Shown here piece by piece: positions 1 through 64,000 of a stretch of 64,000 nucleotides of DNA (the first letter of the stretch is position 1; each line of letters begins with the position of its first letter). The stretch lies in IMG/VR virus record IMGVR_UViG_3300021226_000189, one strand, 5' to 3'. The DNA is from a virus. The notes beneath the pieces are model-generated. The model had not been told where the DNA came from, searched no databases, and saw only the letters and a list, made by a program, of their open reading frames with translations. Both the position numbers and the translations under genes were made by a program.

Positions 1-681
1 TGCGTCTTTGCATAACCCTATGTTATAAAGATTCACATATTTAGTTTGTGTTATTTTATGTGTTTGTATTCCGATGGATGAAAGATGATTTCGTATGAAA
101 CTTAAACATTCTAAAGTGCTTAAAAAGCTTACCCGATACTTACCATCTACTATGGTTAAATTACCATCTCCATCGTACAACCCTCTTATGAAATGAGAAT
201 AATAATCTTCTTTTATTTTCGGAAAATGAAAAATTTTAGATTTATATTCGTCTACACCATGATTTTTTATATATTGACAAAATTCTTTTGATGATATCTG
301 TATGCTTATTTGTGTGTATGTCTTATCAGTGCGATTATCATAACGATCACGAATTCTAACTGGACTACCAGCACCGATAGCATTTTTAAATTTTGGTAAT
401 ATATCTTCGTCTCTTACATAAAAACTTAATTTGTAACCATTTTTATGTATACAACCATCTGCCGTGATAAATCCTAACCAATATGCTTTTGCGGGACTAT
501 CAATATTTTCAAAATAATTCACGTTTAATGGTTGTTTTCTACGCGAAACGACCACTCCATTGGATTCTAAAATTTGTTTTATATTTTTCATACTTGTTTT
601 GAATTGCGATCTAACTTCATATATTTTCCCACATTTTAGATACGCATCCACGACTTCTTTTTCCTTTTCAAATATTGACAT
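1..681 (-). CDS. LAGLIDADG homing endonuclease, two-motif type (runs off the window edge; not in ORF track)
   Basis: Manual translation from ATG 681: MSIFEKEKEV...YWLGFITADG...HFIRGLYDGDG; open to position 1. Confidence 0.85.
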   Translation of the reverse strand, partial: MSIFEKEKEVVDAYLKCGKIYEVRSQFKTSMKNIKQILESNGVVVSRRKQPLNVNYFENIDSPAKAYWLGFITADGCIHKNGYKLSFYVRDEDILPKFKNAIGAGSPVRIRDRYDNRTDKTYTQISIQISSKEFCQYIKNHGVDEYKSKIFHFPKIKEDYYSHFIRGLYDGDGNLTIVDGKYRVSFLSTLECLSFIRNHLSSIGIQTHKITQTKYVNLYNIGLCKDA

Positions 682-726
682 AATAATAATTTGGTGTAAA
701 TATATTTAACTCCACAATCTAAAAAA

Positions 727-1251
727 ATGATAAAAAGAATATTTATTGATTGCGACGAGACACTTATATTCGGGGATAGACAATTAAGAGAGAAAAAAGA
801 TTGTGATTTCACTATCGTATTGGAATACGGTGGTATTTACGATGTTAAAGTAAGACCTTCAGCGCACGATGTTATCAATTTAGCACGTAATTACGTTGGA
901 ATCGACAATGTTTATCTATTAACAATTGCCACTAGAGAATATGCAACAGAAATTTCTGTTCAAGCTAATTTCGGATTCACCTCCGATAATATAATCTCTA
1001 GAGAGGACATCAACGAAGCAAGATTTAATACGATGTATGGTGGATATCAATACGGAACGAATGTGAATCTGTCTCATTCTGATAATGTGTTAATCGACAA
1101 TCTCCCAGTAAGAGAGAATGGACAAAAAATGATATACATCGGTATTAAACCAGATCGTTATCTGAACATCACGCCTTATTATGGATTCGATTTAAAAGAT
1201 GATGATTTCTATTCATCAGTGGAAAATTTTCTCTTGCAAAAATCCAAATGA
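727..1251 (+). CDS. HAD-superfamily (NIF/FCP1-like) phosphatase
   Basis: N-terminal IFIDCDETL (DxDxT), later LLTIAT and VLIDN motifs. Confidence 0.55.
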   Translation: MIKRIFIDCDETLIFGDRQLREKKDCDFTIVLEYGGIYDVKVRPSAHDVINLARNYVGIDNVYLLTIATREYATEISVQANFGFTSDNIISREDINEARFNTMYGGYQYGTNVNLSHSDNVLIDNLPVRENGQKMIYIGIKPDRYLNITPYYGFDLKDDDFYSSVENFLLQKSK

Positions 1252-1592
1252 CAGTAAATATTTCTATGAAGAATAATATCACCACGCAGGGTTATTTTGT
1301 TAAAAGATTGAGAGATTCTGGTTTTGTTGTTGTGAAAATGTTTGACCAATATGGTCAACACGATCCTCGTAAATGGACTGTGATGGTAGATCCGAGTAAT
1401 ACATCTGTCATCATTACTTGTTATCAAAATAAAGAATTCAAAGGTGATGTGTTATTTGAAATCAATGATGGTGGTAATCGATTTATTAAAAATTTTAATC
1501 TGAAAACCCAAAGTATGGAGATTATTATCACCACTTTGATTGAAAAAGGTATTGGTCAGATCGAAAACGATTCAGTCTATAAAAAAGACTAA
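1248..1592 (+). CDS. hypothetical protein
   Basis: 114-aa ORF, ATGA overlap with upstream gene. Confidence 0.7.
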   Translation: MTVNISMKNNITTQGYFVKRLRDSGFVVVKMFDQYGQHDPRKWTVMVDPSNTSVIITCYQNKEFKGDVLFEINDGGNRFIKNFNLKTQSMEIIITTLIEKGIGQIENDSVYKKD

Positions 1593-1600
1593 ATATTATT

Positions 1601-1912
1601 ATGGAAAAGGGTGAAGAACCACCTGATGAGGTGTTTGTGGATGAAAAAGTTTTAGAAATCCTTCGTGAATCTTTGAAGCAAAAACTTAAAAAAGAAAGAA
1701 AGGGTAATAAAAATCATATTAAAAATGCTCTCAAAGCGACAATGCAAGAATTTTTAGCATGTGGTAAATTGTTTGGGTATGATTTAGACGGTAATATCGT
1801 CGAAATATCATTTCATAATAATAAATTAGAGGATAATGCCATGCAAAATCTTTTCGTTCAGAAATTCGGAGAATTCATGGCTGGAAGAATGAATATTCAA
1901 GATGATATTTGA
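1601..1912 (+). CDS. hypothetical protein
   Basis: 103-aa ORF; TAAATA at 1590-1595, 5 nt before ATG. Confidence 0.7.
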   Translation: MEKGEEPPDEVFVDEKVLEILRESLKQKLKKERKGNKNHIKNALKATMQEFLACGKLFGYDLDGNIVEISFHNNKLEDNAMQNLFVQKFGEFMAGRMNIQDDI

Positions 1913-2189
1913 TTTATTAAAATCTAAAATCAAAAAAGGCGATGTCTATGCTGTGCAAGCGGGGGATTTCGTTGGTCAATTTTTTAATTATGTCACTAAA
2001 AGTGATGACTGTTATCATTTTCTTTCTACTCCTTTGATGGAGATACAGAAAGTCCCGAAAAAAGAATTTGACTTTGCAAAAGAACAAGGTATTATTGAAT
2101 ACGTTGAAACTCTTCCAAGAAATATCTTCAAAGTTATCCAAGCGGAATACGAACACCAATCAAAAAAGAATGGTGGTAATTCCAAGTGA
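1902..2189 (+). CDS. hypothetical protein
   Basis: 95-aa ORF overlapping neighbours in operon fashion. Confidence 0.65.
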   Translation: MIFDLLKSKIKKGDVYAVQAGDFVGQFFNYVTKSDDCYHFLSTPLMEIQKVPKKEFDFAKEQGIIEYVETLPRNIFKVIQAEYEHQSKKNGGNSK

Positions 2190-3186
2190 TTACGTAATTT
2201 CTAAATTTTACGAATACGGTTACAAAGTAAATCGTAGTGGTGATGTTTATAATTGCTGTTGTCCCATATGTAGAGAGGGTAAGAGTTGGGGGCGTAAAAA
2301 GAGATGTTTTTACATTCCAGAGAACGATAACATATTTTGCCATAACTGTGGCTGGTCATCCAAACCATACAAGTGGATTAAGGAAGTCTCGGGTATGTCT
2401 TTCAATCAAATTGTAGATGAAATTGAAAAAGGTAATTATGGGATGATAAATGTTATGGATTTAGAAGAAAAGGAAGAAAAACCTAAAATTATATCTTCTT
2501 TACCGCTCGATAGTATCAATTTATTCGATAAAAATCAGACAGATTATTATAAAAATAATAAAATTGTCCAAAAAGCATTAGATTATATCAAAGAAAGACG
2601 ATTGGATAAAGCGGTAAATCGTCCTGATGCTTTTTATCTATCTCTAAAAGATGAGAAGCATGATAAGCGTTTGGTGATCCCGTTCAAAGACGAGTCGGGT
2701 AAGATTATTTATTACCAATCGAGAAAGATTTTAGATGATGAATCCTCAAGTTATCTGTCAAAAGACGGTGGAGATCGAAGTATTTTTGGAATCGAGAGAA
2801 TTTCATCCGAGTTGGATAAAGTCTTCATCATAGAAGGTCCATTGGATGCCTGTTTTGTTAGGAATGGTCTTGGTCTTGGGGGTATTACTAAAGGTGAACA
2901 ATTGTTTACTTTTAGTCAACAAGAACAAATAGACAGTTTGAACTTTTTTGAGAGGATTTGGGTGCTTGATAGCCAATGGATTGACAAAACTGCACGAGAA
3001 AAGACCCTGAAGCTCATTGAGATGGGAGAGAAAGTCTTTATTTGGCCTGAATATGACGGAAAACGCTTCAAAGACATAAATGCCGTATGTATGGCTTATG
3101 AAATGAATGAATACCCAACAGATTTAATTCTAAAGAACACCCATAAGGGTTTGGCAGCAACAGTGAAGATGAAATTGATAAAATAA
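2170..3186 (+). CDS. gp61: DNA primase (T4 gp61-like)
   Basis: Zn ribbon CCCPIC...CHNCG, Toprim IIEGPLDA, KDIN; start moved to ATG 2170 (MVVIPSDY). Confidence 0.9.
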   Translation: MVVIPSDYVISKFYEYGYKVNRSGDVYNCCCPICREGKSWGRKKRCFYIPENDNIFCHNCGWSSKPYKWIKEVSGMSFNQIVDEIEKGNYGMINVMDLEEKEEKPKIISSLPLDSINLFDKNQTDYYKNNKIVQKALDYIKERRLDKAVNRPDAFYLSLKDEKHDKRLVIPFKDESGKIIYYQSRKILDDESSSYLSKDGGDRSIFGIERISSELDKVFIIEGPLDACFVRNGLGLGGITKGEQLFTFSQQEQIDSLNFFERIWVLDSQWIDKTAREKTLKLIEMGEKVFIWPEYDGKRFKDINAVCMAYEMNEYPTDLILKNTHKGLAATVKMKLIK

Positions 3187-3187
3187 T

Positions 3188-3622
3188 ATGAGTGAAATGG
3201 AAAAATATTTATTTGTAGGTGGAAAAGCGGATGGTCACATGATTATGTTGAATCGTAACCATCACCATCACCAAATTCCTTACCTAGATGCAGAATTTAG
3301 CGGTGAGTATCACGAACATACTCCAGTTAAAGCGGAATTGTATCGGAAAATTAAATGGGAGAGCGGAGACAGAGAAATATTTGAATTTTTCGCATTAGAG
3401 TCTCTTTCAAACTCTGAGGTTATGAGTATTATATTGAATAATTATAAACCAAAGCAAGAGGTTAGAGAAAATAAATTAATCAGTGAAATGAAATTTTTAT
3501 TAAACGAGTGTATATCAATGTTGAATTTTGCTCATCCTTATATAACTATATGGTCAGATAGTAATATGATATCAAAACATATTTCAAAAATTCACAAGTT
3601 TCTAAATTTGAATAAAAACTAG
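3188..3622 (+). CDS. hypothetical protein
   Basis: 144-aa ORF; TAG stop lies inside the AAAAACTAG motif. Confidence 0.65.
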   Translation: MSEMEKYLFVGGKADGHMIMLNRNHHHHQIPYLDAEFSGEYHEHTPVKAELYRKIKWESGDREIFEFFALESLSNSEVMSIILNNYKPKQEVRENKLISEMKFLLNECISMLNFAHPYITIWSDSNMISKHISKIHKFLNLNKN

Positions 3623-3630
3623 AATATACT
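3614..3630 (+). promoter_or_regulatory. class II promoter AAAAACTAG-aa-TATACT
   Basis: One of 7 copies; 6 nt before ATG 3637. Confidence 0.75.
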
Positions 3631-3636
3631 GAAATT

Positions 3637-3876
3637 ATGATTGATTACAAAGAATTATTCGACTGGCTAGATGAAAATGCTAGCGAACTTGTATGTGAAA
3701 CATGGGCTATCGCTGATACTGGTGAATACGACTCACAGTGGGTGGTCTATGAGGGATATGGTAAAGAACGAAAAGCCATGGGGTGGGGTTCTACGCCTGA
3801 TAAAGCAATCCATGATGCAATGAAAGATTCCGAAGATCCGACGAAATATAATTACATTCCACCAGAATATAGATAA
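3637..3876 (+). CDS. hypothetical protein
   Basis: 79-aa ORF directly after class II promoter. Confidence 0.7.
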   Translation: MIDYKELFDWLDENASELVCETWAIADTGEYDSQWVVYEGYGKERKAMGWGSTPDKAIHDAMKDSEDPTKYNYIPPEYR

Positions 3877-3878
3877 TC

Positions 3879-4295
3879 TTACTGAGACTTCTTTGCAGTC
3901 AGAAACGCTTGCTGAAGAGCAGCAAGGTCAGAAGCAATTCGACCGATTTTAACTTGTTGGTTTTTCAGATTACCTAAAATAGACTCTGGATTTGCCGTGG
4001 CAAGGACACTTTGAATACTATTTGGCTGATCGCCGTTGAGATATCCAAGGAATTTGTCAATATTCGCAGACCATTTATCGATAACGCTAACCATTTGCTC
4101 ATTTTGTCGAGCTACAGCATCACCAATTTCATCTACCGCATCTGGATCAGGTTCAACATCCACATCGTAATCATCCATGGATACATCATCATCCAGTGAC
4201 ATTTCAGCAGCATCACGCTCTAAAGTAGGATCGATATCGAGTTCAGGAGCTTCTTTGAGTAATTTGAGGAATTTAGCTTTGAATTTGTTCTGCAT
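3879..4295 (-). CDS. late protein with propeptide-like leader (putative head-internal protein)
   Basis: MQNKFKAKFLKLLKE-A start; TAAATA (tattta 4301-4306) 5 nt before ATG. Confidence 0.55.
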   Translation of the reverse strand: MQNKFKAKFLKLLKEAPELDIDPTLERDAAEMSLDDDVSMDDYDVDVEPDPDAVDEIGDAVARQNEQMVSVIDKWSANIDKFLGYLNGDQPNSIQSVLATANPESILGNLKNQQVKIGRIASDLAALQQAFLTAKKSQ

Positions 4296-4321
4296 ATCTT
4301 TATTTAGTGGAATTGGTGTTA

Positions 4322-4338
4322 AAAAACTAGAATATATT
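4322..4338 (+). promoter_or_regulatory. class II promoter AAAAACTAG-aa-TATATT
   Basis: 7 nt before GTG 4346. Confidence 0.7.
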
Positions 4339-4345
4339 AGTAATT

Positions 4346-4564
4346 GTGAAAAAGAAAGACTTGATTAAAGCATTGGAAAAATTTGAAGATGATGACCGTA
4401 TCATGATCGGTGATGGAGTATGGTCGTGGGTTCCTAAAATTACTAGAATATGTGGTGGGAGACAAAAATATATGCCATATTACTGTATCCGTGAGAAAGG
4501 ACATGAAGGGGATTGTTATTGCGGGTGTAAGTATGTTGATTTTGAAGCTGAAACATACGATTAA
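4346..4564 (+). CDS. small Cys/His-rich hypothetical protein
   Basis: 72 aa; CIREKGHEGDCYCGC possible Zn site. Confidence 0.6.
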   Translation: MKKKDLIKALEKFEDDDRIMIGDGVWSWVPKITRICGGRQKYMPYYCIREKGHEGDCYCGCKYVDFEAETYD

Positions 4565-4579
4565 TTGTTAAATAATAAC

Positions 4580-4933
4580 ATGTCTGCTTCCAATTCTCCA
4601 TATTCCACCGCTATTGCTTCAGGAGCCATCGATTTCGACTTTGAAAGTTCACTAAATCCGTCCCAACAAATGAGAAAATATAAAACGGATGAAAAATTGG
4701 CAGAAGCACCTCATACTTTACCGTTTGAGTTTGGAGATCTACCACAATCGTTGGCAAACATTGTAGATAATGCGTTCGCTGCGTCTTCCAAGTTGGAGAA
4801 CATCATAAAAATGGAAAAATATCAGAAAAATGGTGATTTGATCAAGTTGAAAGGTAATCTGGAAAAAATGATCATGTATTTGATGGAAAATGGTGATAAA
4901 ACTCTTGAAAAATACACCATAGGTAACGAATAA
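4580..4933 (+). CDS. hypothetical late protein
   Basis: TAAATA 4569-4574 then ATG 4580. Confidence 0.7.
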   Translation: MSASNSPYSTAIASGAIDFDFESSLNPSQQMRKYKTDEKLAEAPHTLPFEFGDLPQSLANIVDNAFAASSKLENIIKMEKYQKNGDLIKLKGNLEKMIMYLMENGDKTLEKYTIGNE

Positions 4934-4949
4934 AAAACTAGATTACAAT
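4933..4949 (+). promoter_or_regulatory. class II promoter AAAAACTAG-at-TACAAT
   Basis: 6 nt before ATG 4956. Confidence 0.75.
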
Positions 4950-4955
4950 CAGGGT

Positions 4956-5147
4956 ATGTTCGAGATACCCGATAAATCAGATTTAACACATATTAACACT
5001 TATGAACCACTGGTTCAATTGTTAATCCTTAAAGACATTTGTCATAAAATTTATATCAATCGCAATATTTCCATGTCTCAGGAGAATATTATTGACAATC
5101 TGGAGAAAATTGATATTCTCTTTAGAGATAGAGAAAATTTTAATTAA
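4956..5147 (+). CDS. hypothetical protein
   Basis: 63-aa ORF after class II promoter. Confidence 0.6.
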   Translation: MFEIPDKSDLTHINTYEPLVQLLILKDICHKIYINRNISMSQENIIDNLEKIDILFRDRENFN

Positions 5148-5148
5148 T

Positions 5149-5547
5149 ATGACCAAGAAAAAGAAAAATCGACAAAAATGGCTTACTGACAAGCTTAAAG
5201 GTGACTGGAAAGACAAGGATTATATCATTGAAATTGTTTTATTTGAGTCTCTAATTCATTATGTGGAAAAGGAAAATGATCTTATTTTCAACGAAAAAGT
5301 TTGGGCGGACGAGCTTGACAAAGGCCATATCGATCAAGATACGATTGATAAAATCAGAAAACGATATGAAGAGTTGAGACAAGCATATCTTTATTTGAAA
5401 AATGAACGTCCTGAGCTAGAACGTCAAGTTGATAATTGGGAAGGGGAGAACATTAAAGAATTTGATGCGTTGGAAAAATCTCTATCGTCTAAAGATACGG
5501 AGATTATGAACACAATTGTGAAGTATAGAGAATACATGTGGACATGA
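5149..5547 (+). CDS. hypothetical protein
   Basis: ATG 5149 one base after upstream stop; helical, charged. Confidence 0.65.
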   Translation: MTKKKKNRQKWLTDKLKGDWKDKDYIIEIVLFESLIHYVEKENDLIFNEKVWADELDKGHIDQDTIDKIRKRYEELRQAYLYLKNERPELERQVDNWEGENIKEFDALEKSLSSKDTEIMNTIVKYREYMWT

Positions 5548-5777
5548 AAGCAAATTATAGGGGTTTTGAAATAGAATCGAAAAGTGAAAAATCTTTAGGT
5601 GGATGGAATGAAGTCTATTGGAGTGCTTATCGAACATCAGATGGTTATGAATTAGCTTGTGGATTCGGTGACGGCACTGTTCGAGAGATGTTTTCTTGTA
5701 TGAAAACAATCGTAGATAGGTTTATTGATGAATATGATGAAAATGTAGAAGAATATGAAAAACATGAAGGATATTAG
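5544..5777 (+). CDS. hypothetical protein
   Basis: ATGA overlap with upstream stop. Confidence 0.6.
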   Translation: MKANYRGFEIESKSEKSLGGWNEVYWSAYRTSDGYELACGFGDGTVREMFSCMKTIVDRFIDEYDENVEEYEKHEGY

Positions 5778-6522
5778 TATTGAAAATCACGAAGCATATA
5801 AAAATTGTGGAGGAAAGTTGATCTGTCAATTGATTGGTGGTTCGACTCTGTATGGATTGAATACACCAGAATCGGATGTCGATCATCGTGGTCTATTTGT
5901 AGCTAAAAATAAGCGATATTTGGCTAATCTGGACACGATTGAGTCTATTGTTCAGACTGGTGATATTGATTCCACTTATTACGAGATTACTCGTTACTTG
6001 AAATTGTTGAGAAAGAGTAATACTCAGGTGTTGGAGATTCTATTTGCACCCGATACAGCATTTACATACAAGCATCCAATTTTTGATGAAATCGTTGCAC
6101 ATGCTTATGACCTTATTGACACGAATACTCTCAAGAATTCGTTGAAAGGTTATGTATTCAGTGAAATTAAATTGGCAACTGGTCAAAGAAGTGGTCAATT
6201 GGGGGGTAAAAGGAAAAAAGCAGTGGAAACCTACGGATTCAGCCCGAAAAACTTTGTCCAAATCCTTCGATTGTGTAAGGTTGGTATCGAGTTCTTCACT
6301 ACTGGTAAATACATGGTGAACGTCAAGGAATTTGATGAGAAGTATTGGGAGAAATTGATGGACTTAAAAACTAGCCCACAATACTACACCTGCGAGCAAC
6401 TGGAACGAATGGTGAACGAAGAATTCGCCAAATTGGAAGGAGTAATGGAGTCATCTAATATCTCTTTCAAATTTAATCCAGATATTGCAGCAGATATCAT
6501 TTTAAAAGTAAAAAATATATGA
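5755..6522 (+). CDS. RlaP-like pol-beta-family nucleotidyltransferase
   Basis: GGSTLYGLNTPESDVDHRG (GS...SDxD) signature; start may be 5764. Confidence 0.8.
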   Translation: MKNMKDISIENHEAYKNCGGKLICQLIGGSTLYGLNTPESDVDHRGLFVAKNKRYLANLDTIESIVQTGDIDSTYYEITRYLKLLRKSNTQVLEILFAPDTAFTYKHPIFDEIVAHAYDLIDTNTLKNSLKGYVFSEIKLATGQRSGQLGGKRKKAVETYGFSPKNFVQILRLCKVGIEFFTTGKYMVNVKEFDEKYWEKLMDLKTSPQYYTCEQLERMVNEEFAKLEGVMESSNISFKFNPDIAADIILKVKNI

Positions 6523-7022
6523 AATATAGGAAACAAATATTATTGGGAGTATTAGTATCAAGTGCTATTGCTTATGGTTTATCGAACAATCTACAAGAGT
6601 TTTCGCAAAGATTCGTATTGGCGGCTCTAGGATACGCTGTTGTGACCTATTGGGTTGATAATAGAACATCAAAAGATAAAAGAGTTGAGGAATTGGAAAC
6701 ACTCTTAGGTAAGAAACAAATTGACGAGAGAGTCGAGACACTTGAAAATATGCTACAGGAGTCCGATGCTGTTATCGTCGAACAGGAAGAAGTGATTCGC
6801 ACGTATGAAAGTTTATTAGACGATGCTTCAGTAAAATTCCCATGTAACTGTGGTCAAAATATGTTTGATGGTATCTTCAAACCTATGGAAGAATTTGTAG
6901 TAGAGTGTGATTATTGTAATAATAAATATGGTGTCACTCTTAAATTAGATACCGTGTTGATCACAGAACCGATTGAAGATCTTAATATTGATAAATTAAT
7001 TAAACAAAAAACAAACGAGTGA
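6519..7022 (+). CDS. putative membrane protein with coiled coil and Zn ribbon
   Basis: Two N-terminal hydrophobic stretches, coiled coil, CNC...CDYC. Confidence 0.6.
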   Translation: MKYRKQILLGVLVSSAIAYGLSNNLQEFSQRFVLAALGYAVVTYWVDNRTSKDKRVEELETLLGKKQIDERVETLENMLQESDAVIVEQEEVIRTYESLLDDASVKFPCNCGQNMFDGIFKPMEEFVVECDYCNNKYGVTLKLDTVLITEPIEDLNIDKLIKQKTNE

Positions 7023-7249
7023 TAACGATAAAAACTAAAAAAGGTGATGAAAAAATGACTCTGACTGAATTTGCTAGATGGGCATGTTTAGCAGAAGCTT
7101 TCATTTTCATCGAAGAGAAAGCTGAAGAATTGAATATCTCTTTGGATGGTCTTATGAAACCGATGGCATTGGAGAAATATATTGAAGAGAGATATCATGC
7201 CATGTTATCAGATGTTCGATATGAATATGATTTAGGGATTCTCGAATAA
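7019..7249 (+). CDS. hypothetical protein
   Basis: 76-aa ORF, GTGA overlap. Confidence 0.6.
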   Translation: MITIKTKKGDEKMTLTEFARWACLAEAFIFIEEKAEELNISLDGLMKPMALEKYIEERYHAMLSDVRYEYDLGILE

Positions 7250-8071
7250 TTTCGAGACTTCCTTTTCCATATCTTGTCTTTCTTTTAAAGTCAGGACTCT
7301 TGAAAAATGTTTATTCATTTCTTTAGTATCTAAACCTAATTCTTTGAATCCTATCAAATAATTACGGAAACGTTCTTTCAAACTGTTTGGATATGTTGCT
7401 GGATTTGGTCTACCGAAACGGTGCATCCACCTCAAAAACGGTAAACATAATGTTTTTTTACCGTTTTGACGATATTTTTCATGGATATAACCCTCTTCAA
7501 CACCAAATCCCCTAAATTCTTTATTGAATCCTAACCAAGAGTCCTTTCTACAAGAGAATAAACCCATTCCTTGAGACGGAATTTCAAATGGTGGGTTGTC
7601 TTTTGATTCCCCTCGTTCATCTGTTTGCCATGTCCCCCACATGTAGCTACTCCAAGTATCATCAAAATGTGTTGAATAGCTTTTGAAATCGTCATATACA
7701 ATAGGCCCCTGTAGTAAATTGCCTTCATCTAACCCATTATCATAAAATTCTATCAATTTTTTAATAGAATTTGGTTCTAAAAGAACATGGGAGTCGATAC
7801 ATAATACGTATGGAGTGTCTGCCAATTCAAAAACCTTATTTTTTACAGTAGTTGACTTATATTTGGTGAATGGGAGATATTGAAATGGTTCTTTTATCCA
7901 ATCTGTTAGCTCTCTAACGGCTTTACCATGTTCCGATGATGGATTATTGTCAATTATTACGAACTCGATATCATCCAATACTTCGCTATGATACATTCTT
8001 ATTGATTGTATGGTGAAATACAGTCCATCGAAATCATCATGGGTTGCCATGCCGATTGTTAATTTTCTCAT
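7232..8071 (-). CDS. glycosyltransferase, GT2/GT-A fold
   Basis: LTIGMAT, FVIIDNN, VLCIDSH (DxH), GF...FRGFGVEE. Confidence 0.8.
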   Translation of the reverse strand: MRKLTIGMATHDDFDGLYFTIQSIRMYHSEVLDDIEFVIIDNNPSSEHGKAVRELTDWIKEPFQYLPFTKYKSTTVKNKVFELADTPYVLCIDSHVLLEPNSIKKLIEFYDNGLDEGNLLQGPIVYDDFKSYSTHFDDTWSSYMWGTWQTDERGESKDNPPFEIPSQGMGLFSCRKDSWLGFNKEFRGFGVEEGYIHEKYRQNGKKTLCLPFLRWMHRFGRPNPATYPNSLKERFRNYLIGFKELGLDTKEMNKHFSRVLTLKERQDMEKEVSKLFENP

Positions 8072-8082
8072 GGTAATAATTA

Positions 8083-8727
8083 TCAGAATCCTAATATATT
8101 ACAACTCTTCGGTGGACATTTCACTGTGGTGAAGTCTGGAATATTAGTAGTTGTCGATGTTCTGATAATTGTAGTAGTCGTCGTAGTATTTATCCCAAAA
8201 TTTAATGACCCTGATAACGATGCGGGTGGTCTAGGCATAACGAAAACGATAGTTGATGTTCTTACAGTAGTAAAATTTGGTAAAGAAGGTGGTTCGGGGA
8301 CGATAGTTGTCGTCGGAGTTGGAGTGGAAGACGATGATGACGATGATGATGATGATGATGATGACATATCAACAACGTTGATATATAAATAGATATCGAA
8401 GTAATCTAAAGGATCAATATCACTCGTTAATGTTAATGTACCGTTATTAAAAGTTTCTACTTGAAATATTGGACTAATGTAAGATCTTGTTTCCGATGCA
8501 AAAATTATCGATATTTGATAATTACCATCTCCAAAATCTGTTAAATTGAATGTTTCTATCACTTGATTAAATTCATCAAGTGTTTGACTTTGATAATAAT
8601 TCTCAATTCCGATAGTATTGATTAATACTAATCCTGGAAAAAGATTACTCAGTGTATTTACTAGAGGATTACTACCAGTATATGATATTACCCCTAAAGA
8701 TACTGTCCTACCAGAGAAATCTATCAT
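8083..8727 (-). CDS. Ser/Thr/Pro-rich putative virion protein
   Basis: S13 run, TPTPTTT, TTTTTT, repeated P(N/D)FTTV; end of tail-fibre block. Confidence 0.65.
   Translation of the reverse strand: MIDFSGRTVSLGVISYTGSNPLVNTLSNLFPGLVLINTIGIENYYQSQTLDEFNQVIETFNLTDFGDGNYQISIIFASETRSYISPIFQVETFNNGTLTLTSDIDPLDYFDIYLYINVVDMSSSSSSSSSSSSSTPTPTTTIVPEPPSLPNFTTVRTSTIVFVMPRPPASLSGSLNFGINTTTTTTIIRTSTTTNIPDFTTVKCPPKSCNILGF
8327..8365. repeat. (GAT/GAC)n trinucleotide tract encoding 13 Ser on the minus strand
   Basis: gaagacgatgatgacgatgatgatgatgatgatgatgac. Confidence 0.9.
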
Positions 8728-8729
8728 AA

Positions 8730-9197
8730 TTACACGTTAATATAATTTACATCAGATACGATATAAAAACTATTTGGATCTCTACTTGTTGATAAAGAAG
8801 CCCAAGTAGTCTTATTAACTCTGACAACATTTTCTATTTGATTACCAATCACGGATTTGGTTGTATCTGAAGTGACACCCTTACTAGCTACTGCTTCCCA
8901 ATCACTTAAAACTGAACCACTGTTTGTTTTCAGCCTGTATAACACGTTATTATCAATATTGAAAGCGAAATCACCAATTTCAGCGGGAGCCAATGTTGTG
9001 ATGTTTGAAACACTACCTAAAAATTTATTACCTGTCAAAATTCCACCAGAAGTTCCACCATCACCAACGAATAAACGTTTAGTATCAGTCGTGAAACCTG
9101 GTTCTCCAGAATTTAATACGATATTTTTTCTATCATTATCAGTTCCTTGACGAAAGAGGATTTTCAGTAAAGTGTTATTGGATATCTCTATGCTCAT
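8730..9197 (-). CDS. tail fibre protein with Mtd_N-like N-terminal domain
   Basis: ILFRQGT...GEPGFTTDTKRLFVGDG. Confidence 0.75.
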   Translation of the reverse strand: MSIEISNNTLLKILFRQGTDNDRKNIVLNSGEPGFTTDTKRLFVGDGGTSGGILTGNKFLGSVSNITTLAPAEIGDFAFNIDNNVLYRLKTNSGSVLSDWEAVASKGVTSDTTKSVIGNQIENVVRVNKTTWASLSTSRDPNSFYIVSDVNYINV

Positions 9198-9199
9198 AA

Positions 9200-10267
9200 T
9201 TAGTATGCGAAAATTGGGATTGCGAATCTACCGACACGATCACCTGTTTTAGTGGTTGTATCTCCTTCAAAAGTTAAAAATCCAGCAGAAGACAATCTAA
9301 TTCTGGTAGTAGAAATTCCGTTCGATGATATAGCTTCAAATTGTGTGATTCTAAGGTTAGGTATAGCACCGCTCAAAGTGTGGGCAGGTGTTCCACCAAA
9401 TATTGAAGATAACGAGTTAGCACCAAAACCAACGGCTGACAACCCAGTTAAAGAACTGAAAATTGAACCTTGGATTGCTCTCCTATCTCTGATTTGTGTC
9501 CAAGAATTAATATTTGTATTTGGTGTGGCGGTTAATTGATAAAATGTTCCGTCCAAGCTAGCTATGTCACCAATATTTGCACTGGACAATAGTAATAATG
9601 TTGTAACAGATTGTTGGGGTAAAAATATTTTATTAATAGCACCATAATTTAGATTCAATACGCCAGTATCGAACAAGAATTGATTCGGATTTACACGTAA
9701 TGTGATTTTATTACTATTACCACCACTAAGACCATTACCAAAAGATGATGATAAGATCTCTCTTTCAGTTAAAGAATTAGCATTCGGTGTGAATAATCCA
9801 CTTGAAAGACCGAAATAATTTGTATTATAATTGACTTGTAATTGATTATTTCTAATAACTAATCCATTTGAAACTGTATTAGGATTGATTTTGGATGCCG
9901 ATACCGAACTCATACCAATAGTAAGAGACGAATTTTGATCGTAAACAATATCAGTGGCAACTCTAGTAGCAATTCTACCCCAATTGTTGATATTAGTATG
10001 AGGTGTTGCTGTTAATTGATACCAAATATTATTAACTGGAACAATATCACCAACTTCAGCGAATGTGGATGATAAACTATTAACAATTGATAGGGGGGTG
10101 TTGATTTTATTGGTAGCTGGAACCCCTCCTAAAGTCACGCCATTGCCAACATATAATCTTTGAGTATCTGTTGTAAATGCGATTTCTCCTTGATCCAAAC
10201 GCACCAACAATCGCTGTGCATTAGTACCTCTACGAATTTTTATTTTTGAGATTAAAATTTGTGACAT
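9200..10267 (-). CDS. tail fibre protein with Mtd_N-like N-terminal domain
   Basis: IKIRRGT...GEIAFTTDTQRLYVGNG; internal duplicated YQLTATPxTNINxW module. Confidence 0.75.
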   Translation of the reverse strand: MSQILISKIKIRRGTNAQRLLVRLDQGEIAFTTDTQRLYVGNGVTLGGVPATNKINTPLSIVNSLSSTFAEVGDIVPVNNIWYQLTATPHTNINNWGRIATRVATDIVYDQNSSLTIGMSSVSASKINPNTVSNGLVIRNNQLQVNYNTNYFGLSSGLFTPNANSLTEREILSSSFGNGLSGGNSNKITLRVNPNQFLFDTGVLNLNYGAINKIFLPQQSVTTLLLLSSANIGDIASLDGTFYQLTATPNTNINSWTQIRDRRAIQGSIFSSLTGLSAVGFGANSLSSIFGGTPAHTLSGAIPNLRITQFEAISSNGISTTRIRLSSAGFLTFEGDTTTKTGDRVGRFAIPIFAY

Positions 10268-10275
10268 ATTTTTAA

Positions 10276-10938
10276 TTATCCAATTCTTCTCCAGACGTAA
10301 ATACCGTAACTAGGTGGAATATTAGTATGGGAATTACTACCCCCAACGTTTGATGTAAAACCTTGCGATGAATTAGCTGTCATATCATCGATATCTATAG
10401 ATCTTGTAGCGTTTCCAGGAGTGTCTTGCCTACTTATACCATATACACTACCATTAGCTTGATTATCAGCAGATGTTTTAGCGTAAACACCATTTAAATG
10501 ATTATGTGTTGGGATTTGGTCTGTCGTTAGTTTAACTGAATATACTCCCCTAATATCATTACCAGAGATAAAAGCGACAGATTCTGAATTAACATCTACC
10601 CCCGTCCCAACACCTACTAAAAATCTTCCTTGAGAAATCTGTTCCCATGAAGTTCCAGTGAATCTAGATTGTGGATTCGTATCATCGAAACTCAGATATA
10701 CCGAATTTACTGGATAGAGATAATCAATGATAGTATTGAACCCTTCAACTGTTAATTTTTCAGTGGAAAGTGTTCCTGAAACATGAACACCATCTTTACC
10801 AACGTTTAATGCTGTTTTATTACCCAATCCGTCAAATACTGGAACTTTATTTGAAGAATCTACTGGGGTATTGGAAGTATGGAGCATACCTTTGTATGAA
10901 TCCGAAATGAATTGGTCTGTAAGATCTGGAAGTGCCAT
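10276..10938 (-). CDS. baseplate/tail-collar protein (gp10 C-terminal-like)
   Basis: YPVNSVY...W..I.QGRFLVGVG...GG...HTNIPPSYGIYVWRRIG. Confidence 0.7.
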   Translation of the reverse strand: MALPDLTDQFISDSYKGMLHTSNTPVDSSNKVPVFDGLGNKTALNVGKDGVHVSGTLSTEKLTVEGFNTIIDYLYPVNSVYLSFDDTNPQSRFTGTSWEQISQGRFLVGVGTGVDVNSESVAFISGNDIRGVYSVKLTTDQIPTHNHLNGVYAKTSADNQANGSVYGISRQDTPGNATRSIDIDDMTANSSQGFTSNVGGSNSHTNIPPSYGIYVWRRIG

Positions 10939-10946
10939 GTTATTAT

Positions 10947-12722
10947 TTATTCATTAGTGATCAAATTAGCAATCAATTTTTCTTGTATTTCAACTATTAG
11001 AGAAAATATCCTTTGCATGGTGACAGTATTAACACTCTCATTACCATTAATTCTTAAATTATTCAAATCAAATTCGATTTGATTGATTCTGTTTAACAAA
11101 ACATCATCATTTTTTATGATGTAGCAATTAGTAGCTTTGGTGTAAAGTGTCAACATATCTTTAGTTATATTGAAAAGTTCTTTATTGAACAGAATACCAA
11201 ACGAATCGTTGCTACATTTTAACCCATTGTAGTATTTTGACATACTCTTATCAATAGCTGAATAGAAAGTATCTTGAATATCGTGTTTCAGTGCATACAA
11301 TCTACCTGAATTGTGTAACAAATTATAATTTTTAACCCCTTTTGATATTTCTTTGAAATTTATATTCGTGAATAAATTAGAATCCTCCACATTCCATTTG
11401 ATCGTATTAGTATTTATTTTTATAAATGCTTCCCCAAATTTCAATCTAGGTGGATATTTCAAACCAAATTCTCTAAAAGATGCTGCTGTATTAGTGGGGT
11501 TAGATATGAATCTGGATTCTACTTTATTTCTTGTTGATAAAAAGATAATATTTGAATCAAATGATGAAAATTTTAATGTGTAAACATCAGACTGTTTAAC
11601 ATTGTTTATCGGATAATTGACTATAGTGTTATCAACATCATTTGGATCGAAAAAACACATTTGATAATTACCGACATTCCCATGTAAAATACCAACCAAA
11701 TCGTCAACATCCCTGATATCAATGGAAATAACATTAGCTATATTATAGCTGGATAATTTAAAATTGACTAAAGGTTCAGTCTCATTCTTTTTAAACAAAG
11801 TTAAAACGTTACTTTCTAAAGTAGTTCTCATTTTGTCGCCAAATTTCATGAAATCTGTCTCATTTTCATTTTGATTGTAGTATTTGGTATTATAAACACC
11901 TTTGGTTTTTGAAAATTCTCGTTTCAAATTCCATTTCAATCCGATAGTATCCACCGATTTAATTTGAATTGTGTCTGATATTACAAAATTATCACATTCG
12001 ATAAAATTCAATCCTTCATAAATGTATATCAAATCATTGATCGTCACATAAATTTTGTTATCAAATTCATCGTAATATATATCGTATACTTCTCTACCGA
12101 AACCTAAAGGCGTTATTTCATATATCAATTCGTCAGTATTATCAAATGAACCTTTAACTATGATCAAATCGTTACCTGTTGAACATAGATATTTGAACGA
12201 TTGGTCAGATTTAACCACGAAATCACCATATTTAATTTCTCCTAAAAATGCCCATTTCTCCGAATTTTGAAATCGCTCAACACCGATTGAAACTTGTTTC
12301 CCAGTCATCACATCGGTTGTTTTTTCATCTAATTCACTGGATGATATTGCGTAGTAATGGCAATTATTTTCGTCGAAATCGACAATCTGCGGGTTCTGTA
12401 ATATCAGAGATTTGAAAACGACCAAATTGTTTCTATTTATGATTTGGAAAATCTTATCCAACTCGGTTTTATTCAAAACATCGAATGAATTTGAGAAATA
12501 AGGCTGAACACCTTCAATTTTTTCAAATTGATTGTCGAATTCTAAATTGTTTAGATAAAATTCTGATATGAAATTTTGCTTCGGTGTTAAAATTTCAGAT
12601 TTCCCCGTTTGATATTGCTTACCAGTATAAGGATTACCATCAGAAATCGTGAAAAAACCCTGATAATCTATCCCATTCAGCGTGAATGCTTCTCCAGCAG
12701 TGTATTTATAATAAGAAATCAT
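10947..12722 (-). CDS. putative virion structural protein
   Basis: 591 aa within baseplate block, overlapping neighbours. Confidence 0.55.
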   Translation of the reverse strand: MISYYKYTAGEAFTLNGIDYQGFFTISDGNPYTGKQYQTGKSEILTPKQNFISEFYLNNLEFDNQFEKIEGVQPYFSNSFDVLNKTELDKIFQIINRNNLVVFKSLILQNPQIVDFDENNCHYYAISSSELDEKTTDVMTGKQVSIGVERFQNSEKWAFLGEIKYGDFVVKSDQSFKYLCSTGNDLIIVKGSFDNTDELIYEITPLGFGREVYDIYYDEFDNKIYVTINDLIYIYEGLNFIECDNFVISDTIQIKSVDTIGLKWNLKREFSKTKGVYNTKYYNQNENETDFMKFGDKMRTTLESNVLTLFKKNETEPLVNFKLSSYNIANVISIDIRDVDDLVGILHGNVGNYQMCFFDPNDVDNTIVNYPINNVKQSDVYTLKFSSFDSNIIFLSTRNKVESRFISNPTNTAASFREFGLKYPPRLKFGEAFIKINTNTIKWNVEDSNLFTNINFKEISKGVKNYNLLHNSGRLYALKHDIQDTFYSAIDKSMSKYYNGLKCSNDSFGILFNKELFNITKDMLTLYTKATNCYIIKNDDVLLNRINQIEFDLNNLRINGNESVNTVTMQRIFSLIVEIQEKLIANLITNE

Positions 12723-14908
12723 TTGAAGTAGATGATATTATTTAATTCGGTAGTTACTGGTGTGAAGTCATCACATGTTTTCTGAATTATTCGCTCCAAA
12801 TCCGATTTAATACTTTCGGGTAAGGTCGTATTTCTGATTAATATGTTGATATGATTAGATTTGAATGATTGGTTATTACAAATAGACTGTAGTAAATCAA
12901 TTTCATCATCATTATTTCTCTGACCACACGGAAGTGTTATCTCAATTTTGTCAACTCTTGCATTATCATTGACAAATGGTAATATCAGAGATTCATTGAA
13001 GGTTGTGGATTTCAAATATAATGAAAAATTGTTCTCATTATTAAAATTCGCAATAAAATTACCGAACAACACTTTCTTACCAAAAAATTGATACTTGTCG
13101 AAATTAATATTCAACACAATCTTCCCATTCAGATTCGCATAAGCGATTCCTTTCATAACATTTATTGAAAAAACGATATGATTATCCTTCAGAACTTTTA
13201 TCGGTTGAATAGTATTGAATTTGTTGTATGTATTATCACTTGGATCAAACGATATATAAGTTAATTCCACGAAATTACCATTTTTAATGATTTCTAGTCC
13301 AGCTTCTATATTGTTTCTATTACTTTTGAAAATCCAATTGCTATAATCACCCTTAAAGTTTAATAATAAAGTGAATTCTCCTGCATCATTTATCTTTTCG
13401 AAATAATTTAGATTGTCTTCATCACATAAATCAATTCTATCATCGGTAAGGATTGGATCAAAATCACCAATTCTTTCATAAACAAATTTATCATTTGGTT
13501 CAATAACAAAATCACTTTTCTTATCAAAAACTTGGAAAGCTGATAAGCTATCCCTGATAAAAGCATCATTTTTCACTAGATTTTCGACCAAATCTTCATA
13601 TGTCGGATTGAAAGTGGCTTTGAGTTTTAGTGCTTGTTCTTTTTCGATGAAATCAGGATAGTAATAACGATCAACCCAAATCTTTTCATCGCCTAATGGT
13701 GAACCCGATAACCAAGTGCATAGATAAACCTGACCATCACTGTAAAGATTATCATCATCAAGCTTATAAACTTTGTCAGAGTAAATTGGGGTGTCGAATG
13801 AGAACGCACCACATTCTACAAATTTAGTATCGTTGATATTTATTTTTAGAAAAGGGGCGAGACTAGAAGGTGCTTTCAAGTAATTCTTACCACTTTTTAT
13901 CACATAAGATTTATTGTAAAAGACATAATTCAACGTCAATTCTTCGTCTTTTTCTTTAGTAATATCGTTGAAAATAGACGTGTAATCTCTCATTTTATCT
14001 ATAAAGAACGGAGAACCTGATGTTGATAATAGATTGTTACCAGATGTAAATGTATCATCCTGTGTTAATTGATTTTTCAACACCAACAATTCCACCTCAT
14101 CATTTTCACTATGTATCAGATAATTATTTTCGATATTTTTCTCTATCAAATTGTTTGGTATAGTATTATCAGTATCGTATCCAACAATACTGAAATTTGC
14201 CATGTCTTCCACTTTCGAATAAAGTGGTCTATCAATATAGATAGTATTAGTCACTGCCAACACCTTATTAAATTCTGAAAATGGTGTTAAATTCAATGAA
14301 GTACCGCTTTTCGTCAGCATTTTACAAGTGGAATTACTATTCTCGAAAAGAGAAATGCTATTATTCGTCGCTGAATAAATGTAATTGAATACAATCGGTG
14401 ATATACCAATTTTATTTCCGAAAAATGAAATTCTATTATTATCTATCCCTAAATAATACTTTTTGTATTGATATAAGAAGTAGATCTTACAGGTGTTATC
14501 TTGTCCTATTTCTATGATGAAATTGGAAGCACTGTTTTTATCTGTCGTGAACCCATAATCACCATATTGATCGTATTTCGAATATTCCTCATTTTCTGTA
14601 AAGCGTAACACACCGAAATCTCTAGGTGAAAATGTTAAAAAAGATCCACCGAAATTCAATGTTGTTAAAATATCATCAGATTTGATTGGATTTGTTTCTG
14701 AGGATACTATGTCTGTTAATTTGAAATTTTTAGTGAGATAAAAAGAACTGTAATTTTTGAATTTTACATCCCTAACATCGGCAAATGCATCATAAAAATT
14801 AAAAGAAAATCCGCCATCATAATATCTTTGATACTTATTCAAAGTATTGATGTTGGAAGAATACGTTCTAGGGGAACAAGAAGATAATTTATTTACTGAA
14901 ACATCCAC
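12719..14908 (-). CDS. putative virion structural protein
   Basis: 729 aa, GTG start with TAAATA (tattta 14914-14919) 5 nt upstream. Confidence 0.55.
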   Translation of the reverse strand: MDVSVNKLSSCSPRTYSSNINTLNKYQRYYDGGFSFNFYDAFADVRDVKFKNYSSFYLTKNFKLTDIVSSETNPIKSDDILTTLNFGGSFLTFSPRDFGVLRFTENEEYSKYDQYGDYGFTTDKNSASNFIIEIGQDNTCKIYFLYQYKKYYLGIDNNRISFFGNKIGISPIVFNYIYSATNNSISLFENSNSTCKMLTKSGTSLNLTPFSEFNKVLAVTNTIYIDRPLYSKVEDMANFSIVGYDTDNTIPNNLIEKNIENNYLIHSENDEVELLVLKNQLTQDDTFTSGNNLLSTSGSPFFIDKMRDYTSIFNDITKEKDEELTLNYVFYNKSYVIKSGKNYLKAPSSLAPFLKININDTKFVECGAFSFDTPIYSDKVYKLDDDNLYSDGQVYLCTWLSGSPLGDEKIWVDRYYYPDFIEKEQALKLKATFNPTYEDLVENLVKNDAFIRDSLSAFQVFDKKSDFVIEPNDKFVYERIGDFDPILTDDRIDLCDEDNLNYFEKINDAGEFTLLLNFKGDYSNWIFKSNRNNIEAGLEIIKNGNFVELTYISFDPSDNTYNKFNTIQPIKVLKDNHIVFSINVMKGIAYANLNGKIVLNINFDKYQFFGKKVLFGNFIANFNNENNFSLYLKSTTFNESLILPFVNDNARVDKIEITLPCGQRNNDDEIDLLQSICNNQSFKSNHINILIRNTTLPESIKSDLERIIQKTCDDFTPVTTELNNIIYFK

Positions 14909-14916
14909 TTTATTAT

Positions 14917-15420
14917 TTAATCCGATGGTGTCTCAACCTCAATCACATACCCATCTCTTTTTGTCAATAATTGATGAATTTTTTTATTCGAGTTGTAAAT
15001 GGTGTTCACCAGATAAACATCTTCAATAGTTGAATTGTAATCACCATTTTGTATCAATATTGGAATATTGAAAGTAGATACATTATCATCACAATATTTC
15101 ATCTTACACACAGCGGTTAATCTCTTAGTTAGAGAAGTCCCACTTGGATAATATGTGTTACTATGTATTTTATAAAAAAATGATGTGTATCTATTCAAAG
15201 TTATGAAGTTATTTTTGTAACTATCATCTGAAAAGATATCATTCTCTTCAAAAGTGGATTTACCATCACCCCATTGTATATTGAGATACAGAGGCAATGT
15301 TACTTCAGAAACACTTGATAAATTTACATACAATGTTGTGGTATCAATAACCGATAATTCGCGTAAGGTGGTAGTGAAATTCGATGAGTTGGAAGATAAT
15401 GTGATGTATGCGGTGTTCAT
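14917..15420 (-). CDS. putative virion protein, Ig/PKD-like
   Basis: IQWGDG motif, beta-rich. Confidence 0.5.
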   Translation of the reverse strand: MNTAYITLSSNSSNFTTTLRELSVIDTTTLYVNLSSVSEVTLPLYLNIQWGDGKSTFEENDIFSDDSYKNNFITLNRYTSFFYKIHSNTYYPSGTSLTKRLTAVCKMKYCDDNVSTFNIPILIQNGDYNSTIEDVYLVNTIYNSNKKIHQLLTKRDGYVIEVETPSD

Positions 15421-17963
15421 TTTTGATCGTATTGGTTTAATTTTAACAATTTGAACGGATTGTTTCTATATTCGATATCAACAATACTGAATTGTTTCGA
15501 ATCGTCCTTCAATAAGAAGGATATATTGAAAATATCTTTTCTATGATTATATGATAATTTCGGTGTATCAATGTATGTGAAATCGATGTTGCCGACACTA
15601 ATATCTGAAATATCACCAGTGTAAGTTGATATTCTATATTTTTCTAAATCCATCTCGTAAATTGTCGGAGATATTCTGATATTATTTGCGGATATAGGAT
15701 CAATTTGATTCAAAATTGAGAAATATATAAAGTTATCTTTCTTGTAAGTATTCGTTATTTTGTTAAAAGGTGTTTTATTGAAACTGAAATTGAAAGTTTG
15801 TTTAGAAGGTATGTTGAAAACACCGTCTTCAAACTCAATAGGAGCGAATACTATGTTATTTTCAGTCTTGATGATCATCAAATCTTCATTCAAATCGAAC
15901 GATTCCACTGCGCTCAGGCATTCAGCGTATGCCGACAGTGGTAATACACCTGACAAGTAACTCATTTCGTTTTCAATTTTAGAAACCTTCATTGTATAGG
16001 AGTTTCTGACATACAATCCACCCTTCAACGTCAATCTATCATAAAGATTATTGGTCGGAGATGCTGATAAGATGTATTCACTATTGTTGAAAACAGTATC
16101 ATCATATCTTATGACAGGTATAGACGGTAATAAATCTTCATAATCGCTGTAGAAAAATTGCCCATCCACCATAAACGATGATAAACCGTTGGGTAATAAA
16201 TTTAGATTCAAATTAGCAGTTAAAGAAGGGAACAACGGGTCTAATAAAGCTCTTTGCGGTTTAGTTAGATTATTCACACCACCTTCCACTAAAGTAGAAT
16301 AGTAATATGATCCCGAATACTCGAAAGCACTCAAATCAGACGAAACAGTATCAATATAAGGAGTATTCCCATTAGCAAAAAATGCACCATCAAAGGTTTG
16401 AAAGTCGGGTAGATATTCACCAGAATAGTAAAAATAATCATCTGTGAAATTTCCACCGAATACTTGATAATATTGATTTATGAAACTGAAATTACTAGTG
16501 TAAGAACTCAAACCAGATCTAACAGTGCTTTCATAAGTGGTATTATCGTAAGTGGAATAATTGAAATTATACCCCTCATCATATAGAAAATCATAAAAAG
16601 TATGTCCGTTTAAAATTTGGTAATATCGAATCGGTGTATTGTTATTGATTATGGTTTTAGTGAAACTTCCATCATTTTTAAACAATCCGAATAAATTATT
16701 GTAGATGTCCGACTTAGAATCTTGGATATATCCAGATGAAAACACATCTTCGAGATATTTGGCAACTCTAGGTTCTATTCTAGAAGTATAACCATAGTAT
16801 TTTGTATCATCTTTTTTACTCCATGGGATATTTTTGGATTTACCAGATGTGAAATTCCTTCTAACATAATCATCGTTGTTGACAAATGTTAAAATTTCAC
16901 CATTATTTCCCCTAATATTTGGATCTGGAAAATAATATATAGTATTGGGTTCGACATTCTCTAGATTATAAGAAAATGTTGATATTTCTCCGTCGATATT
17001 GATAATCGAGGTTTTATGTGGTCTAAAATAACCAATTTCTTCTGGTGTGAGTAGAATTTTTCTATCTGTGGATGCAGTAGTTGGATTATCAATATTGAAA
17101 AAGTTTCTCGATGGATTATCTGCTGTGAATAAAATACCCGAAATAAAATCCGTAACCGTTGAGCCAGTCAAAAGAAAATAGTAATCACTTCCAATGTATT
17201 TTTTGGTCAATTTTCTCTTATTTTCCAATAAATCATCTATTTCTTTTAACTCCAACTGCTCTGTTGTGAAATCCGTAAAATCTTGTGCGATGATATCGGA
17301 ATTATCTCTGAGGAATAGATTCAATTCATAATCCAAATCTTTATTATCATATATTCTCTCATTTGCCTCTTGGTTGAAGTATGATGGATACCCATCATAC
17401 AATTCTTCAACTTCGATACTCAAATCTTGTTTAACATTATCAATATTGAAAGAATAATTACCATCTGGTAAACTTTCCAAGTAATTTATGATATTCTTCC
17501 TAATTTCAGATTTTAACAAATCTGAGGTCCCTATCATTTTTTTCTTTATTACTTGATATTTCAGTTCTTCTCTTTTTTGATTGTAGAAATTGGTGATTTC
17601 TATCAATTTTCTACTGTAAAATGGAATCACTAACTCCAAATCCAAAGGATCATTGAAATCGATCTGTGATAAGAATCTTTTTTCTTCATCATCTGTAAAA
17701 TTCAAAGAAACATCTTTGATGAAATTCCTACAATTTTCGATGATAGTCTTATCACTATCTTCAGCATTCACATCTTTTATCTGATTCCAATTTCTCAGAT
17801 ATTCGATATAGTAATTTTGACTGACTTCTGCCGATATGATATTATCAATATTTTTGATAAAATCTAAAAAAGAGAGGGGTTCTCTAACATCCAATGCGTA
17901 ACGAACATCCACATCAGGATTCGTTATCGATTTAGATATCTTGAAGTTCAAATTACCAGCCAT
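15417..17963 (-). CDS. large putative baseplate/virion structural protein
   Basis: 848 aa; TAAATA 6 nt upstream; in baseplate block. Confidence 0.55.
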   Translation of the reverse strand: MAGNLNFKISKSITNPDVDVRYALDVREPLSFLDFIKNIDNIISAEVSQNYYIEYLRNWNQIKDVNAEDSDKTIIENCRNFIKDVSLNFTDDEEKRFLSQIDFNDPLDLELVIPFYSRKLIEITNFYNQKREELKYQVIKKKMIGTSDLLKSEIRKNIINYLESLPDGNYSFNIDNVKQDLSIEVEELYDGYPSYFNQEANERIYDNKDLDYELNLFLRDNSDIIAQDFTDFTTEQLELKEIDDLLENKRKLTKKYIGSDYYFLLTGSTVTDFISGILFTADNPSRNFFNIDNPTTASTDRKILLTPEEIGYFRPHKTSIINIDGEISTFSYNLENVEPNTIYYFPDPNIRGNNGEILTFVNNDDYVRRNFTSGKSKNIPWSKKDDTKYYGYTSRIEPRVAKYLEDVFSSGYIQDSKSDIYNNLFGLFKNDGSFTKTIINNNTPIRYYQILNGHTFYDFLYDEGYNFNYSTYDNTTYESTVRSGLSSYTSNFSFINQYYQVFGGNFTDDYFYYSGEYLPDFQTFDGAFFANGNTPYIDTVSSDLSAFEYSGSYYYSTLVEGGVNNLTKPQRALLDPLFPSLTANLNLNLLPNGLSSFMVDGQFFYSDYEDLLPSIPVIRYDDTVFNNSEYILSASPTNNLYDRLTLKGGLYVRNSYTMKVSKIENEMSYLSGVLPLSAYAECLSAVESFDLNEDLMIIKTENNIVFAPIEFEDGVFNIPSKQTFNFSFNKTPFNKITNTYKKDNFIYFSILNQIDPISANNIRISPTIYEMDLEKYRISTYTGDISDISVGNIDFTYIDTPKLSYNHRKDIFNISFLLKDDSKQFSIVDIEYRNNPFKLLKLNQYDQK

Positions 17964-17968
17964 TTTTA

Positions 17969-20002
17969 TTATTTAACCAATGAAAGCGATTGATAAAGAG
18001 TATCTCTAAATAAAACATCTATCAAGAATCTTCGATATTCGGGAACTTCATCTAATATCACATTTTCATTATCAAGCATGTTGAAAAAAATTTCACTATT
18101 GTCTAAAATACTGTTACCATAAAGAGTATTGTCGAAAACATTATTATATTCAAAAAATAGGTAAAATTTCTTGATATCGTTGTAACTATATTCCGAAGGA
18201 AGAACCAGACCCCATCCCCAATTCTCGTTATAATCAGATAATTTGTAATAATTCGTATTAGTATCCTCTACAGGTTGTAGAGTGTTCAAGAAAACATATT
18301 CATTGCTGAATTTCTCCAAAGCTACAATTGGAATACCTGCCGATATCACATATGTGTCGGTATTAATCTGATTTCCTAAATTAATACCGTATGTTTCTCT
18401 AGTCGAATAACCTTTTAGGTCGAAATTCTGATTGAATTTGTTCTTGAATCCAAGTAATTTATTATCAGACAAAGATGCGATATCCATTATCCGTTTAATT
18501 TTTGATGGATAAGTGGCAATCAACGAATCGTAGATGTTATCAGGCGTTACCCCCATCATTTTCATCTGTGATATGAGAGATGTCAGTTCATCCCTATCAA
18601 CATCTTGAGTGTTTTCCACGAAATTTGTTATTTTTTCATATATCTTCTTACCCAGTGTATCATAAGATGAATCAATATTACCAAATATTGAACCTATGAA
18701 ATCATCAAACAACACTTCTTTATCGAATAAAAATTCTTGGAATCTTAAACCTTTGAACATTTCAGTCGCATCGAAATCTTCATTTTTTTTAGTTATTGTG
18801 ATGAAATCTTGAGGATATACATCAAAAACGGAAGATACCCCTTCAATGTTAAAAACAGAACCGTTTATAGAAGATACTGATCCACTAATTGTTATTTCAA
18901 CATCATTTATTTTGTAACCATTTCTAAATATGATAGATTTTCTCGTAGAACCATCGAAATCTTCAATGTTTCTCACGGTGTAATACATGGGAGGAACCAC
19001 CGCATTAGACGACAACACTACAAAATTGAAATTTGTGGAAGATAATGAGCGAATATTCTTCACTGTGTAGTCTTCAGAATCCTTGACCTTTATTACAAAA
19101 GGGATTTCAACATTGTTGAATTTCGTATCATCAAGTTCAAAAGAATTTGATGGGTAGAATTCACCATCGATACCATTTGAGGTGATCGAAAATCTGTCAA
19201 TCTCATTATTTACTACTATATTTGCTGATAATTCTATGGCTAAATTGTTATTGTAAATCTCATTATTTCTTTTATCGAAAAAGAATTTCAATCTGACCTT
19301 ATCGACAGTATCATTTTTGAAATACACCTTACTTGTTCCAGATAATCCAACGTAGAAAGAATCTTCGTCAGTCGAATTTGCTATAACTATCGAATTATTT
19401 CGAATTTTAGCGTAAATGGGAGTCGTATCTATTACAATTTTATCACTCGCTACAAATTCATCTGAAGATTTTTTGTAATTGAATTTTTTATTGTAAATAG
19501 AGTAATTGTTCCTCAAGTGGATGAACTTATCTTTCTCATCTTGGAAGAAATATTGACTATCACTACCATACACACGATAATAAATATCACTCTTCTCCAC
19601 ATTTGATGGATAAAAAGCATTGAAAATGATAGGTCCTTCAATTTTACCAGCTTTCCATGTGATACTGTTATTGTAAGTCGGATTTTCAAAATTCACATTG
19701 AATGTGAATGGTAAAAAATCTTTAATATCAACAATTTTCGATGTTCTCGATACGATAGCATTTGAAAAACAATCATAAATTGTCAAATTTGTCACATATC
19801 TACCAGGCTTCTCATAGTATTTTTTAGCTGTCAGAGCGGTTGAATAAGTATCATCTCCGAAATCCCATAATGTTCTAATATAAAAGAAATTCTCAACATT
19901 AGGAATAAATGTTAAAGGTGTTTCTTTCAAAGCATAAGAACTTAAAGACGGCTGATTCTTGAAGTCTATGATGGAGTATTCTAAATCTGCTAAATTACTC
20001 AT
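17969..20002 (-). CDS. putative baseplate protein with N-terminal PKD domain
   Basis: WDFGDD...Y..PG.Y...LTI; follows gp6-like gene. Confidence 0.6.
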   Translation of the reverse strand: MSNLADLEYSIIDFKNQPSLSSYALKETPLTFIPNVENFFYIRTLWDFGDDTYSTALTAKKYYEKPGRYVTNLTIYDCFSNAIVSRTSKIVDIKDFLPFTFNVNFENPTYNNSITWKAGKIEGPIIFNAFYPSNVEKSDIYYRVYGSDSQYFFQDEKDKFIHLRNNYSIYNKKFNYKKSSDEFVASDKIVIDTTPIYAKIRNNSIVIANSTDEDSFYVGLSGTSKVYFKNDTVDKVRLKFFFDKRNNEIYNNNLAIELSANIVVNNEIDRFSITSNGIDGEFYPSNSFELDDTKFNNVEIPFVIKVKDSEDYTVKNIRSLSSTNFNFVVLSSNAVVPPMYYTVRNIEDFDGSTRKSIIFRNGYKINDVEITISGSVSSINGSVFNIEGVSSVFDVYPQDFITITKKNEDFDATEMFKGLRFQEFLFDKEVLFDDFIGSIFGNIDSSYDTLGKKIYEKITNFVENTQDVDRDELTSLISQMKMMGVTPDNIYDSLIATYPSKIKRIMDIASLSDNKLLGFKNKFNQNFDLKGYSTRETYGINLGNQINTDTYVISAGIPIVALEKFSNEYVFLNTLQPVEDTNTNYYKLSDYNENWGWGLVLPSEYSYNDIKKFYLFFEYNNVFDNTLYGNSILDNSEIFFNMLDNENVILDEVPEYRRFLIDVLFRDTLYQSLSLVK

Positions 20003-21806
20003 CGGATATGATTATTTTCTGATAAATTGATTGAGGGTTGTAAAAATAAGGGAATTTGAAAAACGGTAAATTCGTAGTCTGATTAACAATCGAATCATCG
20101 GCGTTTTCATAGATAGGATTCCAAGATACAAATGATATACCATTGAAAATTTCGTTATTATCATTCACTGTTCTGATTCCAGTGACACCTTCTAAAGATA
20201 AAATTTCTGATGTTAGCTTGGAAATGTCCAATTTTTGACCTAATTTGTTATTAGAATTGTCAAAGAAATTTAGAATGACTTCCCCAACTTTCTTTTTCAA
20301 ATTTTCCGAATTAACTCTAAAATTATTCGTTCTGATAATTTGTAATTTACTAATATCTGAAATATCTTTTGAAGCTTGTGATGTTGTGAACCCGATATCA
20401 AAAGCCATGTAAACAGGATCTCTGGGGACAACTTCATGACTAATGATTTTTCTCTTGGAAGTTTTTTCGACAATCAAGTTTTTCAATGCGTTTGATAAAA
20501 ATGGTGGATAAGCACCATCTTCAGTTAATTTGAATTTCGGAACACAGAACACATTGATGTTATTAAAATCACAAGAATCTGCAAAATTGACTTGATTGAT
20601 AATAACTCTGTTTGTTTTATTGGGATCGACGCATATCTTGTAGAAGTAATCAATATATTCGTTTATAAATTGTTTGTTTCCGACCGTTTTCACAGAAGTT
20701 ACAACATTTGCCATCTCTTTATTCAAAAAGGCGTTATCATAGTCTTCCTCCGTTACCAATTTTAACTGAGAATTGAGATATTTAGGGACATTTTCTTTAA
20801 TCTGGTCAACACTTTCAGCATTCGAAATTGCTGTGGAATTTTCAGTGTTGGTGAATGTTAGATAGGAGTTATTGGATAGATTGATGATGTTTTCCGATAA
20901 AATACTGCTCGTATCATTGTAAATTTGGTTGAATTTTGAACTATTGTAATTAAAAATTTTATTACCGTTGATGGTGTTCTTACTGATTAGTCCTTTAGTA
21001 TTATCACTCAGAATATAATAGATAGCTACCTCATCACCACTTTTCAATTTTCTACCGAAAATATCATTTCCAAATTTTACTTCGTAAAAACCATCATCAT
21101 TGAGACGAACACTGTAATATCTATCACTATCATTCGCCAAAAAGATATTATCCAATTCTCTGTATTGATACCATTTCCCATCATCTACCTCTTTTACATA
21201 CACGCTGATAGTGCCATCAGCGATGAATCTGGTATCGTTATTATCCACTCTATTTACAACGACGATGGGAAGAGTTTCGAATTCAACACCAGTAGCGAAA
21301 TAGGATGGATATTCACCAATATTACCTTGATAAAGTATCAAATTATTTTTAATACTTTCAATATCTTGATCACCCGTGATCGTTTTTTCAAAAGTAAAAT
21401 CATCTACTAATGTGTATTGAATTTTATCAACTAAAAAATAGCTATATTTTCTTAAAGTGTAGCTCCCCACAGGTAAAGATGCTCCTGCAATACAAGAAAC
21501 AGGTACCAGAGATGTTTGTTTTCCAGTGGGTTTATAACCAATTAGATTTACAATTTTGTTAATATTTTCATATAAAGTAGCTTGGGAAAACATACTTTCC
21601 GAAGCAGTCTGATTCAAATAAAACAGAAGAACGTGATAACTATATGCGATAATATCAATGAAAGATGATATGTTACTACCTTCGTAGTTTTGATCTGTAA
21701 ATTTGGAATTTTCATTCAATCTTTGGATGATGAAATCTTTCAAAGAGACAGCATCAAAATTGATGTAAGCGTTTTTCGGTAAATTATATTCCAGAGATTC
21801 TTTCAT
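19995..21806 (-). CDS. gp6: baseplate wedge subunit (T4 gp6-like)
   Basis: FDAVSLK...FTDQNYEGSNIS...YEVKFGNDIFG...LVTEEDY. Confidence 0.9.
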   Translation of the reverse strand: MKESLEYNLPKNAYINFDAVSLKDFIIQRLNENSKFTDQNYEGSNISSFIDIIAYSYHVLLFYLNQTASESMFSQATLYENINKIVNLIGYKPTGKQTSLVPVSCIAGASLPVGSYTLRKYSYFLVDKIQYTLVDDFTFEKTITGDQDIESIKNNLILYQGNIGEYPSYFATGVEFETLPIVVVNRVDNNDTRFIADGTISVYVKEVDDGKWYQYRELDNIFLANDSDRYYSVRLNDDGFYEVKFGNDIFGRKLKSGDEVAIYYILSDNTKGLISKNTINGNKIFNYNSSKFNQIYNDTSSILSENIINLSNNSYLTFTNTENSTAISNAESVDQIKENVPKYLNSQLKLVTEEDYDNAFLNKEMANVVTSVKTVGNKQFINEYIDYFYKICVDPNKTNRVIINQVNFADSCDFNNINVFCVPKFKLTEDGAYPPFLSNALKNLIVEKTSKRKIISHEVVPRDPVYMAFDIGFTTSQASKDISDISKLQIIRTNNFRVNSENLKKKVGEVILNFFDNSNNKLGQKLDISKLTSEILSLEGVTGIRTVNDNNEIFNGISFVSWNPIYENADDSIVNQTTNLPFFKFPYFYNPQSIYQKIIISDE

Positions 21807-21815
21807 TTTAATTAT

Positions 21816-22301
21816 TTAGAGTATCGAATACCCGTTTGTGTTTAATTTCGACTTAATAGACAAGTCAGTAATATTCAAACTGGGGACATTTATCTGTAAA
21901 TAGATTTCATATTCATTATTATCTGGTTCAGCCAAAATTCTTAAATCTTTAATAGATATTCTTGGTTCCATTTTTGGAAGCTTGTTGATAATATCATCTT
22001 TGATTACTTCGGCTGTATATTTGTTGATAGGTTCGAATAAAAAACGCCTCAAATCAATACCGAAAGTAGGATTTAATATTTTTTGCCCTGGTGATGTGGT
22101 GAAACAATTGGCGATACTATTTTTTATCGACTCAATATCGAAAATAGCTTGAACATCTTTCAATTTTTCCTTTCTGTTTAATTGATTATTGAAAAAGTAT
22201 TGAGGTTCTAAATCAAAATTGATATCCTTGTAAAGATAACCGTTTTCAGTGGATTTTTGATCCATTTCACTTTTTTTAAGAGATGTTATCTTTATGCTCA
22301 T
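21816..22301 (-). CDS. gp25: baseplate wedge subunit (T4 gp25-like)
   Basis: SIKNSIANCFTTSPGQKILNPTFG.DL...LFEP...EPRI; start moved to 22301. Confidence 0.9.
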   Translation of the reverse strand: MSIKITSLKKSEMDQKSTENGYLYKDINFDLEPQYFFNNQLNRKEKLKDVQAIFDIESIKNSIANCFTTSPGQKILNPTFGIDLRRFLFEPINKYTAEVIKDDIINKLPKMEPRISIKDLRILAEPDNNEYEIYLQINVPSLNITDLSIKSKLNTNGYSIL

Positions 22302-22306
22302 ACAAT

Positions 22307-22327
22307 TATTTAGGTAAATGTTAAATA
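22307..22327. promoter_or_regulatory. divergent pair of late promoters (TAAATA)
   Basis: tattta 22307-22312 (5 nt from minus start 22301) and TAAATA 22322-22327 (5 nt from ATG 22333). Confidence 0.75.
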
Positions 22328-22332
22328 ATAAC

Positions 22333-24621
22333 ATGCCAAAGATTTCTCAATATGTTCCTGCGTCAACACCATTATCTGGTGGTGAAGTCATTATTCTCAA
22401 TCAAAACGGGACCACATTCAACACCACTCTTAACACGGTTAAAGATTATATGGGTCCAAATGGATCTGATGTTTCAACTTTATCAGCTAATTGGGAAAAT
22501 ACCTCAACAACTTTTAGAGCGAATTCGGCTAATTGGGAAAATACCACGACAACTTTTAGAGCGAATTCGGCTAATTTTGCTAGAATTGACCAACCTAATA
22601 CATTTTCTTGTGATCAAATTTTTTCAAGTGGTAATATTTTTTTAGGAGGTGGATTACCATCAGTGGCAATTAGAAATCGAGGAAATTGTGGAGTCACAAT
22701 TGGTTATGACGTTGGCGTTCCTTCTAATAATACATTTTTAGTTGGTAATTGTGCTGGTAATTTGGCTACAAATGCGTGTCACTCTAATTTTTTAGGTAAT
22801 AATAGTGGTAATTCTGCCACAAACGCTTTCTTTTCTAATTTCTCAGGTTGTAATGCTGGTCTTTCAGCCACAAATGCTAATAACTCTAATTTCTTAGGTC
22901 GAAATGCTGGTCGCCTTGCTACAAATGCGTGTCATTCTAATTTCTCGGGTTGTAATACTGGGTGTAATGCTAGAAATGCTAGCTTTTCCAATTTCTTTGG
23001 TTATAATGCTGGATGTAACGCTACAAACGCCAGCAGTTCTAATTTCTTAGGTTCTAGTTCTGGTCGAAATTCTACAAATGCTCGTAATTCTAATTTTTTA
23101 GGTGCTGGCACTGGTAGAAACGCCATAAATGCTTGTTTTTCCAATTTCATAGGTAATTATTCTGGTTATGGTGCTACAAATGCTTTTTCTTCTAACTTCT
23201 TAGGTGGTAATTCTGGTTATTATGCTAATAACTCATCATATTCAAATTTCTTAGGTTATAACACTGGTAGGAGTGCTACAAATGCATGTCATTCTAATTT
23301 CTTGGGATTGTATTCTGGTTGTGCTGCTGCAAATGCTTCCTTTTCTAACTTCTTAGGTAGATGCTCTGGTCGTTCTGCGACAAATGCTAACAACTCCAAT
23401 TTTTTTGGTAGATACGCTGGTTTTATATCCACAAATGCGTGTCATTCTAATTTCTCAGGTTATAATGCTGGTCGAAGTGCTGCAAATGCTAATAACTCTA
23501 ATTTCTTGGGTTCTAATGCTGGATGTAATGCCACGAGTGCTAATAATTCTAATTTTTTAGGTAATGGTGCTGGTCAAAATTCTACAAATGCTTGTTTTTC
23601 TAATTTCTTAGGTAATAGTGCTGGGCGAAATTCTGCGTGTGCGGTCAATTCCAATTTCTTAGGTAATAATGCTGGTTTTAGTGCTGCAAGTGCTAATAAC
23701 TCTAATTTCTTAGGTAATAATGCTGGTTGCGGTGCTGCAAGTGCTAATAACTCTAATTTCTTAGGTCAAAGAGCTGGTTATAATGCTGCAAATGCTTGTA
23801 GCTCTAATTTCTTAGGTAATAATGCTGGTTGCGGTGCTGTAAGTGCTAATAACTCTAATTTCTTAGGTAATAATGCTGGTTGCGGTGCAACAAATGCTAA
23901 TAATTCCAATTTCTTAGGTAATAATGCTGGTTTTAGTGCAACAAATTCTAATAACTCTAATTTCTTAGGTAATAATGCTGGTTGCGGTGCTGCAAATGCT
24001 TGTAGCTCTAATTTCTTAGGTAATAATGCTGGTTGCGGTGCTGCAAGTGCTAATAATTCCAATTTCTTAGGTAATAATGCTGGATGTAATGCCACGAGTG
24101 CTTGTTTTTCCAATTTCATGGGTAATAATGCTGGATGTAATGCGACAAATGCTCGTTATTCCAATTTCATGGGTCGAAATGCTGGATTAAATGCTACAAA
24201 TGCTTTTTATTCCAATTTCTTTGGAAATAGTGCTGGTGGTAATGCTGCAAGTGCTAATAACTCCAATTTCTTGGGTCGAAATGCTGGATGTAATGCTAAC
24301 GCATCATGTGAATCGATTTTCATCGGAAACAATACAGGTAATAACAGTTGCAATAGTTGCGCTTCTGTCTTTATTGGAAGTTTTGCAAATGAAAATATTT
24401 TCAACTCTCAACGTGCAATTGCAATCGGTGCTTGTTCTAGAGCGAGTAGCTGCGGTGTTGCATTAGGTTGGGGTGCTACGGTCACAACTAATAATTTAGC
24501 CTTTGGAAGTACTAACGCGCCATTACAAGTTGCACCTGGACAAACCCTTTCAACTTCATTGAGTAGCTTATTCACCATCGTGAATGGTGTGTGTTTCAGA
24601 ATCCCATTGTTAGCTCCTTAA
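22333..24621 (+). CDS. fibre/adhesin-like protein with 17-aa NFxG repeats (YadA-head-like beta-roll)
   Basis: 30 in-phase NF(L/S/F/I/M)G 17-mers plus degenerate flanks ending IAIG/VALG; SANW repeats near N-terminus. Confidence 0.75.
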   Translation: MPKISQYVPASTPLSGGEVIILNQNGTTFNTTLNTVKDYMGPNGSDVSTLSANWENTSTTFRANSANWENTTTTFRANSANFARIDQPNTFSCDQIFSSGNIFLGGGLPSVAIRNRGNCGVTIGYDVGVPSNNTFLVGNCAGNLATNACHSNFLGNNSGNSATNAFFSNFSGCNAGLSATNANNSNFLGRNAGRLATNACHSNFSGCNTGCNARNASFSNFFGYNAGCNATNASSSNFLGSSSGRNSTNARNSNFLGAGTGRNAINACFSNFIGNYSGYGATNAFSSNFLGGNSGYYANNSSYSNFLGYNTGRSATNACHSNFLGLYSGCAAANASFSNFLGRCSGRSATNANNSNFFGRYAGFISTNACHSNFSGYNAGRSAANANNSNFLGSNAGCNATSANNSNFLGNGAGQNSTNACFSNFLGNSAGRNSACAVNSNFLGNNAGFSAASANNSNFLGNNAGCGAASANNSNFLGQRAGYNAANACSSNFLGNNAGCGAVSANNSNFLGNNAGCGATNANNSNFLGNNAGFSATNSNNSNFLGNNAGCGAANACSSNFLGNNAGCGAASANNSNFLGNNAGCNATSACFSNFMGNNAGCNATNARYSNFMGRNAGLNATNAFYSNFFGNSAGGNAASANNSNFLGRNAGCNANASCESIFIGNNTGNNSCNSCASVFIGSFANENIFNSQRAIAIGACSRASSCGVALGWGATVTTNNLAFGSTNAPLQVAPGQTLSTSLSSLFTIVNGVCFRIPLLAP
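22482..22575 (+). repeat. 42-bp tandem repeat (SANWENTxTTFRAN)
   Basis: gctaattgggaaaatacc...acttttagagcgaattcg twice plus partial third copy. Confidence 0.85.
22786..24315 (+). repeat. 51-bp coding tandem array, 30 units
   Basis: aat-tt at 22786, 23653, 24061, 24265, all in exact 51-bp phase. Confidence 0.95.
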
Positions 24622-25404
24622 AAAATTGTAATTAATATTTGCAAATTGATCATAGAGAGAACCCAACACTTCTCTACTATCATCTTTTTGCGGTTTCACT
24701 ACTGAGCGGATAGTATGAAGATCTGTAAATCCGTGTTCAGCATCGTTTTCAATGGTGTATTGTTGAACATTGTGGAAATCGTGATGATAAGATTTTTTTC
24801 CTAAAAAGTTATATACTCGATTCATTACGGTTTCAGGTGAACTCGTCAATTCGACATAATCAACAAAATGGAATTTATGTTTGTGTCCTCTGAAAAAAGC
24901 ATCTTGAATACTGTTAAAAGTTCCACCGATCAAGCCGTTTGCAGCCATCCAATTATTGACTCTATCTTCAATCGTGTTCATACCATCACCTCTAAGCATA
25001 GGACTTTCAATATTCTTAATTTCTTTCCGATACAATTTTTCCATTGACGAAATTATCTGAACAATTGGTCTGACGGTTGTGATAATTTTAACTTCTTTTT
25101 CCAAAGCTAGTTCAATCAATTCGATATTACTAGCCCATCCTCTTGATTTATTAAACACGATTGGTCTGTCTGTATCGGAATGATAAGACTGGAATAAATC
25201 TTTAATAATTCTTAATTGTTTTTTAGGAGCTTCAGATGCTTTGATAATAGGATTCGTCTTCCAAAATTGGTGGATACCAACTATCAATTCTGATAAACCG
25301 CTTGTTGGCGTGACATGGAATTCGGGATTTTGTGCTAAAATGTTACAAAAAAGTGTCGAACCAGAACGTGGCATACCATTGATGAAGAATATTTCTTTTT
25401 CCAT
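24610..25404 (-). CDS. PAPS-dependent sulfotransferase
   Basis: INGMPRSGSTL (5'-PSB loop), VRP...IISS, YxEL; start moved to ATG 25404. Confidence 0.85.
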   Translation of the reverse strand: MEKEIFFINGMPRSGSTLFCNILAQNPEFHVTPTSGLSELIVGIHQFWKTNPIIKASEAPKKQLRIIKDLFQSYHSDTDRPIVFNKSRGWASNIELIELALEKEVKIITTVRPIVQIISSMEKLYRKEIKNIESPMLRGDGMNTIEDRVNNWMAANGLIGGTFNSIQDAFFRGHKHKFHFVDYVELTSSPETVMNRVYNFLGKKSYHHDFHNVQQYTIENDAEHGFTDLHTIRSVVKPQKDDSREVLGSLYDQFANINYNFLRS

Positions 25405-25451
25405 GTAAGCATTTAGTATTGCATTTATTTTTTGCAAGTGTAAATACGATC

Positions 25452-26336
25452 ATGCAAGCTTTATTTCATATTACGGGTGGTTTGGGTAAACACGTTGCCG
25501 CAACAAGCGTAATTAATTCTTATAAGTTCAAATTTCCCGACGAAGAGATTATCGTATCTAGTGCTTATCCTGATGTTTTTGAGAAAAATCCAAATGTTAA
25601 AGAATCTTTAGATATCAATAATCTTCAATATTTTTATAAAAATTACATAAACAAAAAAGATGTAAAAATCTTTGCTCAAGAACCATATAGAGAGACCTCG
25701 CACATCTCGAAACAAAAACATCTCATTCAAACGTGGTGTGAAATGGTTGGGACTGAACAATATTTCCAACCATCGTTAAACATTGGTTTCAGGGAACATG
25801 AAATTATCTCCAGACAATTTATTAATGAGAAGCCGATTTTAATATTCCAACCTTTTGGTGGTATTAATTCCAATTTACCTTATAATTGGGCGAGAGATAT
25901 TCACCCTTCGGTTGCACAATCTATTGTTAATATGTTAGCTGACAAATATAATATTCTCTACATTTGCAACCCATATCACCCAGCTCTCAATAATTGCCAC
26001 AGGATCGATAACAGATTATCATTCGGAGAGTTAGTTTCTTTAGTCGGTATTTCTGATAAGAGATTTTTAATTGATTCATCAATCCAACATATCGCTGCTG
26101 CGATAGGAAAACCATCTATCGTGGTTTGGAATGTGACATCACCAGAAATATTTGGTTATAATATGCATGATAATATTACCAGTCCTGTTGATTATAGTGA
26201 TGGTCACAGAAAATCCTATTTATTCGATTATGAAATTGCTGGAATACCAGCAGAATGCCCAGTTTCAAATTATATGAACATGTTTGATATGGATCAAATT
26301 CTCGATTCGATAAAATATCTTTTAGATGATAAATAA
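25452..26336 (+). CDS. GT9-like glycosyltransferase (GT-B fold)
   Basis: GGLGK near N-terminus; IDSSIQHIAAAIGKPSIVVW; TAAATA 25441-25446. Confidence 0.7.
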   Translation: MQALFHITGGLGKHVAATSVINSYKFKFPDEEIIVSSAYPDVFEKNPNVKESLDINNLQYFYKNYINKKDVKIFAQEPYRETSHISKQKHLIQTWCEMVGTEQYFQPSLNIGFREHEIISRQFINEKPILIFQPFGGINSNLPYNWARDIHPSVAQSIVNMLADKYNILYICNPYHPALNNCHRIDNRLSFGELVSLVGISDKRFLIDSSIQHIAAAIGKPSIVVWNVTSPEIFGYNMHDNITSPVDYSDGHRKSYLFDYEIAGIPAECPVSNYMNMFDMDQILDSIKYLLDDK

Positions 26337-26340
26337 TAAT

Positions 26341-26721
26341 ATGTCAATACTAAATGATAATAAATTACCACAATCGGAAGAATTAACTTCTGAACAACTA
26401 GAGCAAAGAAAACAAGCTAGATTGAATTACAAAGTCAATTCTATTTTGAATATTGCTAGAGAAACATACAATAGCTTGGTCAATGTTCAACGAGAAGGTA
26501 TAGATATGCTATGGCATGATGATATCTTAACACCGCAGGAAATTTGTGATGGTCTTGGAGAAAATGCTGTTAAAGTTTTCGAATTTCATGGTGCGTTGAC
26601 ACAATTTGTTCAAACTTTAGCAAACAATGCTCAAATCGAAGTTGATTTGAAATATCCAACAAATTCTTTCACTGAATTGAGTGGTAATATCGTTGTTAGT
26701 GACCAACCATACGAAGTATAA
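26341..26721 (+). CDS. hypothetical late protein
   Basis: TAAATA 26330-26335, ATG 26341. Confidence 0.7.
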   Translation: MSILNDNKLPQSEELTSEQLEQRKQARLNYKVNSILNIARETYNSLVNVQREGIDMLWHDDILTPQEICDGLGENAVKVFEFHGALTQFVQTLANNAQIEVDLKYPTNSFTELSGNIVVSDQPYEV

Positions 26722-26724
26722 TTT

Positions 26725-27780
26725 ATGAAAAAACAACCAACATTAGGGGATATTTACGGTAGCATGTTGAAAAGTGTTAAGGTGGTAAATGAAAGCGCGG
26801 AGGAAAATATTAATAAATCTAAGAAAAAAATTAACACGCCTAAAAATGCGTTTTCTGATAAAAATTCTCCGATTAAAGGTGGACCGACATCTGCTGATGG
26901 ATTCCATAAAGCTCTGAATGATGATTATTGTGGATGTGAAGAAGAAGATGAAGAACGCTTTGATAGAAAATATGATAGAATCAATGAATTGGAAAAACAA
27001 ATAAAAGATCCAAATATTTCAGAGAAAAAGAAAGAAGGTTTGGAGATGGCATTGAAAAAATTAAAATCTGATTTGCAAAGAGAAGAAGCAGAAGAAAATA
27101 TTGTGGAAGAATCTAAAAAAATTGCGAGGGAAAGACTAAATACTTTTATGATGAAAAAATCTACATTTGATAAATTGTTTGAATCTGTGATGGGTGGTAA
27201 CTTCGATCAACAAGAAGACGCTCAAGAAGATGCTGCTTTGGGTCTCAGCGATGCACCTACTGATGACGAATTTGGTGATGACGAATTTGGTGATGACGAA
27301 GGTGAGCAAATCACAGTTACTTTGGATCGTGCAGTTGCACAACAATTATGTGATATTCTTCAAGCTGCTATGGGCGGTGGTGAAGAAGACTTCGGTGATG
27401 AAGGCGACGATCTCGATTTCGAAGTTGGAGATGATGAAATGGAAGATGAAGAAAGTGACTTGTATGACGATGAAGAGGAATACGATGAAGAGGAATACGA
27501 TGAAGACGAAGAAAGCACTTTCCCCACTGACAAAGTTGGTAATGATGGAACCATCGGTGCTAAAAATTCCAAAGACGGTTTACACCGATTGCAAGGTAAA
27601 TCCAACAAAGTAGGTGGTCGTCCACAACCAAAAGGTCAAGGAACCAAAGTAACTGGAACCACTGATAAAGTTGGTAACGATGGTGATTACGGTCATGCTA
27701 TCCATAGCGGAAAACAACCAGACATGGGTAAACAAAATAAAGTGTCCGATTTGCGTCCAGCAGAAGATTACTTCCGCTAA
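26725..27780 (+). CDS. highly acidic late protein (scaffold/core-like)
   Basis: D/E-rich centre, VNES and LFES sites, repeated TDKVGNDG. Confidence 0.6.
   Translation: MKKQPTLGDIYGSMLKSVKVVNESAEENINKSKKKINTPKNAFSDKNSPIKGGPTSADGFHKALNDDYCGCEEEDEERFDRKYDRINELEKQIKDPNISEKKKEGLEMALKKLKSDLQREEAEENIVEESKKIARERLNTFMMKKSTFDKLFESVMGGNFDQQEDAQEDAALGLSDAPTDDEFGDDEFGDDEGEQITVTLDRAVAQQLCDILQAAMGGGEEDFGDEGDDLDFEVGDDEMEDEESDLYDDEEEYDEEEYDEDEESTFPTDKVGNDGTIGAKNSKDGLHRLQGKSNKVGGRPQPKGQGTKVTGTTDKVGNDGDYGHAIHSGKQPDMGKQNKVSDLRPAEDYFR
27137..27142 (+). promoter_or_regulatory. internal late promoter TAAATA
   Basis: 5 nt before in-frame ATG 27148 inside the 26725 ORF. Confidence 0.55.
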
Positions 27781-27809
27781 TAATTTCTGACAGAAAAAAT
27801 AAACTCAAG

Positions 27810-27841
27810 AAGCGGGGATCGTGGTGATTCCCGCTTTTTTT
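27810..27841 (+). terminator. Rho-independent terminator
   Basis: AAGCGGGGATC-gtggt-GATTCCCGCTT stem-loop followed by T tract, 30 nt after stop. Confidence 0.9.
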
Positions 27842-27855
27842 CGTTAAATAGTAAT

Positions 27856-28710
27856 ATGCAGTCCTTTCTTGAATTTTTCAAAAATCATATTTTGAAAGAG
27901 AACACATCTTTAGATGATGTGATATATGTAGTAGCGGATATAAAAACAAAAGAAGTTGTTTGGAGAGGTCCATACTCTAAGAGAAAATACGGTAAAAGAG
28001 TTAGAGATAAAAGAAATATAGAATACGGTGCTGAAAGATATGTTTTCAGAAAAGAAGAAACATCGCCCATTTTAGAATACCGCCATAAAGATTCTTTTGG
28101 TGGTATCAAACAATCATTACATGCGAATAATAAAAAGGGTGGAAATATCACTCGTGATCCTTTGAAGAGAAAAATACCATGGGTTGTAGGACCTTATAAA
28201 AAAATTAGAAATGCTGGAGAAGTCTTAATTGGTGATGATTTAATAAAAGAATTGGGTTCAATGGGTGGTGTGGAATTTGAAGATGGTAAGGAAATTAAAA
28301 GAAAAAATTCTAATCAAATTTTGAAATTGTTTACCAATCTCCATGGTCAACAGTGTGGAAAAATCGTAGAAATTAAAGAATCGGTGCAGGGTGTATTACT
28401 CACTAGAGAACTCGCGGATAAAATCGCTACAAATTTAATCGAGGGTGGTATTACGAGAAAAGGAACGATGAGAATGACTGCTGAGATTTGTGGTGTTCCT
28501 GAATCTGCTGTGAGAAGCGTGAAATCTTATTTATTGAACGGTGTCAAAGGTCATAGCAATCCTGATATGATGATCGACAGAAATGCTGATATGATTATTA
28601 AAGGTTGGGATGATGATAAGGTGGGTGTTGGTAAAGTGTTTAAGGGTGAAATTCCCGATGACATGGCAAAAGGTGAAGAAATATATCGGAAAATGAAAGG
28701 AGGATATTGA
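27856..28710 (+). CDS. multi-module late protein with propeptide-like leader
   Basis: MQSFLEFFKNHILKE; internal ILE, IKE, LIE; TAAATA 27845-27850. Confidence 0.6.
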   Translation: MQSFLEFFKNHILKENTSLDDVIYVVADIKTKEVVWRGPYSKRKYGKRVRDKRNIEYGAERYVFRKEETSPILEYRHKDSFGGIKQSLHANNKKGGNITRDPLKRKIPWVVGPYKKIRNAGEVLIGDDLIKELGSMGGVEFEDGKEIKRKNSNQILKLFTNLHGQQCGKIVEIKESVQGVLLTRELADKIATNLIEGGITRKGTMRMTAEICGVPESAVRSVKSYLLNGVKGHSNPDMMIDRNADMIIKGWDDDKVGVGKVFKGEIPDDMAKGEEIYRKMKGGY

Positions 28711-28712
28711 TT

Positions 28713-29582
28713 ATGGCTGGATGTTCTACAATACCTTTATCATGTTTGAAACCTGAAAACATCTTTGCTGGTGTATATCGTCCTAATTGTGGGGGATTCG
28801 CAGATCCATCAAATTTTCAAGCAGAGAGAGCGATTTTTAATTCTCAGTTTGGTGAACTCATCAATAACTATGGTGTTACGATTGGTTACATGGTCAATAC
28901 ATTCAATCCTGAGAAGATGAATAGTATTTACGGTGAACACACTTTAATGTATTGGTTGGAGCCGAAAGAAATCAAAGCATATATGCAAATGGAGAATGGT
29001 TCACCCATTTATGCTTTGGCTGGCATGGATTCTCCTGATACTTTAACCCTGTATTTACATATTGATGATTTCAAAACAAAATTCTCAACATTGAGTATAT
29101 TTGACGGAGTTCTTCAAGATGAAAACGGGAATCCCATATTAAATGAAAGAGGGGAAGAAATCATAATCGATCAAGAAAACGGACCTTTTGCATGTGAACC
29201 TAAATCGCAGGATAAAATTATCGTTTATCCATTCGGTTGTGATAGACCCAATGGTAGAGGTGCTAAGATATTTGAAGTGACAGAAGTATTAGATGAAGAT
29301 CAATCAGAACTCAATCCAGCGATGGGTCATTATGTGTGGAGATTGAAAGCAGTTCGTAGTGAGCATAATTTTACCACGAATGAACCACGGGAAGCAGTTA
29401 ATCAACAAATTGTTGATAATTCCTATTTCGGTAAGTTATCTTCGGCATTATTCCCTGAATTGTCGAGCGTATTAGATAATAATAAAATTTATACTGATAA
29501 TTCTGACGATATTGTGAGAAATGATATATTCCCACCTTCCACAGGGGGTAGTAATGGCAGTGTTTACGGTAACTATTTTTAA
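28713..29582 (+). CDS. gp14: neck protein (T4 gp14-like)
   Basis: ELINNYG....Y...YGE...IKAYM...G...D.LTL..HIDDF. Confidence 0.7.
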   Translation: MAGCSTIPLSCLKPENIFAGVYRPNCGGFADPSNFQAERAIFNSQFGELINNYGVTIGYMVNTFNPEKMNSIYGEHTLMYWLEPKEIKAYMQMENGSPIYALAGMDSPDTLTLYLHIDDFKTKFSTLSIFDGVLQDENGNPILNERGEEIIIDQENGPFACEPKSQDKIIVYPFGCDRPNGRGAKIFEVTEVLDEDQSELNPAMGHYVWRLKAVRSEHNFTTNEPREAVNQQIVDNSYFGKLSSALFPELSSVLDNNKIYTDNSDDIVRNDIFPPSTGGSNGSVYGNYF

Positions 29583-29584
29583 TT

Positions 29585-31357
29585 ATGGCAGCTAAAAAGA
29601 GAAAACAGGAGTATATGGGTAATCCCAATCTCCCAACTGCTGATGCAGTCTTTGAATACACACCAGAGATGGTGATGGAGATTGAAAAATCCAAAGAATC
29701 TCTATTATATTTTGCATCCAATTACTTTTACATCATCGATCCCGATGAAGGTAAGAAAGTTATTCCTTTGTTTGATTATCAAGAGAGATTATTAAAAGCT
29801 TTTGATGAACACAGATTTAATATCGTTTTGTCCTCTAGACAGAGCGGTAAGACTACAATTGCAACTGCTTTAGCTTTACATGAGGCATGTTTCAAAGACC
29901 ATAAAAACATCGTAATCGTTGCTAACAAAGAGGAGACTGCTAAGAACATCTTCAAGAGAGTTCGACTCGCTTATTTGGAATTACCGAATTGGTTAAAGCC
30001 AGGTATTAAAAAATGGGGTGATACTGGACTTGAATTGGCAAACGGTAGTAGTATCGAAATTTCAACCACTACTGGTAACGCTGCAAGGGGTAAAACTATT
30101 AACCTTCTCCTTCTCGATGAGTTAGCGTTCATTGAACCAGAAAGCATCGTTGAAGATTTCTGGCGATCCGTATACCCCACAATTTCTCGTGCTAAAACAT
30201 CTAGGATTCTCATCACATCAACTCCAAATGGTGTTGGTAATCTATTCCACCGTTTGTATGTCGGTGCGACTAAAAAAGAAAACAGATTCCACTATGAGAG
30301 AATTGACTGGTGGGAAGTTCCAGGTCGTGACGAAGAGTGGAAACAAGAACAAATCAAAGACTTAGGCTCTTACGAAGCATTCAATCAGGAATACGGCAAC
30401 GAATTCTTAGACAATAGTCAACAGTCGATTGATGAAGCATTATTTGATAGGTTGAAATCGCAATGTTGTGAACCGAAACATGTTCTGAAAGATGGTCATT
30501 ATAAAATTTGGGAAGAATATGATCAAGAAAAAATATATGCTATCGGTGGAGACGTGGCAGAAGGTGTCGGATTGGATGCGTCTGTTTTAGAAATCTTTGA
30601 TATTACAAATCCAAAAGAAATCATTCAAGTTGGGGAATACGTGAACAATAAAATTGGACCATCCGAATTTACAAACATGGTTGCTGAAATTTGTGGTCAT
30701 TGGGGTAATCCTTTATTATTGATTGAAAGAAACAATCAAGGATCAGGTGTTTGTGATCGAATGGCTAATGAGTTCATGTATCAAAATCTCGTTTCTTGGG
30801 GTGCTAAAGAAGCACACAAGAATAAACAGAATGGTATGATTTCCCATATCAATACGAAATACAAAGCAGTCCTCAATATGCGTTATTTTGTCAATGAAGC
30901 GCAATCCGTGACTTTCCGTTCTCTGGATTGTCTGAAAGAATTCAAAACATTCATTCGATATCCTAATGGATCATGGAAAGCAAAAGCAGGGGAACATGAC
31001 GATAGAGTTATGGCAACTGTCTGGATGCTCATGTCATTATACAATGATATCACGGAATTATACTTTGATATTAAGGAAAAAGACGATTGCGACCATCCTC
31101 TGGTAATCGAACCTTTTGACATGGGTCTAATCAAATATAAATCAGCGACTTCTATTTATACTAACGAAGAAGTGGCAAAAATTGAACACTCTAATCTAGC
31201 CCCCATGCTTTTTGGTGGTGAAAGTTCTATGGCAGCTAGTGATATGGCTGAATTAGAAGCTCAGGGTTGGTTCATTCCTGAAGGTGCTATCTACTCTAAT
31301 CCTGATAGGAACATTTCTTATGAACAATGGGATGCGATGAATAAATATTTCGGTTGA
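29585..31357 (+). CDS. gp17: terminase large subunit (T4 gp17-like)
   Basis: Walker A SRQSGKT, Walker B LLLLDE, STP coupling motif, nuclease GDVAEG..D, HDDRVMA. Confidence 0.97.
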   Translation: MAAKKRKQEYMGNPNLPTADAVFEYTPEMVMEIEKSKESLLYFASNYFYIIDPDEGKKVIPLFDYQERLLKAFDEHRFNIVLSSRQSGKTTIATALALHEACFKDHKNIVIVANKEETAKNIFKRVRLAYLELPNWLKPGIKKWGDTGLELANGSSIEISTTTGNAARGKTINLLLLDELAFIEPESIVEDFWRSVYPTISRAKTSRILITSTPNGVGNLFHRLYVGATKKENRFHYERIDWWEVPGRDEEWKQEQIKDLGSYEAFNQEYGNEFLDNSQQSIDEALFDRLKSQCCEPKHVLKDGHYKIWEEYDQEKIYAIGGDVAEGVGLDASVLEIFDITNPKEIIQVGEYVNNKIGPSEFTNMVAEICGHWGNPLLLIERNNQGSGVCDRMANEFMYQNLVSWGAKEAHKNKQNGMISHINTKYKAVLNMRYFVNEAQSVTFRSLDCLKEFKTFIRYPNGSWKAKAGEHDDRVMATVWMLMSLYNDITELYFDIKEKDDCDHPLVIEPFDMGLIKYKSATSIYTNEEVAKIEHSNLAPMLFGGESSMAASDMAELEAQGWFIPEGAIYSNPDRNISYEQWDAMNKYFG

Positions 31358-31381
31358 CATTGGAGAATTTTGTGATATTTT
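31354..31381 (+). promoter_or_regulatory. sigma70-type promoter
   Basis: TTGACA 31354-31359, 16-nt spacer ending TGa, TATTTT 31376-31381, 6 nt before ATG 31388. Confidence 0.65.
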
Positions 31382-31387
31382 ATTATC

Positions 31388-31597
31388 ATGAACGTTAGAG
31401 AAGAACATCTAGTGAAAGAAGAATATTATCAAAAATTTATTTCTGATATGCATCAGACGGCATCTGCTTATGAAAAACAGGCTATGAAAATGTTCATAGA
31501 CAGTGACTTACATAAAGGTCATTGTGCCATGGATAATGCTAGAGCTTTGAGAGCTGCTGCGAATATTATGGATAATACTGCATGTGACGGTAGCTGA
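31388..31597 (+). CDS. hypothetical protein
   Basis: 69-aa ORF after sigma70-type promoter. Confidence 0.6.
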   Translation: MNVREEHLVKEEYYQKFISDMHQTASAYEKQAMKMFIDSDLHKGHCAMDNARALRAAANIMDNTACDGS

Positions 31598-31598
31598 T

Positions 31599-31979
31599 AT
31601 GCGATATACTTCAGATAACATTATAGAATTGAAAGAAAATGAGATTTTCTGTTTTGGCTCGAATTTGGCGGGGCGACATGGACTTGGAGCCGCTTTAATA
31701 GCCCGTAAGAAATTCGGTGCTGTCTATGGGGTTGGAGAAGGTTTGACAGGAAGATGTTATGCCATTCCCACGAAAGGACACAATCTGTCCCGAATGTCCT
31801 TGGCGGAAATCAAAAAACATGTGGACACTTTTCTGGAATTCGCCAAGGATAATCCAGATAAGAAATTTCTTGTCACTCAGATTGGTTGTGGTTTGGCTGG
31901 ACACAGACCAAAAGACATTGCGCCGATGTTTAGGGAAAGAACAGAGAATGTGATTATTCCAAAAGAGTTTGATATGTAG
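31599..31979 (+). CDS. FGSN..G.HG.GAA-family phage non-structural protein (A1S_2505-like)
   Basis: EIFCFGSNLAGRHGLGAA...YAIPTK...FLVTQIGCGLAG; alternative GTG start 31584. Confidence 0.7.
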   Translation: MRYTSDNIIELKENEIFCFGSNLAGRHGLGAALIARKKFGAVYGVGEGLTGRCYAIPTKGHNLSRMSLAEIKKHVDTFLEFAKDNPDKKFLVTQIGCGLAGHRPKDIAPMFRERTENVIIPKEFDM

Positions 31980-32002
31980 GTGTTCTTCATTAAATATTTT
32001 TA

Positions 32003-32611
32003 ATGAGTAATACAGAAATCAGGCAGTCATATTTGAATAAAGCTAGAAAAGATAAATTTTTGCTAGTTTTTGATATTCCTCCTATTTTGAAAGGTATCCA
32101 ATCGAATTATACGAGAAAAGATGATACTATAATTCCTGATAGTGTCCAATTCAGCGTTTTTGGGACTATGGTTCCAGGTGTTACCGTTAAAGGTGTACCA
32201 GTTCGATACACGGGGGACACTTTATATATTTCATCACATAATAAAGACCCATATCCACCAGTAAACGTTAAATTCGTTGTAGATAGTGGATATAATAACT
32301 ATTGGGTGATTTATCAATGGTTGAATTTATTACATGATCAGAAAACTGGTCAATACAATGCTTCCAGATTAAAATCTGAATGTAATTTCACTGATTACCA
32401 GACAGATATCTCATTGTATGGATTAGATGAATATAATAATAAAGTTATCGAATTTAGATACACAAAATGTTTCCCAACCAGTCTAGATGAATTGTCATTT
32501 GATGCTAAATCTACGGGAGAAATGGAATTGGAGTCAGGATTCACTTTCCTATTTTCCCAAATGCATATTAGTTTACTTGGTTGTGATAGAACTGAAAACA
32601 CATTAATTTGA
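32003..32611 (+). CDS. tail completion/tube-terminator protein (T4 gp3-like)
   Basis: YPPVNVKFVVD..YNNY..I.QW; F.Y..CFPTSL..LSFD; upstream of sheath. Confidence 0.65.
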   Translation: MSNTEIRQSYLNKARKDKFLLVFDIPPILKGIQSNYTRKDDTIIPDSVQFSVFGTMVPGVTVKGVPVRYTGDTLYISSHNKDPYPPVNVKFVVDSGYNNYWVIYQWLNLLHDQKTGQYNASRLKSECNFTDYQTDISLYGLDEYNNKVIEFRYTKCFPTSLDELSFDAKSTGEMELESGFTFLFSQMHISLLGCDRTENTLI

Positions 32612-32651
32612 TAGTTGGTAAATTTTTAACAGTAAATTGTTAAATAATTGT

Positions 32652-34982
32652 ATGCAAAGAACTATCAATAGCCCAGGCGTACAAATTTTCGAGAGAGATC
32701 GTAGTATCGTAGCTCAACCAAATGCTGGTACCAATATTTTTGTTGCGGGTTTTACCCCTCAAGGTCCGACTGACGAAGTCATTAAAATCACCACAAGAGA
32801 CGAACTCGACAGTATCTATGGAACACCTACTAACAGTGCTGAAAGATATTTTTACTATTCTGTCAGAGAACTCTTAAATTCACCTGCAAGTATTTACACT
32901 TTCCGTCTTCCTTATGGTGCTGGTAAAGGTGAAGGTTTTAATGACTCTTATACTGCTCTCGTTTATCCAGTTGTTGCTGCTGAACCAACAGCGGTAACTA
33001 CTACGAGAAATTTGGATTTATCGGCTGCTACCTATTTCTTAGGTGAGCCATATCAAGTTTCCTTGACCCCATCGGAATATACCAGCGTAGTGGAAGGTTC
33101 ACTATTTGATTGGACATCTACAGCAACCCCTCTTTCCACTTTTGAAACTGGTGTTAAAAGTGCAGTTTTGAGTGCTTTGGGTGGTGCTGGTTTGATTATT
33201 TTGGATAAAGCACAAACATCCATCAATAGCCAATTCGAAGGTTATTACATCGGTATTGCTGATAACGTCAACAATGACCCATCTTCTAACTTCGATGCTA
33301 TCACTAAAGCATTTACTACTAGCTTGACTGGTAATGTAATTGGTACGACTACATTGGATTACACTCAGATCCCTGATACAACTTTACAATTTAACTTGTC
33401 TGCTACCGTTAACGGTGCATCTAACAGTATTTCTCAAATCATGGAGAATCTCACGGACTATGATATTTCTGGTAGAGAAGATGATGATTTGCTACATATC
33501 GGTGTTTTCAAACTTCGTAAGAGCGTTTATGCAAACGAATCCTTCAAATTGGACTTTGTTCTGGATGAAGGTATTGTTGGATCTATTGATTCTTTTAGAA
33601 AACAATTGAATCCTTTCGGTGGACCTTCTGTACCATTCTTCTTGGAAGCACAAGATACAAATTCTAAAAATATCGAAGTTTTGGTCAATCCATTCATCTC
33701 CAATAAATTTAGACAAAGTTCTCTCAATTCTAATGGTATTCCTTTGAAAAAAATCAGAGTTGTTACGAACAATTTGCTCACAACATCGTTTTCGAATATT
33801 TCCGCAGCGGTTGGAACGACTGTTAACATTCTTTCGACGTTGAATACTTCCGTTAAAACCGCTGATGCGTTGTTCCCACTTGGTTCATACAATCCAGTTC
33901 TCATTACTCAAAAAATTATCGGCAGTTTGCCTGATAAACTTGATAGAGCATTGGAGTCTGTTAAGAATGATGAGGTTTACGATATTGATATCGTCGCTGA
34001 AGCTGGATTGGGTTCGGTTTACGCCATTTCACAAGCATCTGGTAATAGTTATTACGATGATACGGTTTACACAAAAACCTTGAAAGATAAAGTTGATTTA
34101 CTTAGAACTTCTAGTGAGCTTACTGGTGCTGGTACAACTATTCGCAATGATTACAGAGCTATCTTTTCCAAATTTAATAATTTCTGCGATCCATCAAATG
34201 GTGGAAGAGGGGATTGTATGTTCATCGCTGACCCAATTCGCCACATCGTTGTCACTGGTAAAAACAATAAAATCATGGATGATAAAACAAGAATCTTCCA
34301 AAAAGATATTTATTGGGCTATGAGACATCAATTTGAATTGGAAAACACTTCTTACGGTGCTGGTTACGGTAACTGGGTGCAAGTGTATGATGAATTCTCA
34401 GGTGAAAAATCTTGGGTTCCTTTCTCAAGTTATCAAGCTGCTATTTTTGCTAGAAGCGATTTCAGCGATTTCCCATGGTCTGCTGCTGCTGGATATAACA
34501 GAGGACTGGTCACAAACGCTTTGGACATCGCTATCAATCCTAATCAGAAACAACGCGATGAACTTTACAAGATCAATATCAACCCTGTAATCTTCTCACC
34601 TTCCCAAGGTATCGTTGTATTTGGTCAAAAGACTCTTAGCCGTAAGCCTAGTGCTTTTGATAGAATCAATGTTCGTAGATTGTTCTTAGCATTGGAAAGA
34701 CCTACGAAGAAATCCACACAATTCTTCGTGTTTGAACCCAACAACGAGTTCACTAGAACTAGATTGGTTAATAACTTGCGTCCTATTTTCGAAACTGCGA
34801 AACAGAATTCAGGATGTGCTGATTACTTGATTGTTTGTGACGAAAGAAACAATACGGATCAAGTCGTTGATAACAACGAATTGAAAGTTGACATCTTAAT
34901 CAAACCAACGAGAACTGCTGAATTCATCCTGTGTTCATTCACGGCAACGAGAACAGATGCAGTATTTGCTGAATTAATCTAA
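32652..34982 (+). CDS. gp18: tail sheath protein (T4 gp18-like)
   Basis: SPGV...E.D, GPTDE, RGDCMFIADP, PWSAAAG.NRG, LY...INP, FDRINVRRLF. Confidence 0.95.
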   Translation: MQRTINSPGVQIFERDRSIVAQPNAGTNIFVAGFTPQGPTDEVIKITTRDELDSIYGTPTNSAERYFYYSVRELLNSPASIYTFRLPYGAGKGEGFNDSYTALVYPVVAAEPTAVTTTRNLDLSAATYFLGEPYQVSLTPSEYTSVVEGSLFDWTSTATPLSTFETGVKSAVLSALGGAGLIILDKAQTSINSQFEGYYIGIADNVNNDPSSNFDAITKAFTTSLTGNVIGTTTLDYTQIPDTTLQFNLSATVNGASNSISQIMENLTDYDISGREDDDLLHIGVFKLRKSVYANESFKLDFVLDEGIVGSIDSFRKQLNPFGGPSVPFFLEAQDTNSKNIEVLVNPFISNKFRQSSLNSNGIPLKKIRVVTNNLLTTSFSNISAAVGTTVNILSTLNTSVKTADALFPLGSYNPVLITQKIIGSLPDKLDRALESVKNDEVYDIDIVAEAGLGSVYAISQASGNSYYDDTVYTKTLKDKVDLLRTSSELTGAGTTIRNDYRAIFSKFNNFCDPSNGGRGDCMFIADPIRHIVVTGKNNKIMDDKTRIFQKDIYWAMRHQFELENTSYGAGYGNWVQVYDEFSGEKSWVPFSSYQAAIFARSDFSDFPWSAAAGYNRGLVTNALDIAINPNQKQRDELYKININPVIFSPSQGIVVFGQKTLSRKPSAFDRINVRRLFLALERPTKKSTQFFVFEPNNEFTRTRLVNNLRPIFETAKQNSGCADYLIVCDERNNTDQVVDNNELKVDILIKPTRTAEFILCSFTATRTDAVFAELI

Positions 34983-35008
34983 TTTAAACCAATAGAATAA
35001 ATAATAAT

Positions 35009-35602
35009 ATGCCTACAAATATTGAAAACTTCATGAATACAGCGGCACAGAAGCAGTTCTCTAGGGACTTTCTGTTTCGTGTTAAACAAATCGACATCAC
35101 AGGATTGCAATTGGACGGTGAAAATGAGTTGATTTACGCTAGATCTGCCACATTTCCTGGTAGAGATATTGAAAATAAACAAGTTAATTACGCTGGTCAA
35201 ACGTTCAACCTGCCTGGTAAATCATCTTATCCAGGTTCTGATTCTTGGTCTATCGAATTTTTCGTTGACCAAGATATGGAAATTAGAACTCAGCTAGAGA
35301 GAGCTTCTAGAATTCTGTTTAATAATGAAGGTCCTGCTGGTGGTAATATTTGTATGCCAGGTCAAGACTCCACTATTACATTGGAAGTATTTAGAATTCC
35401 ATGTGGTGGTGGTATTATTAATCCCATGCAAGTCGGCACGGTGATTCAATTGGTCGGTGCTTCTTTAAGAAACATCGGTGAAATTAGTTATGAGATTGCT
35501 GATGGAACTGGTGAAGTGAAAACCTTCTCAGCTACATTCGCATATCATTTTTATAGAGATTTTAGCAATCCTAACTTTTTGGGTTTCTTTAATACTTTGT
35601 AA
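35009..35602 (+). CDS. gp19: tail tube protein (T4 gp19-like)
   Basis: SATFPG, LPGK..Y..W...F..D, F..TF.Y; directly after sheath. Confidence 0.85.
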   Translation: MPTNIENFMNTAAQKQFSRDFLFRVKQIDITGLQLDGENELIYARSATFPGRDIENKQVNYAGQTFNLPGKSSYPGSDSWSIEFFVDQDMEIRTQLERASRILFNNEGPAGGNICMPGQDSTITLEVFRIPCGGGIINPMQVGTVIQLVGASLRNIGEISYEIADGTGEVKTFSATFAYHFYRDFSNPNFLGFFNTL

Positions 35603-35617
35603 TAGTAAATATTACAT

Positions 35618-36220
35618 ATGTCTAGTCCACAACCGAATGACTTCTTAGAAGCTTTTTCAGGGGAGAGTCAGTATTGTCTGTCTCTCCCTATCTTATGGAC
35701 AGTCACGATTGATGGTGTGGAGAATAATGCTATCAATGAAATGTTAGAATTGTCTGGTGAAAAATGGAGAGCTACCATTACACCCAATTCAATGACTAAA
35801 AATGGTAATATTTTACCAGCACAATCAGTTAGTATCCCGAATGAGTCTTCAAATTTCGTCGCTGGTGAAATAGGACAGTCTTCTGGAAATTTTTTACCAG
35901 GATATGCGTTGAACAATAGACAAGATTTCTTATCACGTAGCTTCTCTATTAATTTTTTAGAAACGAAAGAAGACTTGGAACATGATTACATTAGACCATG
36001 GATCATTGCTCTAAGCGTGAAAGGATTGATTGAGTGGGGTAAAAAATTAAAAGCTGACATAATTGTCAAGCAATATACCAACGGTGGTGAATTACGTAAA
36101 GGATATATTTTTAGAAAAGCTTTCCCGACCGCCGTTGAAGGTTTTCAATTAGACTATAATAACACAGACTTCACCATCAAGAGCGTTACTTTTGCTTGCC
36201 AAAATTACGAACAATTATGA
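35618..36220 (+). CDS. tube-like protein (gp19/gp54-like tail tube initiator)
   Basis: SINFLET, Y.F..AFP..V....LDY, VTF; tube-fold signature. Confidence 0.6.
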   Translation: MSSPQPNDFLEAFSGESQYCLSLPILWTVTIDGVENNAINEMLELSGEKWRATITPNSMTKNGNILPAQSVSIPNESSNFVAGEIGQSSGNFLPGYALNNRQDFLSRSFSINFLETKEDLEHDYIRPWIIALSVKGLIEWGKKLKADIIVKQYTNGGELRKGYIFRKAFPTAVEGFQLDYNNTDFTIKSVTFACQNYEQL

Positions 36221-36918
36221 TAACATTTCAAGATTTGAAGAGTTGTAATGAAAATGGTGAAGATTTTTTATTACAATATTTTAATAGTTTCGAAGGTGAA
36301 AACATTTATCACAAATTTGTCAATCTGATAGGAGATTGGGAGAGAAACGTATCATACACTATAAACCTTAAAAACGAAGATAAAAATATAAAATTATCTT
36401 TGCAATATGTATTGAATGAATTGGAAAAATATTCAGATGATATGGTTTTTTATGAAAAAGATGGCGTGGAAGTTAGTATTAACACCCCACCTATTTTCAA
36501 AAAAGATTGTAACATATTATCAATATCCGATTTTATTTATGATCTAAAATATTTGGGGAGAACAATAAAATTTTCAGAATTGAATGATTATGAGAAAAAT
36601 ATAATTCTTCAGAACCTACCTGCGAAATTATACAATGAATTAGCACTTTTTGTTACCAACATAAAAACAAAAACAGTAATAATCAATAATCAATCTCTAT
36701 CTAATTTAGAATTTAATTTTCTATCTCAACAACCCTATGAGATGCTGAAAGGATTATTTTTATCTTTTGATAAGGATTACTTCAGAGACATCATATATAT
36801 TTTATCTAAAAAAATAGATGGTAATATATTGATGAAATCTAGTCTTATGGATATTGAATATTACATAGAAAAAATGAAAAATGATAATAATTCGAATATT
36901 GATGCGAATTTGTATTGA
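36217..36918 (+). CDS. putative baseplate hub assembly protein
   Basis: ATGA overlap; position between tube and gp26-like genes. Confidence 0.4.
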   Translation: MITFQDLKSCNENGEDFLLQYFNSFEGENIYHKFVNLIGDWERNVSYTINLKNEDKNIKLSLQYVLNELEKYSDDMVFYEKDGVEVSINTPPIFKKDCNILSISDFIYDLKYLGRTIKFSELNDYEKNIILQNLPAKLYNELALFVTNIKTKTVIINNQSLSNLEFNFLSQQPYEMLKGLFLSFDKDYFRDIIYILSKKIDGNILMKSSLMDIEYYIEKMKNDNNSNIDANLY

Positions 36919-36946
36919 CAATATGGTTTAACAGGTAAATACCTGC

Positions 36947-37678
36947 ATGGAAAACGATATTAAGAAGTTTTTAGAATCTATTCAGGAATTAAAAGAAGAA
37001 AAGTTTGATGTTAATCAAATTACTACTGGTAATAAAGTTAAATGTAAAAAAATTTCATTCAAGCAACAGAAAAACATCATTTCCACCATCACCGATGGTG
37101 CATCAGGTGTAATGAAGTTTCAAAAAATTCTGAATGACATCATTATGGAAAACACAGAGACCAATGATTGGTTGGTTGTTGATAAAATTCCAGTCATTGT
37201 TAAAATGAGAATTGAGAGCTTGGGTAATCTTTTGAAGAACAAAGATACTGAAATTGATCTCAATCAACTTAAATTACTTGAGAAATTTAATACACCTACA
37301 ACCACCAAAATTAAAGGTAGCGTGGATGTAAATTTGAGAATTCCCACATTATCAGAAGAGAATAAAGTTCTCAATTACGCTGTTGATTTTCTTAAAAATA
37401 GTAAAGAATCGGACATTGGTAAAGATATTACAAATATCTTTACTTTTGAAATTGTTAAATACATCGAATCGGTTGTTTTTAATGGGCAAGTTCTAAATTT
37501 TAGTGATATGCCTATCAAGGATAGAATTTTGGTTGTTGAAAATCTACCAATCAGCGTGAACAAATCTATCGTTGAATACATTGAAACGATTAAGAACGAA
37601 GAAAACGAACAATTAAAATTGGTGGTAGATGGGGAAACTAAAGTAATCGAAATCGATGTAACATTTTTTGATAATTAA
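36947..37678 (+). CDS. baseplate hub subunit (T4 gp26-like)
   Basis: KQQK.I, KMRIESLG, VNLRIPTL, F...I..I; TAAATA 36936-36941. Confidence 0.6.
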   Translation: MENDIKKFLESIQELKEEKFDVNQITTGNKVKCKKISFKQQKNIISTITDGASGVMKFQKILNDIIMENTETNDWLVVDKIPVIVKMRIESLGNLLKNKDTEIDLNQLKLLEKFNTPTTTKIKGSVDVNLRIPTLSEENKVLNYAVDFLKNSKESDIGKDITNIFTFEIVKYIESVVFNGQVLNFSDMPIKDRILVVENLPISVNKSIVEYIETIKNEENEQLKLVVDGETKVIEIDVTFFDN

Positions 37679-37679
37679 T

Positions 37680-37904
37680 ATGAAAAAAAGCACTATCTTA
37701 AAAAAGTTGGATAATTACGAAGAACGTATTATTAAAATTATTGATGAAATGCAGGATTTTCTGGATTCTGTCGATGACTCTGATGTTTCAGTCATGACTG
37801 AAGATTTTTGTCAAGGAATGCTTGACTATGTTCAAGAGAATGGTATTTGTAATTTGAATGACATCAGAGAATTTATTGAAAATGATTATGAAACCGAATT
37901 ATAA
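37680..37904 (+). CDS. hypothetical acidic protein
   Basis: ATG 37680 one base after upstream stop. Confidence 0.55.
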   Translation: MKKSTILKKLDNYEERIIKIIDEMQDFLDSVDDSDVSVMTEDFCQGMLDYVQENGICNLNDIREFIENDYETEL

Positions 37905-38769
37905 TATTTTAATTTTAGGTAAAGGTTATGTTGGTAAATACCTATCAGACCATTTGAGTTTGGTTGGTTATAGAAATTTTCTAAAATCTAGAGAAGAATT
38001 AGATTACCATGATTCGAGAGAGCTTAATAAGTTCATTTTGAACAATGGCATCAATCATGTGATCAATTGTTCAGGATTTACTGGTAGACCAAATGTTGAT
38101 CAAGGAGAATTGGAAAAAGAAGATTGTTGGAATTTGAATGTTGTAGTTCCGCTGAATATCAATAAAATCTGTGAGAAATTGAATGTTAATTACTTACACA
38201 TTTCAACTGGTTGTTTATACGATGGATATGATAAACAATGGTCCGAGCAAGATGCTCCTAACTTTGGATTATTTCAGAATCACAGCTCATTCTATTCCAA
38301 ATCTAAACACGCTTTTGAAAATCTTTCCCAAGACTTGAAGGGAGTTGTTTTGAGAATTAGAATGCCATTCGGTAAAGATTTCTCCAATAGAAATTATTTC
38401 ACTAAAATTAAACAATATCCAAAATTGTTGAATTTGGTAAATTCTAAGACATACATTCCCGATCTTTGTGTTTTTGTTGAGAAATTATTAGGTGAAGATT
38501 TCTATTTCTGGACTGATAGACAGATTTACAATGTGGTCAATCCTGATGCTCTTAAAACTGAGGAGGTTTGTGAAATTCTTAAAAAGTATGGTTTACACAA
38601 TTCTAATTGGAAATTTGTTGATAGATCAGAACTGAAAACTTACGCTAATAGATCTAATTGTGTGTTGAATACGAGCAAATCAAGTGTCATTCATAATATG
38701 ATGACGGAAAAACAAGCACTCGTAGATTATTGCGAATTTGTAGTAAACTCTTCCAAAAATTATGAATAA
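37888..38769 (+). CDS. NDP-4-keto-6-deoxyglucose 3,5-epimerase/4-reductase (UER1/RmlD-like SDR)
   Basis: GKGYVG Rossmann, GFTGRPNVD, HISTGC, FYSKSK (YxxxK). Confidence 0.75.
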   Translation: MKPNYNILILGKGYVGKYLSDHLSLVGYRNFLKSREELDYHDSRELNKFILNNGINHVINCSGFTGRPNVDQGELEKEDCWNLNVVVPLNINKICEKLNVNYLHISTGCLYDGYDKQWSEQDAPNFGLFQNHSSFYSKSKHAFENLSQDLKGVVLRIRMPFGKDFSNRNYFTKIKQYPKLLNLVNSKTYIPDLCVFVEKLLGEDFYFWTDRQIYNVVNPDALKTEEVCEILKKYGLHNSNWKFVDRSELKTYANRSNCVLNTSKSSVIHNMMTEKQALVDYCEFVVNSSKNYE

Positions 38770-39505
38770 CAGAAAAGCTATTTGTCTTGCAGGTGGAAAA
38801 GGAACTCGTCTCCATCCTTTGACGAAGACGAGTAGTAAACAACTTTTACCGATTTATAAAAAACCAGTCATAGCATTCCCTCTTCAAACTTTGAAGGAAA
38901 TGGGTTATGTTGACATTTTGATCATTAATGCTGATGAAGAGCAGCAAATCCAATTTAAAAAATTATTAGGGAACGGTGAGAAGTTTGATTTGAATTTTTC
39001 ATATATAATTCAAGATTCTCCTAGAGGACTTGCTGATGCGTTTATTGTTGGTGAGGAATTTATTAAGGATGCTGATGATATTTGTCTTATCCTTGGTGAC
39101 AATATTATCATTGGTAATTCGCCAATCCACCCTCAACCAAACACTATCTTCACATACAAAGTCAAAGACCCATCTGCTTATGGTGTCGTGAAAACGGATG
39201 ATAATGGGTGGATCAAACAAATTGTGGAGAAACCAAAAGAATTTATTTCTGATGATGCTGTAATTGGTCTTTATATATTTTCCAATGAAGTGGTGGAAAT
39301 GGCTAAAAAGGTCACTCCATCTGCGAGAGGGGAGCTTGAAATCGTAGATCTAATTCGCATGATGAATGATAAAGAAGGTGTCAATGTTGAAAAATTGGAT
39401 GGATTTTGGTTCGATGTGGGTGATTATGATAGTCTATTAGACTGTGCAAATCTTGTCCGAACTATTGACAAACGATCAAACCATGCTATTGGTTTAGATG
39501 TATGA
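38762..39505 (+). CDS. rmlA: glucose-1-phosphate thymidylyltransferase
   Basis: LAGGKGTRLHPLT...KQLLPIY.KP, PRGLADAF, ILGDNI, EKP, PSARGELEI. Confidence 0.92.
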   Translation: MNNRKAICLAGGKGTRLHPLTKTSSKQLLPIYKKPVIAFPLQTLKEMGYVDILIINADEEQQIQFKKLLGNGEKFDLNFSYIIQDSPRGLADAFIVGEEFIKDADDICLILGDNIIIGNSPIHPQPNTIFTYKVKDPSAYGVVKTDDNGWIKQIVEKPKEFISDDAVIGLYIFSNEVVEMAKKVTPSARGELEIVDLIRMMNDKEGVNVEKLDGFWFDVGDYDSLLDCANLVRTIDKRSNHAIGLDV

Positions 39506-40419
39506 GCGACTTATGGGTAGAACGGTATAGACCACAGACTTTAGATGATTTGATGGTGGATGATAAAACAAAACAAATCATCCAGAACTTTGGTAAAGAT
39601 ATTCCGAATTTGTTACTAACTGGTGTTGCAGGAAGTGGTAAGACGAGCCTTGCAAGAATCATTGCTAAAGATATTTTAGATTGTGATTATCTTTATATCA
39701 ATGCTTCCGATGAAAACGGTGTAGATACGATTCGGGAGAAAGTTATTGGGTTTGCTCAAACTATGAGCTTCGATGGTGGGTTAAAAATTGTAATTCTAGA
39801 TGAAGCAGATGGTATCTCTAAACAGGCACAGGGAATTCTGCGTAATGTCATGGAGTCCTATTCATCTACCACACGGTTTATCCTCACGGGTAATTACAAA
39901 CACCGTATCATCCCTGCCCTACAATCCCGTTGCCAAAGTCTCATTCTCCACACATCTCTAAAAGATGTTACTCGTCGATGTGTCGAAATTCTACGAAAAG
40001 AGAATATTGAGATTCCTGATGATCAGAAGAAGAATTTGGTGAACTTGATCAAAAATCATTTTCCTGACATCAGGAAATGCATCAATGAGTTGGAGAAGTT
40101 CTCCAAGTCTGGCATTCTCGCTATTGAATCAAAAAAGGATACGAATGAGACATTAGAATTAATTTATAATAATCTCAAGTCAGGTAAGACATTAGATACA
40201 AGAAAGTTTCTTATTGAGAATGAGGAATTATTTGATTCCGATCATGAAGCTCTTTTGAAAGATTTGTTGAATTATTTTTATGATTTGCGAATCGATGACA
40301 CTATAAAAAAACAAGCTATCCTGATTATTGCGGATAGCTTGTTCAAAATGATGTCTGTTACTGACAGAGAGATATGTTGTATCGCTTGTCTATTACAGTT
40401 GGAAGAATTATTGCTTTAA
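39502..40419 (+). CDS. gp44: clamp loader small subunit (T4 gp44/RFC-like)
   Basis: LWVERYRP, Walker A GVAGSGKT, INASD, ILDEAD, SRC. Confidence 0.95.
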   Translation: MSDLWVERYRPQTLDDLMVDDKTKQIIQNFGKDIPNLLLTGVAGSGKTSLARIIAKDILDCDYLYINASDENGVDTIREKVIGFAQTMSFDGGLKIVILDEADGISKQAQGILRNVMESYSSTTRFILTGNYKHRIIPALQSRCQSLILHTSLKDVTRRCVEILRKENIEIPDDQKKNLVNLIKNHFPDIRKCINELEKFSKSGILAIESKKDTNETLELIYNNLKSGKTLDTRKFLIENEELFDSDHEALLKDLLNYFYDLRIDDTIKKQAILIIADSLFKMMSVTDREICCIACLLQLEELLL

Positions 40420-40884
40420 ATTTTGCAAAACGTTTAATAAATGTTTTTTCAAACTCTTCGAAGCACCTGCGATAAGACCCTTTTTATTACCTGGAACTGG
40501 AATCCCCAGTTTAGACAAATCGTTGTTGATATCGTTCATAAGCTCTTCAACTTTTCTTTCGATTGTCTTAGAGTAAGAATCTAATTTGGCATTTGTGCTT
40601 TTATTACCACCAGCAGTAACATTTTCTTGACCTTTTGCTTGCAGTCCTTGTCCTTTTTGTGCTAACCCACCTTGAGAAGCATCGACACCTAGCATCTTAC
40701 CTCCTAATTCAGCGGTTTTATTCAAAGCACCGCCATAAGCTTGTTGTGCTTTACCTTTTAATTGTTGTCCTGCCCCTTTTACTGCGCCCAATGCTTGTGC
40801 GCCACGAGCTTTGAAACGGTCCAAGAATTTTTCTTCTAAAAGTTCTTCCAAATTACGTTGATCTTCATTATTATATCTAGCCAT
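40408..40884 (-). CDS. late protein, Gly/Ala/Gln-rich, propeptide-like leader
   Basis: NLEELLEE-KFLDRFKARG; tattta 40890-40895, 5 nt from start. Confidence 0.6.
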   Translation of the reverse strand: MARYNNEDQRNLEELLEEKFLDRFKARGAQALGAVKGAGQQLKGKAQQAYGGALNKTAELGGKMLGVDASQGGLAQKGQGLQAKGQENVTAGGNKSTNAKLDSYSKTIERKVEELMNDINNDLSKLGIPVPGNKKGLIAGASKSLKKHLLNVLQNLKQ

Positions 40885-40888
40885 GATA

Positions 40889-41152
40889 TTATTTATCTTT
40901 TTTATTCTTTTTTTCCCAACTTACTCTCTTAGAGCTTTTCTTTTTATACATTCTACCTTTAATACTTTTACAATCTGCCTTTGTAGCTCTACATGCAGGG
41001 TAAGAACCTTTTGATGTATCTTTTCTACCACAAGGTCCGCCTGTCTTACAGTTGATCCAACCTTTGAATTTTTTACCTTTCTTATCTACATGAGGAGCGA
41101 ACCAATCATGTAAACTTTCCAGTATTTCTCTTTGAGACATCTGTTCCATCAC
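40889..41152 (-). CDS. small basic Cys-rich late protein
   Basis: ILE-SLHDWF...GWINCKTGGPCGR...YPACR..K..C. Confidence 0.7.
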   Translation of the reverse strand: MMEQMSQREILESLHDWFAPHVDKKGKKFKGWINCKTGGPCGRKDTSKGSYPACRATKADCKSIKGRMYKKKSSKRVSWEKKNKKDK

Positions 41153-41511
41153 TTTTTACTATTCCCCCAATTTTTTGCTCCCACTTTTCTACATTTAACT
41201 AATGCGCCAGAAGCATATGCACTAGGCCATACTTTATATCTAGATTTTACTTTTTTATAACAAGCATCTTGTTCTTCTTCCTCACCGCAATCCTCATTAT
41301 CTTCGTCTTCTTCTCTATCATCTCCGAAGATTTTTTCACCTATTTCTTCTTCCCAATCTTCTAATTTATTATTTTTATTTCTATCAGCTTTTTTGGGATC
41401 AAATTTTTCTCTTAATGTCTCCTCATAGATCATGGTCAATTCATTCATGGACTCCCAATCTCTTGATGTATTTTGTTGATTATTCATATTATTATTTTTA
41501 TTAGGACGCAT
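41149..41511 (-). CDS. late protein with basic Cys-containing C-terminal module
   Basis: DACYKKVKSRYKVWPSAYASGALVKCRK. Confidence 0.7.
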   Translation of the reverse strand: MRPNKNNNMNNQQNTSRDWESMNELTMIYEETLREKFDPKKADRNKNNKLEDWEEEIGEKIFGDDREEDEDNEDCGEEEEQDACYKKVKSRYKVWPSAYASGALVKCRKVGAKNWGNSKK

Positions 41512-42418
41512 AAGCTACGACTTCAAATGACGCATCTTCACCAGTTCCACCCAAGTTTTCCCAATTGAAACTGATTCTGCTATTTTCAATTTCAGGTTCT
41601 TCATTAAAGGGATCTTCACTCTCGTTTTTTCTACGGAATGTCAATAGATTTTGACCTTTGAAACCACCATTTTCTGGAGTTCCATAATGAGCTTTAGATA
41701 TTCTTTCATCAAATACTGAATCTAAGGAATATCCTAAATCATCTAATACTTCTACTAATTTACTGATAGCTTTACCAACAGTTGGAAATCTACCATTACC
41801 ATCCAAACCAACTTCAGTCAAAGCTTGTGTAATAGCTTGTCTGTCACGATCCGTAATTGTATCAGAACCACGCATCATGCTTTCATAAAGCATTCCAAGT
41901 TCTTGTGTAGATTCCCAAGATTTTGACTCACCTGCCAATTTGAGGTTTGTTGGAGTATTTTTTCCATTCCCTTTGTCCGTCACATTAGTAATAAGATTTG
42001 GATCAATTTTTAATTTTTTGGGTTTAATGATGACAGTATCCTTTTTTCTAAATTGATCAGGAATGGGAATACCAGCACTGATGTCTGCGATATCCACCAT
42101 ATCGAGAGTTACAGGAACTCTACCATAGGTTCTACCACCACCATGATCAGCAGCAATTGTCAATACAGCAGTAGATGCTGATTTGTATTGGTTTCCAGCA
42201 GAAAATCCAGATTGTTTATCACCAACTTGACAGACTTTAATATTCAACCCACAAGTAGCCAATTCATCAACAGCTTTTTGAAGATCTGTTGGCATATGTT
42301 TATAGGTTTCGGTGTTTTTATAACCACTGCGAAATTTTACATAATCACCTGGAAGATAACCACCAGCTTCTGTTCTGGAGATAACTGTCTCGAAAATAGC
42401 ATCAAATTTTTTTCCCAT
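41501..42418 (-). CDS. two-module late protein with propeptide-like leader
   Basis: MGKKFDAIFE; internal LAGE...ELGMLYES; tattta 42424-42429. Confidence 0.65.
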   Translation of the reverse strand: MGKKFDAIFETVISRTEAGGYLPGDYVKFRSGYKNTETYKHMPTDLQKAVDELATCGLNIKVCQVGDKQSGFSAGNQYKSASTAVLTIAADHGGGRTYGRVPVTLDMVDIADISAGIPIPDQFRKKDTVIIKPKKLKIDPNLITNVTDKGNGKNTPTNLKLAGESKSWESTQELGMLYESMMRGSDTITDRDRQAITQALTEVGLDGNGRFPTVGKAISKLVEVLDDLGYSLDSVFDERISKAHYGTPENGGFKGQNLLTFRRKNESEDPFNEEPEIENSRISFNWENLGGTGEDASFEVVAYAS

Positions 42419-42423
42419 AATGT

Positions 42424-42446
42424 TATTTAGTCAAAAATGCTAAATA
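42424..42446. promoter_or_regulatory. divergent pair of late promoters (TAAATA)
   Basis: tattta 42424-42429 and TAAATA 42441-42446, each 5 nt from its start codon. Confidence 0.75.
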
Positions 42447-42451
42447 ATAAT

Positions 42452-44593
42452 ATGAATTTTGATGATTTATATACATTGGCGTTGGAAGCAGCTAAAAATT
42501 TTGGAAGTCCGAAAAATATCGGTGGTGGTAGGTTGAATAGCGTAAAACTATCTCAAGGTCCTTCTGGTTTCGTTTCTAGTTCTGTCGGTAAAAATGATAA
42601 CCATCAAGAAAGAGTTCCAATCGATCAAAAAAACAAAAAAGGTTTTGACCCGAAAAGATCTTATAAACAACAAAAATCACAAATCGAAATTTCCGATGAT
42701 TCGGGTAACACTCAAGTTAGAAAAAAAACAGAAAACGAATTACAAAATGTTTTTGCGATTATTGGTGATCAGAAAAAAGCGTTATATAATTCTTTTGCTC
42801 TGTTGAATAACAGTGGATATTATAAACAAGAAATTGATAAAATTTTTGACATTTTTTCAAAAGTCCAATCTATTAAATTTGAGGATGAGAAAAAATTAAA
42901 AACCCTTAGATTTAATATCGATCAAAATAATAGTATTGCGACTAAAATGATTGATAAAATCCGTCAATACGAAACAGTTTATAATAATTATAACGATCCT
43001 GAAGAAGTTAAAATTCAAACTGCAAACGATCTAAAAGAAGCTGAAGCTTTGTATGATGTTAATTTTAAAAATTTGAAAAAAATTAAAGGTGGTTCTGGAT
43101 TAGTAACAGTTTTGAATAATTTGGAGACATTGAATATGCGTAAGACAGTTCTTTTGAAGAACTTCGCTTCTAAAACCGCGCCATATGAAATCGAGAAATT
43201 AAATTCTGAAATATTCAATGTTGAAAGAAAAATTAAAGAGATGGTTATGGAAAATCCGTCATATAGTCAATATGTCGAAAAATTTAAAAAATTGTCAAGG
43301 GATATAGAACGTCTCACTATCAAACATTCACACCACGAACTTAAAGCTTCGGATATCAGTGGTGTCGAGCGTAAATCCAAAGGTATTTTAAATATTTTAA
43401 GAGACAGTGAAGAAAAGTTAAAAGCTGTTGAAGCAAAGGCCAAAGAAGATAGTGAAGAGTATAATAATCTCGTTGATTACGTTTCAAAAATTTCCACACA
43501 CAATGAAAACATTAATAATACATGTATTGAGAAATTTAAGAAAGCTGTTGTCACTGGTGCTGAAAATATTTTAAATTTAAAATTTGAAAATTTTAATCCT
43601 GAATCTTCGGAGGCTAAACAGATTAATTGGGATTCAGACGTGCCAACTAAAGGGGATGTTTACAAAATGCTGGTTGCTTTGACAACACCTAATAACCCAA
43701 TTTTCCGACTTATTGATAAATTAGACATGCCTTTCTTAGATGAAAAAGAATCGGAAGATGAGACTAGAGGCGCAGTTCGTTATGACATCGGTAGAGCTAT
43801 GAGCGATAATGAGAATATCACTAATGTCAGAGACATAAACGATTTACCTTTTTCTAAAATTGTAGTATATTTAAAAAATGTTGCCATCGCAACAATGCCT
43901 ATTAAAGATGATCCTTTTAATGACGAATCTTTTAGAAAAGCTTATCGTCAGTTCGCTGATATTTGCTTGAATGATGAAAATGGTGAAGAAGAATGGAATA
44001 ATGTTTTAATTAAAGAGCGTTTGAAAAAATTGTTAGGTATCGAGTTACCTCCAAATTTTCAAACAAAGATTAAAGTTGACATGGGTAACGCATTAAAACC
44101 TGCTAGAAAATTTGAATATGAGAAAATAATCAATGGTCGATATGATAATAGAGGCGTTGGATCTTTTAAAAAATTGTTATCTATGGTAGATGGAGATTTA
44201 AGAGGCGCATATCCTAGAAGGTTTGAAAGTATTAAAAATAAATTGAGAAAAGGTGAACCAATCAATGAATCCTTCGATCAATTGGCAGCTACATATGCAT
44301 CTTCTTTCAATTTAGATATCAATGATTTTATGATCGACTTACAAGAGGTTCATTCTTTACTTGAAAAGAAATGCACGGGTCCGACAAAGAAAGCATCTAG
44401 TGATAGAAAAGGTAAAAAATGGACTAAATGCGCGAAACAACCAGATGGTTCTTATAAAAGAATTCATTGGGGGCAAGCTGGCGTGAGAGTTGGTAAAGAT
44501 AATCCGAAACGAAGAAAATCTTTTAGATCTAGACATAAATGTTCTTCTGCAAAACCAGGTTCACCCAAAGCAGCCGCTTGCAGTGATTGGTAG
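42452..44593 (+). CDS. large coiled-coil late protein with C-terminal basic Cys-rich module
   Basis: MNFDDLYTLALE leader; C-terminal HWGQ...NPKRRKSFRSRHKC...ACSDW. Confidence 0.65.
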   Translation: MNFDDLYTLALEAAKNFGSPKNIGGGRLNSVKLSQGPSGFVSSSVGKNDNHQERVPIDQKNKKGFDPKRSYKQQKSQIEISDDSGNTQVRKKTENELQNVFAIIGDQKKALYNSFALLNNSGYYKQEIDKIFDIFSKVQSIKFEDEKKLKTLRFNIDQNNSIATKMIDKIRQYETVYNNYNDPEEVKIQTANDLKEAEALYDVNFKNLKKIKGGSGLVTVLNNLETLNMRKTVLLKNFASKTAPYEIEKLNSEIFNVERKIKEMVMENPSYSQYVEKFKKLSRDIERLTIKHSHHELKASDISGVERKSKGILNILRDSEEKLKAVEAKAKEDSEEYNNLVDYVSKISTHNENINNTCIEKFKKAVVTGAENILNLKFENFNPESSEAKQINWDSDVPTKGDVYKMLVALTTPNNPIFRLIDKLDMPFLDEKESEDETRGAVRYDIGRAMSDNENITNVRDINDLPFSKIVVYLKNVAIATMPIKDDPFNDESFRKAYRQFADICLNDENGEEEWNNVLIKERLKKLLGIELPPNFQTKIKVDMGNALKPARKFEYEKIINGRYDNRGVGSFKKLLSMVDGDLRGAYPRRFESIKNKLRKGEPINESFDQLAATYASSFNLDINDFMIDLQEVHSLLEKKCTGPTKKASSDRKGKKWTKCAKQPDGSYKRIHWGQAGVRVGKDNPKRRKSFRSRHKCSSAKPGSPKAAACSDW

Positions 44594-44613
44594 TCGCCTG
44601 ATTAAATAATTAG

Positions 44614-46563
44614 GTGAACACGGATCAAATATTATTAGATTTACTTGACCACCTAAGAAAAACAGATGAACAAAAAGGTGTTCAGGGTGAAACATTGTCT
44701 GAGAAGAATATAATTCAAAATGACAACGCCGATCCTAATAAAAAAATCTCTTCAACTCTATCTTCAGTTGAAGAGAGAAGAACTATTTCGATAGCTAAAA
44801 TCTTAGCTAAAACTTTTTTCGAAGTAAAGAAAAAAAATACCAAAGACACTGCCTTAAAAACTTCCTTTCAAAGAATAACACCTTCTTCTAAAACACCTTC
44901 TTCTAAAATAGAAAAAGTTAAAAATTTTGTTGATGAGAAAAAGGAACAATCCATATGGTGGTTACTTTTCGGTACTATAGGAACTCTTTTAACTGGATTA
45001 ATAACCGATGGACCTTTCAAAGGTATTTTGAAAATTTTATCAAAAATGGGTTTTAAAATTCTTGGTGGTTTTACGAAAATAATTTCAAAAATTTTCGGTA
45101 AAATTACAAATTTTGGTAAAATCTTTAAAGGTGGTAAGATAGCTGATTTTTTTGGTGATATTGTTAAAAATTTTAGCGATGATTTCCTCAAAGGTTTTAA
45201 ATCTGTTGCTTCAAAACCTTTTAGTAATATTGGAAAAATTTTCAAAGGTGGTGGTATGCTTGCTAAAATGGGTAAATTTTTGAAACCATTACTTCCCGCA
45301 TTGAAAAAAGCACCATTGTTGGGTAATATCATTTCCATAGGATTTGCAATTTCAAGATTCATGCAAGGGGATATAACTGGTGGTGTTATCGACACTTTGA
45401 GCGCATTGAGTGGATTATTATACCCTGTTGCTCCACCATTGGCTTATGGTCTAGGTATTGGTCTTGATGTGTTGAATGCTTTTCTAGATGTGAAACAAGC
45501 ATCTCCTGAAAATAAAGGAAAGGGTAAAGGACAAATTCTTTGGGAAATGACAAAATCATTGAGTTCTTACATATGGAAAAAATCTTATAATATTCCAATA
45601 TTAGGTGGAGTTAGAAGATTTATGGATGCTTATGACATGTTCAAGTCTGGAAACATAGTAGGTGGTCTTAAAAAGATGGCAACTGGTATGATAGCTTTTA
45701 CTGGTTTAGCACCTGTAGCAACTGGAATGGAAATGTTGGGAGATTTTTTAGTAGGTAAAACACCAGAGGAGAAAGCAAATAGTAAAATAAAAAGCTTATG
45801 GGGAATGACTAAATCATTGGGTTCTTACATATGGAAAAAATCTTATAATATTCCAATATTAGGTGGAGTTAGAAGATTTATGGATGCTTATGATCTTTTT
45901 AAATCTGGAGATATCGTAGGTGGTCTTAAAAAGATGGGAACTGGTATGATAGCTTTAACTGGTTTAGCACCTGTAGCAACTGGAATGGAAATGTTGGCTG
46001 GGATGTTTTCCAATAATGATAAAAAAGAAACTAAAATAAAACCAAATACTTCTTGGATTAAAAATGTTAAAAAATTTATTAAAGGGAAAATGAGCGAATT
46101 ACCATACATTTTGAGAAAACCTTTGGAATGGATGGGTATTTTAGATGGTAATGGAGCGGAGAATGAAAAAAATCTCAAAATGTTAAGTTCCCCTAAAAAT
46201 AAATCTGGTGAATTTGCAAATGGAAAAATTCCTGTTAAAAAACAAGATATTCTTGTTAAAAAACAAGATATTAAAGTTACTAATGATAATCCTAAACCAA
46301 TTGCTAATATATCAAATAATATTAAAGGTTTGGAAGAAATGACGGATGTGAATTATGGACAATTAAAAGTTTTAGAAGAATTACGCAATATCAACGCTCA
46401 AACTTTGAAAGTGATAGCTGACATTTCTAGACAAAATGGTAAACCACAAAATGTCAATATCCCAAATCCTACATCTTCCGATAGAATTTCTAAAGGTGGT
46501 AATCCAGTGAAAATGAAAATTAGTAGAGATGATTATGGATATTCACCATATGCTTTAGTTTAA
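44614..46563 (+). CDS. putative tape measure / tail-length protein
   Basis: Gly/Lys/Phe amphipathic repeats, hydrophobic segments, internal duplication; precedes baseplate hub genes. Confidence 0.55.
   Translation: MNTDQILLDLLDHLRKTDEQKGVQGETLSEKNIIQNDNADPNKKISSTLSSVEERRTISIAKILAKTFFEVKKKNTKDTALKTSFQRITPSSKTPSSKIEKVKNFVDEKKEQSIWWLLFGTIGTLLTGLITDGPFKGILKILSKMGFKILGGFTKIISKIFGKITNFGKIFKGGKIADFFGDIVKNFSDDFLKGFKSVASKPFSNIGKIFKGGGMLAKMGKFLKPLLPALKKAPLLGNIISIGFAISRFMQGDITGGVIDTLSALSGLLYPVAPPLAYGLGIGLDVLNAFLDVKQASPENKGKGKGQILWEMTKSLSSYIWKKSYNIPILGGVRRFMDAYDMFKSGNIVGGLKKMATGMIAFTGLAPVATGMEMLGDFLVGKTPEEKANSKIKSLWGMTKSLGSYIWKKSYNIPILGGVRRFMDAYDLFKSGDIVGGLKKMGTGMIALTGLAPVATGMEMLAGMFSNNDKKETKIKPNTSWIKNVKKFIKGKMSELPYILRKPLEWMGILDGNGAENEKNLKMLSSPKNKSGEFANGKIPVKKQDILVKKQDIKVTNDNPKPIANISNNIKGLEEMTDVNYGQLKVLEELRNINAQTLKVIADISRQNGKPQNVNIPNPTSSDRISKGGNPVKMKISRDDYGYSPYALV
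45541..45997 (+). repeat. direct repeat, 199-bp near-identical copies at 258-bp period
   Basis: 45541-45739 and 45799-45997: W.MTKSL.SYIWKKSYNIPILGGVRRFMDAYD...GMEML. Confidence 0.95.
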
Positions 46564-46579
46564 GTTAAATAATTTTATA

Positions 46580-47524
46580 ATGGCGATATACAATATACAA
46601 ACCGATTACGATTGGACGAGCGTTCCTAGAAAAAGTCCTTATAGAGATATTGCGCCATATATAAAAATAAAAAGTTATAAGATAACCTCAAGTGCTGCGC
46701 TCAATAGAATTGCCAGTTACGCTAATTTATTGAATCAAAATGTGGAAGAATTTTATGATGAATTGTATTCGAATGCTATGATTGAAGATACATTTTTCAT
46801 TCCTTATTTCGATGATAATGTTCGTAGCTTCTCGAATGAATTCGGTGATACCTTCCAACAGTCTATGTTCGGAGGTATTGATTCGACTCTAAACACATTA
46901 GCAAATGAAGCGGCGATTTTCGGCGAAATGAGAGTCGGTGATAATTCGACAAAAATTGGTAAAGACATCGCAGGAATCGCGAATGCCGTAAAGACAGAAG
47001 GTTTTGGAGCAGCGAAGAATATTAACAATATTGGTAAAGGTGTATCTACTGCCCCTGGTTCATACATCGAAACACCAAAACTTTATGCTTATGCTCAAAA
47101 TGACTCAGCAATTGAAGTTGGGTTTCCATTATTCAATACTATCAATCAGAATGCTTATATTGAAAATGCTAAATTGATTAAGCATTTGACAATTATTAAT
47201 AGACCCAGAAGGTTGACACCTGTTACAATGGAACCACCTCGTTTGTACGAAATTGTTTTACCAGGGGTTCGTTACATGCGATGGGCTTTTTGTAGTTCAT
47301 TTTCAGTAAGTTTTCTGGGTAGTAGAAGAATGGTTGACAACACGATCATTCCAGATGGGTATCAAGTAAAAATGTCATTCACATCACTTGTCACTGAAGT
47401 TAATAACTTTTTGGATTCTTCGAAAATTTATTCTGATGGTGAAGGAATTCCAGATTGGGCTGAAATTGAAGTTCCTTTTGATACTGGTCCAACACAAATC
47501 CCAAATAACACTAGAATGGCTTAA
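46580..47524 (+). CDS. putative baseplate tail-tube cap (gp48-like)
   Basis: F.LFNT, PP..Y.I...G......C....V, P..Y...M.F..L; between tape measure and gp53. Confidence 0.45.
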   Translation: MAIYNIQTDYDWTSVPRKSPYRDIAPYIKIKSYKITSSAALNRIASYANLLNQNVEEFYDELYSNAMIEDTFFIPYFDDNVRSFSNEFGDTFQQSMFGGIDSTLNTLANEAAIFGEMRVGDNSTKIGKDIAGIANAVKTEGFGAAKNINNIGKGVSTAPGSYIETPKLYAYAQNDSAIEVGFPLFNTINQNAYIENAKLIKHLTIINRPRRLTPVTMEPPRLYEIVLPGVRYMRWAFCSSFSVSFLGSRRMVDNTIIPDGYQVKMSFTSLVTEVNNFLDSSKIYSDGEGIPDWAEIEVPFDTGPTQIPNNTRMA

Positions 47525-47534
47525 AATATAAATT

Positions 47535-47915
47535 ATGGATGATACAGGAACATACCGCAAAGATTTGAAATCAGAAAATTACGATAGAATATTCAAAATG
47601 TATTCTGAAAAATTGGATGATAAAGAATTTCAATATTACAATATTTTGAGAAAAATAGATATCTCAAATATAGATTCTGAATATTTGGATTTTTATAACG
47701 TAAAATCGAAAATACCGATGACAACTTTATCGTTTAATATCTATGGTGATATTAAATTATGGTGGATTTTATATTTGGTCAATAAAGAAATTTTCAATGG
47801 ACCACCGTTATGGGTTGAGGGTGGAAACACTATTAAATACATCAAAAAGTCTTACTTGAATTTATTGTATCAAGATATAAATAAAAATACTGTTCTTGGA
47901 GGAAGACACTATTAA
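47535..47915 (+). CDS. gp53: baseplate wedge protein (T4 gp53-like)
   Basis: LSFNIYGDIKLWWILYLVN. Confidence 0.75.
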   Translation: MDDTGTYRKDLKSENYDRIFKMYSEKLDDKEFQYYNILRKIDISNIDSEYLDFYNVKSKIPMTTLSFNIYGDIKLWWILYLVNKEIFNGPPLWVEGGNTIKYIKKSYLNLLYQDINKNTVLGGRHY

Positions 47916-49228
47916 TGGAAAATATTTGTAAAATTAATGATGTTGAATACAGATACGAATATCTCTTCAAGAATTCTGATAATGAAGAGGTTCGTATGAC
48001 GAGTTCTGCGGTGAGAAACCTGACTATCGTGGATAATATCTATAATCCATTTTTGAGAGGTTCTGTGTCAATAGCAAACCCATATGATATTTTTGAAGAG
48101 AAGTATATTATCCGTGGTGATGGTAGAGACGAATTCAAAGTCTTTCTAAAACCAGTTGATGACATAGATGGTTTGAGCATCGATGAAACTTTTATATTAT
48201 TAAAAGAAGAAAACATGGGGGATTTAGAAGTTCGTTCGGAAAATATGAAGAATTTTAAAATTCTTCATAAAGATATCTTACCTTTCCTAGACACTTTACC
48301 ATACAATAAAAAATTTGAAGGAAAAGTCGGTGACATTTTGAAAGATATTTTCATCGAATTGTTGGGTGAAGACAAAGTAGATTCTGATAATTGGGAAAGC
48401 GGTGATTTTGAAATAGAATACATCCCACCAGTCAATTTTAAATATAGGGATTTGGTATATCATCTTTTGAAATTTTTCTTCGGTAAACATGACGACCTTT
48501 ATGTGAAAGGTTTCATATTGAGAAATAGTGATAAAAAATACTATCTTTCATACTTGTCGAATATATTTCAAAATAACGATTCCAATATGATGGACGTTTT
48601 TCTCGTTGCGGATTTAGCAGATGATAATATAGCGAACAATGAAAATAATCCACAAGGTAATCACGAGTTGAAAAAATACGCTAATGGTGTGAAAAATTTT
48701 TGTTACGATACTCCTTCTTACGAACATAATAATAGTCATTTCATCAACTCCATAGTACATGGATATGATAAATTTTCTGGAACTCATTGTATGAAAATTC
48801 TTAGAATTCAAGATATTGAAGATAAATGGAAAACCAAATTTGTGGATTCGTTTAAATGTTTATACAAAACACCAATTCCCTTCGTAATTAAGAATCAGAA
48901 AACGGCTAAAAAATTCAAACATTATAGATTACCATATGATATTGAAGATAGTGTCAAAATGGTGGAAGCTGAGATGTATAACATATTAACTTTTTATAAT
49001 CTGAATTGTTCTTTCACCAATTTGGGAGATATTAAACGCTCTTCGGGAACCTTTATAGATTTGATAAAAATAGGCAACATAGAGTTCAAGGGTGATCAAA
49101 AAATGTTTGGTAGATGGTTCACGACTGAAGTGCGCCATGTCATTTCCAATGATTCATTTTACAACGATTTTAAATGTTGTAAAACTTATGTTGGACCGTC
49201 TAATACAACAAATAATGATGTAGAATAA
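47915..49228 (+). CDS. putative baseplate hub protein (gp27-like)
   Basis: LTIVDNIYNPFLRGSV.I...RGDG; C-terminal G.WF...V.H.I. Confidence 0.55.
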   Translation: MENICKINDVEYRYEYLFKNSDNEEVRMTSSAVRNLTIVDNIYNPFLRGSVSIANPYDIFEEKYIIRGDGRDEFKVFLKPVDDIDGLSIDETFILLKEENMGDLEVRSENMKNFKILHKDILPFLDTLPYNKKFEGKVGDILKDIFIELLGEDKVDSDNWESGDFEIEYIPPVNFKYRDLVYHLLKFFFGKHDDLYVKGFILRNSDKKYYLSYLSNIFQNNDSNMMDVFLVADLADDNIANNENNPQGNHELKKYANGVKNFCYDTPSYEHNNSHFINSIVHGYDKFSGTHCMKILRIQDIEDKWKTKFVDSFKCLYKTPIPFVIKNQKTAKKFKHYRLPYDIEDSVKMVEAEMYNILTFYNLNCSFTNLGDIKRSSGTFIDLIKIGNIEFKGDQKMFGRWFTTEVRHVISNDSFYNDFKCCKTYVGPSNTTNNDVE

Positions 49229-51018
49229 TGAGAAACAGAATCGAAATATTAAGAGCAATTTGTTTCAGTAAGGAAGATATTAGCACCTACACTGATCTAC
49301 CAGTTGATTTCACCGAAATTGAAATAGAATTCATGATCGAATTTAAAAAAGTTTATGAATTGGGAGTGAAACAGTTGGAAAAGTTTATGAAAAAATTGGA
49401 TTCTGAGGGTTTTAACTTAGAACCATACGATATTCAATATTACGTCAAACAATTATTAAATGGTCCTTATTCAAAATATGTTAAAATATTAGGAAGAGAT
49501 AAAAAATACTTTTCAAATACACCAGATTCGTTGGGTGTTTTATGTAATCATGAAGTAACCAACGCCAATACTACATTATATCAAGATGATGAGTATCCTG
49601 TGAATGTTCCTTCCGATGCTTACAATAAAGCTCCGTTGATGGTTAAAAATATTGTCGATATTTCAAATAAAACAGTTGAAGATATCTTCAGGTCATCTCT
49701 ACATTCAAGCTTAATATACGATAACACCTTACCTATTGTCGATAAAAAGAGTCAGACTAGATATTCTGACGAGAGAACTGGTTCTTGGCAGCAACAAGCA
49801 CACGGTAGCTACAATGTCAGAGATTCGTATTATCGCAAAAACATGGAGAATGTGAGGGAGAAAGTCGTCGATGCTGTTAAAAATGATATCGGAGATGAGA
49901 ATTTCCGCATTTATGGTGACAAAAAATTATATTCACCTTATGATCCTTATGCTAATGACGCTAAGACGGAAAATTATGCTTTCAATAAGAGGTTGAAGTC
50001 TAAATCTAATAACTGGAATTCTGGTATTAGTATTGGTGTCGGTGGAAACATGGATTTTGGTATAAGAAATATCATGAGAAATACCGCCAACAATATTAAT
50101 TACAGTATTAATAATAGCATCAACAATACTATCAACAATGTAATAGCAAATGGTATAAGTTCCAATCTAAATCTTAGATTGAATAGTAATATAAGTTCTT
50201 TTATTAGTTCCACTGCAAATAGTAATATCAGCTTATTGTTAAATGGGCAACTTAGTAACAACATAAACAGAGCTATTAATTTCGGTATTGGTTCGGGTGT
50301 TGGTCAGATTCTTAACGGAACTGTCGGCAACATAGTTAACAATAATGCTATTAGTAACATCGTTACCACAGGTATAAGTAGTGTCGGTGGAGTGGTTAAT
50401 AGAATTAGTGGATTTGTTGGAAATGGTGTGAATTCGATTAGTAATGGAGTTAATAATGCTATAAATAGTGGTATTAAATTGATCAATCCTAATCTAAACG
50501 CTGTTCAACTCAATTCTATCAATGCGGGAGTTACCAATTTCATCAGCACTGGTGTTAATACATTGATAGGAGCTGGTATAGGTCGTGTGGTTGGTTCTCT
50601 ATTCGGCTCAGGTTTCAAAAATTTCAACGGTGCTTTGAATGCGAGAGTTAATGCTGGTATTCAGAATGCTATAAGAAAAGGCGTTGGTTTTATTACAAAT
50701 TCTGGGTTGAATAGTAATATCACATTTAATGTTCCAAATTTTAATATTAGTAATAATTTTAATAATAGAGTGGGTGGTAATTTCAATTCTAGAGTCATTT
50801 CTCGAATTAATAACATTAATAGACCAAATAATACTTTAGCCACACTGAACACTTCTCAATCGAATTTTGTTTTTGAAAGTGGATATGATTACGCTACCAT
50901 ACCTGAAGACATTTTTGGAAATGTTTTTGAACAGCAAAATGGAATGGTGCAAATCAATAAAATTGACAAAAACCGTAGATATTCATTGAATAACAATCGC
51001 GGAAGATTAAATTCTTAA
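49228..51018 (+). CDS. hypothetical protein with long Asn/Ile/Ser/Gly-rich region
   Basis: 596 aa; low-complexity region about 50011-50865. Confidence 0.6.
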   Translation: MRNRIEILRAICFSKEDISTYTDLPVDFTEIEIEFMIEFKKVYELGVKQLEKFMKKLDSEGFNLEPYDIQYYVKQLLNGPYSKYVKILGRDKKYFSNTPDSLGVLCNHEVTNANTTLYQDDEYPVNVPSDAYNKAPLMVKNIVDISNKTVEDIFRSSLHSSLIYDNTLPIVDKKSQTRYSDERTGSWQQQAHGSYNVRDSYYRKNMENVREKVVDAVKNDIGDENFRIYGDKKLYSPYDPYANDAKTENYAFNKRLKSKSNNWNSGISIGVGGNMDFGIRNIMRNTANNINYSINNSINNTINNVIANGISSNLNLRLNSNISSFISSTANSNISLLLNGQLSNNINRAINFGIGSGVGQILNGTVGNIVNNNAISNIVTTGISSVGGVVNRISGFVGNGVNSISNGVNNAINSGIKLINPNLNAVQLNSINAGVTNFISTGVNTLIGAGIGRVVGSLFGSGFKNFNGALNARVNAGIQNAIRKGVGFITNSGLNSNITFNVPNFNISNNFNNRVGGNFNSRVISRINNINRPNNTLATLNTSQSNFVFESGYDYATIPEDIFGNVFEQQNGMVQINKIDKNRRYSLNNNRGRLNS

Positions 51019-51479
51019 ACGTCGATTGTTGGCGGTGTGTCTTTTTGATTCAACAATTTGATAATATCGTTTCTAGTGAAAGTTAATTTCGGAGTATTGT
51101 TTTCCTCCTCTTCCCTGATAATTTTGGCTTGGATATTCATCTGAGTGATTTCTTTCTGTGCCTTGATTTTATCTTCCGATATTTTTAACTTGGAGAGTGC
51201 ATCAATTGCTGATGTGGTGGCTTTCACCAATTCTGACACAGATTCGATCAATTTGGAATCAGCACCAGCAAGAACTTCTAATTTGAGATTCTCAACCATT
51301 TCCAACGAATGATTCACAACTTTACCAGCGTTGGTGATGACAAATTCTTCCAAATCTTCTTTCTTGAGATCTGGTTTATCTTTTGGTAATTGATTAACAA
51401 TTTTTGATTGATTTTTAATTTGAGAAATAATATCATCTACCTCTGCATCCAAAAAATCATCATCTTCGTCGTGATCCAT
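51015..51479 (-). CDS. putative terminase small subunit (gp16-like)
   Basis: Acidic N-terminus, ESVSELVK...ID.L..L helices, C-terminal FTRNDIIKLL; tattta 51485-51490 fixes start at 51479. Confidence 0.5.
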   Translation of the reverse strand: MDHDEDDDFLDAEVDDIISQIKNQSKIVNQLPKDKPDLKKEDLEEFVITNAGKVVNHSLEMVENLKLEVLAGADSKLIESVSELVKATTSAIDALSKLKISEDKIKAQKEITQMNIQAKIIREEEENNTPKLTFTRNDIIKLLNQKDTPPTIDV

Positions 51480-51493
51480 ATTGATATTTATGC

Positions 51494-51521
51494 TTGACAT
51501 TCTATAAATCAACGATAAAGT
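51494..51521 (+). promoter_or_regulatory. possible sigma70-type promoter for rmlB
   Basis: TTGACA 51494-51499, 16 nt, TAAAGT 51516-51521. Confidence 0.45.
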
Positions 51522-51530
51522 AATGGAAAT

Positions 51531-52496
51531 ATGGTAGATTTAACAAACAAAACGATACTTGTCACGGGTGGTGGTGGATTTATTGGTAGTAATTTTATTG
51601 AAATGGTGTTGAAAAAATATTACTACTGCAACGTCATAAACATTGACAAGCGTGGTATTGGTTCAAGGTCTTTGATAGACGAATCTTATAATTGGATTGG
51701 AACACAGCGAAGAAATCTATATTATGAATATATGGAAAACTTGATGTATTTAGATTTATCCTTGAGTCGAACTAAACAATGGAAATTCGATTACATCTTC
51801 CATTTTGCTGCTGAATCCCATGTTGATCGTAGTATCAATTCCCCTGAAGCATTTATTGAAAACAATGTGATGGGTATGGTATCTCTATTGGAGTGGGTGC
51901 GAAAATATCAATCTCAAGCAAAGGTTATTAATATCTCTACGGATGAAGTGTTTGGTCATTTGAATGCGAATGATCCTGCTTTCACTGAAGAATCACCATT
52001 TAATCCAAGAAGTCCTTACGCTGCATCCAAAGCATCCGCTGATCTGATTGCCAATGCTTACGTTACCACTTATGGTTTGGATATCACTACGACACATTGT
52101 TGTAACAATTTTGGCAAACACCAAGCAGATGAAAAATTTATCCCCACTGTAATCCGCTCTATTGTGAGGGGAGAACCTATCCCTGTCTATGGAACAGGTG
52201 AGAACATTCGGGAATGGATTCATGTCGAAGATCATAACAAATGGTTGCTTGAAATTGCTGGTAATCATCACTGTTCTACAAATATTGGGTCGGGGATTGA
52301 AAAAACAAACCTTGACATGATCAAAGATATTGGTAATATATTGGGAGTGGAACCCCAAATTAAATTCGTCGAAGATAGAAAAGGACATGACTTCCGTTAT
52401 GCTATCGAATCTTATATTCCATTTGAATTGAGAAATCACGAAGAAGCTCTTAAAGAAACTGTTGAATTTTACAAAAACAAATACCAAGTGGTCTAA
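51531..52496 (+). CDS. rmlB: dTDP-glucose 4,6-dehydratase
   Basis: TGGGGFIGSN, HFAAESHVDRSI, STDEVFG, SPYAASKAS, DRKGHD.RY. Confidence 0.95.
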   Translation: MVDLTNKTILVTGGGGFIGSNFIEMVLKKYYYCNVINIDKRGIGSRSLIDESYNWIGTQRRNLYYEYMENLMYLDLSLSRTKQWKFDYIFHFAAESHVDRSINSPEAFIENNVMGMVSLLEWVRKYQSQAKVINISTDEVFGHLNANDPAFTEESPFNPRSPYAASKASADLIANAYVTTYGLDITTTHCCNNFGKHQADEKFIPTVIRSIVRGEPIPVYGTGENIREWIHVEDHNKWLLEIAGNHHCSTNIGSGIEKTNLDMIKDIGNILGVEPQIKFVEDRKGHDFRYAIESYIPFELRNHEEALKETVEFYKNKYQVV

Positions 52497-52523
52497 ATAA
52501 AGAAAGAATAACATATAAAAAAC

Positions 52524-53612
52524 ATGGATATCAAACAAGAAGTAATCGACGCACGTATCAATAAAGGATGGACATTCTCCGCAATTTACGATACATATGG
52601 AGTCCCTAAGAGTACTGCTCAAGGATGGTTGAAAAAACACTTTGACGAAAGCGTTGAAGAAGATGTTGTGGAAACCCCCACACCTTACCAAGAATATAAA
52701 CAGGGTTATGTGGTGGAAACCATGCAGCGAGAAAAACCACAAAAATTCAAAAAGACTGAAGATGAAGTCTTTGCTTTTCTTGAACAACTTGCTCCTATTA
52801 AAGTTGATGGTTTGAATAATAATTCTGTATCCTATGGTTTGAATGAATATGCGGTTGTTGGGTCTGATTTCCATTTTGGTTGTCATGATGAATCAGCTAT
52901 TAATATCTTCCTTGAAACGATTGCTGAATTACAACCAAAAACGATTGTGTTGAACGGTGATACTATGGATATGCTCGCTATTTCCAAATATCCAAAAGAT
53001 ATTAAAAAGCATTGGAGTCTTTTGGATGAACGTAAAGCTTACCACCAATTCTTGGACGATTTAATTTCGGTTTCGAATGGTGCTAAAATCTATGAGACTG
53101 TTTCTAATCACAGTGGACAATCCATTGATGGTAGATGGAGACGTTACCTCTCTGATCGTTTGGGGGAACTTGGTTGCCTTCCAGAGATTACTGATAAATT
53201 GAGTTACCAGAACGTGTTCATGGGTGACTATCAAAATCATGTAGAACATGTTGATTATGTAGACCTGAATGGATTGATCGTAACACACGGAACAACGGTG
53301 CGCGGTGCAGGAGGCGCATCTGCTAAAGGGGAGATTGAAAAGTGGCATACGAGTATCTTACATGGCCACACACATCGCTGTGGGCAGACTTTGAAACGTG
53401 TTCCAGCAATTGGTAATCGCGGTGAGAAGCAGATTGTAGGTATAGAATCGGGGTGTCTTTGCTCTCTCGATGCTGCATACGGTTCCGCTATGAATTGGAA
53501 TCAGGGGTTTGGTATCGTTGCTTTGGGTAATGAATCTTTCGGATATGAGCAAGTATTTGTGAATAATGGCATTGCAAACGTGGCATCACTTGGAAAAACT
53601 ATCAGAGGGTAG
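52524..53612 (+). CDS. calcineurin-like metallophosphoesterase with N-terminal HTH
   Basis: GSDFHFG, LNGD..D, SNH, THG, HGHTHR. Confidence 0.85.
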   Translation: MDIKQEVIDARINKGWTFSAIYDTYGVPKSTAQGWLKKHFDESVEEDVVETPTPYQEYKQGYVVETMQREKPQKFKKTEDEVFAFLEQLAPIKVDGLNNNSVSYGLNEYAVVGSDFHFGCHDESAINIFLETIAELQPKTIVLNGDTMDMLAISKYPKDIKKHWSLLDERKAYHQFLDDLISVSNGAKIYETVSNHSGQSIDGRWRRYLSDRLGELGCLPEITDKLSYQNVFMGDYQNHVEHVDYVDLNGLIVTHGTTVRGAGGASAKGEIEKWHTSILHGHTHRCGQTLKRVPAIGNRGEKQIVGIESGCLCSLDAAYGSAMNWNQGFGIVALGNESFGYEQVFVNNGIANVASLGKTIRG

Positions 53613-54242
53613 AAACTCCCATTTATATCCTTTATGGGAATTCGTACAACCTCTACAAACATTTCCAACTTGTTTAGGTGTGAACCCACCTTCTTTTGTT
53701 GAAGCTACAGATTCCCATTTTTTCACAATTTCCCCATTTATGGTTTTCTGTAAAACTGGTTTATAAGAAACAATATTTTTCCTGCCGATATTAGATGATC
53801 TAATTTTTTCTACATGTTCTGGTGATAATTTTTTTCCTCTATGAGCGGCTGCGATTTTATCTTTGGTTTCTTGAGAAAGTTTTTTACCTATCATAGAAAG
53901 TCTTTGTTCTTCTTTCATTCTCCTTCCAATTATTCTACGTCCACTTGTCCCTTCCCCGCCGTTAGTTAAATTCACCAATGTTCCTTCATTTAAATCTTTT
54001 CTACCATATAATTTTATAAATTCTTTTTCTTTTTTGAAAAGTTCATCTTTGGATAATTCATCCATCAAGATCTCAACTTCAAATGGAGTATTTTTAATAA
54101 CGTTTTTCCAAAACACGCTTCTTTTATAAGAATTATAAGCTCTTGAATATCTATGCCCATATTTCCTATGAATACCAATTCCAATATAAAATACTTCATT
54201 CGTGTCTAGCCTTACATGTCTATATAGATAACCTGTGGTCAT
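53586..54242 (-). mobile_element. free-standing GIY-YIG-type homing endonuclease with NUMOD3/NUMOD1 repeats
   Basis: GYLYRH...FYIGIG, LVNLTNGGEG, KLSQETKDKI..AH.GK, KPVLQ...G..V..W.S; own TAAATA (54248-54253). Confidence 0.8.
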
Positions 54243-54335
54243 ATATTTATTTAGTTAAAAATTCAAAAATAAACCAATTTACAAGAGTTCCATATTATGT
54301 GTTTACATTTTAACGATTTGTGGTTAAATAATCAC

Positions 54336-55205
54336 ATGGATTCTTTTGATATATTTTTTGAAAAACGTGAGAGAAATCGACTCCGTAAACAGGAGTTGGA
54401 AGATATTGGTAAAATCAATAATAAAGATTGGGTCGAGCAAGAAAAGAAAAATTTACCTCCTGTTGAATTGGAAAAAATTAAAAAAATGGAAGAACTACAA
54501 GTTCCTCCCGAATTAATTAATAAATTCAAAGAAGGTAAATTAAAAGAACATGAGAAAAAATTATCTTCCGAATATCTAATAGGAAAAGAGAATAAAGATC
54601 TTGTTTTTAGAGATAATTACAGAAATGTTAAAATTTATACTGATCAATATGTGGTGAATGTGGATAAATCTGTGAAAAGAACTTTTTCGACCGTTTTTAC
54701 TATGATGACTACTTTGAAAGACATAATGCCTACTAGAGGTTTCAGTGTCATAATTACCAATTCTGATAAAAACCCCAATTTTCCAAAGGTTAAAGCACTT
54801 GGAGATGGAAGTAAATCTCTTGCTTATTATACAAGAAATAAAATTTATGTCGATGAATTAGACCCCATTGATGCTTCTACTTTATTACATGAATATGCAC
54901 ATTTATTGGCGGATAGAGTTCCTAAAAATGTTGAACGTATGATAAGACGTGAATACGAAAAAATGATAAACGGCTATTTTACCAGTGTTACGGGAAAAAG
55001 AAGTAGACGAAAAAATTTAGAAGGTAAAAGAAATGCGATTAATAGGGAAAAAGTAGCAGAAGCTTTGGGACTTCCAAACGATTATGCTGCGACAAATTTT
55101 GATGAATGGTTCGCTGTTTTAATCGAACATTGGAAACAAATGAGAAATAATATGCATACTTACAAATTTAAACAAATATTGAAAAAAGTGATTACGAGAT
55201 TATGA
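54336..55205 (+). CDS. putative zinc metallopeptidase (HExxH) with propeptide-like leader
   Basis: LLHEYAH and TNFDEWFA; MDSFDIFFE start after TAAATA 54325-54330. Confidence 0.6.
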   Translation: MDSFDIFFEKRERNRLRKQELEDIGKINNKDWVEQEKKNLPPVELEKIKKMEELQVPPELINKFKEGKLKEHEKKLSSEYLIGKENKDLVFRDNYRNVKIYTDQYVVNVDKSVKRTFSTVFTMMTTLKDIMPTRGFSVIITNSDKNPNFPKVKALGDGSKSLAYYTRNKIYVDELDPIDASTLLHEYAHLLADRVPKNVERMIRREYEKMINGYFTSVTGKRSRRKNLEGKRNAINREKVAEALGLPNDYAATNFDEWFAVLIEHWKQMRNNMHTYKFKQILKKVITRL

Positions 55206-55375
55206 AAAAACAATTCGATTACGGGAATTATATCATTTCCTATAGAAAAGAAAAAGACGGTCTTCTCCATTTCTTAAAGAAGAACATCGCCACGTTGGAT
55301 GACGCTTTGAAAGAGCATCATAAATTACAAGATTTAGGTTATCATGATGTTTTGATTAAAAAATTTAGAAAATGA
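55202..55375 (+). CDS. hypothetical protein (57 aa, not in track)
   Basis: MKKQFDYGNYIISYRKE...; ATGA overlaps at both ends. Confidence 0.6.
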   Translation: MKKQFDYGNYIISYRKEKDGLLHFLKKNIATLDDALKEHHKLQDLGYHDVLIKKFRK

Positions 55376-55560
55376 AATACACAGGTAATATTAATAGCTA
55401 CACCTTTATTATGAAGGAAGGTGATGATGTAATCGAGGTATGGTCAGATATGGATGCGGAATTTCCAGAATCATATATCTACCTAAAAGAGGGTGAAATT
55501 AAGAGTGAGCGTCATTTCCACATGGAGATATCGGATTGGTGGATGCGAAATAAAAACTAG
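55372..55560 (+). CDS. hypothetical protein
   Basis: 62 aa; TAG stop inside AAAAACTAG motif. Confidence 0.6.
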   Translation: MKYTGNINSYTFIMKEGDDVIEVWSDMDAEFPESYIYLKEGEIKSERHFHMEISDWWMRNKN

Positions 55561-55568
55561 CTTACAAT
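55552..55568 (+). promoter_or_regulatory. class II promoter AAAAACTAG-ct-TACAAT
   Basis: 8 nt before ATG 55577. Confidence 0.7.
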
Positions 55569-55576
55569 CGGTTGCG

Positions 55577-56137
55577 ATGGACAAACATTACAAACACATC
55601 GTTGACGATACAAACGGTAAAAGCAGTGAAGAACTGAGAACTGATATTTTAAAAGAAATTGACGAAGCTATTGTGGCCACCTCGGATGAAGAGTTGGCAG
55701 AATATTTCCAAATGAGAAAAGTTGATTACTCTATGAAAAAAGTGATTTTGATTAGAGCAGTCAGCGGTGCTGGTAAATCAACTTTTGCTGAAATGCTTGC
55801 ACCTGATTTTTATATCTGTTGTGCTGATGATTTCTTCACAGACGACCAAGGTAATTACAATTTCGATGCTTCCAAGCTTGGACAGGCTCATAAAGCTTGT
55901 CAAGAAAAGTATCTCAAATTGGTGGATCATCCATATATAGATCTTATTGTTGTTTCAAACACGAACACGAAAGAATCTGATTATAAGTTTTATCTTGACG
56001 AAGCGGAAAAGCGTGGTATTATGGTTTTCTCGTTGGTGCTTGAGAATAGGCATGGTGGTAAAAACTTACATGGAGTACCTGACCATGTGCTTGAGCGTCA
56101 GGAACAGAATATTAAAAACAGCTTAAAATTGCGATGA
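55577..56137 (+). CDS. P-loop kinase (AAA_33 / polynucleotide-kinase-like)
   Basis: LIRAVSGAGKST, CCADDFF, VSNTNT, ENRHG..N.HGVP. Confidence 0.8.
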   Translation: MDKHYKHIVDDTNGKSSEELRTDILKEIDEAIVATSDEELAEYFQMRKVDYSMKKVILIRAVSGAGKSTFAEMLAPDFYICCADDFFTDDQGNYNFDASKLGQAHKACQEKYLKLVDHPYIDLIVVSNTNTKESDYKFYLDEAEKRGIMVFSLVLENRHGGKNLHGVPDHVLERQEQNIKNSLKLR

Positions 56138-56298
56138 ATAAGAATCAACAACTCGTTCTTACTTGCCTTCAAATCAATTTGAAGAATGCTAAGACTCCTG
56201 CTATGCGTAAACACGTTCAAGACCAGATAACATCATTTAAATTATATTGTAACCCAAAACCTAAACCACAACGTCCAGCTTGGTTGGACAAATTTTAA
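56134..56298 (+). CDS. hypothetical protein (54 aa, not in track)
   Basis: MNKNQQLVLTCLQ...WLDKF; ATGA overlap. Confidence 0.55.
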   Translation: MNKNQQLVLTCLQINLKNAKTPAMRKHVQDQITSFKLYCNPKPKPQRPAWLDKF

Positions 56299-56302
56299 CA
56301 AA

Positions 56303-56521
56303 ATGAGCGAACAACGATTAGATGACAAAGCAGAGCTTGAAAAGACTCTCGTAACAAAGGGTGATATTGACTGGGATAAGCTTGTCATGACAAATAACAT
56401 TTCACTAACCTACTCGTTTCTGGAAAGAAATAATCTTAGTATTGAGTTTGAAAATCGTGATGCTTTGCTCGAAGAGCTATGTCAAAAAGTTTTTGGCGCG
56501 AAACCAATTTATAAACAATAA
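56303..56521 (+). CDS. hypothetical protein
   Basis: 72-aa ORF in operon. Confidence 0.55.
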   Translation: MSEQRLDDKAELEKTLVTKGDIDWDKLVMTNNISLTYSFLERNNLSIEFENRDALLEELCQKVFGAKPIYKQ

Positions 56522-56526
56522 AAAAT

Positions 56527-56814
56527 ATGGAATTCCTAAAACAAAACCTATCAGAAATCTGGCTACCAGTAATCGAGCAATTTCCGAAAATATTCCTCGA
56601 ACCATCACCATACGTTCAAGGTCTTTATGAAAAATATTACAAAGACGAAGGCATCAAGAAAGAAGACTTGGTGAACTTGCGTTATGGCTTTGAACACGGT
56701 GTCGGTTGGAAAGATATTGTTATCGGCTTTTGTGAAGATATGCAAGCTCTTGCTATTGGACCTCACTGGGATGAGGATTTTGTTGGAGTAACCGATCAAT
56801 TAAAATTATTTTAA
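56527..56814 (+). CDS. hypothetical protein, possibly truncated/chimeric
   Basis: GFEHGVGWKDIV motif but no downstream KEKFG-type half. Confidence 0.5.
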   Translation: MEFLKQNLSEIWLPVIEQFPKIFLEPSPYVQGLYEKYYKDEGIKKEDLVNLRYGFEHGVGWKDIVIGFCEDMQALAIGPHWDEDFVGVTDQLKLF

Positions 56815-56815
56815 T

Positions 56816-57397
56816 ATGGAAAACAAAGAAATCAACATTGCTATTGCGAAAAAATCTGGATTCTCAGTGTTTACGCCAAAAATAATTTTGAGCGAGTATT
56901 TCCCAAATTATGGATACTCTATCAAAAATCATCAAGAAGTAGATAAAGAAATCTGCTACATGCTGGCAAAATCAGGAATACATAAAGATTATTGGGGTGG
57001 GCGGAAAGTTGTAACTTTCTTACTAAAAGATGGTTTGATCTGCGTAAGTTCAGTAACTAGGAAAAACGAGCTGATTGCGCCAGGGAAAAACATCCCACCT
57101 TTCATGCGCTCCGAAATCCCAGTGCATATTAACAGAGATTTCATCCGAAAAGAGGAGCATAAGAACGGATTCCAACTGGATGATTTCGCCGAGTATCTTC
57201 CAGATTACTGCTCTGATGCTAATGCCACACAAGACATTATTGATTCATTTACACGCAAGCAAACAATAAGTTACATTTCCCACCTATACGATATTGTAGG
57301 CGGCACAATGGATGATGCTGTTGTGGCGAGTCGTAAAGACAAAGCACTAGCTATATGGAAAACACTAAAAGAAGAATATGAGAGAACTAAAATTTAA
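56816..57397 (+). CDS. phage ABA-sandwich/NinX-like protein
   Basis: EINIAIAK ... LPDYCSDANA. Confidence 0.5.
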   Translation: MENKEINIAIAKKSGFSVFTPKIILSEYFPNYGYSIKNHQEVDKEICYMLAKSGIHKDYWGGRKVVTFLLKDGLICVSSVTRKNELIAPGKNIPPFMRSEIPVHINRDFIRKEEHKNGFQLDDFAEYLPDYCSDANATQDIIDSFTRKQTISYISHLYDIVGGTMDDAVVASRKDKALAIWKTLKEEYERTKI

Positions 57398-57842
57398 AAT
57401 TTGGGACAGACAAGCAAACAGATGGGCTGAGAATGATTGCTCACTTCATTGTTGCAGTAACTGGCAGATTGACCCATTTACGGGGCAGTTAACTGATTTT
57501 GTCAGTGCATTGGATAGTGACGAGGTAACACGCTATAACGCAGATCCTGCTCCTGATTATTATTGGAAAGATGGCAAGATCGTAAATGAGCCTCGATATG
57601 TATTGGTGCAATTTACGGGTATTAAAGACAAGAATGGAAAAGAGATTTACGAAGGAGACATCTTAATTTTTCGACCAGCGTATGACGAATCATTGGGAGG
57701 TCAATTCGGCAATGCTATTTTCTCGGTGTCTTTTAAAGACGCTTCTTTTAGATTTGGTGATGAGTTGGCAGATCAGGAGGGTGCTAATTATTATGAAGTC
57801 ATCGGCAACATCTTTGAAAATCCAGAACTATTAGAAGCATGA
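57378..57842 (+). CDS. YopX-family protein
   Basis: MRELKFKIWD...QFTGIKDKNGKEIYEGDIL...VIGNIFENPELL. Confidence 0.9.
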   Translation: MRELKFKIWDRQANRWAENDCSLHCCSNWQIDPFTGQLTDFVSALDSDEVTRYNADPAPDYYWKDGKIVNEPRYVLVQFTGIKDKNGKEIYEGDILIFRPAYDESLGGQFGNAIFSVSFKDASFRFGDELADQEGANYYEVIGNIFENPELLEA

Positions 57843-58267
57843 ACAGAGAAATTAAATTTAGAGTTTGGTGTCCTACATCAAAACATTTTTCGACTCAGCC
57901 TTGGCTTAGTTGTGATGGTTTAATGCTTAAATGGGAGCATACTGGAGATGCACAGACTCTTACGGACATAAGATTTGATAATTATGTTATCCAACAATAC
58001 ACTGGCTTAAAAGACAAGAATGGTAAAGACATTTATGAGGGAGATATTGTAAACATTTTAAAAGAGAATAAATGTTATCCCGTGAATTTCGGCAATTGCT
58101 ACGCTTCTGCTGATGACAACTATTGTGGAACAGAGTGTTTTGGATACCATATAGACGGACAAATTATGGGATCGCGCGAAAGAAATTGGGGAAATGGAGC
58201 ATTAATCACTGAAAATATGGAAGTTGTTGGCAATATCTTTGAAAATCCTGAACTATTGGAAAAATGA
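57839..58267 (+). CDS. YopX-family protein (paralogue)
   Basis: MNREIKFRVW...QYTGLKDKNGKDIYEGDIV...VVGNIFENPELL. Confidence 0.9.
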   Translation: MNREIKFRVWCPTSKHFSTQPWLSCDGLMLKWEHTGDAQTLTDIRFDNYVIQQYTGLKDKNGKDIYEGDIVNILKENKCYPVNFGNCYASADDNYCGTECFGYHIDGQIMGSRERNWGNGALITENMEVVGNIFENPELLEK

Positions 58268-58298
58268 AAAATAGATAGCATTTCTTGTTGAAAGATAT

Positions 58299-58315
58299 AA
58301 AAACTAGAGTATAAT
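58299..58315 (+). promoter_or_regulatory. class II promoter AAAAACTAG-ag-TATAAT
   Basis: Consensus -10 hexamer, 6 nt before ATG 58322. Confidence 0.8.
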
Positions 58316-58321
58316 CCAATT

Positions 58322-58783
58322 ATGAAACTTTTAGGAAAAACAAACGGTGAGAAATTCATCGCATCTTTGCATCATTATCATTGTGTTACTCATGGAGATC
58401 TGATGATGGATGGCGGTCAACCCCATACCAATTTTTATGGTGGTTACAATCGCTTTTCAATGGATGGTCAGACTGTATGGTTCGAATTCAACGCTGACTT
58501 CGCTGAAATCTACAACAGACACAAAGAAACCAGAGGTATTTGGGATGTTAAACAAGGCAAAATCTTATCACCCGAAGAGTATCCAGATGTTAATGATATG
58601 AGTGTGAAAGCGGATAATTTCATTTGGGGGACTTCTGGTAAAGATGGTAAATCCCCTTTGAAATACGTTCTTCTCAAGAATTGTGAGACCGATCATTTGC
58701 AAAATATTCTAGCAAATGTTAAACATATTCAACCAGAAACAAAAAGAGTAATTGAATACATTTTGAAAAACCGTGAATCATAA
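58322..58783 (+). CDS. hypothetical protein
   Basis: 153 aa; HHYHC...DGG, WGT.GKDG..PL motifs. Confidence 0.7.
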   Translation: MKLLGKTNGEKFIASLHHYHCVTHGDLMMDGGQPHTNFYGGYNRFSMDGQTVWFEFNADFAEIYNRHKETRGIWDVKQGKILSPEEYPDVNDMSVKADNFIWGTSGKDGKSPLKYVLLKNCETDHLQNILANVKHIQPETKRVIEYILKNRES

Positions 58784-59009
58784 ATTTTATTATTACAAAT
58801 ACTCTAACGATGGTGGAGAGACTTGGGTTCTTGGACATTATAGTCGTTATCTGATGGATATCATGAAATTGGTTCGTGAGATTCCATTTTACTATCGTTT
58901 TAGAATCTATAATCAAGATGGTGTTGAATTGAATAAAGAAGAGATTAAAGAATCCTTTGATAAAATAGATTTGATGGATTCTATATTTGGAAAAGGAGGG
59001 TGGTTATGA
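58773..59009 (+). CDS. hypothetical protein
   Basis: 78-aa ORF, GTG start, overlapping. Confidence 0.55.
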   Translation: MNHKFYYYKYSNDGGETWVLGHYSRYLMDIMKLVREIPFYYRFRIYNQDGVELNKEEIKESFDKIDLMDSIFGKGGWL

Positions 59010-59245
59010 GAGATCCAATTGCTAAAGAAATTTATAAAAAACAATGGGATTTGGTGAAAAAACACGCTCAAGAACGTTCTGAGTTATTGAATGAAGCCTG
59101 TAAAAGATGGGCAGCGGAAGAAGCGGAACTGTATCAAGAGTGTCTAGAAAAGACAGGTCATAAATTTGTCGTCGTTCCTGATAGAAGTAGGAAATTGAAC
59201 GGTGAATTGAGAGAGTGGTGTGAACACTGTGGGTTATCAAAATGA
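59006..59245 (+). CDS. hypothetical protein with C-terminal CxxC
   Basis: ATGA overlap; C...GH...CEHC. Confidence 0.6.
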   Translation: MRDPIAKEIYKKQWDLVKKHAQERSELLNEACKRWAAEEAELYQECLEKTGHKFVVVPDRSRKLNGELREWCEHCGLSK

Positions 59246-59481
59246 AGCGCGATCTAATATCTCCTAATAATGTTGTCCCTTACTTAAGGGACATGGGGTA
59301 TAACTACTTTTGTAATGAACGTGGTGAACTCGTGTATTTGGGTAATTTTGAAACTTTGAGTTTCTTTCATTATCATACGATGAGAGAAAATTGGTATTTT
59401 TGGCTTGAGGATGATAAGCTATGGTCGGAAAGTATCTGTGGATTTATGATCGTGTTTCCTCTTCGAAAATCGATTGCTTAA
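59242..59481 (+). CDS. hypothetical protein
   Basis: 79-aa ORF, ATGA overlap. Confidence 0.5.
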   Translation: MKRDLISPNNVVPYLRDMGYNYFCNERGELVYLGNFETLSFFHYHTMRENWYFWLEDDKLWSESICGFMIVFPLRKSIA

Positions 59482-59496
59482 AAACTAGAATATGCT
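59480..59496 (+). promoter_or_regulatory. class II promoter AAAAACTAG-aa-TATGCT
   Basis: 6 nt before ATG 59503. Confidence 0.75.
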
Positions 59497-59502
59497 CAAA
59501 GC

Positions 59503-59571
59503 ATGAAAGAACAACACAAACTACCAACATGGCTTGCTATTAGAATCGTGGAAACATTAAACAAAAAATAA
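59503..59571 (+). CDS. 22-aa micro-ORF
   Basis: MKEQHKLPTWLAIRIVETLNKK at the consensus distance from the class II promoter. Confidence 0.45.
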   Translation: MKEQHKLPTWLAIRIVETLNKK

Positions 59572-59575
59572 TAAT

Positions 59576-60499
59576 ATGGGACTATCAAATCAAGAAAGAT
59601 ACAAAAAAATCGTATGGGCTATTCATCACATTGAAGACGAACTTCGTCATCTTCAAAACGATTACCAAACAGAAAGGCTGAAAAAATACGAAGGTAAGCT
59701 GTTTCCTGCGCTATTGAATCAAACAGGTGATCCTGGGTTTTGGATTTATGGCGACAGCTTTGATAGCGACTCTTTTAATGGCTGCGCTCTGATTTCAACT
59801 GCTTTTGAAGCGCACATGGAAGATTTGCGTTTTGAAAAGCAAAAAAGAAAAGGACAAGATTATGTTTTTGAGCATAAACCTGATGTTTTAGAGAACGCCA
59901 TTCAAATCGAAAATCTCATCTCGCATTCTGTTGTCAACGGAAGAGGAGTAGTTAATATTTGGAAGTGGGTTGAATCGTTTCTTTATGCCGCGAATCGGTA
60001 TGCTGATGAAATGTCTGAAAGCTTAACTCCTGTCAAAAATGTTATTTCTAACCTGCAAGGCGATTTGTTTGCTATTATTTCTAAAAATAATCAGTATATG
60101 AGCGCATATCTTATGAGCAGAATTCTCAACAAGTGCGTGGATATTTATGATGATGAAGACATCCTTGTGAAAACAATTAGAAGCATGTATTTGCATCATA
60201 ATTTCAATGTCGATGAAAGCACTAATGTTGAAGTTTTGATGGATATGTGGGTAGACATCCAATTCAAATGCAATTCAGACATCGAAACCAATACGAAAAT
60301 CCTATATACTCTTCGTTGCATGGGGAGGAGAGTAGTTGATAGTAAAGAAGGGATTTTCAACGCTTTGAAAGATCATGTAGATCACGATTCTTTTGAGGAA
60401 GTATTCAAACAACTCACCAAAGAGAAGGAAGAATATGACGAGAAAAACAAATACGTTCCTCGCGATCATTGTGATTTGACTTGGAGATGGAAATACTAA
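59576..60499 (+). CDS. hypothetical protein
   Basis: 307-aa ORF. Confidence 0.7.
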   Translation: MGLSNQERYKKIVWAIHHIEDELRHLQNDYQTERLKKYEGKLFPALLNQTGDPGFWIYGDSFDSDSFNGCALISTAFEAHMEDLRFEKQKRKGQDYVFEHKPDVLENAIQIENLISHSVVNGRGVVNIWKWVESFLYAANRYADEMSESLTPVKNVISNLQGDLFAIISKNNQYMSAYLMSRILNKCVDIYDDEDILVKTIRSMYLHHNFNVDESTNVEVLMDMWVDIQFKCNSDIETNTKILYTLRCMGRRVVDSKEGIFNALKDHVDHDSFEEVFKQLTKEKEEYDEKNKYVPRDHCDLTWRWKY

Positions 60500-60500
60500 T

Positions 60501-60755
60501 ATGCAAAAACTAATTTTGCGATACTTTTGGGATGATCAAGGTGCTTATTGTGGATACGAACATCTACCGTTTGAATACTCTAGTAAAGAGCAAGCTTTTG
60601 TTGATTTTTTTACACTCTATGAAAAAGAAGATCCTTTTTGCTTCCTTGGAGAAAAATTTGAAAAAGGTATGCTGTGTGATTATCCCGAAATTCTGACACT
60701 CGACGAGTGGTTTGAAAGCAACAAATTAAACAATAAAAATGAACATCCAATTTAA
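60501..60755 (+). CDS. hypothetical protein
   Basis: 84-aa ORF. Confidence 0.6.
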   Translation: MQKLILRYFWDDQGAYCGYEHLPFEYSSKEQAFVDFFTLYEKEDPFCFLGEKFEKGMLCDYPEILTLDEWFESNKLNNKNEHPI

Positions 60756-61080
60756 ATCAACCAAACAAGAACTGCCTAAACACAAGCAGTATATCTTGTA
60801 TATTAAAAGAGAACAGTCTATGTTTTACAAGGATTCACCATTACCGACATTTACTAAATGTGAATGGTCTTGGCATGATGGTGACGGCTCTCAAATATGT
60901 CACAATAATAAATATTCAGTTGAAAAGCCACCAGAGGAATATCCATTTCTTTTGATTCTTGATGGCGAGGGTTATACTATCTGGACAAACGAAACAAGTA
61001 AACATGATCCAGAAATCGAACATTTTTGGTGGATTGATCAAAAAGAGTTTGATAAAATCTGGGAAAATACTAAACATTAA
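60739..61080 (+). CDS. hypothetical protein
   Basis: 113-aa ORF. Confidence 0.6.
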   Translation: MNIQFKSTKQELPKHKQYILYIKREQSMFYKDSPLPTFTKCEWSWHDGDGSQICHNNKYSVEKPPEEYPFLLILDGEGYTIWTNETSKHDPEIEHFWWIDQKEFDKIWENTKH

Positions 61081-61096
61081 AAAACTAGACTACACT
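61080..61096 (+). promoter_or_regulatory. class II promoter AAAAACTAG-ac-TACACT
   Basis: 6 nt before ATG 61103. Confidence 0.75.
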
Positions 61097-61102
61097 GAGC
61101 TT

Positions 61103-61537
61103 ATGAAAATTCAAATCTCAACAGAAGAGAGGCAAAAAATCCTTAGCTTTAAAATTGATTATAAACGAAAACTTGATCATGGAGAAGTCGATCCTCTTAG
61201 TAGCTCGATTAAGGTGAAGGATTTTGTTCTGGATTTTTTGAAAAATCGCGGAATCAAAAGACCCAAAGTTTATGAGCAAGCGATTTATGCTTTTGAAAGC
61301 GTTGGAATGCATACTGATAATATCTCCCCAAAATCAGCAATGACGCTCTGTTTAATGATTTCGGGAAGTGGTAAGCTTTTTGCATGGGATGGTAAAAAAG
61401 TGGATGGATGTTGGTTGAACAAAGGAGAAGGTGCTATTTTTGATTTCAACCTCCCCCATTCATTCGAAACGAATAAAAAATGCCAAGCATTTCTAATTGA
61501 CATTCCTAAAAAATATAAAAAAATATTTTACAATTAA
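61103..61537 (+). CDS. cupin-fold, putative 2OG-Fe(II) oxygenase
   Basis: HTD (HxD) ... G.G..F...LPHS (distal His); start moved to 61103. Confidence 0.6.
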   Translation: MKIQISTEERQKILSFKIDYKRKLDHGEVDPLSSSIKVKDFVLDFLKNRGIKRPKVYEQAIYAFESVGMHTDNISPKSAMTLCLMISGSGKLFAWDGKKVDGCWLNKGEGAIFDFNLPHSFETNKKCQAFLIDIPKKYKKIFYN

Positions 61538-61546
61538 TTATTTGAC

Positions 61547-61636
61547 ATGAAACTCCCAAGTACAGAAGAATTTAACTTCAAAGATTGCACCATCGCTGGC
61601 GATGAGTGCTGGCTTATCATGCGATTCATTTTTTAA
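61547..61636 (+). pseudogene. orphaned 5' end of the RNA ligase gene
   Basis: MKLPSTEEFNFKDCTIAGDECWLI aligns with LP--EGFVAKRRTMFGKNMVLI of the 62304 ORF; reading then runs into the HEG 3' end. Confidence 0.65.
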
Positions 61637-62264
61637 ATTCCCATCTAAAACCAAAAGCGGTTTTCATCCGAATCCCCTTAATTGCCTTTGATATATCACC
61701 AGTTCTATTTTTACCATTACTCAAAAAATTAGTAGCATCTTTTATGGAATCCCATTCTGCAATAATTTCGTCGTTCGCAGGGTTTATTTGTAATATTGGT
61801 TTTTTAGTCTTTTTTCTTATTTTTTCTATTGATTCTTGTGATATTTTTCTACCTTTGAAAATTTTAGATAACTTTTCTCTTGTTTTGGAGCTTACGACTT
61901 TTCCCCTATGGGTATCACCTATTTTTTTCTTGGATTCTTCTGTGTGTTTCATACCAGTCAAATCCAGCCCCCTTTTACAAACATTGTATCCGCTCGGAAC
62001 TAGAGAATTAAATTTGATTATTAACTGCTCTTCTAAATTTAATAGATCAATTTTTTTAAAATTTGGTAAATATTCGACATAAACTTCAAAATTTTCATCC
62101 CCGTAACGATCCAAAGCTTTACCTATTACTTGATATCTCTCTTTTTTATAGCGGCGCAACCTTTTTTTAATACTTACAGATTCACCTACATAATATTTAC
62201 CATTTACTAAGCATTTTATAACGTATATCCCAGGCACGTCTTCGAATTTATCAAATATCTTCAT
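61626..62264 (-). mobile_element. free-standing GIY-YIG homing endonuclease with NUMOD3/NUMOD1
   Basis: GIYVI...YYVGES...R, GYN, KHTEESKKKI...H.GK, KPILQ; own TAAATA (62271-62276). Confidence 0.9.
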
Positions 62265-62303
62265 AAATATTATTTACACTTTTATCATAAAACTTCAATT
62301 AGA

Positions 62304-63401
62304 ATGAAAAATACTTTAAATTTTTATAGAAATCTTCCAGAAGGGTTTGTAGCGAAGAGGAGAACCATGTTCGGCAAGAATATGGTGCTAATCACCCCTA
62401 CGGATATTAAGACAAAATGGTGCGAAAAAACTGAATTTTTTCGCAGTTGTCTATTTGACGAGGACACTGGTAAAATTTATAGCTTAGGTTTCAAAAAATT
62501 TAAAAATTGGGGCGAAGACCCAGAATTTCAACCGTGGGATCATTCTTGGGAGTTTGAGGCTCGTTACAAAGTAGATGGGTCACTGCTTTGTATATCAAAA
62601 ATTGATGGTAATATCTTGATGCGAACAAGGGGTGTGTTTGACGCGAGAGAACATGAGACTGGTGACGAATTGGACGGATTTATTGAAAAGTATCCGCTTC
62701 TTTACGAAAACGAATTTATTAATTCTGAAAATTATACCATTTTATGCGAACACACAACTCCGAAAAGAATTATCGTTTTGCGTGAAAGCGATGAACCAAA
62801 ATTGACTCTTTTGGGCATTATTTGTCATAAGACAGGGCAATATGTCTCACAATGCGTTTTGGATGGTTTTGCGCAGCGAATTGGAATTGATCGACCTCAA
62901 AAATATATTTATAAAAATATCGCAGATTGTATTGCCGATGTTGAAGCGTGGAGAGGGAAGGAGGGGGTTGTTGCTTACTCTCCTGACGGTCAGACATTGA
63001 AAAAATTTAAAAGTAGTCATTATCTTTCACTCCATAAATTATCGTTTGGTTTGAGAGGGTTGGACAATGTTTTAGATTTGTTTGTCGAGTCTCCAAGATT
63101 TTTGGATTATCAAGATTTTTATAATTATGTGTTGGAGTCTCTGGACTTCGAAATAGCAGAAAAAATTAAAGATGAAGCGCGTCAAATCACCGATGCTTAT
63201 GCAAAATTTGTGAAAGGTGTTGAGAAAATGCGTGAACGGATGGAGTTCATTCGTAATTATGCTACTCGAAAAGAGCAAGCTGCGGCGATTCAAGAAGAGT
63301 TCACGGGATGGAAAACGTCGATTGCGTTCCTACTTCTTGACAATCGAGAAATTGATGATAAAGTCGTGCGTAAGGCAATGGAGAAAATATTAGAATTATG
63401 A
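62304..63401 (+). CDS. RNA ligase (T4 Rnl1-like)
   Basis: GFKKFKNWGE, adenylation motif KVDGSL, TRG, EGVV, KFKS..Y. Confidence 0.88.
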   Translation: MKNTLNFYRNLPEGFVAKRRTMFGKNMVLITPTDIKTKWCEKTEFFRSCLFDEDTGKIYSLGFKKFKNWGEDPEFQPWDHSWEFEARYKVDGSLLCISKIDGNILMRTRGVFDAREHETGDELDGFIEKYPLLYENEFINSENYTILCEHTTPKRIIVLRESDEPKLTLLGIICHKTGQYVSQCVLDGFAQRIGIDRPQKYIYKNIADCIADVEAWRGKEGVVAYSPDGQTLKKFKSSHYLSLHKLSFGLRGLDNVLDLFVESPRFLDYQDFYNYVLESLDFEIAEKIKDEARQITDAYAKFVKGVEKMRERMEFIRNYATRKEQAAAIQEEFTGWKTSIAFLLLDNREIDDKVVRKAMEKILEL

Positions 63402-64000
63402 TACTCATTAACAGTTATTTCGAAAACGAGCGAGAGCTTTGGGGTGAACATATCTTTTGTGAAGACTTGTGCCGCGATGAAGATATTCGGCGTAATGGTT
63501 TCACACCTATTGTAGCGCGAGGAAGCATTGCTTTCGACAATAGCGTAAAGTTTGCACTCAAGACTCTTGGACTGCCTGATTTGCGCTTTCCATTCAATAA
63601 TGACCCACGATTCTATAATTACAGCCATTGGAAATCCCTGCCTGATTTGTTAAACGCTGATTGTTGGTTCGATACATGGGGAGAAGTATCTGAATCTTTG
63701 GAGCATCGTGACAAGCTATGGATTCGCAGTGCTAGTGGTAATAAAAACTTTACTGGTGGCGTTTTCACGCGCAGTGAATTCATGAACGAAGTCGAATATT
63801 TAAAACAAATAAATAGCGACGATATTATGTTTGTGGTTGCTCACCCAAAAACAATCAACCGCGAGTATCGCTTTGTGTTTGTTGGCGGCAAAGTAATCAG
63901 CAGCAGTCTTTACATGGAGAATGGTAATCCTAAACAAGGAGAACATGCACCTGATGATCTTGTTAAATTCGCGCAGAAATGGTTCGACAGTCAATGTCTT
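63398..64000 (+). CDS. R2K-clade ATP-grasp protein (runs off the window edge; not in ORF track)
   Basis: Manual translation: WIRSASGNKNFTGGV ... INREYRFVFVGGKVISSSLY; open to 64000. Confidence 0.7.
   Translation, partial: MILINSYFENERELWGEHIFCEDLCRDEDIRRNGFTPIVARGSIAFDNSVKFALKTLGLPDLRFPFNNDPRFYNYSHWKSLPDLLNADCWFDTWGEVSESLEHRDKLWIRSASGNKNFTGGVFTRSEFMNEVEYLKQINSDDIMFVVAHPKTINREYRFVFVGGKVISSSLYMENGNPKQGEHAPDDLVKFAQKWFDSQCL

What the first reader, a model, noticed from the sequence alone, without database searches (positions are those of the whole stretch)
3614..61096. Second promoter class AAAAACTAG-NN-TAnnnT (7 copies), also spaced for leaderless starts
Seen: identical 9-mer AAAAACTAG at 3614, 4322, 4933, 55552, 58299, 59480 and 61080, each followed by 2 nt and a -10-like hexamer (TATACT, TATATT, TACAAT, TACAAT, TATAAT, TATGCT, TACACT), then 6-8 nt to the start codon (6 in five cases). 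No consistent -35 box. All head clusters of small non-structural genes; the motif overlaps the upstream stop (TAG at 3622 and 55560). Established: a sigma70 -10 box sits at -12 to -7, so a 6-nt gap puts +1 on the A of ATG. Inference: an early/middle promoter class with an element at about -23 to -15, closer to the -10 than the T4 MotA box, read by a phage activator or an unusual host sigma.
Basis: partly seen in the sequence, partly recalled or inferred. Interest (0 to 1): 0.8.

Follow-up and report, generated by a model that had tools for sequence, protein, structure and literature searches.

The report
Phage-private leaderless promoter box
An uncultured T4-like phage starts many of its small early genes from one fixed promoter in which a private 8-9 base box next to a normal -10 element replaces the usual -35 element, and the promoter sits so close to the gene that the message should begin at the start codon; what reads the box is unknown.

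Summary
AAAAACTAG occurs 9 times in the window, against 1.2 expected. Seven + strand copies have the full layout: box, 2 nt, TAnnnT, then 6-8 nt to ATG or GTG.

Seven related IMG/VR phage contigs carry the same box in more than 300 further copies, almost all on one strand. The window's contig is about 39% of a roughly 190-kb T4-like genome.

Across these copies sequence information is confined to -26..-7 plus C(-1)A(+1)TG. There is none at -35. The invariant parts are A5CTA at -23..-16, A(-11) and T(-7).

Two results mark it as a transcription signal rather than a translation signal:
- The pyrimidine/purine pair stays 6/7 nt after the hexamer even where the ATG lies 3 nt further on.
- The box also abuts four tRNA genes within a few nt of their 5' ends.

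The same genomes hold a separate canonical class (TTGACA, 16 nt, often TGn, TAnnnT) and TAAATA late promoters with a gp55-like sigma. No MotA or AsiA was found.

My reading is a phage-private, -35-independent early or middle promoter giving leaderless mRNAs.

This scan had already described the same design, on this genome and on other lake phages. I rate it a new variant of a known kind.

The parts
3614..3639 (+). Promoter copy 1: box 3614-3622, -10 TATACT 3625-3630, ATG 3637. It heads the 79-aa ORF 3637-3876. The upstream ORF 3188-3622 ends on the TAG of the box.
4322..4348 (+). Promoter copy 2: box 4322-4330, -10 TATATT 4333-4338, GTG 4346 (7-nt gap). It heads the 72-aa ORF 4346-4564. Promoter plus gene (about 4316-4567) is missing as a unit from relative G004, where two divergent TAAATA late promoters sit back to back.
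4933..4958 (+). Promoter copy 3: box 4933-4941, -10 TACAAT 4944-4949, ATG 4956. It heads a + strand gene run to about 7249 that includes an RlaP-like nucleotidyltransferase. At the orthologous site in four genomes the 9-mer is invariant while the hexamer varies (TACAAT, TATAAT, TATAGT, CATAAT).
55552..55579 (+). Promoter copy 4: box 55552-55560, -10 TACAAT 55563-55568, ATG 55577 (8-nt gap; 6 nt in the G004 and G003 orthologues). It heads a 186-aa ATPase or kinase-like gene and six small ORFs. The upstream ORF 55372-55560 ends on the TAG of the box.
58299..58324 (+). Promoter copy 5: box 58299-58307, -10 TATAAT 58310-58315, ATG 58322. It heads the 153-aa ORF and three small ORFs. It also has TTGAAA 16 nt upstream, so it is a hybrid with a near -35. 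Its orthologue in G001 has AAAAACTAA, and the neighbouring gene order is swapped there.
59480..59505 (+). Promoter copy 6: box 59480-59488, -10 TATGCT 59491-59496, ATG 59503. It opens a 22-codon mini-ORF (59503-59571), followed by the 307-aa ORF 59576-60499.
61080..61105 (+). Promoter copy 7: box 61080-61088, -10 TACACT 61091-61096, ATG 61103. It heads the 144-aa ORF 61103-61537.
6366..6382 (+). Off-pattern eighth + strand copy (box + cc + CACAAT) inside the nucleotidyltransferase gene. It encodes L-K-T-S. It is kept in close relatives G001 and G004 but is not at the orthologous codons in G003. It is probably a coding coincidence, though an internal promoter is not excluded.
32063..32071 (-). 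A lone minus-strand 9-mer with no -10-like hexamer and no start codon. I take it as a chance match.

Best explanation
AAAAACTA(G/A/C)-NN-(T/C)AnnnT is a phage-private, -35-independent promoter class of a clade of uncultured T4-like phages.

The -10 part (A at -11 and T at -7 invariant) is read as a sigma70-family -10 element by the host RNA polymerase. The box at -23..-16 supplies the second anchor that -35 or TGn supplies at ordinary promoters.

Transcription starts on the purine 7 nt after the hexamer. In most copies this is the A of the ATG, so the first gene of each unit is made from a leaderless mRNA. Downstream genes have no Shine-Dalgarno sequence and mostly follow by ATGA stop-start overlap.

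The class drives the arrays of small early-type genes and some tRNA genes. Promoter plus gene behaves as a movable cassette.

Shown in silico: the signal is real, is strand-specific, is kept across the lineage, and is placed as a promoter would be.

Inferred:
- The start point.
- The polymerase.
Within this explanation, my split of the remaining odds is about 55:45 in favour of a phage-supplied protein made early or injected (a functional analogue of MotA/AsiA) over the polymerase reading the box unaided.
For: 1) Excess and polarity.
- The window has 9 copies against 1.2 expected.
- Counts for the box plus hexamer on the coding strand versus the other strand are 84/1 in G001, 20/0 in G004, 14/0 in G002 and 15/0 in G003; the reversed-pattern control gives 0-1.
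- With a looser pattern G010 has 76, G009 has 37 and G006 has 14.

2) Not conditioned on the hexamer. Of 92 AAAAACTAG on the G001 coding strand, 84 have TAnnnT exactly 2 nt later (chance about 3%), and 77 have a start codon 5-9 nt after that.

3) Logo. Information lies only at -26..-7 and at C(-1)A(+1)TG, with none at -35. In the first 80 kb of G001 all nine one-mismatch copies carry AAAAACTAA. In G003 the -15 base is C, G or A, and -12 is often C.

4) Start point.
- The gap from the hexamer to the start codon is 6 nt in 61 of 99 (G001), 43 of 79 (G003), 15 of 24 (G004) and 5 of 8 (this contig).
- In 38 copies with a 9-nt gap, positions 6 and 7 after the hexamer are still pyrimidine (35 of 38) and purine (38 of 38).

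5) Four copies abut tRNA genes, with the predicted +1 within about 4 nt of the tRNA 5' end. These are G001 tRNAs at 42748 and 52067, and G003 tRNAs whose 5' ends are at 141727 and 141471.

6) Orthologous site 4933. The 9-mer is identical in four genomes although the flanks are only about 75% identical.

7) The host enzyme looks canonical. TTGAC(A/T)-spacer-TAnnnT peaks sharply at 16 nt (72 sites, 36 with TGn) against a background of about 15. A few box promoters also carry TTGACT or TTGAAA at that same 16-nt distance.

8) Box promoters lack both -35 and TGn and tolerate C at -12. On general knowledge of sigma70 promoters this should be weak for an unaided canonical holoenzyme.

9) A more distant relative, G005 (TerL 51% identical), has leaderless TTGAAA-N17-TATAAT-6-ATG promoters and no box. 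The box is therefore lineage-specific.

10) Precedents. T4 middle promoters replace -35 with a phage-read box (PMC2988021). Thermus phages use -35-independent promoters and leaderless mRNAs (PMC4124052, PMC3594737).
Against: - There are no RNA data, so no transcription start has been mapped.
- No reader was identified. Pfam models for AsiA, MotA_activ and MotCF find nothing even in the complete relative, and the class-S-driven genes I annotated are enzymes, not regulators.
- The box heads the ORFan arrays that in T4 are immediate-early. A factor-dependent class would need the factor to be injected or made first.
- Positions -23..-16 lie where sigma region 3 and the beta-prime zipper touch DNA (general knowledge). 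That leaves little room for a separate protein and fits recognition by the polymerase itself.
- In the window 5 of 7 copies have T rather than C before the ATG, one uses GTG, and one has an 8-nt gap.
- The host is unknown, so its promoter and translation habits cannot be compared.
Confidence: 0.55

Rival explanations
1. This rival agrees on the promoter and the leaderless design but says the host sigma70 holoenzyme reads the box unaided. The A-tract plus CTA would act as a spacer or extended -10-like element, contacted by sigma region 3 or the beta-prime zipper or working through DNA shape. That would make these strong immediate-early promoters that stay active if the phage later blocks -35 recognition.
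For: - The box lies at -23..-16, under the polymerase footprint.
- About a quarter of the canonical TTGACA promoters in the same genomes also carry A5-7 at -23..-19.
- Hybrids with both a -35 and the box exist at the normal 16-nt spacing.
- The class heads the early-type ORFan arrays.
- No activator gene was found.
- T4 early promoters also carry conserved information beyond the standard elements (PMC2988021).
Against: - Near-total invariance of 8 bases in more than 300 copies is unusual for a polymerase-read auxiliary element.
- There is no TGn, and C is tolerated at -12.
- The box is absent from the G005 lineage, which uses ordinary -35/-10 leaderless promoters.
- A 19-of-20-base version of the motif occurs only as 7 single hits among 185,579 species genomes, so no candidate host uses it repeatedly.
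Confidence: 0.3
2. The whole 20-bp block (-26..-7) is one element, read either by a divergent phage-encoded sigma-like subunit or by a phage RNA polymerase. Either could be carried in the virion.
For: - Conservation is contiguous from -26 to -7 with a fixed distance to +1. This resembles single-element promoters of phage sigmas and phage polymerases.
- Divergent phage sigmas escape Pfam. The gp55-like protein itself scores only E about 1e-3 on Sigma70_r2.
- An earlier scan note on this genome reports capsid-targeting peptides on several enzymes; I did not check this.
Against: - The variable positions are exactly those that vary in sigma70 -10 elements, and the invariant ones are -11 and -7.
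- Occasional canonical -35 hexamers sit at the right spacing.
- Only one sigma-like ORF was found, and it matches the late sigma family (phrog_234, E 7e-24), which goes with the separate TAAATA class.
- The Pfam RNA_pol (PF00940) search found nothing, but its control rang nowhere, so that search is inconclusive.
Confidence: 0.1
3. It is not a promoter. It would be a translation or coupling signal, an RNA processing site, or purely a recombination or cassette boundary repeat.
For: - The motif contains stop codons in two frames and ends many upstream ORFs.
- Genes are gained, lost and reordered at it.
Against: - The T/A/T pattern of a -10 hexamer sits at a fixed offset in 84 of 92 copies.
- The Y/R pair tracks the hexamer and not the ATG.
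- Copies precede tRNA genes, which have no ATG.
- Polarity follows gene direction strictly.
- A boundary role is compatible with a promoter role, as in the PeSL cassettes (PMC4122927).
Confidence: 0.04

Closest known systems
T4 middle promoters (MotA box plus sigma70 -10; sigma appropriation by AsiA and MotA; PMC2988021)
   Same: - A host-type -10 element is combined with a phage-specific box that takes the place of -35.
- They occur in a T4-like phage.
- They drive prereplicative genes and tRNA genes.
   Different: - The MotA box (TGCTTtA) is centred at -30 and lies 12 +/- 1 bp from the -10. Here the box is AAAAACTA at -23..-16, 3 bp from the -10.
- No MotA or AsiA homologue was detected.
- The box is nearly invariant, whereas MotA tolerates deviations.
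- The transcripts here are predicted to be leaderless.
Extended -10 (TGn) promoters of Thermus phages P23-45 and phiYS40, with gp39 blocking -35-dependent transcription (PMC4124052, PMC3950348); phiYS40 leaderless middle and late mRNAs (PMC3594737)
   Same: - The phage promoters are independent of -35.
- A proximal element lies next to the -10.
- In phiYS40, most middle and late mRNAs lack a leader.
   Different: - There is no TG at -15/-14 here; the element is longer and lies further upstream.
- The class here heads early-type genes.
- The phage is T4-like, and its host is unknown and not Thermus-like in base composition.
- No gp39 or gp76 analogue was sought or found.
PeSL (promoter-early stem-loop) cassettes of T4-type phages (PMC4122927, PMC2839356)
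   Same: - Repeated early promoters lie in hyperplastic regions of small ORFan genes.
- Relatives differ by gain, loss and reordering of genes at these promoters.
   Different: - PeSL promoters are -35/N17/-10 sigma70 types with an upstream stem-loop and ordinary leaders.
- Here there is no -35 and no stem-loop at the seven window copies; the box replaces -35 and the start codon sits at +1.
Leaderless gene architecture with the -10 next to the ORF in Deinococcus-Thermus (PMC12340547)
   Same: A TAnnnT hexamer lies about 6-7 nt before the start codon, so that +1 falls on the start codon.
   Different: That is a host-wide habit using generic -10 elements. Here it is a phage-wide design with a private invariant box, in a low-GC phage whose genes otherwise lack Shine-Dalgarno sequences.

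Membership tests
Sigma70-type -35/-10 promoter | -10 hexamer TAnnnT at -12..-7, with A(-11) and T(-7) the most conserved positions | tested here: met
   All 7 window copies have it. In G001, 84 of 92 copies have it. In G003, A(-11) and T(-7) are kept while -12 varies.
Sigma70-type -35/-10 promoter | -35 hexamer TTGACA 16-18 nt upstream of the -10 | tested here: not met
   The 83 aligned copies carry about 0 bits at -38..-30. Only about 5 of 99 G001 copies are within one mismatch of TTGACA at 16 nt. The generic sigma70 scan of the window regions is not enriched: 38 against 30.7, and 23 against 22.8.
Extended -10 (TGn) promoter | TG at -15/-14 | tested here: not met
   The bases at -15/-14 are G-A, or C-A or A-A in G003. 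By contrast, 36 of the 72 canonical 16-nt-spacer promoters in the same genomes do have TGn.
T4 middle (MotA-dependent) promoter | MotA box (a/t)(a/t)(a/t)TGCTTtA centred at -30, 12 +/- 1 bp from the -10 | tested here: not met
   There is no information upstream of -26, and the box sequence and position differ (definition from PMC2988021).
T4 middle (MotA-dependent) promoter | The phage encodes MotA and AsiA | tested here: not met
   PF09010, PF09158 and PF09114 give no hit at E <= 1 in G000, G001 or the complete G003. Very divergent analogues are not excluded.
T4 late promoter (gp55) | TATAAATA-type element at -10, read by a gp55-like sigma | tested here: not met
   Box promoters lack TAAATA. 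A separate TAAATA class lies 3-8 nt before 57 G001 genes, and a gp55-like ORF exists (phrog_234, E 7e-24).
PeSL cassette | Terminator-like stem-loop directly upstream of the early promoter | tested here: not met
   No terminator-like site abuts any of the seven window copies. A subset of G001 copies do have GC-rich hairpins upstream; I saw these by eye and did not count them.
PeSL cassette | Indels and reordering of genes between relatives occur at the promoter repeats | tested here: met
   Window 4316-4567 (promoter plus 72-aa gene) is absent from G004. The gene order around 58299 is swapped in G001.
Leaderless mRNA gene | Transcription start coincides with the start codon | not testable with these tools
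   Only geometry is available. The gap is 6 nt in most copies, the Y/R pair is fixed relative to the hexamer, and tRNA 5' ends fall within about 4 nt of the predicted +1. There are no RNA data.

The most novel reading that the evidence does not exclude
A clade of T4-like phages that lacks MotA and AsiA has evolved a different way of redirecting host RNA polymerase. An unknown phage protein, possibly injected, would read an invariant box at -23..-16, directly under sigma region 3, and so make -35 and TGn dispensable. This would be coupled to a genome-wide expression programme free of Shine-Dalgarno sequences: leaderless first genes, ATGA-coupled later genes, and tRNAs transcribed almost without 5' leaders.
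Probability: 0.3. Interest if true: 0.8.

Novelty: new variant of a known kind. Interest (0 to 1): 0.6.

Why it matters
Middle-mode transcription in T4-like phages is understood only for the MotA/AsiA system of T4 itself. Most environmental T4-like phages lack those genes. How they separate their own transcription from the host's is not established, as far as I know.

This clade offers a sharply defined signal. It has hundreds of copies, an 8-base invariant core, and a fixed geometry to +1. It can be tested directly with synthetic templates and used as bait to find its reader.

The design also implies that the unknown host, or the infected cell, translates leaderless and SD-less messages efficiently. 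That is a useful clue to host identity and to phage control of translation.

For annotation, the motif fixes true start codons and gene boundaries in these genomes.

Tried and rejected
- The most repeated words in the contig (TCTAATTTCTTAGGTAATAATGCTGG and similar) turned out to be a 51-nt coding tandem repeat inside ORF 22318-24621, not a promoter.
- blastn of 8 kb of the window against cultured phages found nothing. TerL is only about 33-36% identical to cyanophage, Rhizobium phage and Pseudoalteromonas phage terminases, so no cultured relative or host is available.
- A scan of 185,579 species genomes with a 19-of-20-base version of the motif gave 7 single hits in unrelated taxa, so it gave no host lead.
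- The psbA family is absent from G001 and G003. The Atlas look-up of the dTDP-glucose dehydratase returned mainly viral clusters. The host stays unknown.
- The Pfam RNA_pol (PF00940) search is inconclusive because its control rang nowhere. Sigma70_r4 gave only sub-threshold hits.
- PHROG and Pfam scans of the first genes behind the seven promoters, and of 18 class-S-associated or neighbouring genes in G001, found enzymes and unknowns but no regulator.
- The 6366 copy first looked like a conserved internal promoter because an ATG follows it in G001 and G004. That ATG is out of frame, the 9-mer encodes conserved residues, and the G003 orthologue lacks it at that place. I rejected it as evidence.
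- I considered sigma54 (-24/-12), sigmaS (C at -13), Bacteroidetes (TAnnTTTG) and UP-element readings from memory. I dropped them because the sequences do not fit.
- Literature searches for the 9-mer, and for leaderless early promoters in T4-like phages, gave nothing relevant.

Full report
**Observation**

AAAAACTAG occurs 9 times in the window. One hundred dinucleotide-preserving shuffles give a mean of 1.17 and never more than 4.

Eight copies are on the + strand. Seven of them (3614, 4322, 4933, 55552, 58299, 59480, 61080) are followed by 2 nt, then a TAnnnT hexamer, then 6, 7, 6, 8, 6, 6 and 6 nt to a start codon. Six starts are ATG and one is GTG.

Two copies were not listed. One at 6366 (+) lies inside ORF 5755-6522 and is followed by cc + CACAAT. 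One at 32071 (-) has nothing promoter-like after it.

Five upstream ORFs end on the TAG of the box or on a TAA that runs into its A-tract.

**Context**

The window is bases 14055-78054 of an 81,016-bp virus contig with 34% GC. It encodes a contractile tail sheath and a T4-type large terminase. The terminase is only about 35% identical to any cultured phage.

IMG/VR holds close relatives with TerL 73-93% identical. They include a complete 197.7-kb genome (G003) and a 184-kb contig (G001). Our contig is rated 39% complete. It is collinear with G001 133-179 kb, and its right end matches the first kilobases of G001's long array of small genes.

**Comparative test**

The full pattern is strand-specific in every relative. 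Coding strand versus other strand counts are 84/1 in G001, 20/0 in G004, 14/0 in G002 and 15/0 in G003. The pattern read backwards gives 0-1.

With the hexamer relaxed to nAnnnT and the last base of the box left free, G010 has 76 copies in 40 kb, G009 has 37 and G006 (TerL about 75%) has 14.

The hexamer was not imposed by my search. Of 92 AAAAACTAG on the G001 coding strand, 84 have TAnnnT exactly 2 nt later, where chance would give about 3%. Of those, 77 have a start codon 5-9 nt after it.

A logo of 83 G001 copies carries information only from -26 to -7 and at C(-1)A(+1)TG. The -35 region is flat.

In the first 80 kb of G001 all nine one-mismatch copies carry AAAAACTAA. In G003 the last base of the 9-mer is C (47 copies), G (27) or A (8), and -12 is often C, as in CAAAAT. 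The lineage-wide invariants are therefore A5CTA at -23..-16, A(-11) and T(-7). The TAG as such is not essential.

At the orthologous site of window copy 4933 the 9-mer is identical in four genomes. The hexamer there varies (TACAAT, TATAAT, TATAGT, CATAAT), and the flanks are about 75% identical.

**Why it is a transcription signal with +1 at the start codon**

The gap from the hexamer to the start codon is 6 nt in 61 of 99 G001 copies, 43 of 79 G003 copies, 15 of 24 G004 copies and 5 of 8 copies in this contig. A second peak lies at 9 nt.

In the 6-nt copies the -1/+1 pair is CA (109) or TA (13). In the 38 copies with a 9-nt gap, positions 6 and 7 after the hexamer are still pyrimidine (35 of 38) and purine (38 of 38). 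The start dinucleotide therefore follows the hexamer and not the ATG. Those messages would carry a 3-nt leader.

Four copies abut tRNA genes, which have no ATG. The predicted +1 falls within about 4 nt of the tRNA 5' end.

These two results argue against a translation or coupling signal. No RNA data exist, so the start point remains an inference.

**Other promoter classes in the same genomes**

A canonical class is clearly present. TTGAC(A/T)-spacer-TAnnnT peaks at a 16-nt spacer (72 sites, 36 of them with TGn) and at 17 nt (28 sites), against a background of about 15.

These canonical promoters also sit 6-10 nt from start codons. They drive a DNA methyltransferase, a thymidylate synthase block, the DNA polymerase and a dTDP-glucose dehydratase.

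Late genes carry TAAATA 3-8 nt before the start codon, and a gp55-like late sigma is encoded (phrog_234, E 7e-24).

In G001, my gene calls have 78 starts behind the box, 57 behind TAAATA, 10 behind the canonical class and only 2 with a strict Shine-Dalgarno sequence. The remaining genes have A-rich, G-poor upstream regions, and 69 of 112 overlap the previous gene as ATGA.

**What reads the box**

The -10 part behaves like a sigma70 -10 element. A few box promoters also carry TTGACT or TTGAAA at the normal 16-nt distance, among them window copy 58299. I therefore take the host holoenzyme to be the enzyme.

The box copies lack both -35 and TGn and tolerate C at -12. On general knowledge of sigma70 promoters this should be weak for an unaided canonical holoenzyme, and the TTGACA/TGn class shows the host enzyme is canonical.

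The box is nearly invariant in more than 300 copies. It is absent from the more distant G005 lineage, which uses TTGAAA-N17-TATAAT-6-ATG. It does not recur within any of 185,579 species genomes.

These points favour a phage-supplied reader, as at T4 middle promoters. Several points speak against that view:
- No MotA or AsiA was found.
- No second sigma was found.
- No regulator turned up among the genes I annotated.
- The box heads the ORFan arrays that look immediate-early.
- Positions -23..-16 lie under the polymerase itself.

I leave this at roughly 55:45 for a phage factor against direct recognition by the polymerase. A smaller chance remains that a divergent phage sigma-like protein reads the whole block.

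**Cassette behaviour**

Window 4316-4567, which is promoter 4322 plus its 72-aa gene, is missing as a unit from G004. There, two divergent TAAATA promoters adjoin.

The gene order around 58299 is swapped in G001.

No terminator-like hairpin abuts the seven window copies. They therefore resemble PeSL cassettes in behaviour but not in anatomy. PeSLs have -35/N17/-10 promoters and stem-loops (PMC4122927).

**The 6366 copy**

It is kept in G001 and G004, where an ATG follows. That ATG is out of frame. The 9-mer encodes L-K-T-S of a conserved RlaP-like nucleotidyltransferase, and the G003 orthologue lacks it at that place. I treat it as a probable coding coincidence.

**Comparison with known systems**

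Functionally the closest system is the T4 middle promoter: a phage box plus a sigma70 -10 (PMC2988021). The box sequence, its position (3 bp from the -10 rather than 12) and the absence of MotA and AsiA exclude membership.

Thermus phages P23-45 and phiYS40 show -35-independent promoters and, in phiYS40, leaderless middle and late mRNAs (PMC4124052, PMC3594737). Those promoters use TGn.

Earlier notes of this scan describe the same design. One is on this genome (e1-5817727). Two are on other T4-like lake phages (e1-5369882, e1-5943526). The present finding is therefore a further window of a pattern the scan had already met.

**Verdict**

This is a real, lineage-conserved, phage-private promoter class giving predicted leaderless transcripts. 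It is a new variant of a known kind. Its reader and its timing are unresolved.

Noticed in passing
window 31354-31390 and 51494-51533; also outside the window at contig 5398, 7425, 10822 and 78179: A separate canonical promoter class: TTGACA, 16 nt, often TGn, then TAnnnT. It also lies only 6-14 nt before start codons. Across three genomes the spacer-length count peaks sharply at 16 nt.
   Followed up: partly
window, e.g. 4566-4582, 12723-12737 (-), 17964-17978 (-), 35000-35011, 44600-44616; 57 genes in G001: Late-type promoters (C/T)TAAATAAT lie 3-8 nt before start codons, so late genes too look leaderless. The relatives encode a gp55-like late sigma (L078:15775-16215).
   Followed up: partly
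whole contig and G001: The genome is almost free of Shine-Dalgarno sequences: 2 strict SDs among 309 called genes. Regions upstream of internal genes are A-rich and G-poor, and 69 of 112 internal genes overlap the previous gene as ATGA. This is a clue to a host, or an infected-cell state, that does not rely on SD pairing.
   Followed up: partly
G001 42721-42822 and 52044-52142; G003 141751-141642 and 141492-141397 (minus strand): Box promoters sit directly against tRNA genes, with the predicted +1 within about 4 nt of the tRNA 5' end. These tRNAs may need little or no 5' processing.
   Followed up: partly
window 59503-59571: A 22-codon mini-ORF starts at the predicted +1 of promoter 59480 and ends 4 nt before the 307-aa gene 59576-60499. 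It could be a leaderless upstream ORF used for coupling.
   Followed up: no
window 4296-4582 versus G004 29285-29365: In G004 two divergent TAAATA promoters adjoin. In this contig a 252-bp box-promoter plus 72-aa-gene cassette sits between them.
   Followed up: yes
G001 58196-58260 (L055): At the end of the long early array, inverted and direct copies of the box (CTAGTTTTTT ... AAAAACTAG gg ... AAAAACTAG gg) occur without -10 hexamers. I do not know their role.
   Followed up: no
window 22786-24315: A 51-nt in-phase tandem repeat (17-aa units) lies inside the 767-aa ORF 22318-24621. It accounts for the most frequent 10-12-mers of the contig.
   Followed up: no

Follow-up and report, generated by a model that had tools for sequence, protein, structure and literature searches.

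An RNA ligase gene in a 64,000-nt stretch of viral DNA (IMG/VR record IMGVR_UViG_3300021226_000189, the whole stretch being referred to here as the window) has probably been entered by a free-standing homing element. The element would have cut the resident allele of this phage RnlA-type gene and replaced its 5' part, with no splicing involved. Homing endonuclease genes are usually said to enter coding sequence only inside introns or inteins, or else to stay in intergenic positions. The window and two sister systems would exemplify a third route in phages, in which the endonuclease gene supplies a substitute for whatever stretch of its target gene it displaces. The features concerned are collected in the table below; the open reading frames and the two short repeats described in a sequence-only reading of this DNA were all found where that reading had placed them.

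Features of the ligase region of the window (positions counted from the first nucleotide of the 64,000-nt stretch)
Feature	Position	Strand	Remarks
Resident upstream gene, 144 aa	61103..61537	+	Left flank common to relatives without the endonuclease
Short ORF, 29 codons	61547-61636	+	Begins 9 nt beyond the upstream stop codon
Displaced 5' end (relic) of the resident type A ligase gene, 24 codons + 1 nt	61547..61619	+	Homology to type A N-termini
Left junction of resident and imported DNA	61619..61620		Placed to within 1-2 nt; TGGCTTATCA is the last stretch homologous to intact type A genes
GIY-YIG homing endonuclease gene, free-standing and intact, 212 aa	61626..62264	-	PF01541, phrog_314
Spacer separating the start codons of the divergent endonuclease and ligase genes, 39 nt	62265..62303		Shares TATTTACAC with the equivalent L014 spacer
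Full-length ligase ORF, 365 aa	62304-63401	+	PF09511 RNA_lig_T4_1, phrog_562
Imported 5' module of the ligase ('type B'), codons 1 to ~193, with the motif I lysine (KVDGS)	62304..62880	+	Clade support 0.998
Middle ligase segment	62881..63189	+	Matches no sampled lineage well
Resident ligase 3' end	63190..63401	+	Crossover to recipient sequence at ~codon 295-310
R2K-clade ATP-grasp gene, right resident flank	63398..64000	+	Overlaps the ligase stop (ATGA)

The short ORF is the displaced start of a resident T4 RnlA-type RNA ligase, and the likeness on which this identification rests is far beyond chance. In L013 (ligase cluster P0007), the nearest syntenic relative lacking the endonuclease, residues 3-24 recur without a change (22/22) at the N-terminus of the ligase, and the reading frame continues uninterrupted from this relic-like start into the ligase; P0007 provided the only perfect match to the relic among 120 ligase clusters. 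Eleven further endonuclease-free relatives in IMG/VR (L002-L012) agree with the relic at 20-21 of 24 residues at the start of the ligase, and again the frame passes directly from this start into the next conserved sequence. The proposal in the sequence-only reading that the 24 codons are the displaced native 5' end of the ligase gene is thereby borne out, the endonuclease-free relatives carrying one continuous ligase. The functional N-terminus of the window ligase matches at only ~6/24 positions, compared to 22/22 between the relic and P0007, and the native end that persists beyond the endonuclease gene is thus nearer to the genes of the relatives than the functional copy is. At the DNA level the relic differs from L013 at 14 nt across 11 codons and, because every one of these differences is synonymous, the insertion is recent relative to the split from L013. 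The upstream gene shows 82% DNA identity to positions 7514-7993 of L013 and 72% protein identity to the gene lying immediately 5' of the ligase in L002; it had earlier been called a cupin gene, and no match to it was found in Pfam or PHROG.

Homology to type A genes ends at the left junction, beyond which the short ORF simply runs on to a stop codon at 61634-61636. The end of the relic falls within the second most conserved 9-residue block of the 102 type A clusters. Two freshwater metagenome studies, independent of each other, yielded contigs that span the junction between the relic and the endonuclease gene (X1 record 2 and X4 record 20); the junction is therefore not an assembly artefact. 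A degenerate DNA pattern used to look for further relics with the same junction recovered only intact type A genes, which have N and not T after the conserved L-I.

The translation of the antisense ORF matches Pfam PF01541 (E 1.6e-10, residues 11-94) and phrog_314 (E 1e-25), among the 'homing endonuclease' families of PHROG, and it contains the GIY and YVG motifs; a search of PDB sequences gave no match. The gene ends with a stop codon 7 nt away from the left junction. It is embedded in neither an intron nor an intein: Rfam gave no intron match at E up to 1, and the gene is antisense to a ligase that starts at its own codon. The site is polymorphic for its presence, the endonuclease being absent from L013 and L002, where an unbroken ligase stands between the same flanking genes. 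As had been suggested, an endonuclease cassette lies between the relic and a ligase gene with a foreign, diverged 5' end. Relatives of the endonuclease were found at 76 loci, and since the best of them are no more than 47% identical and none adjoins a ligase, no donor of the window's cassette has been identified. The 39-nt spacer was imported together with the ligase module. It contains weak sigma-70-like matches, 9/12 on each strand, and may hold putative divergent promoters; a promoter scan gave weak consensus matches only (15 found against 8.5 expected), which were not counted as evidence. No terminator-like site was found between the relic and the ligase start.

The 365-aa ORF can be assigned to the T4 Rnl1 (RnlA) family of RNA ligases from its matches to PF09511 (43.6 bits, with a cut-off of 28.3), to phrog_562 (E 1e-33, residues 35-363) and to the T4 Rnl1 structure 2C5U (E 1e-4). 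In the alignment its KVDGS falls opposite KEDGS, the region of the T4 Rnl1 motif I lysine, while EGVV and KKFK, readable as motifs IV and V, lie within blocks conserved across 102 clusters. A tblastn search of GenBank phages with the ligase gave matches of only ~31%, to coliphage RnlA, a megablast search of GenBank phages with the region gave no match and the exact ligase protein is absent from the contig index.

The two ends of this ligase have different affinities, and partition comparisons indicate that it is a chimera in which the end next to the endonuclease gene is foreign. Codons 1 to ~190 group within a rare type B clade in the partition tree, the module being 77-79% identical in protein and 75-82% in DNA to its closest counterparts (P0002-5 and L014), compared to 44% protein identity to P0007. 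Over codons 31-60 the codon-threaded DNA is 35-57% identical to L013 as against 68-77% to the type B ligase of L014. The C-terminal part, in contrast, is 97-98% identical in protein to P0007 and P0029; its DNA compared with that of L013 shows an identity of 0.88 from codon 301, rising to 95-98% over codons 311-365. The resident sequence continues into the ATP-grasp gene (PF18299, E 6.6e-8), which shows 88% DNA identity to positions 10378-10989 of L013. Between the two parts lies a segment with ~55-65% DNA identity to L013 and L014 alike, apart from a conserved block at codons 201-221 that is 70-80% identical to L013; it groups weakly (support 0.875) with P0009, P0010 and P0013. This segment is probably the donor's own backbone, and since it fits neither parent lineage well more than one recombination event may be involved. 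The cassette would accordingly have brought at least 190 codons, including the catalytic lysine motif, and probably about 295, because the type B affinity extends to codon ~190 and resident identity returns only from codon ~300-310.

The chimeric nature and the foreign origin of the 5' end had both been anticipated in the sequence-only reading, and both have been upheld; an import of 24-32 codons, however, would be far too short. A shared heptamer, CTTATCA at 61613-61619 and CTAATCA at 62388-62394, had been taken to mark the apparent junctions. The right-hand placement has to be abandoned, as resident identity is back only at the point given above. The ligase 3' of CTAATCA stays type B rather than resident and therefore the heptamer at 62388 marks a homologous codon position; the pair is best read as the homologous codons (L-I-T) of two homologous N-termini and not as a junction.

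The layout of relic, antisense endonuclease gene and type B ligase recurs in two other phage lineages, with two other unrelated endonuclease families. One of these systems offers a matched pair of empty (L105-107) and filled (L014-19) sites, in which homology on the left stops at ligase codon 10/11 and on the right returns sharply at codon 193, just ahead of the most conserved type A block, with 1387 nt (the endonuclease gene and 586 nt of type B ligase) in L014-19 taking the place of 538 nt in L105-107. In the other, L020, a 24-codon relic with the same end nucleotide as that of the window is followed by an antisense LAGLIDADG gene and a type B ligase. Stages of decay can be seen as well: the endonuclease, intact in L016, is cut short in L014, L015 and L017, amino-acid changes are present in the L017 relic and L099 retains only an endonuclease stub. 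Type B ligases make up only 8 of the 120 clusters, and searches with the type B alignment found three loci in IMG/VR and one in the metagenome collection, and no more. Within the close type B clade every ligase with readable upstream DNA is accompanied by a relic and an endonuclease gene or stub. Further out among the type B ligases there are some that have no relic, either lacking an endonuclease (L021/L100) or having one (L101), and type B is thus an ordinary ligase lineage that is not always tied to an endonuclease.

A mechanism can be proposed in which three pieces move as one unit: the antisense GIY-YIG gene, the spacer and the front of a type B ligase allele, strongly diverged, which the linked endonuclease would be unable to cut. 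Loss of the target site through the insertion, as suggested in the sequence-only reading, is plausible. The endonuclease would cut the common type A allele in or near the highly conserved codons 18-26, and the donor would then serve as the template for repair of the break. On the left the resident sequence would be retained up to the break. On the right recombination could be resolved only where type A and type B DNA become alike again, that is at the conserved block past codon 193 or later, and in the window phage this would have happened at ~codon 295-310. The outcome would be a full-length chimeric ligase, presumably active, with a start of its own, and, across the endonuclease gene from it, a relic of the old start 24 codons long. 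During subsequent transfers this relic, together with the upstream gene, could be used as a left homology arm, in the manner proposed for the FBA1 fragment of the yeast WHO elements considered below. Two observations count against this scheme: identity to the nearest type B module reaches only 77-79%, and the relatives of the endonuclease, as noted, are more distant still. A further point against it is that the left junction is common, to within a few nt, to the GIY-YIG system of the window and the LAGLIDADG system of L020, which is not easily explained by independent cutting and may point to a further history.

An important consideration is whether the endonuclease needs to have had any part in the exchange. 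Ordinary illegitimate or homologous recombination between phages with different ligase alleles, the endonuclease being a passenger and the recipient uncut, would leave a mosaic gene, and the ligase family is generally mosaic, with the middle segment of the window ligase grouping with a third lineage. Cutting is here deduced from the DNA itself, and L101 has an endonuclease 5' of a type B-like ligase that is without a relic. The same layout of relic, endonuclease and type B ligase is nevertheless found in three lineages with three unrelated endonuclease families, and the relics stop within conserved coding sequence beside the 3' end of the endonuclease gene. A recurrent layout and relic ends of this kind are the expected signature of break-induced repair, so that repeated passengers would be an unlikely coincidence, and exchange without cutting is regarded as improbable. 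An assembly chimera of two phage strains is barely conceivable: the window is a viral contig assembled from a metagenome, with an estimated completeness of 39%, but the junction and the endonuclease-ligase boundary are present on separate contigs from several runs and studies, and independent assemblies of the other lineages show the same layout.

Two homologous N-termini in direct orientation might also be thought to have arisen in place, by duplication of the ligase 5' end around an inserted endonuclease gene and rapid divergence of one copy. The relic, however, is identical to the resident type and the functional N-terminal part falls, at the identities given above, inside the clade of other lineages' ligases; the divergence spans at least 190 codons for which there is no duplicate. 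Such a duplication is contradicted by the partition trees and is very improbable. Still less credit can be given to the idea that the relic is a true first exon and the 775 nt up to 62394 an intron, from which a spliced ligase with a type A N-terminus would result. It draws on the fact that a join of 61619 to 62395 is in frame, with CT(T/A)ATCA at both ends, but an in-frame join is automatic because the two N-termini are homologous. No Rfam intron family gave a match, even at E up to 1, which is in keeping with the non-splicing arrangement favoured in the sequence-only reading. The antisense ORF occupies 639 of the 775 nt and therefore leaves no room for a ribozyme, 91 of the ~136 nt outside it coding for the conserved type B N-terminus. 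The latter is the conserved translated start of the ligase in the relic-free L021/L100, and in the second system, where the relic stops at codon 10, an equivalent join is impossible.

Replacement of a gene end by an endonuclease is already known from yeast and from fungal mitochondria (PMC7282813, PMC3630166). In the WHO elements of yeast, which lie at FBA1, homing swaps one end of the gene for the donor's resistant version (Coughlan et al. 2020, eLife 9:e55336, PMC7282813); the displaced native end remains as a fragment beyond the endonuclease gene, for which the authors propose a role as a homology arm, and allele-specific cleavage has been shown (PMC7282813). The window has in common with the WHO elements an endonuclease gene beside its target, a full-length chimera whose two ends have discordant phylogenies, a fragment of the native end past the endonuclease gene, the later decay of endonuclease genes and fragments, and the absence of splicing. 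It differs in that the WHO elements replace a 3' end whereas in the window it is a 5' end, with start codon and spacer, that has been exchanged, and in that the WHO proteins are intein-like LAGLIDADG/zinc-finger proteins operating in diploid meiosis whereas the window has a phage GIY-YIG gene antisense to its target; tandem clusters of older relics are not present in the window, and cleavage is deduced from sequence.

The mobile endonuclease ORFs (mORFs) of fungal mitochondria, with foreign C-termini, have been described for atp6 of Allomyces macrogynus and for atp6, atp9, cox2 and nad3 of Glomus (PMC3630166, where Paquin et al. 1994 is cited). There too a GIY-YIG or LAGLIDADG ORF has been inserted together with a diverged copy of a gene end, and the native end, lying beyond the ORF, is identical in protein to that of close relatives with only synonymous changes in its DNA. 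The mORFs, however, replace the 3' end, usually over 17-80 codons, in an organelle genome and often share the frame and direction of the host gene, whereas in the window a phage gene has had at least 190 of its 5' codons exchanged and the endonuclease is antisense.

Among phages the nearest parallel is the intronless homing of the free-standing GIY-YIG or HNH genes SegF, SegG and MobE of T4, reviewed in PMC2988022. As in the scheme proposed here, free-standing genes of T4-like phages cut a neighbouring gene in genomes that lack them, and repair of the break with co-conversion leads to localized allele replacement. These genes are intergenic, with homology on both flanks and no relic, whereas the left junction of the window lies within coding sequence and the displaced start persists. 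Insertions of endonuclease genes within phage coding sequences are known from nrdA of Aeh1, split by mobE, and from T4 genes 39/60 with mobA (PMC2988022), but there the interrupted gene survives as two assembling polypeptides. The window ligase remains a single gene, since the endonuclease gene arrived together with a substitute for the 5' part. No homing endonuclease targeting rnlA, and no 5'-end relic beside a phage endonuclease gene, was encountered in the literature searched, coverage of which was incomplete.

A broader reading, to which belief and doubt seem to attach in equal measure, is that RnlA has become a standing battleground in a group of freshwater T4-like or jumbo phages. At least three unrelated endonuclease families (GIY-YIG, LAGLIDADG and a zinc-ribbon protein without a Pfam family) would spread with a shared type B front half as an immunity module, each leaving a relic as left homology arm. 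If this is the case, the phage systems would parallel the yeast WHO elements, at a 5' end, and gene-end replacement would be a general third route into coding sequence beside introns and inteins. Already at the window locus and its two sister systems, replacement of a gene end explains how a core RNA-repair enzyme comes to be a mosaic of distant lineages, and the natural chimeras map the places at which an Rnl1-type ligase tolerates domain swaps, namely past codon 193 and near codon 300. The three candidate endonucleases probably share a target in or around one conserved 27-nt coding site, with the consequence that target convergence among endonuclease families becomes directly testable; at the homologous 27-nt site ~10 positions differ between the relic or L013 and the type B copy. 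For the annotation of metagenomic phages the signature to be expected is a short ORF matching the start of the gene that lies beyond an antisense endonuclease gene.

The window derives from an 81-kb parent contig in IMG/VR with an estimated completeness of 39%, and no close relative of it was found among GenBank phages. The features of the ligase locus are listed below, together with two representatives of a further endonuclease type. The label "cupin" that the sequence-only reading had attached to the 144-aa upstream gene found no support in Pfam or PHROG. The ligase itself matches the T4 Rnl1 structure 2C5U (1e-4), and the alignment takes in the motif I lysine region.

Features of the ligase locus in the window and third-type endonuclease genes at related loci
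Feature	Location	Strand	Size	Remarks
Upstream gene	Window 61103-61537		144 aa	Family unknown
Short ORF	Window 61547-61636		29 codons	Starts 9 nt past the 144-aa gene
Endonuclease ORF	Window 61626-62264	antisense	212 aa	GIY-YIG domain PF01541, E 1.6e-10; PHROG homing-endonuclease matches
Spacer	Between endonuclease ORF and ligase		39 nt	
Ligase	Window 62304-63401		365 aa	T4 Rnl1/RnlA family; PF09511 above threshold; phrog_562 at 1e-33
R2K ATP-grasp gene				Overlaps ligase stop
Third-type endonuclease	L016 1835-2608	-		Several CxxC pairs; no Pfam family; PHROG HNH/homing endonuclease annotation
Third-type endonuclease	L101 2667-3479	-		Several CxxC pairs; no Pfam family; PHROG HNH/homing endonuclease annotation

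Sequence comparison identifies the short ORF as a real relic of a ligase start, as had been proposed. Eleven IMG/VR relatives whose ligases are about 51% identical overall lack an endonuclease gene, and the short ORF matches the first 24 residues of these ligases at 20-21 positions, after which they run on unbroken. In one of the relatives (L002) a gene homologous to the upstream one (72% identical) ends 14 nt before the ligase start, so that the gene order is that of the window minus the cassette. A search of 5.8 billion proteins recovered ligase cluster P0007, whose contig L013 shares synteny with the window (flanks 82-88% identical in DNA) and whose N-terminus is identical to relic residues 3-24 (22 of 22), the sole perfect match among 120 clusters. 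The relic and L013 differ at 14 DNA positions in 11 codons, all synonymously; nearly all of the divergence is thus older than the insertion, with hardly any decay of the relic since. L013 also carries an in-frame 72-codon extension upstream of its ligase start (8001-8219) and, between the ligase and the R2K gene, four extra small ORFs (9296-10400) that the window lacks.

The dominant form of the ligase family, type A, has a relic-like start and accounts for 102 of the 120 clusters; the rare type B comprises eight, including that of the window. Residues 1-190 of the window ligase are 77-79% identical to type B clusters P0002-P0005, as against 44% to P0007, and fall inside the type B clade in a partition tree (support 0.998). 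A weak grouping with a third set (P0009/P0010/P0013) was obtained for residues 196-290, and over residues 300-365 the identity to P0007 and P0029 is 97-98%. In codon-threaded DNA the identity to L013 is 32-57% at codons 1-60, 0.88 at codon 301 and 95-98% at codons 311-365; the L014 type B gene matches at 75-82% as far as about codon 190 and at 53-65% beyond it. By these profiles and trees the cassette imported no fewer than 190 codons, probably about 295, rather than 24-32. The sequence-only reading was therefore confirmed in its observation and correct in kind, a diverged foreign front having produced a chimeric ligase, but wrong in extent. Both heptamers to which it drew attention are present, at 61613-61619 and 62388-62394, but the CTAATCA at 62388 is not a junction, as type B affinity persists to about codon 190 and resident identity returns only at about codon 300; it is merely the codon position homologous to the relic end. 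At 62421-62445, within ligase codons 40-47, there is a 10-11-bp inverted repeat that has a T-rich tail on each strand and is not found at the same position in the type B genes of L014, L017, L020, L099, L021 or L101.

The same arrangement occurs with two other endonucleases. In contigs L014-L019 the gene order is rIIB, a 65-aa gene and a type B ligase (P0002, P0004); directly upstream of the ligase an endonuclease gene of a third type lies antisense, and beyond that gene is a type A start relic of 10 codons. Matching empty sites are provided by L105-L107 (P0037, type A; 83-92% DNA identity), in which left homology ends at ligase codon 10/11 and right homology returns sharply at codon 193, the filled site having 1387 nt in place of 538 nt. 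The endonuclease gene, 257 aa in L016, is shortened to 212, 155 and 129 aa in L014, L015 and L017, and the L017 relic contains amino-acid changes. L099 is a loss stage: its type B ligase is preceded by a relic of about 8 codons and by an endonuclease gene of which no more than roughly the first 20 codons survive. This third type (257-270 aa) is zinc-ribbon-rich, matches PHROGs annotated HNH or homing endonuclease, gave no Pfam match and in three lineages lies upstream of a type B ligase; it may represent an undescribed homing endonuclease family. In L020 (P0006, type B) a 24-codon relic ends at the same nucleotide as that of the window. The next gene, which is antisense and encodes a LAGLIDADG protein (PF14528; phrog_4645, E 1e-40), overlaps the final codon of the relic with its stop codon, and the ligase lies 19 nt past the endonuclease start. 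The left junctions of the GIY-YIG and LAGLIDADG systems coincide within a few nucleotides. Distant type B ligases exist without a relic, either with no endonuclease (L021, L100) or with the third type upstream (L101), and type B is therefore an ordinary though rare ligase lineage, which could be a source of donors; the donor of the window cassette itself is not among the sampled lineages.

The relic ends within a 9-residue block (positions 18-26) that ranks second in conservation within the protein across the 102 type A clusters, and the sharp right boundary in L014-L019 lies just before the most conserved type A block (positions 212-230). Homing endonucleases target conserved coding sequence, and co-conversion extends to donor-recipient similarity that can recombine (PMC2988022); the boundary positions fit both habits. 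In the proposed mechanism the endonuclease would cut type A alleles near codons 18-26, and repair would start at the first usable downstream homology and copy the donor leftwards across the type B 5' part, the spacer and the endonuclease gene. On the left, joining would take place at or near the break, illegitimately in the first event, whilst in later transfers the relic and upstream gene would serve as a homology arm. The recipient would acquire a complete ligase with its target region replaced, half of the old site being stranded in the relic. Such a mechanism has clear precedents in yeast and mitochondria: it mirrors both the model put forward for WHO elements at the yeast FBA1 gene (PMC7282813) and mitochondrial mobile ORFs with foreign C-termini in Allomyces and Glomus, in which the native end is 100% protein-identical to relatives and DNA changes are only synonymous (PMC3630166), a feature shared with the window relic. 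T4 intronless homing, by contrast, leaves no relic, and the locus is also unlike the split genes Aeh1 nrdA and T4 39/60. No description of a phage case or a 5'-end case was found in the literature searched.

Splicing, which the sequence-only reading recognised as fatal to its interpretation, would require an intron between relic and ligase. This is very unlikely, as an Rfam search gave no match, the antisense ORF takes up 639 of the 775 nt, and relic-free genomes have the type B start as a conserved, translated N-terminus. Duplication of the ligase 5' end in place is contradicted by the partition trees. Against an assembly artefact, the junction is bridged by independent contigs from two studies and the layout recurs elsewhere. 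That the endonuclease is a non-cutting passenger in recombination is less likely; the recurrence of the layout with three endonuclease families argues against this.

Other contigs show variants of the locus. Record 2 of the freshwater metagenome X1 (window 61565-61765) contains the relic-endonuclease junction, but its letters ahead of 61565 resemble the L013-type start M-I-T-L-P more than the M-K-L-P of the window; the cassette thus seems to occupy a second, slightly different background in that sample. Record 1 of X1, a 1456-nt contig of higher depth (17), matches the upstream gene to 61523, continues for 314 unmatched letters, a stretch too short to hold a complete type A ligase, and resumes its match to the window at 63183, near the return of resident ligase sequence. 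This contig may come from a relative in which most of the ligase is deleted, or it may have been misjoined. A relative in run X2 (record 7) skips 444 nt (window 61102-61547), exactly from the start codon of the 144-aa gene to that of the relic/ligase, so that this gene is itself present or absent among relatives. Elsewhere in the window a second antisense GIY-YIG-like gene (218 aa, 53586-54242, minus strand), with a Seg-like C-terminal region and a 31% match to residues 115-210 of the ligase-linked endonuclease, lies between a metallophosphoesterase gene (52524-53612), the last 27 nt of which it overlaps, and an HExxH gene at 54297.
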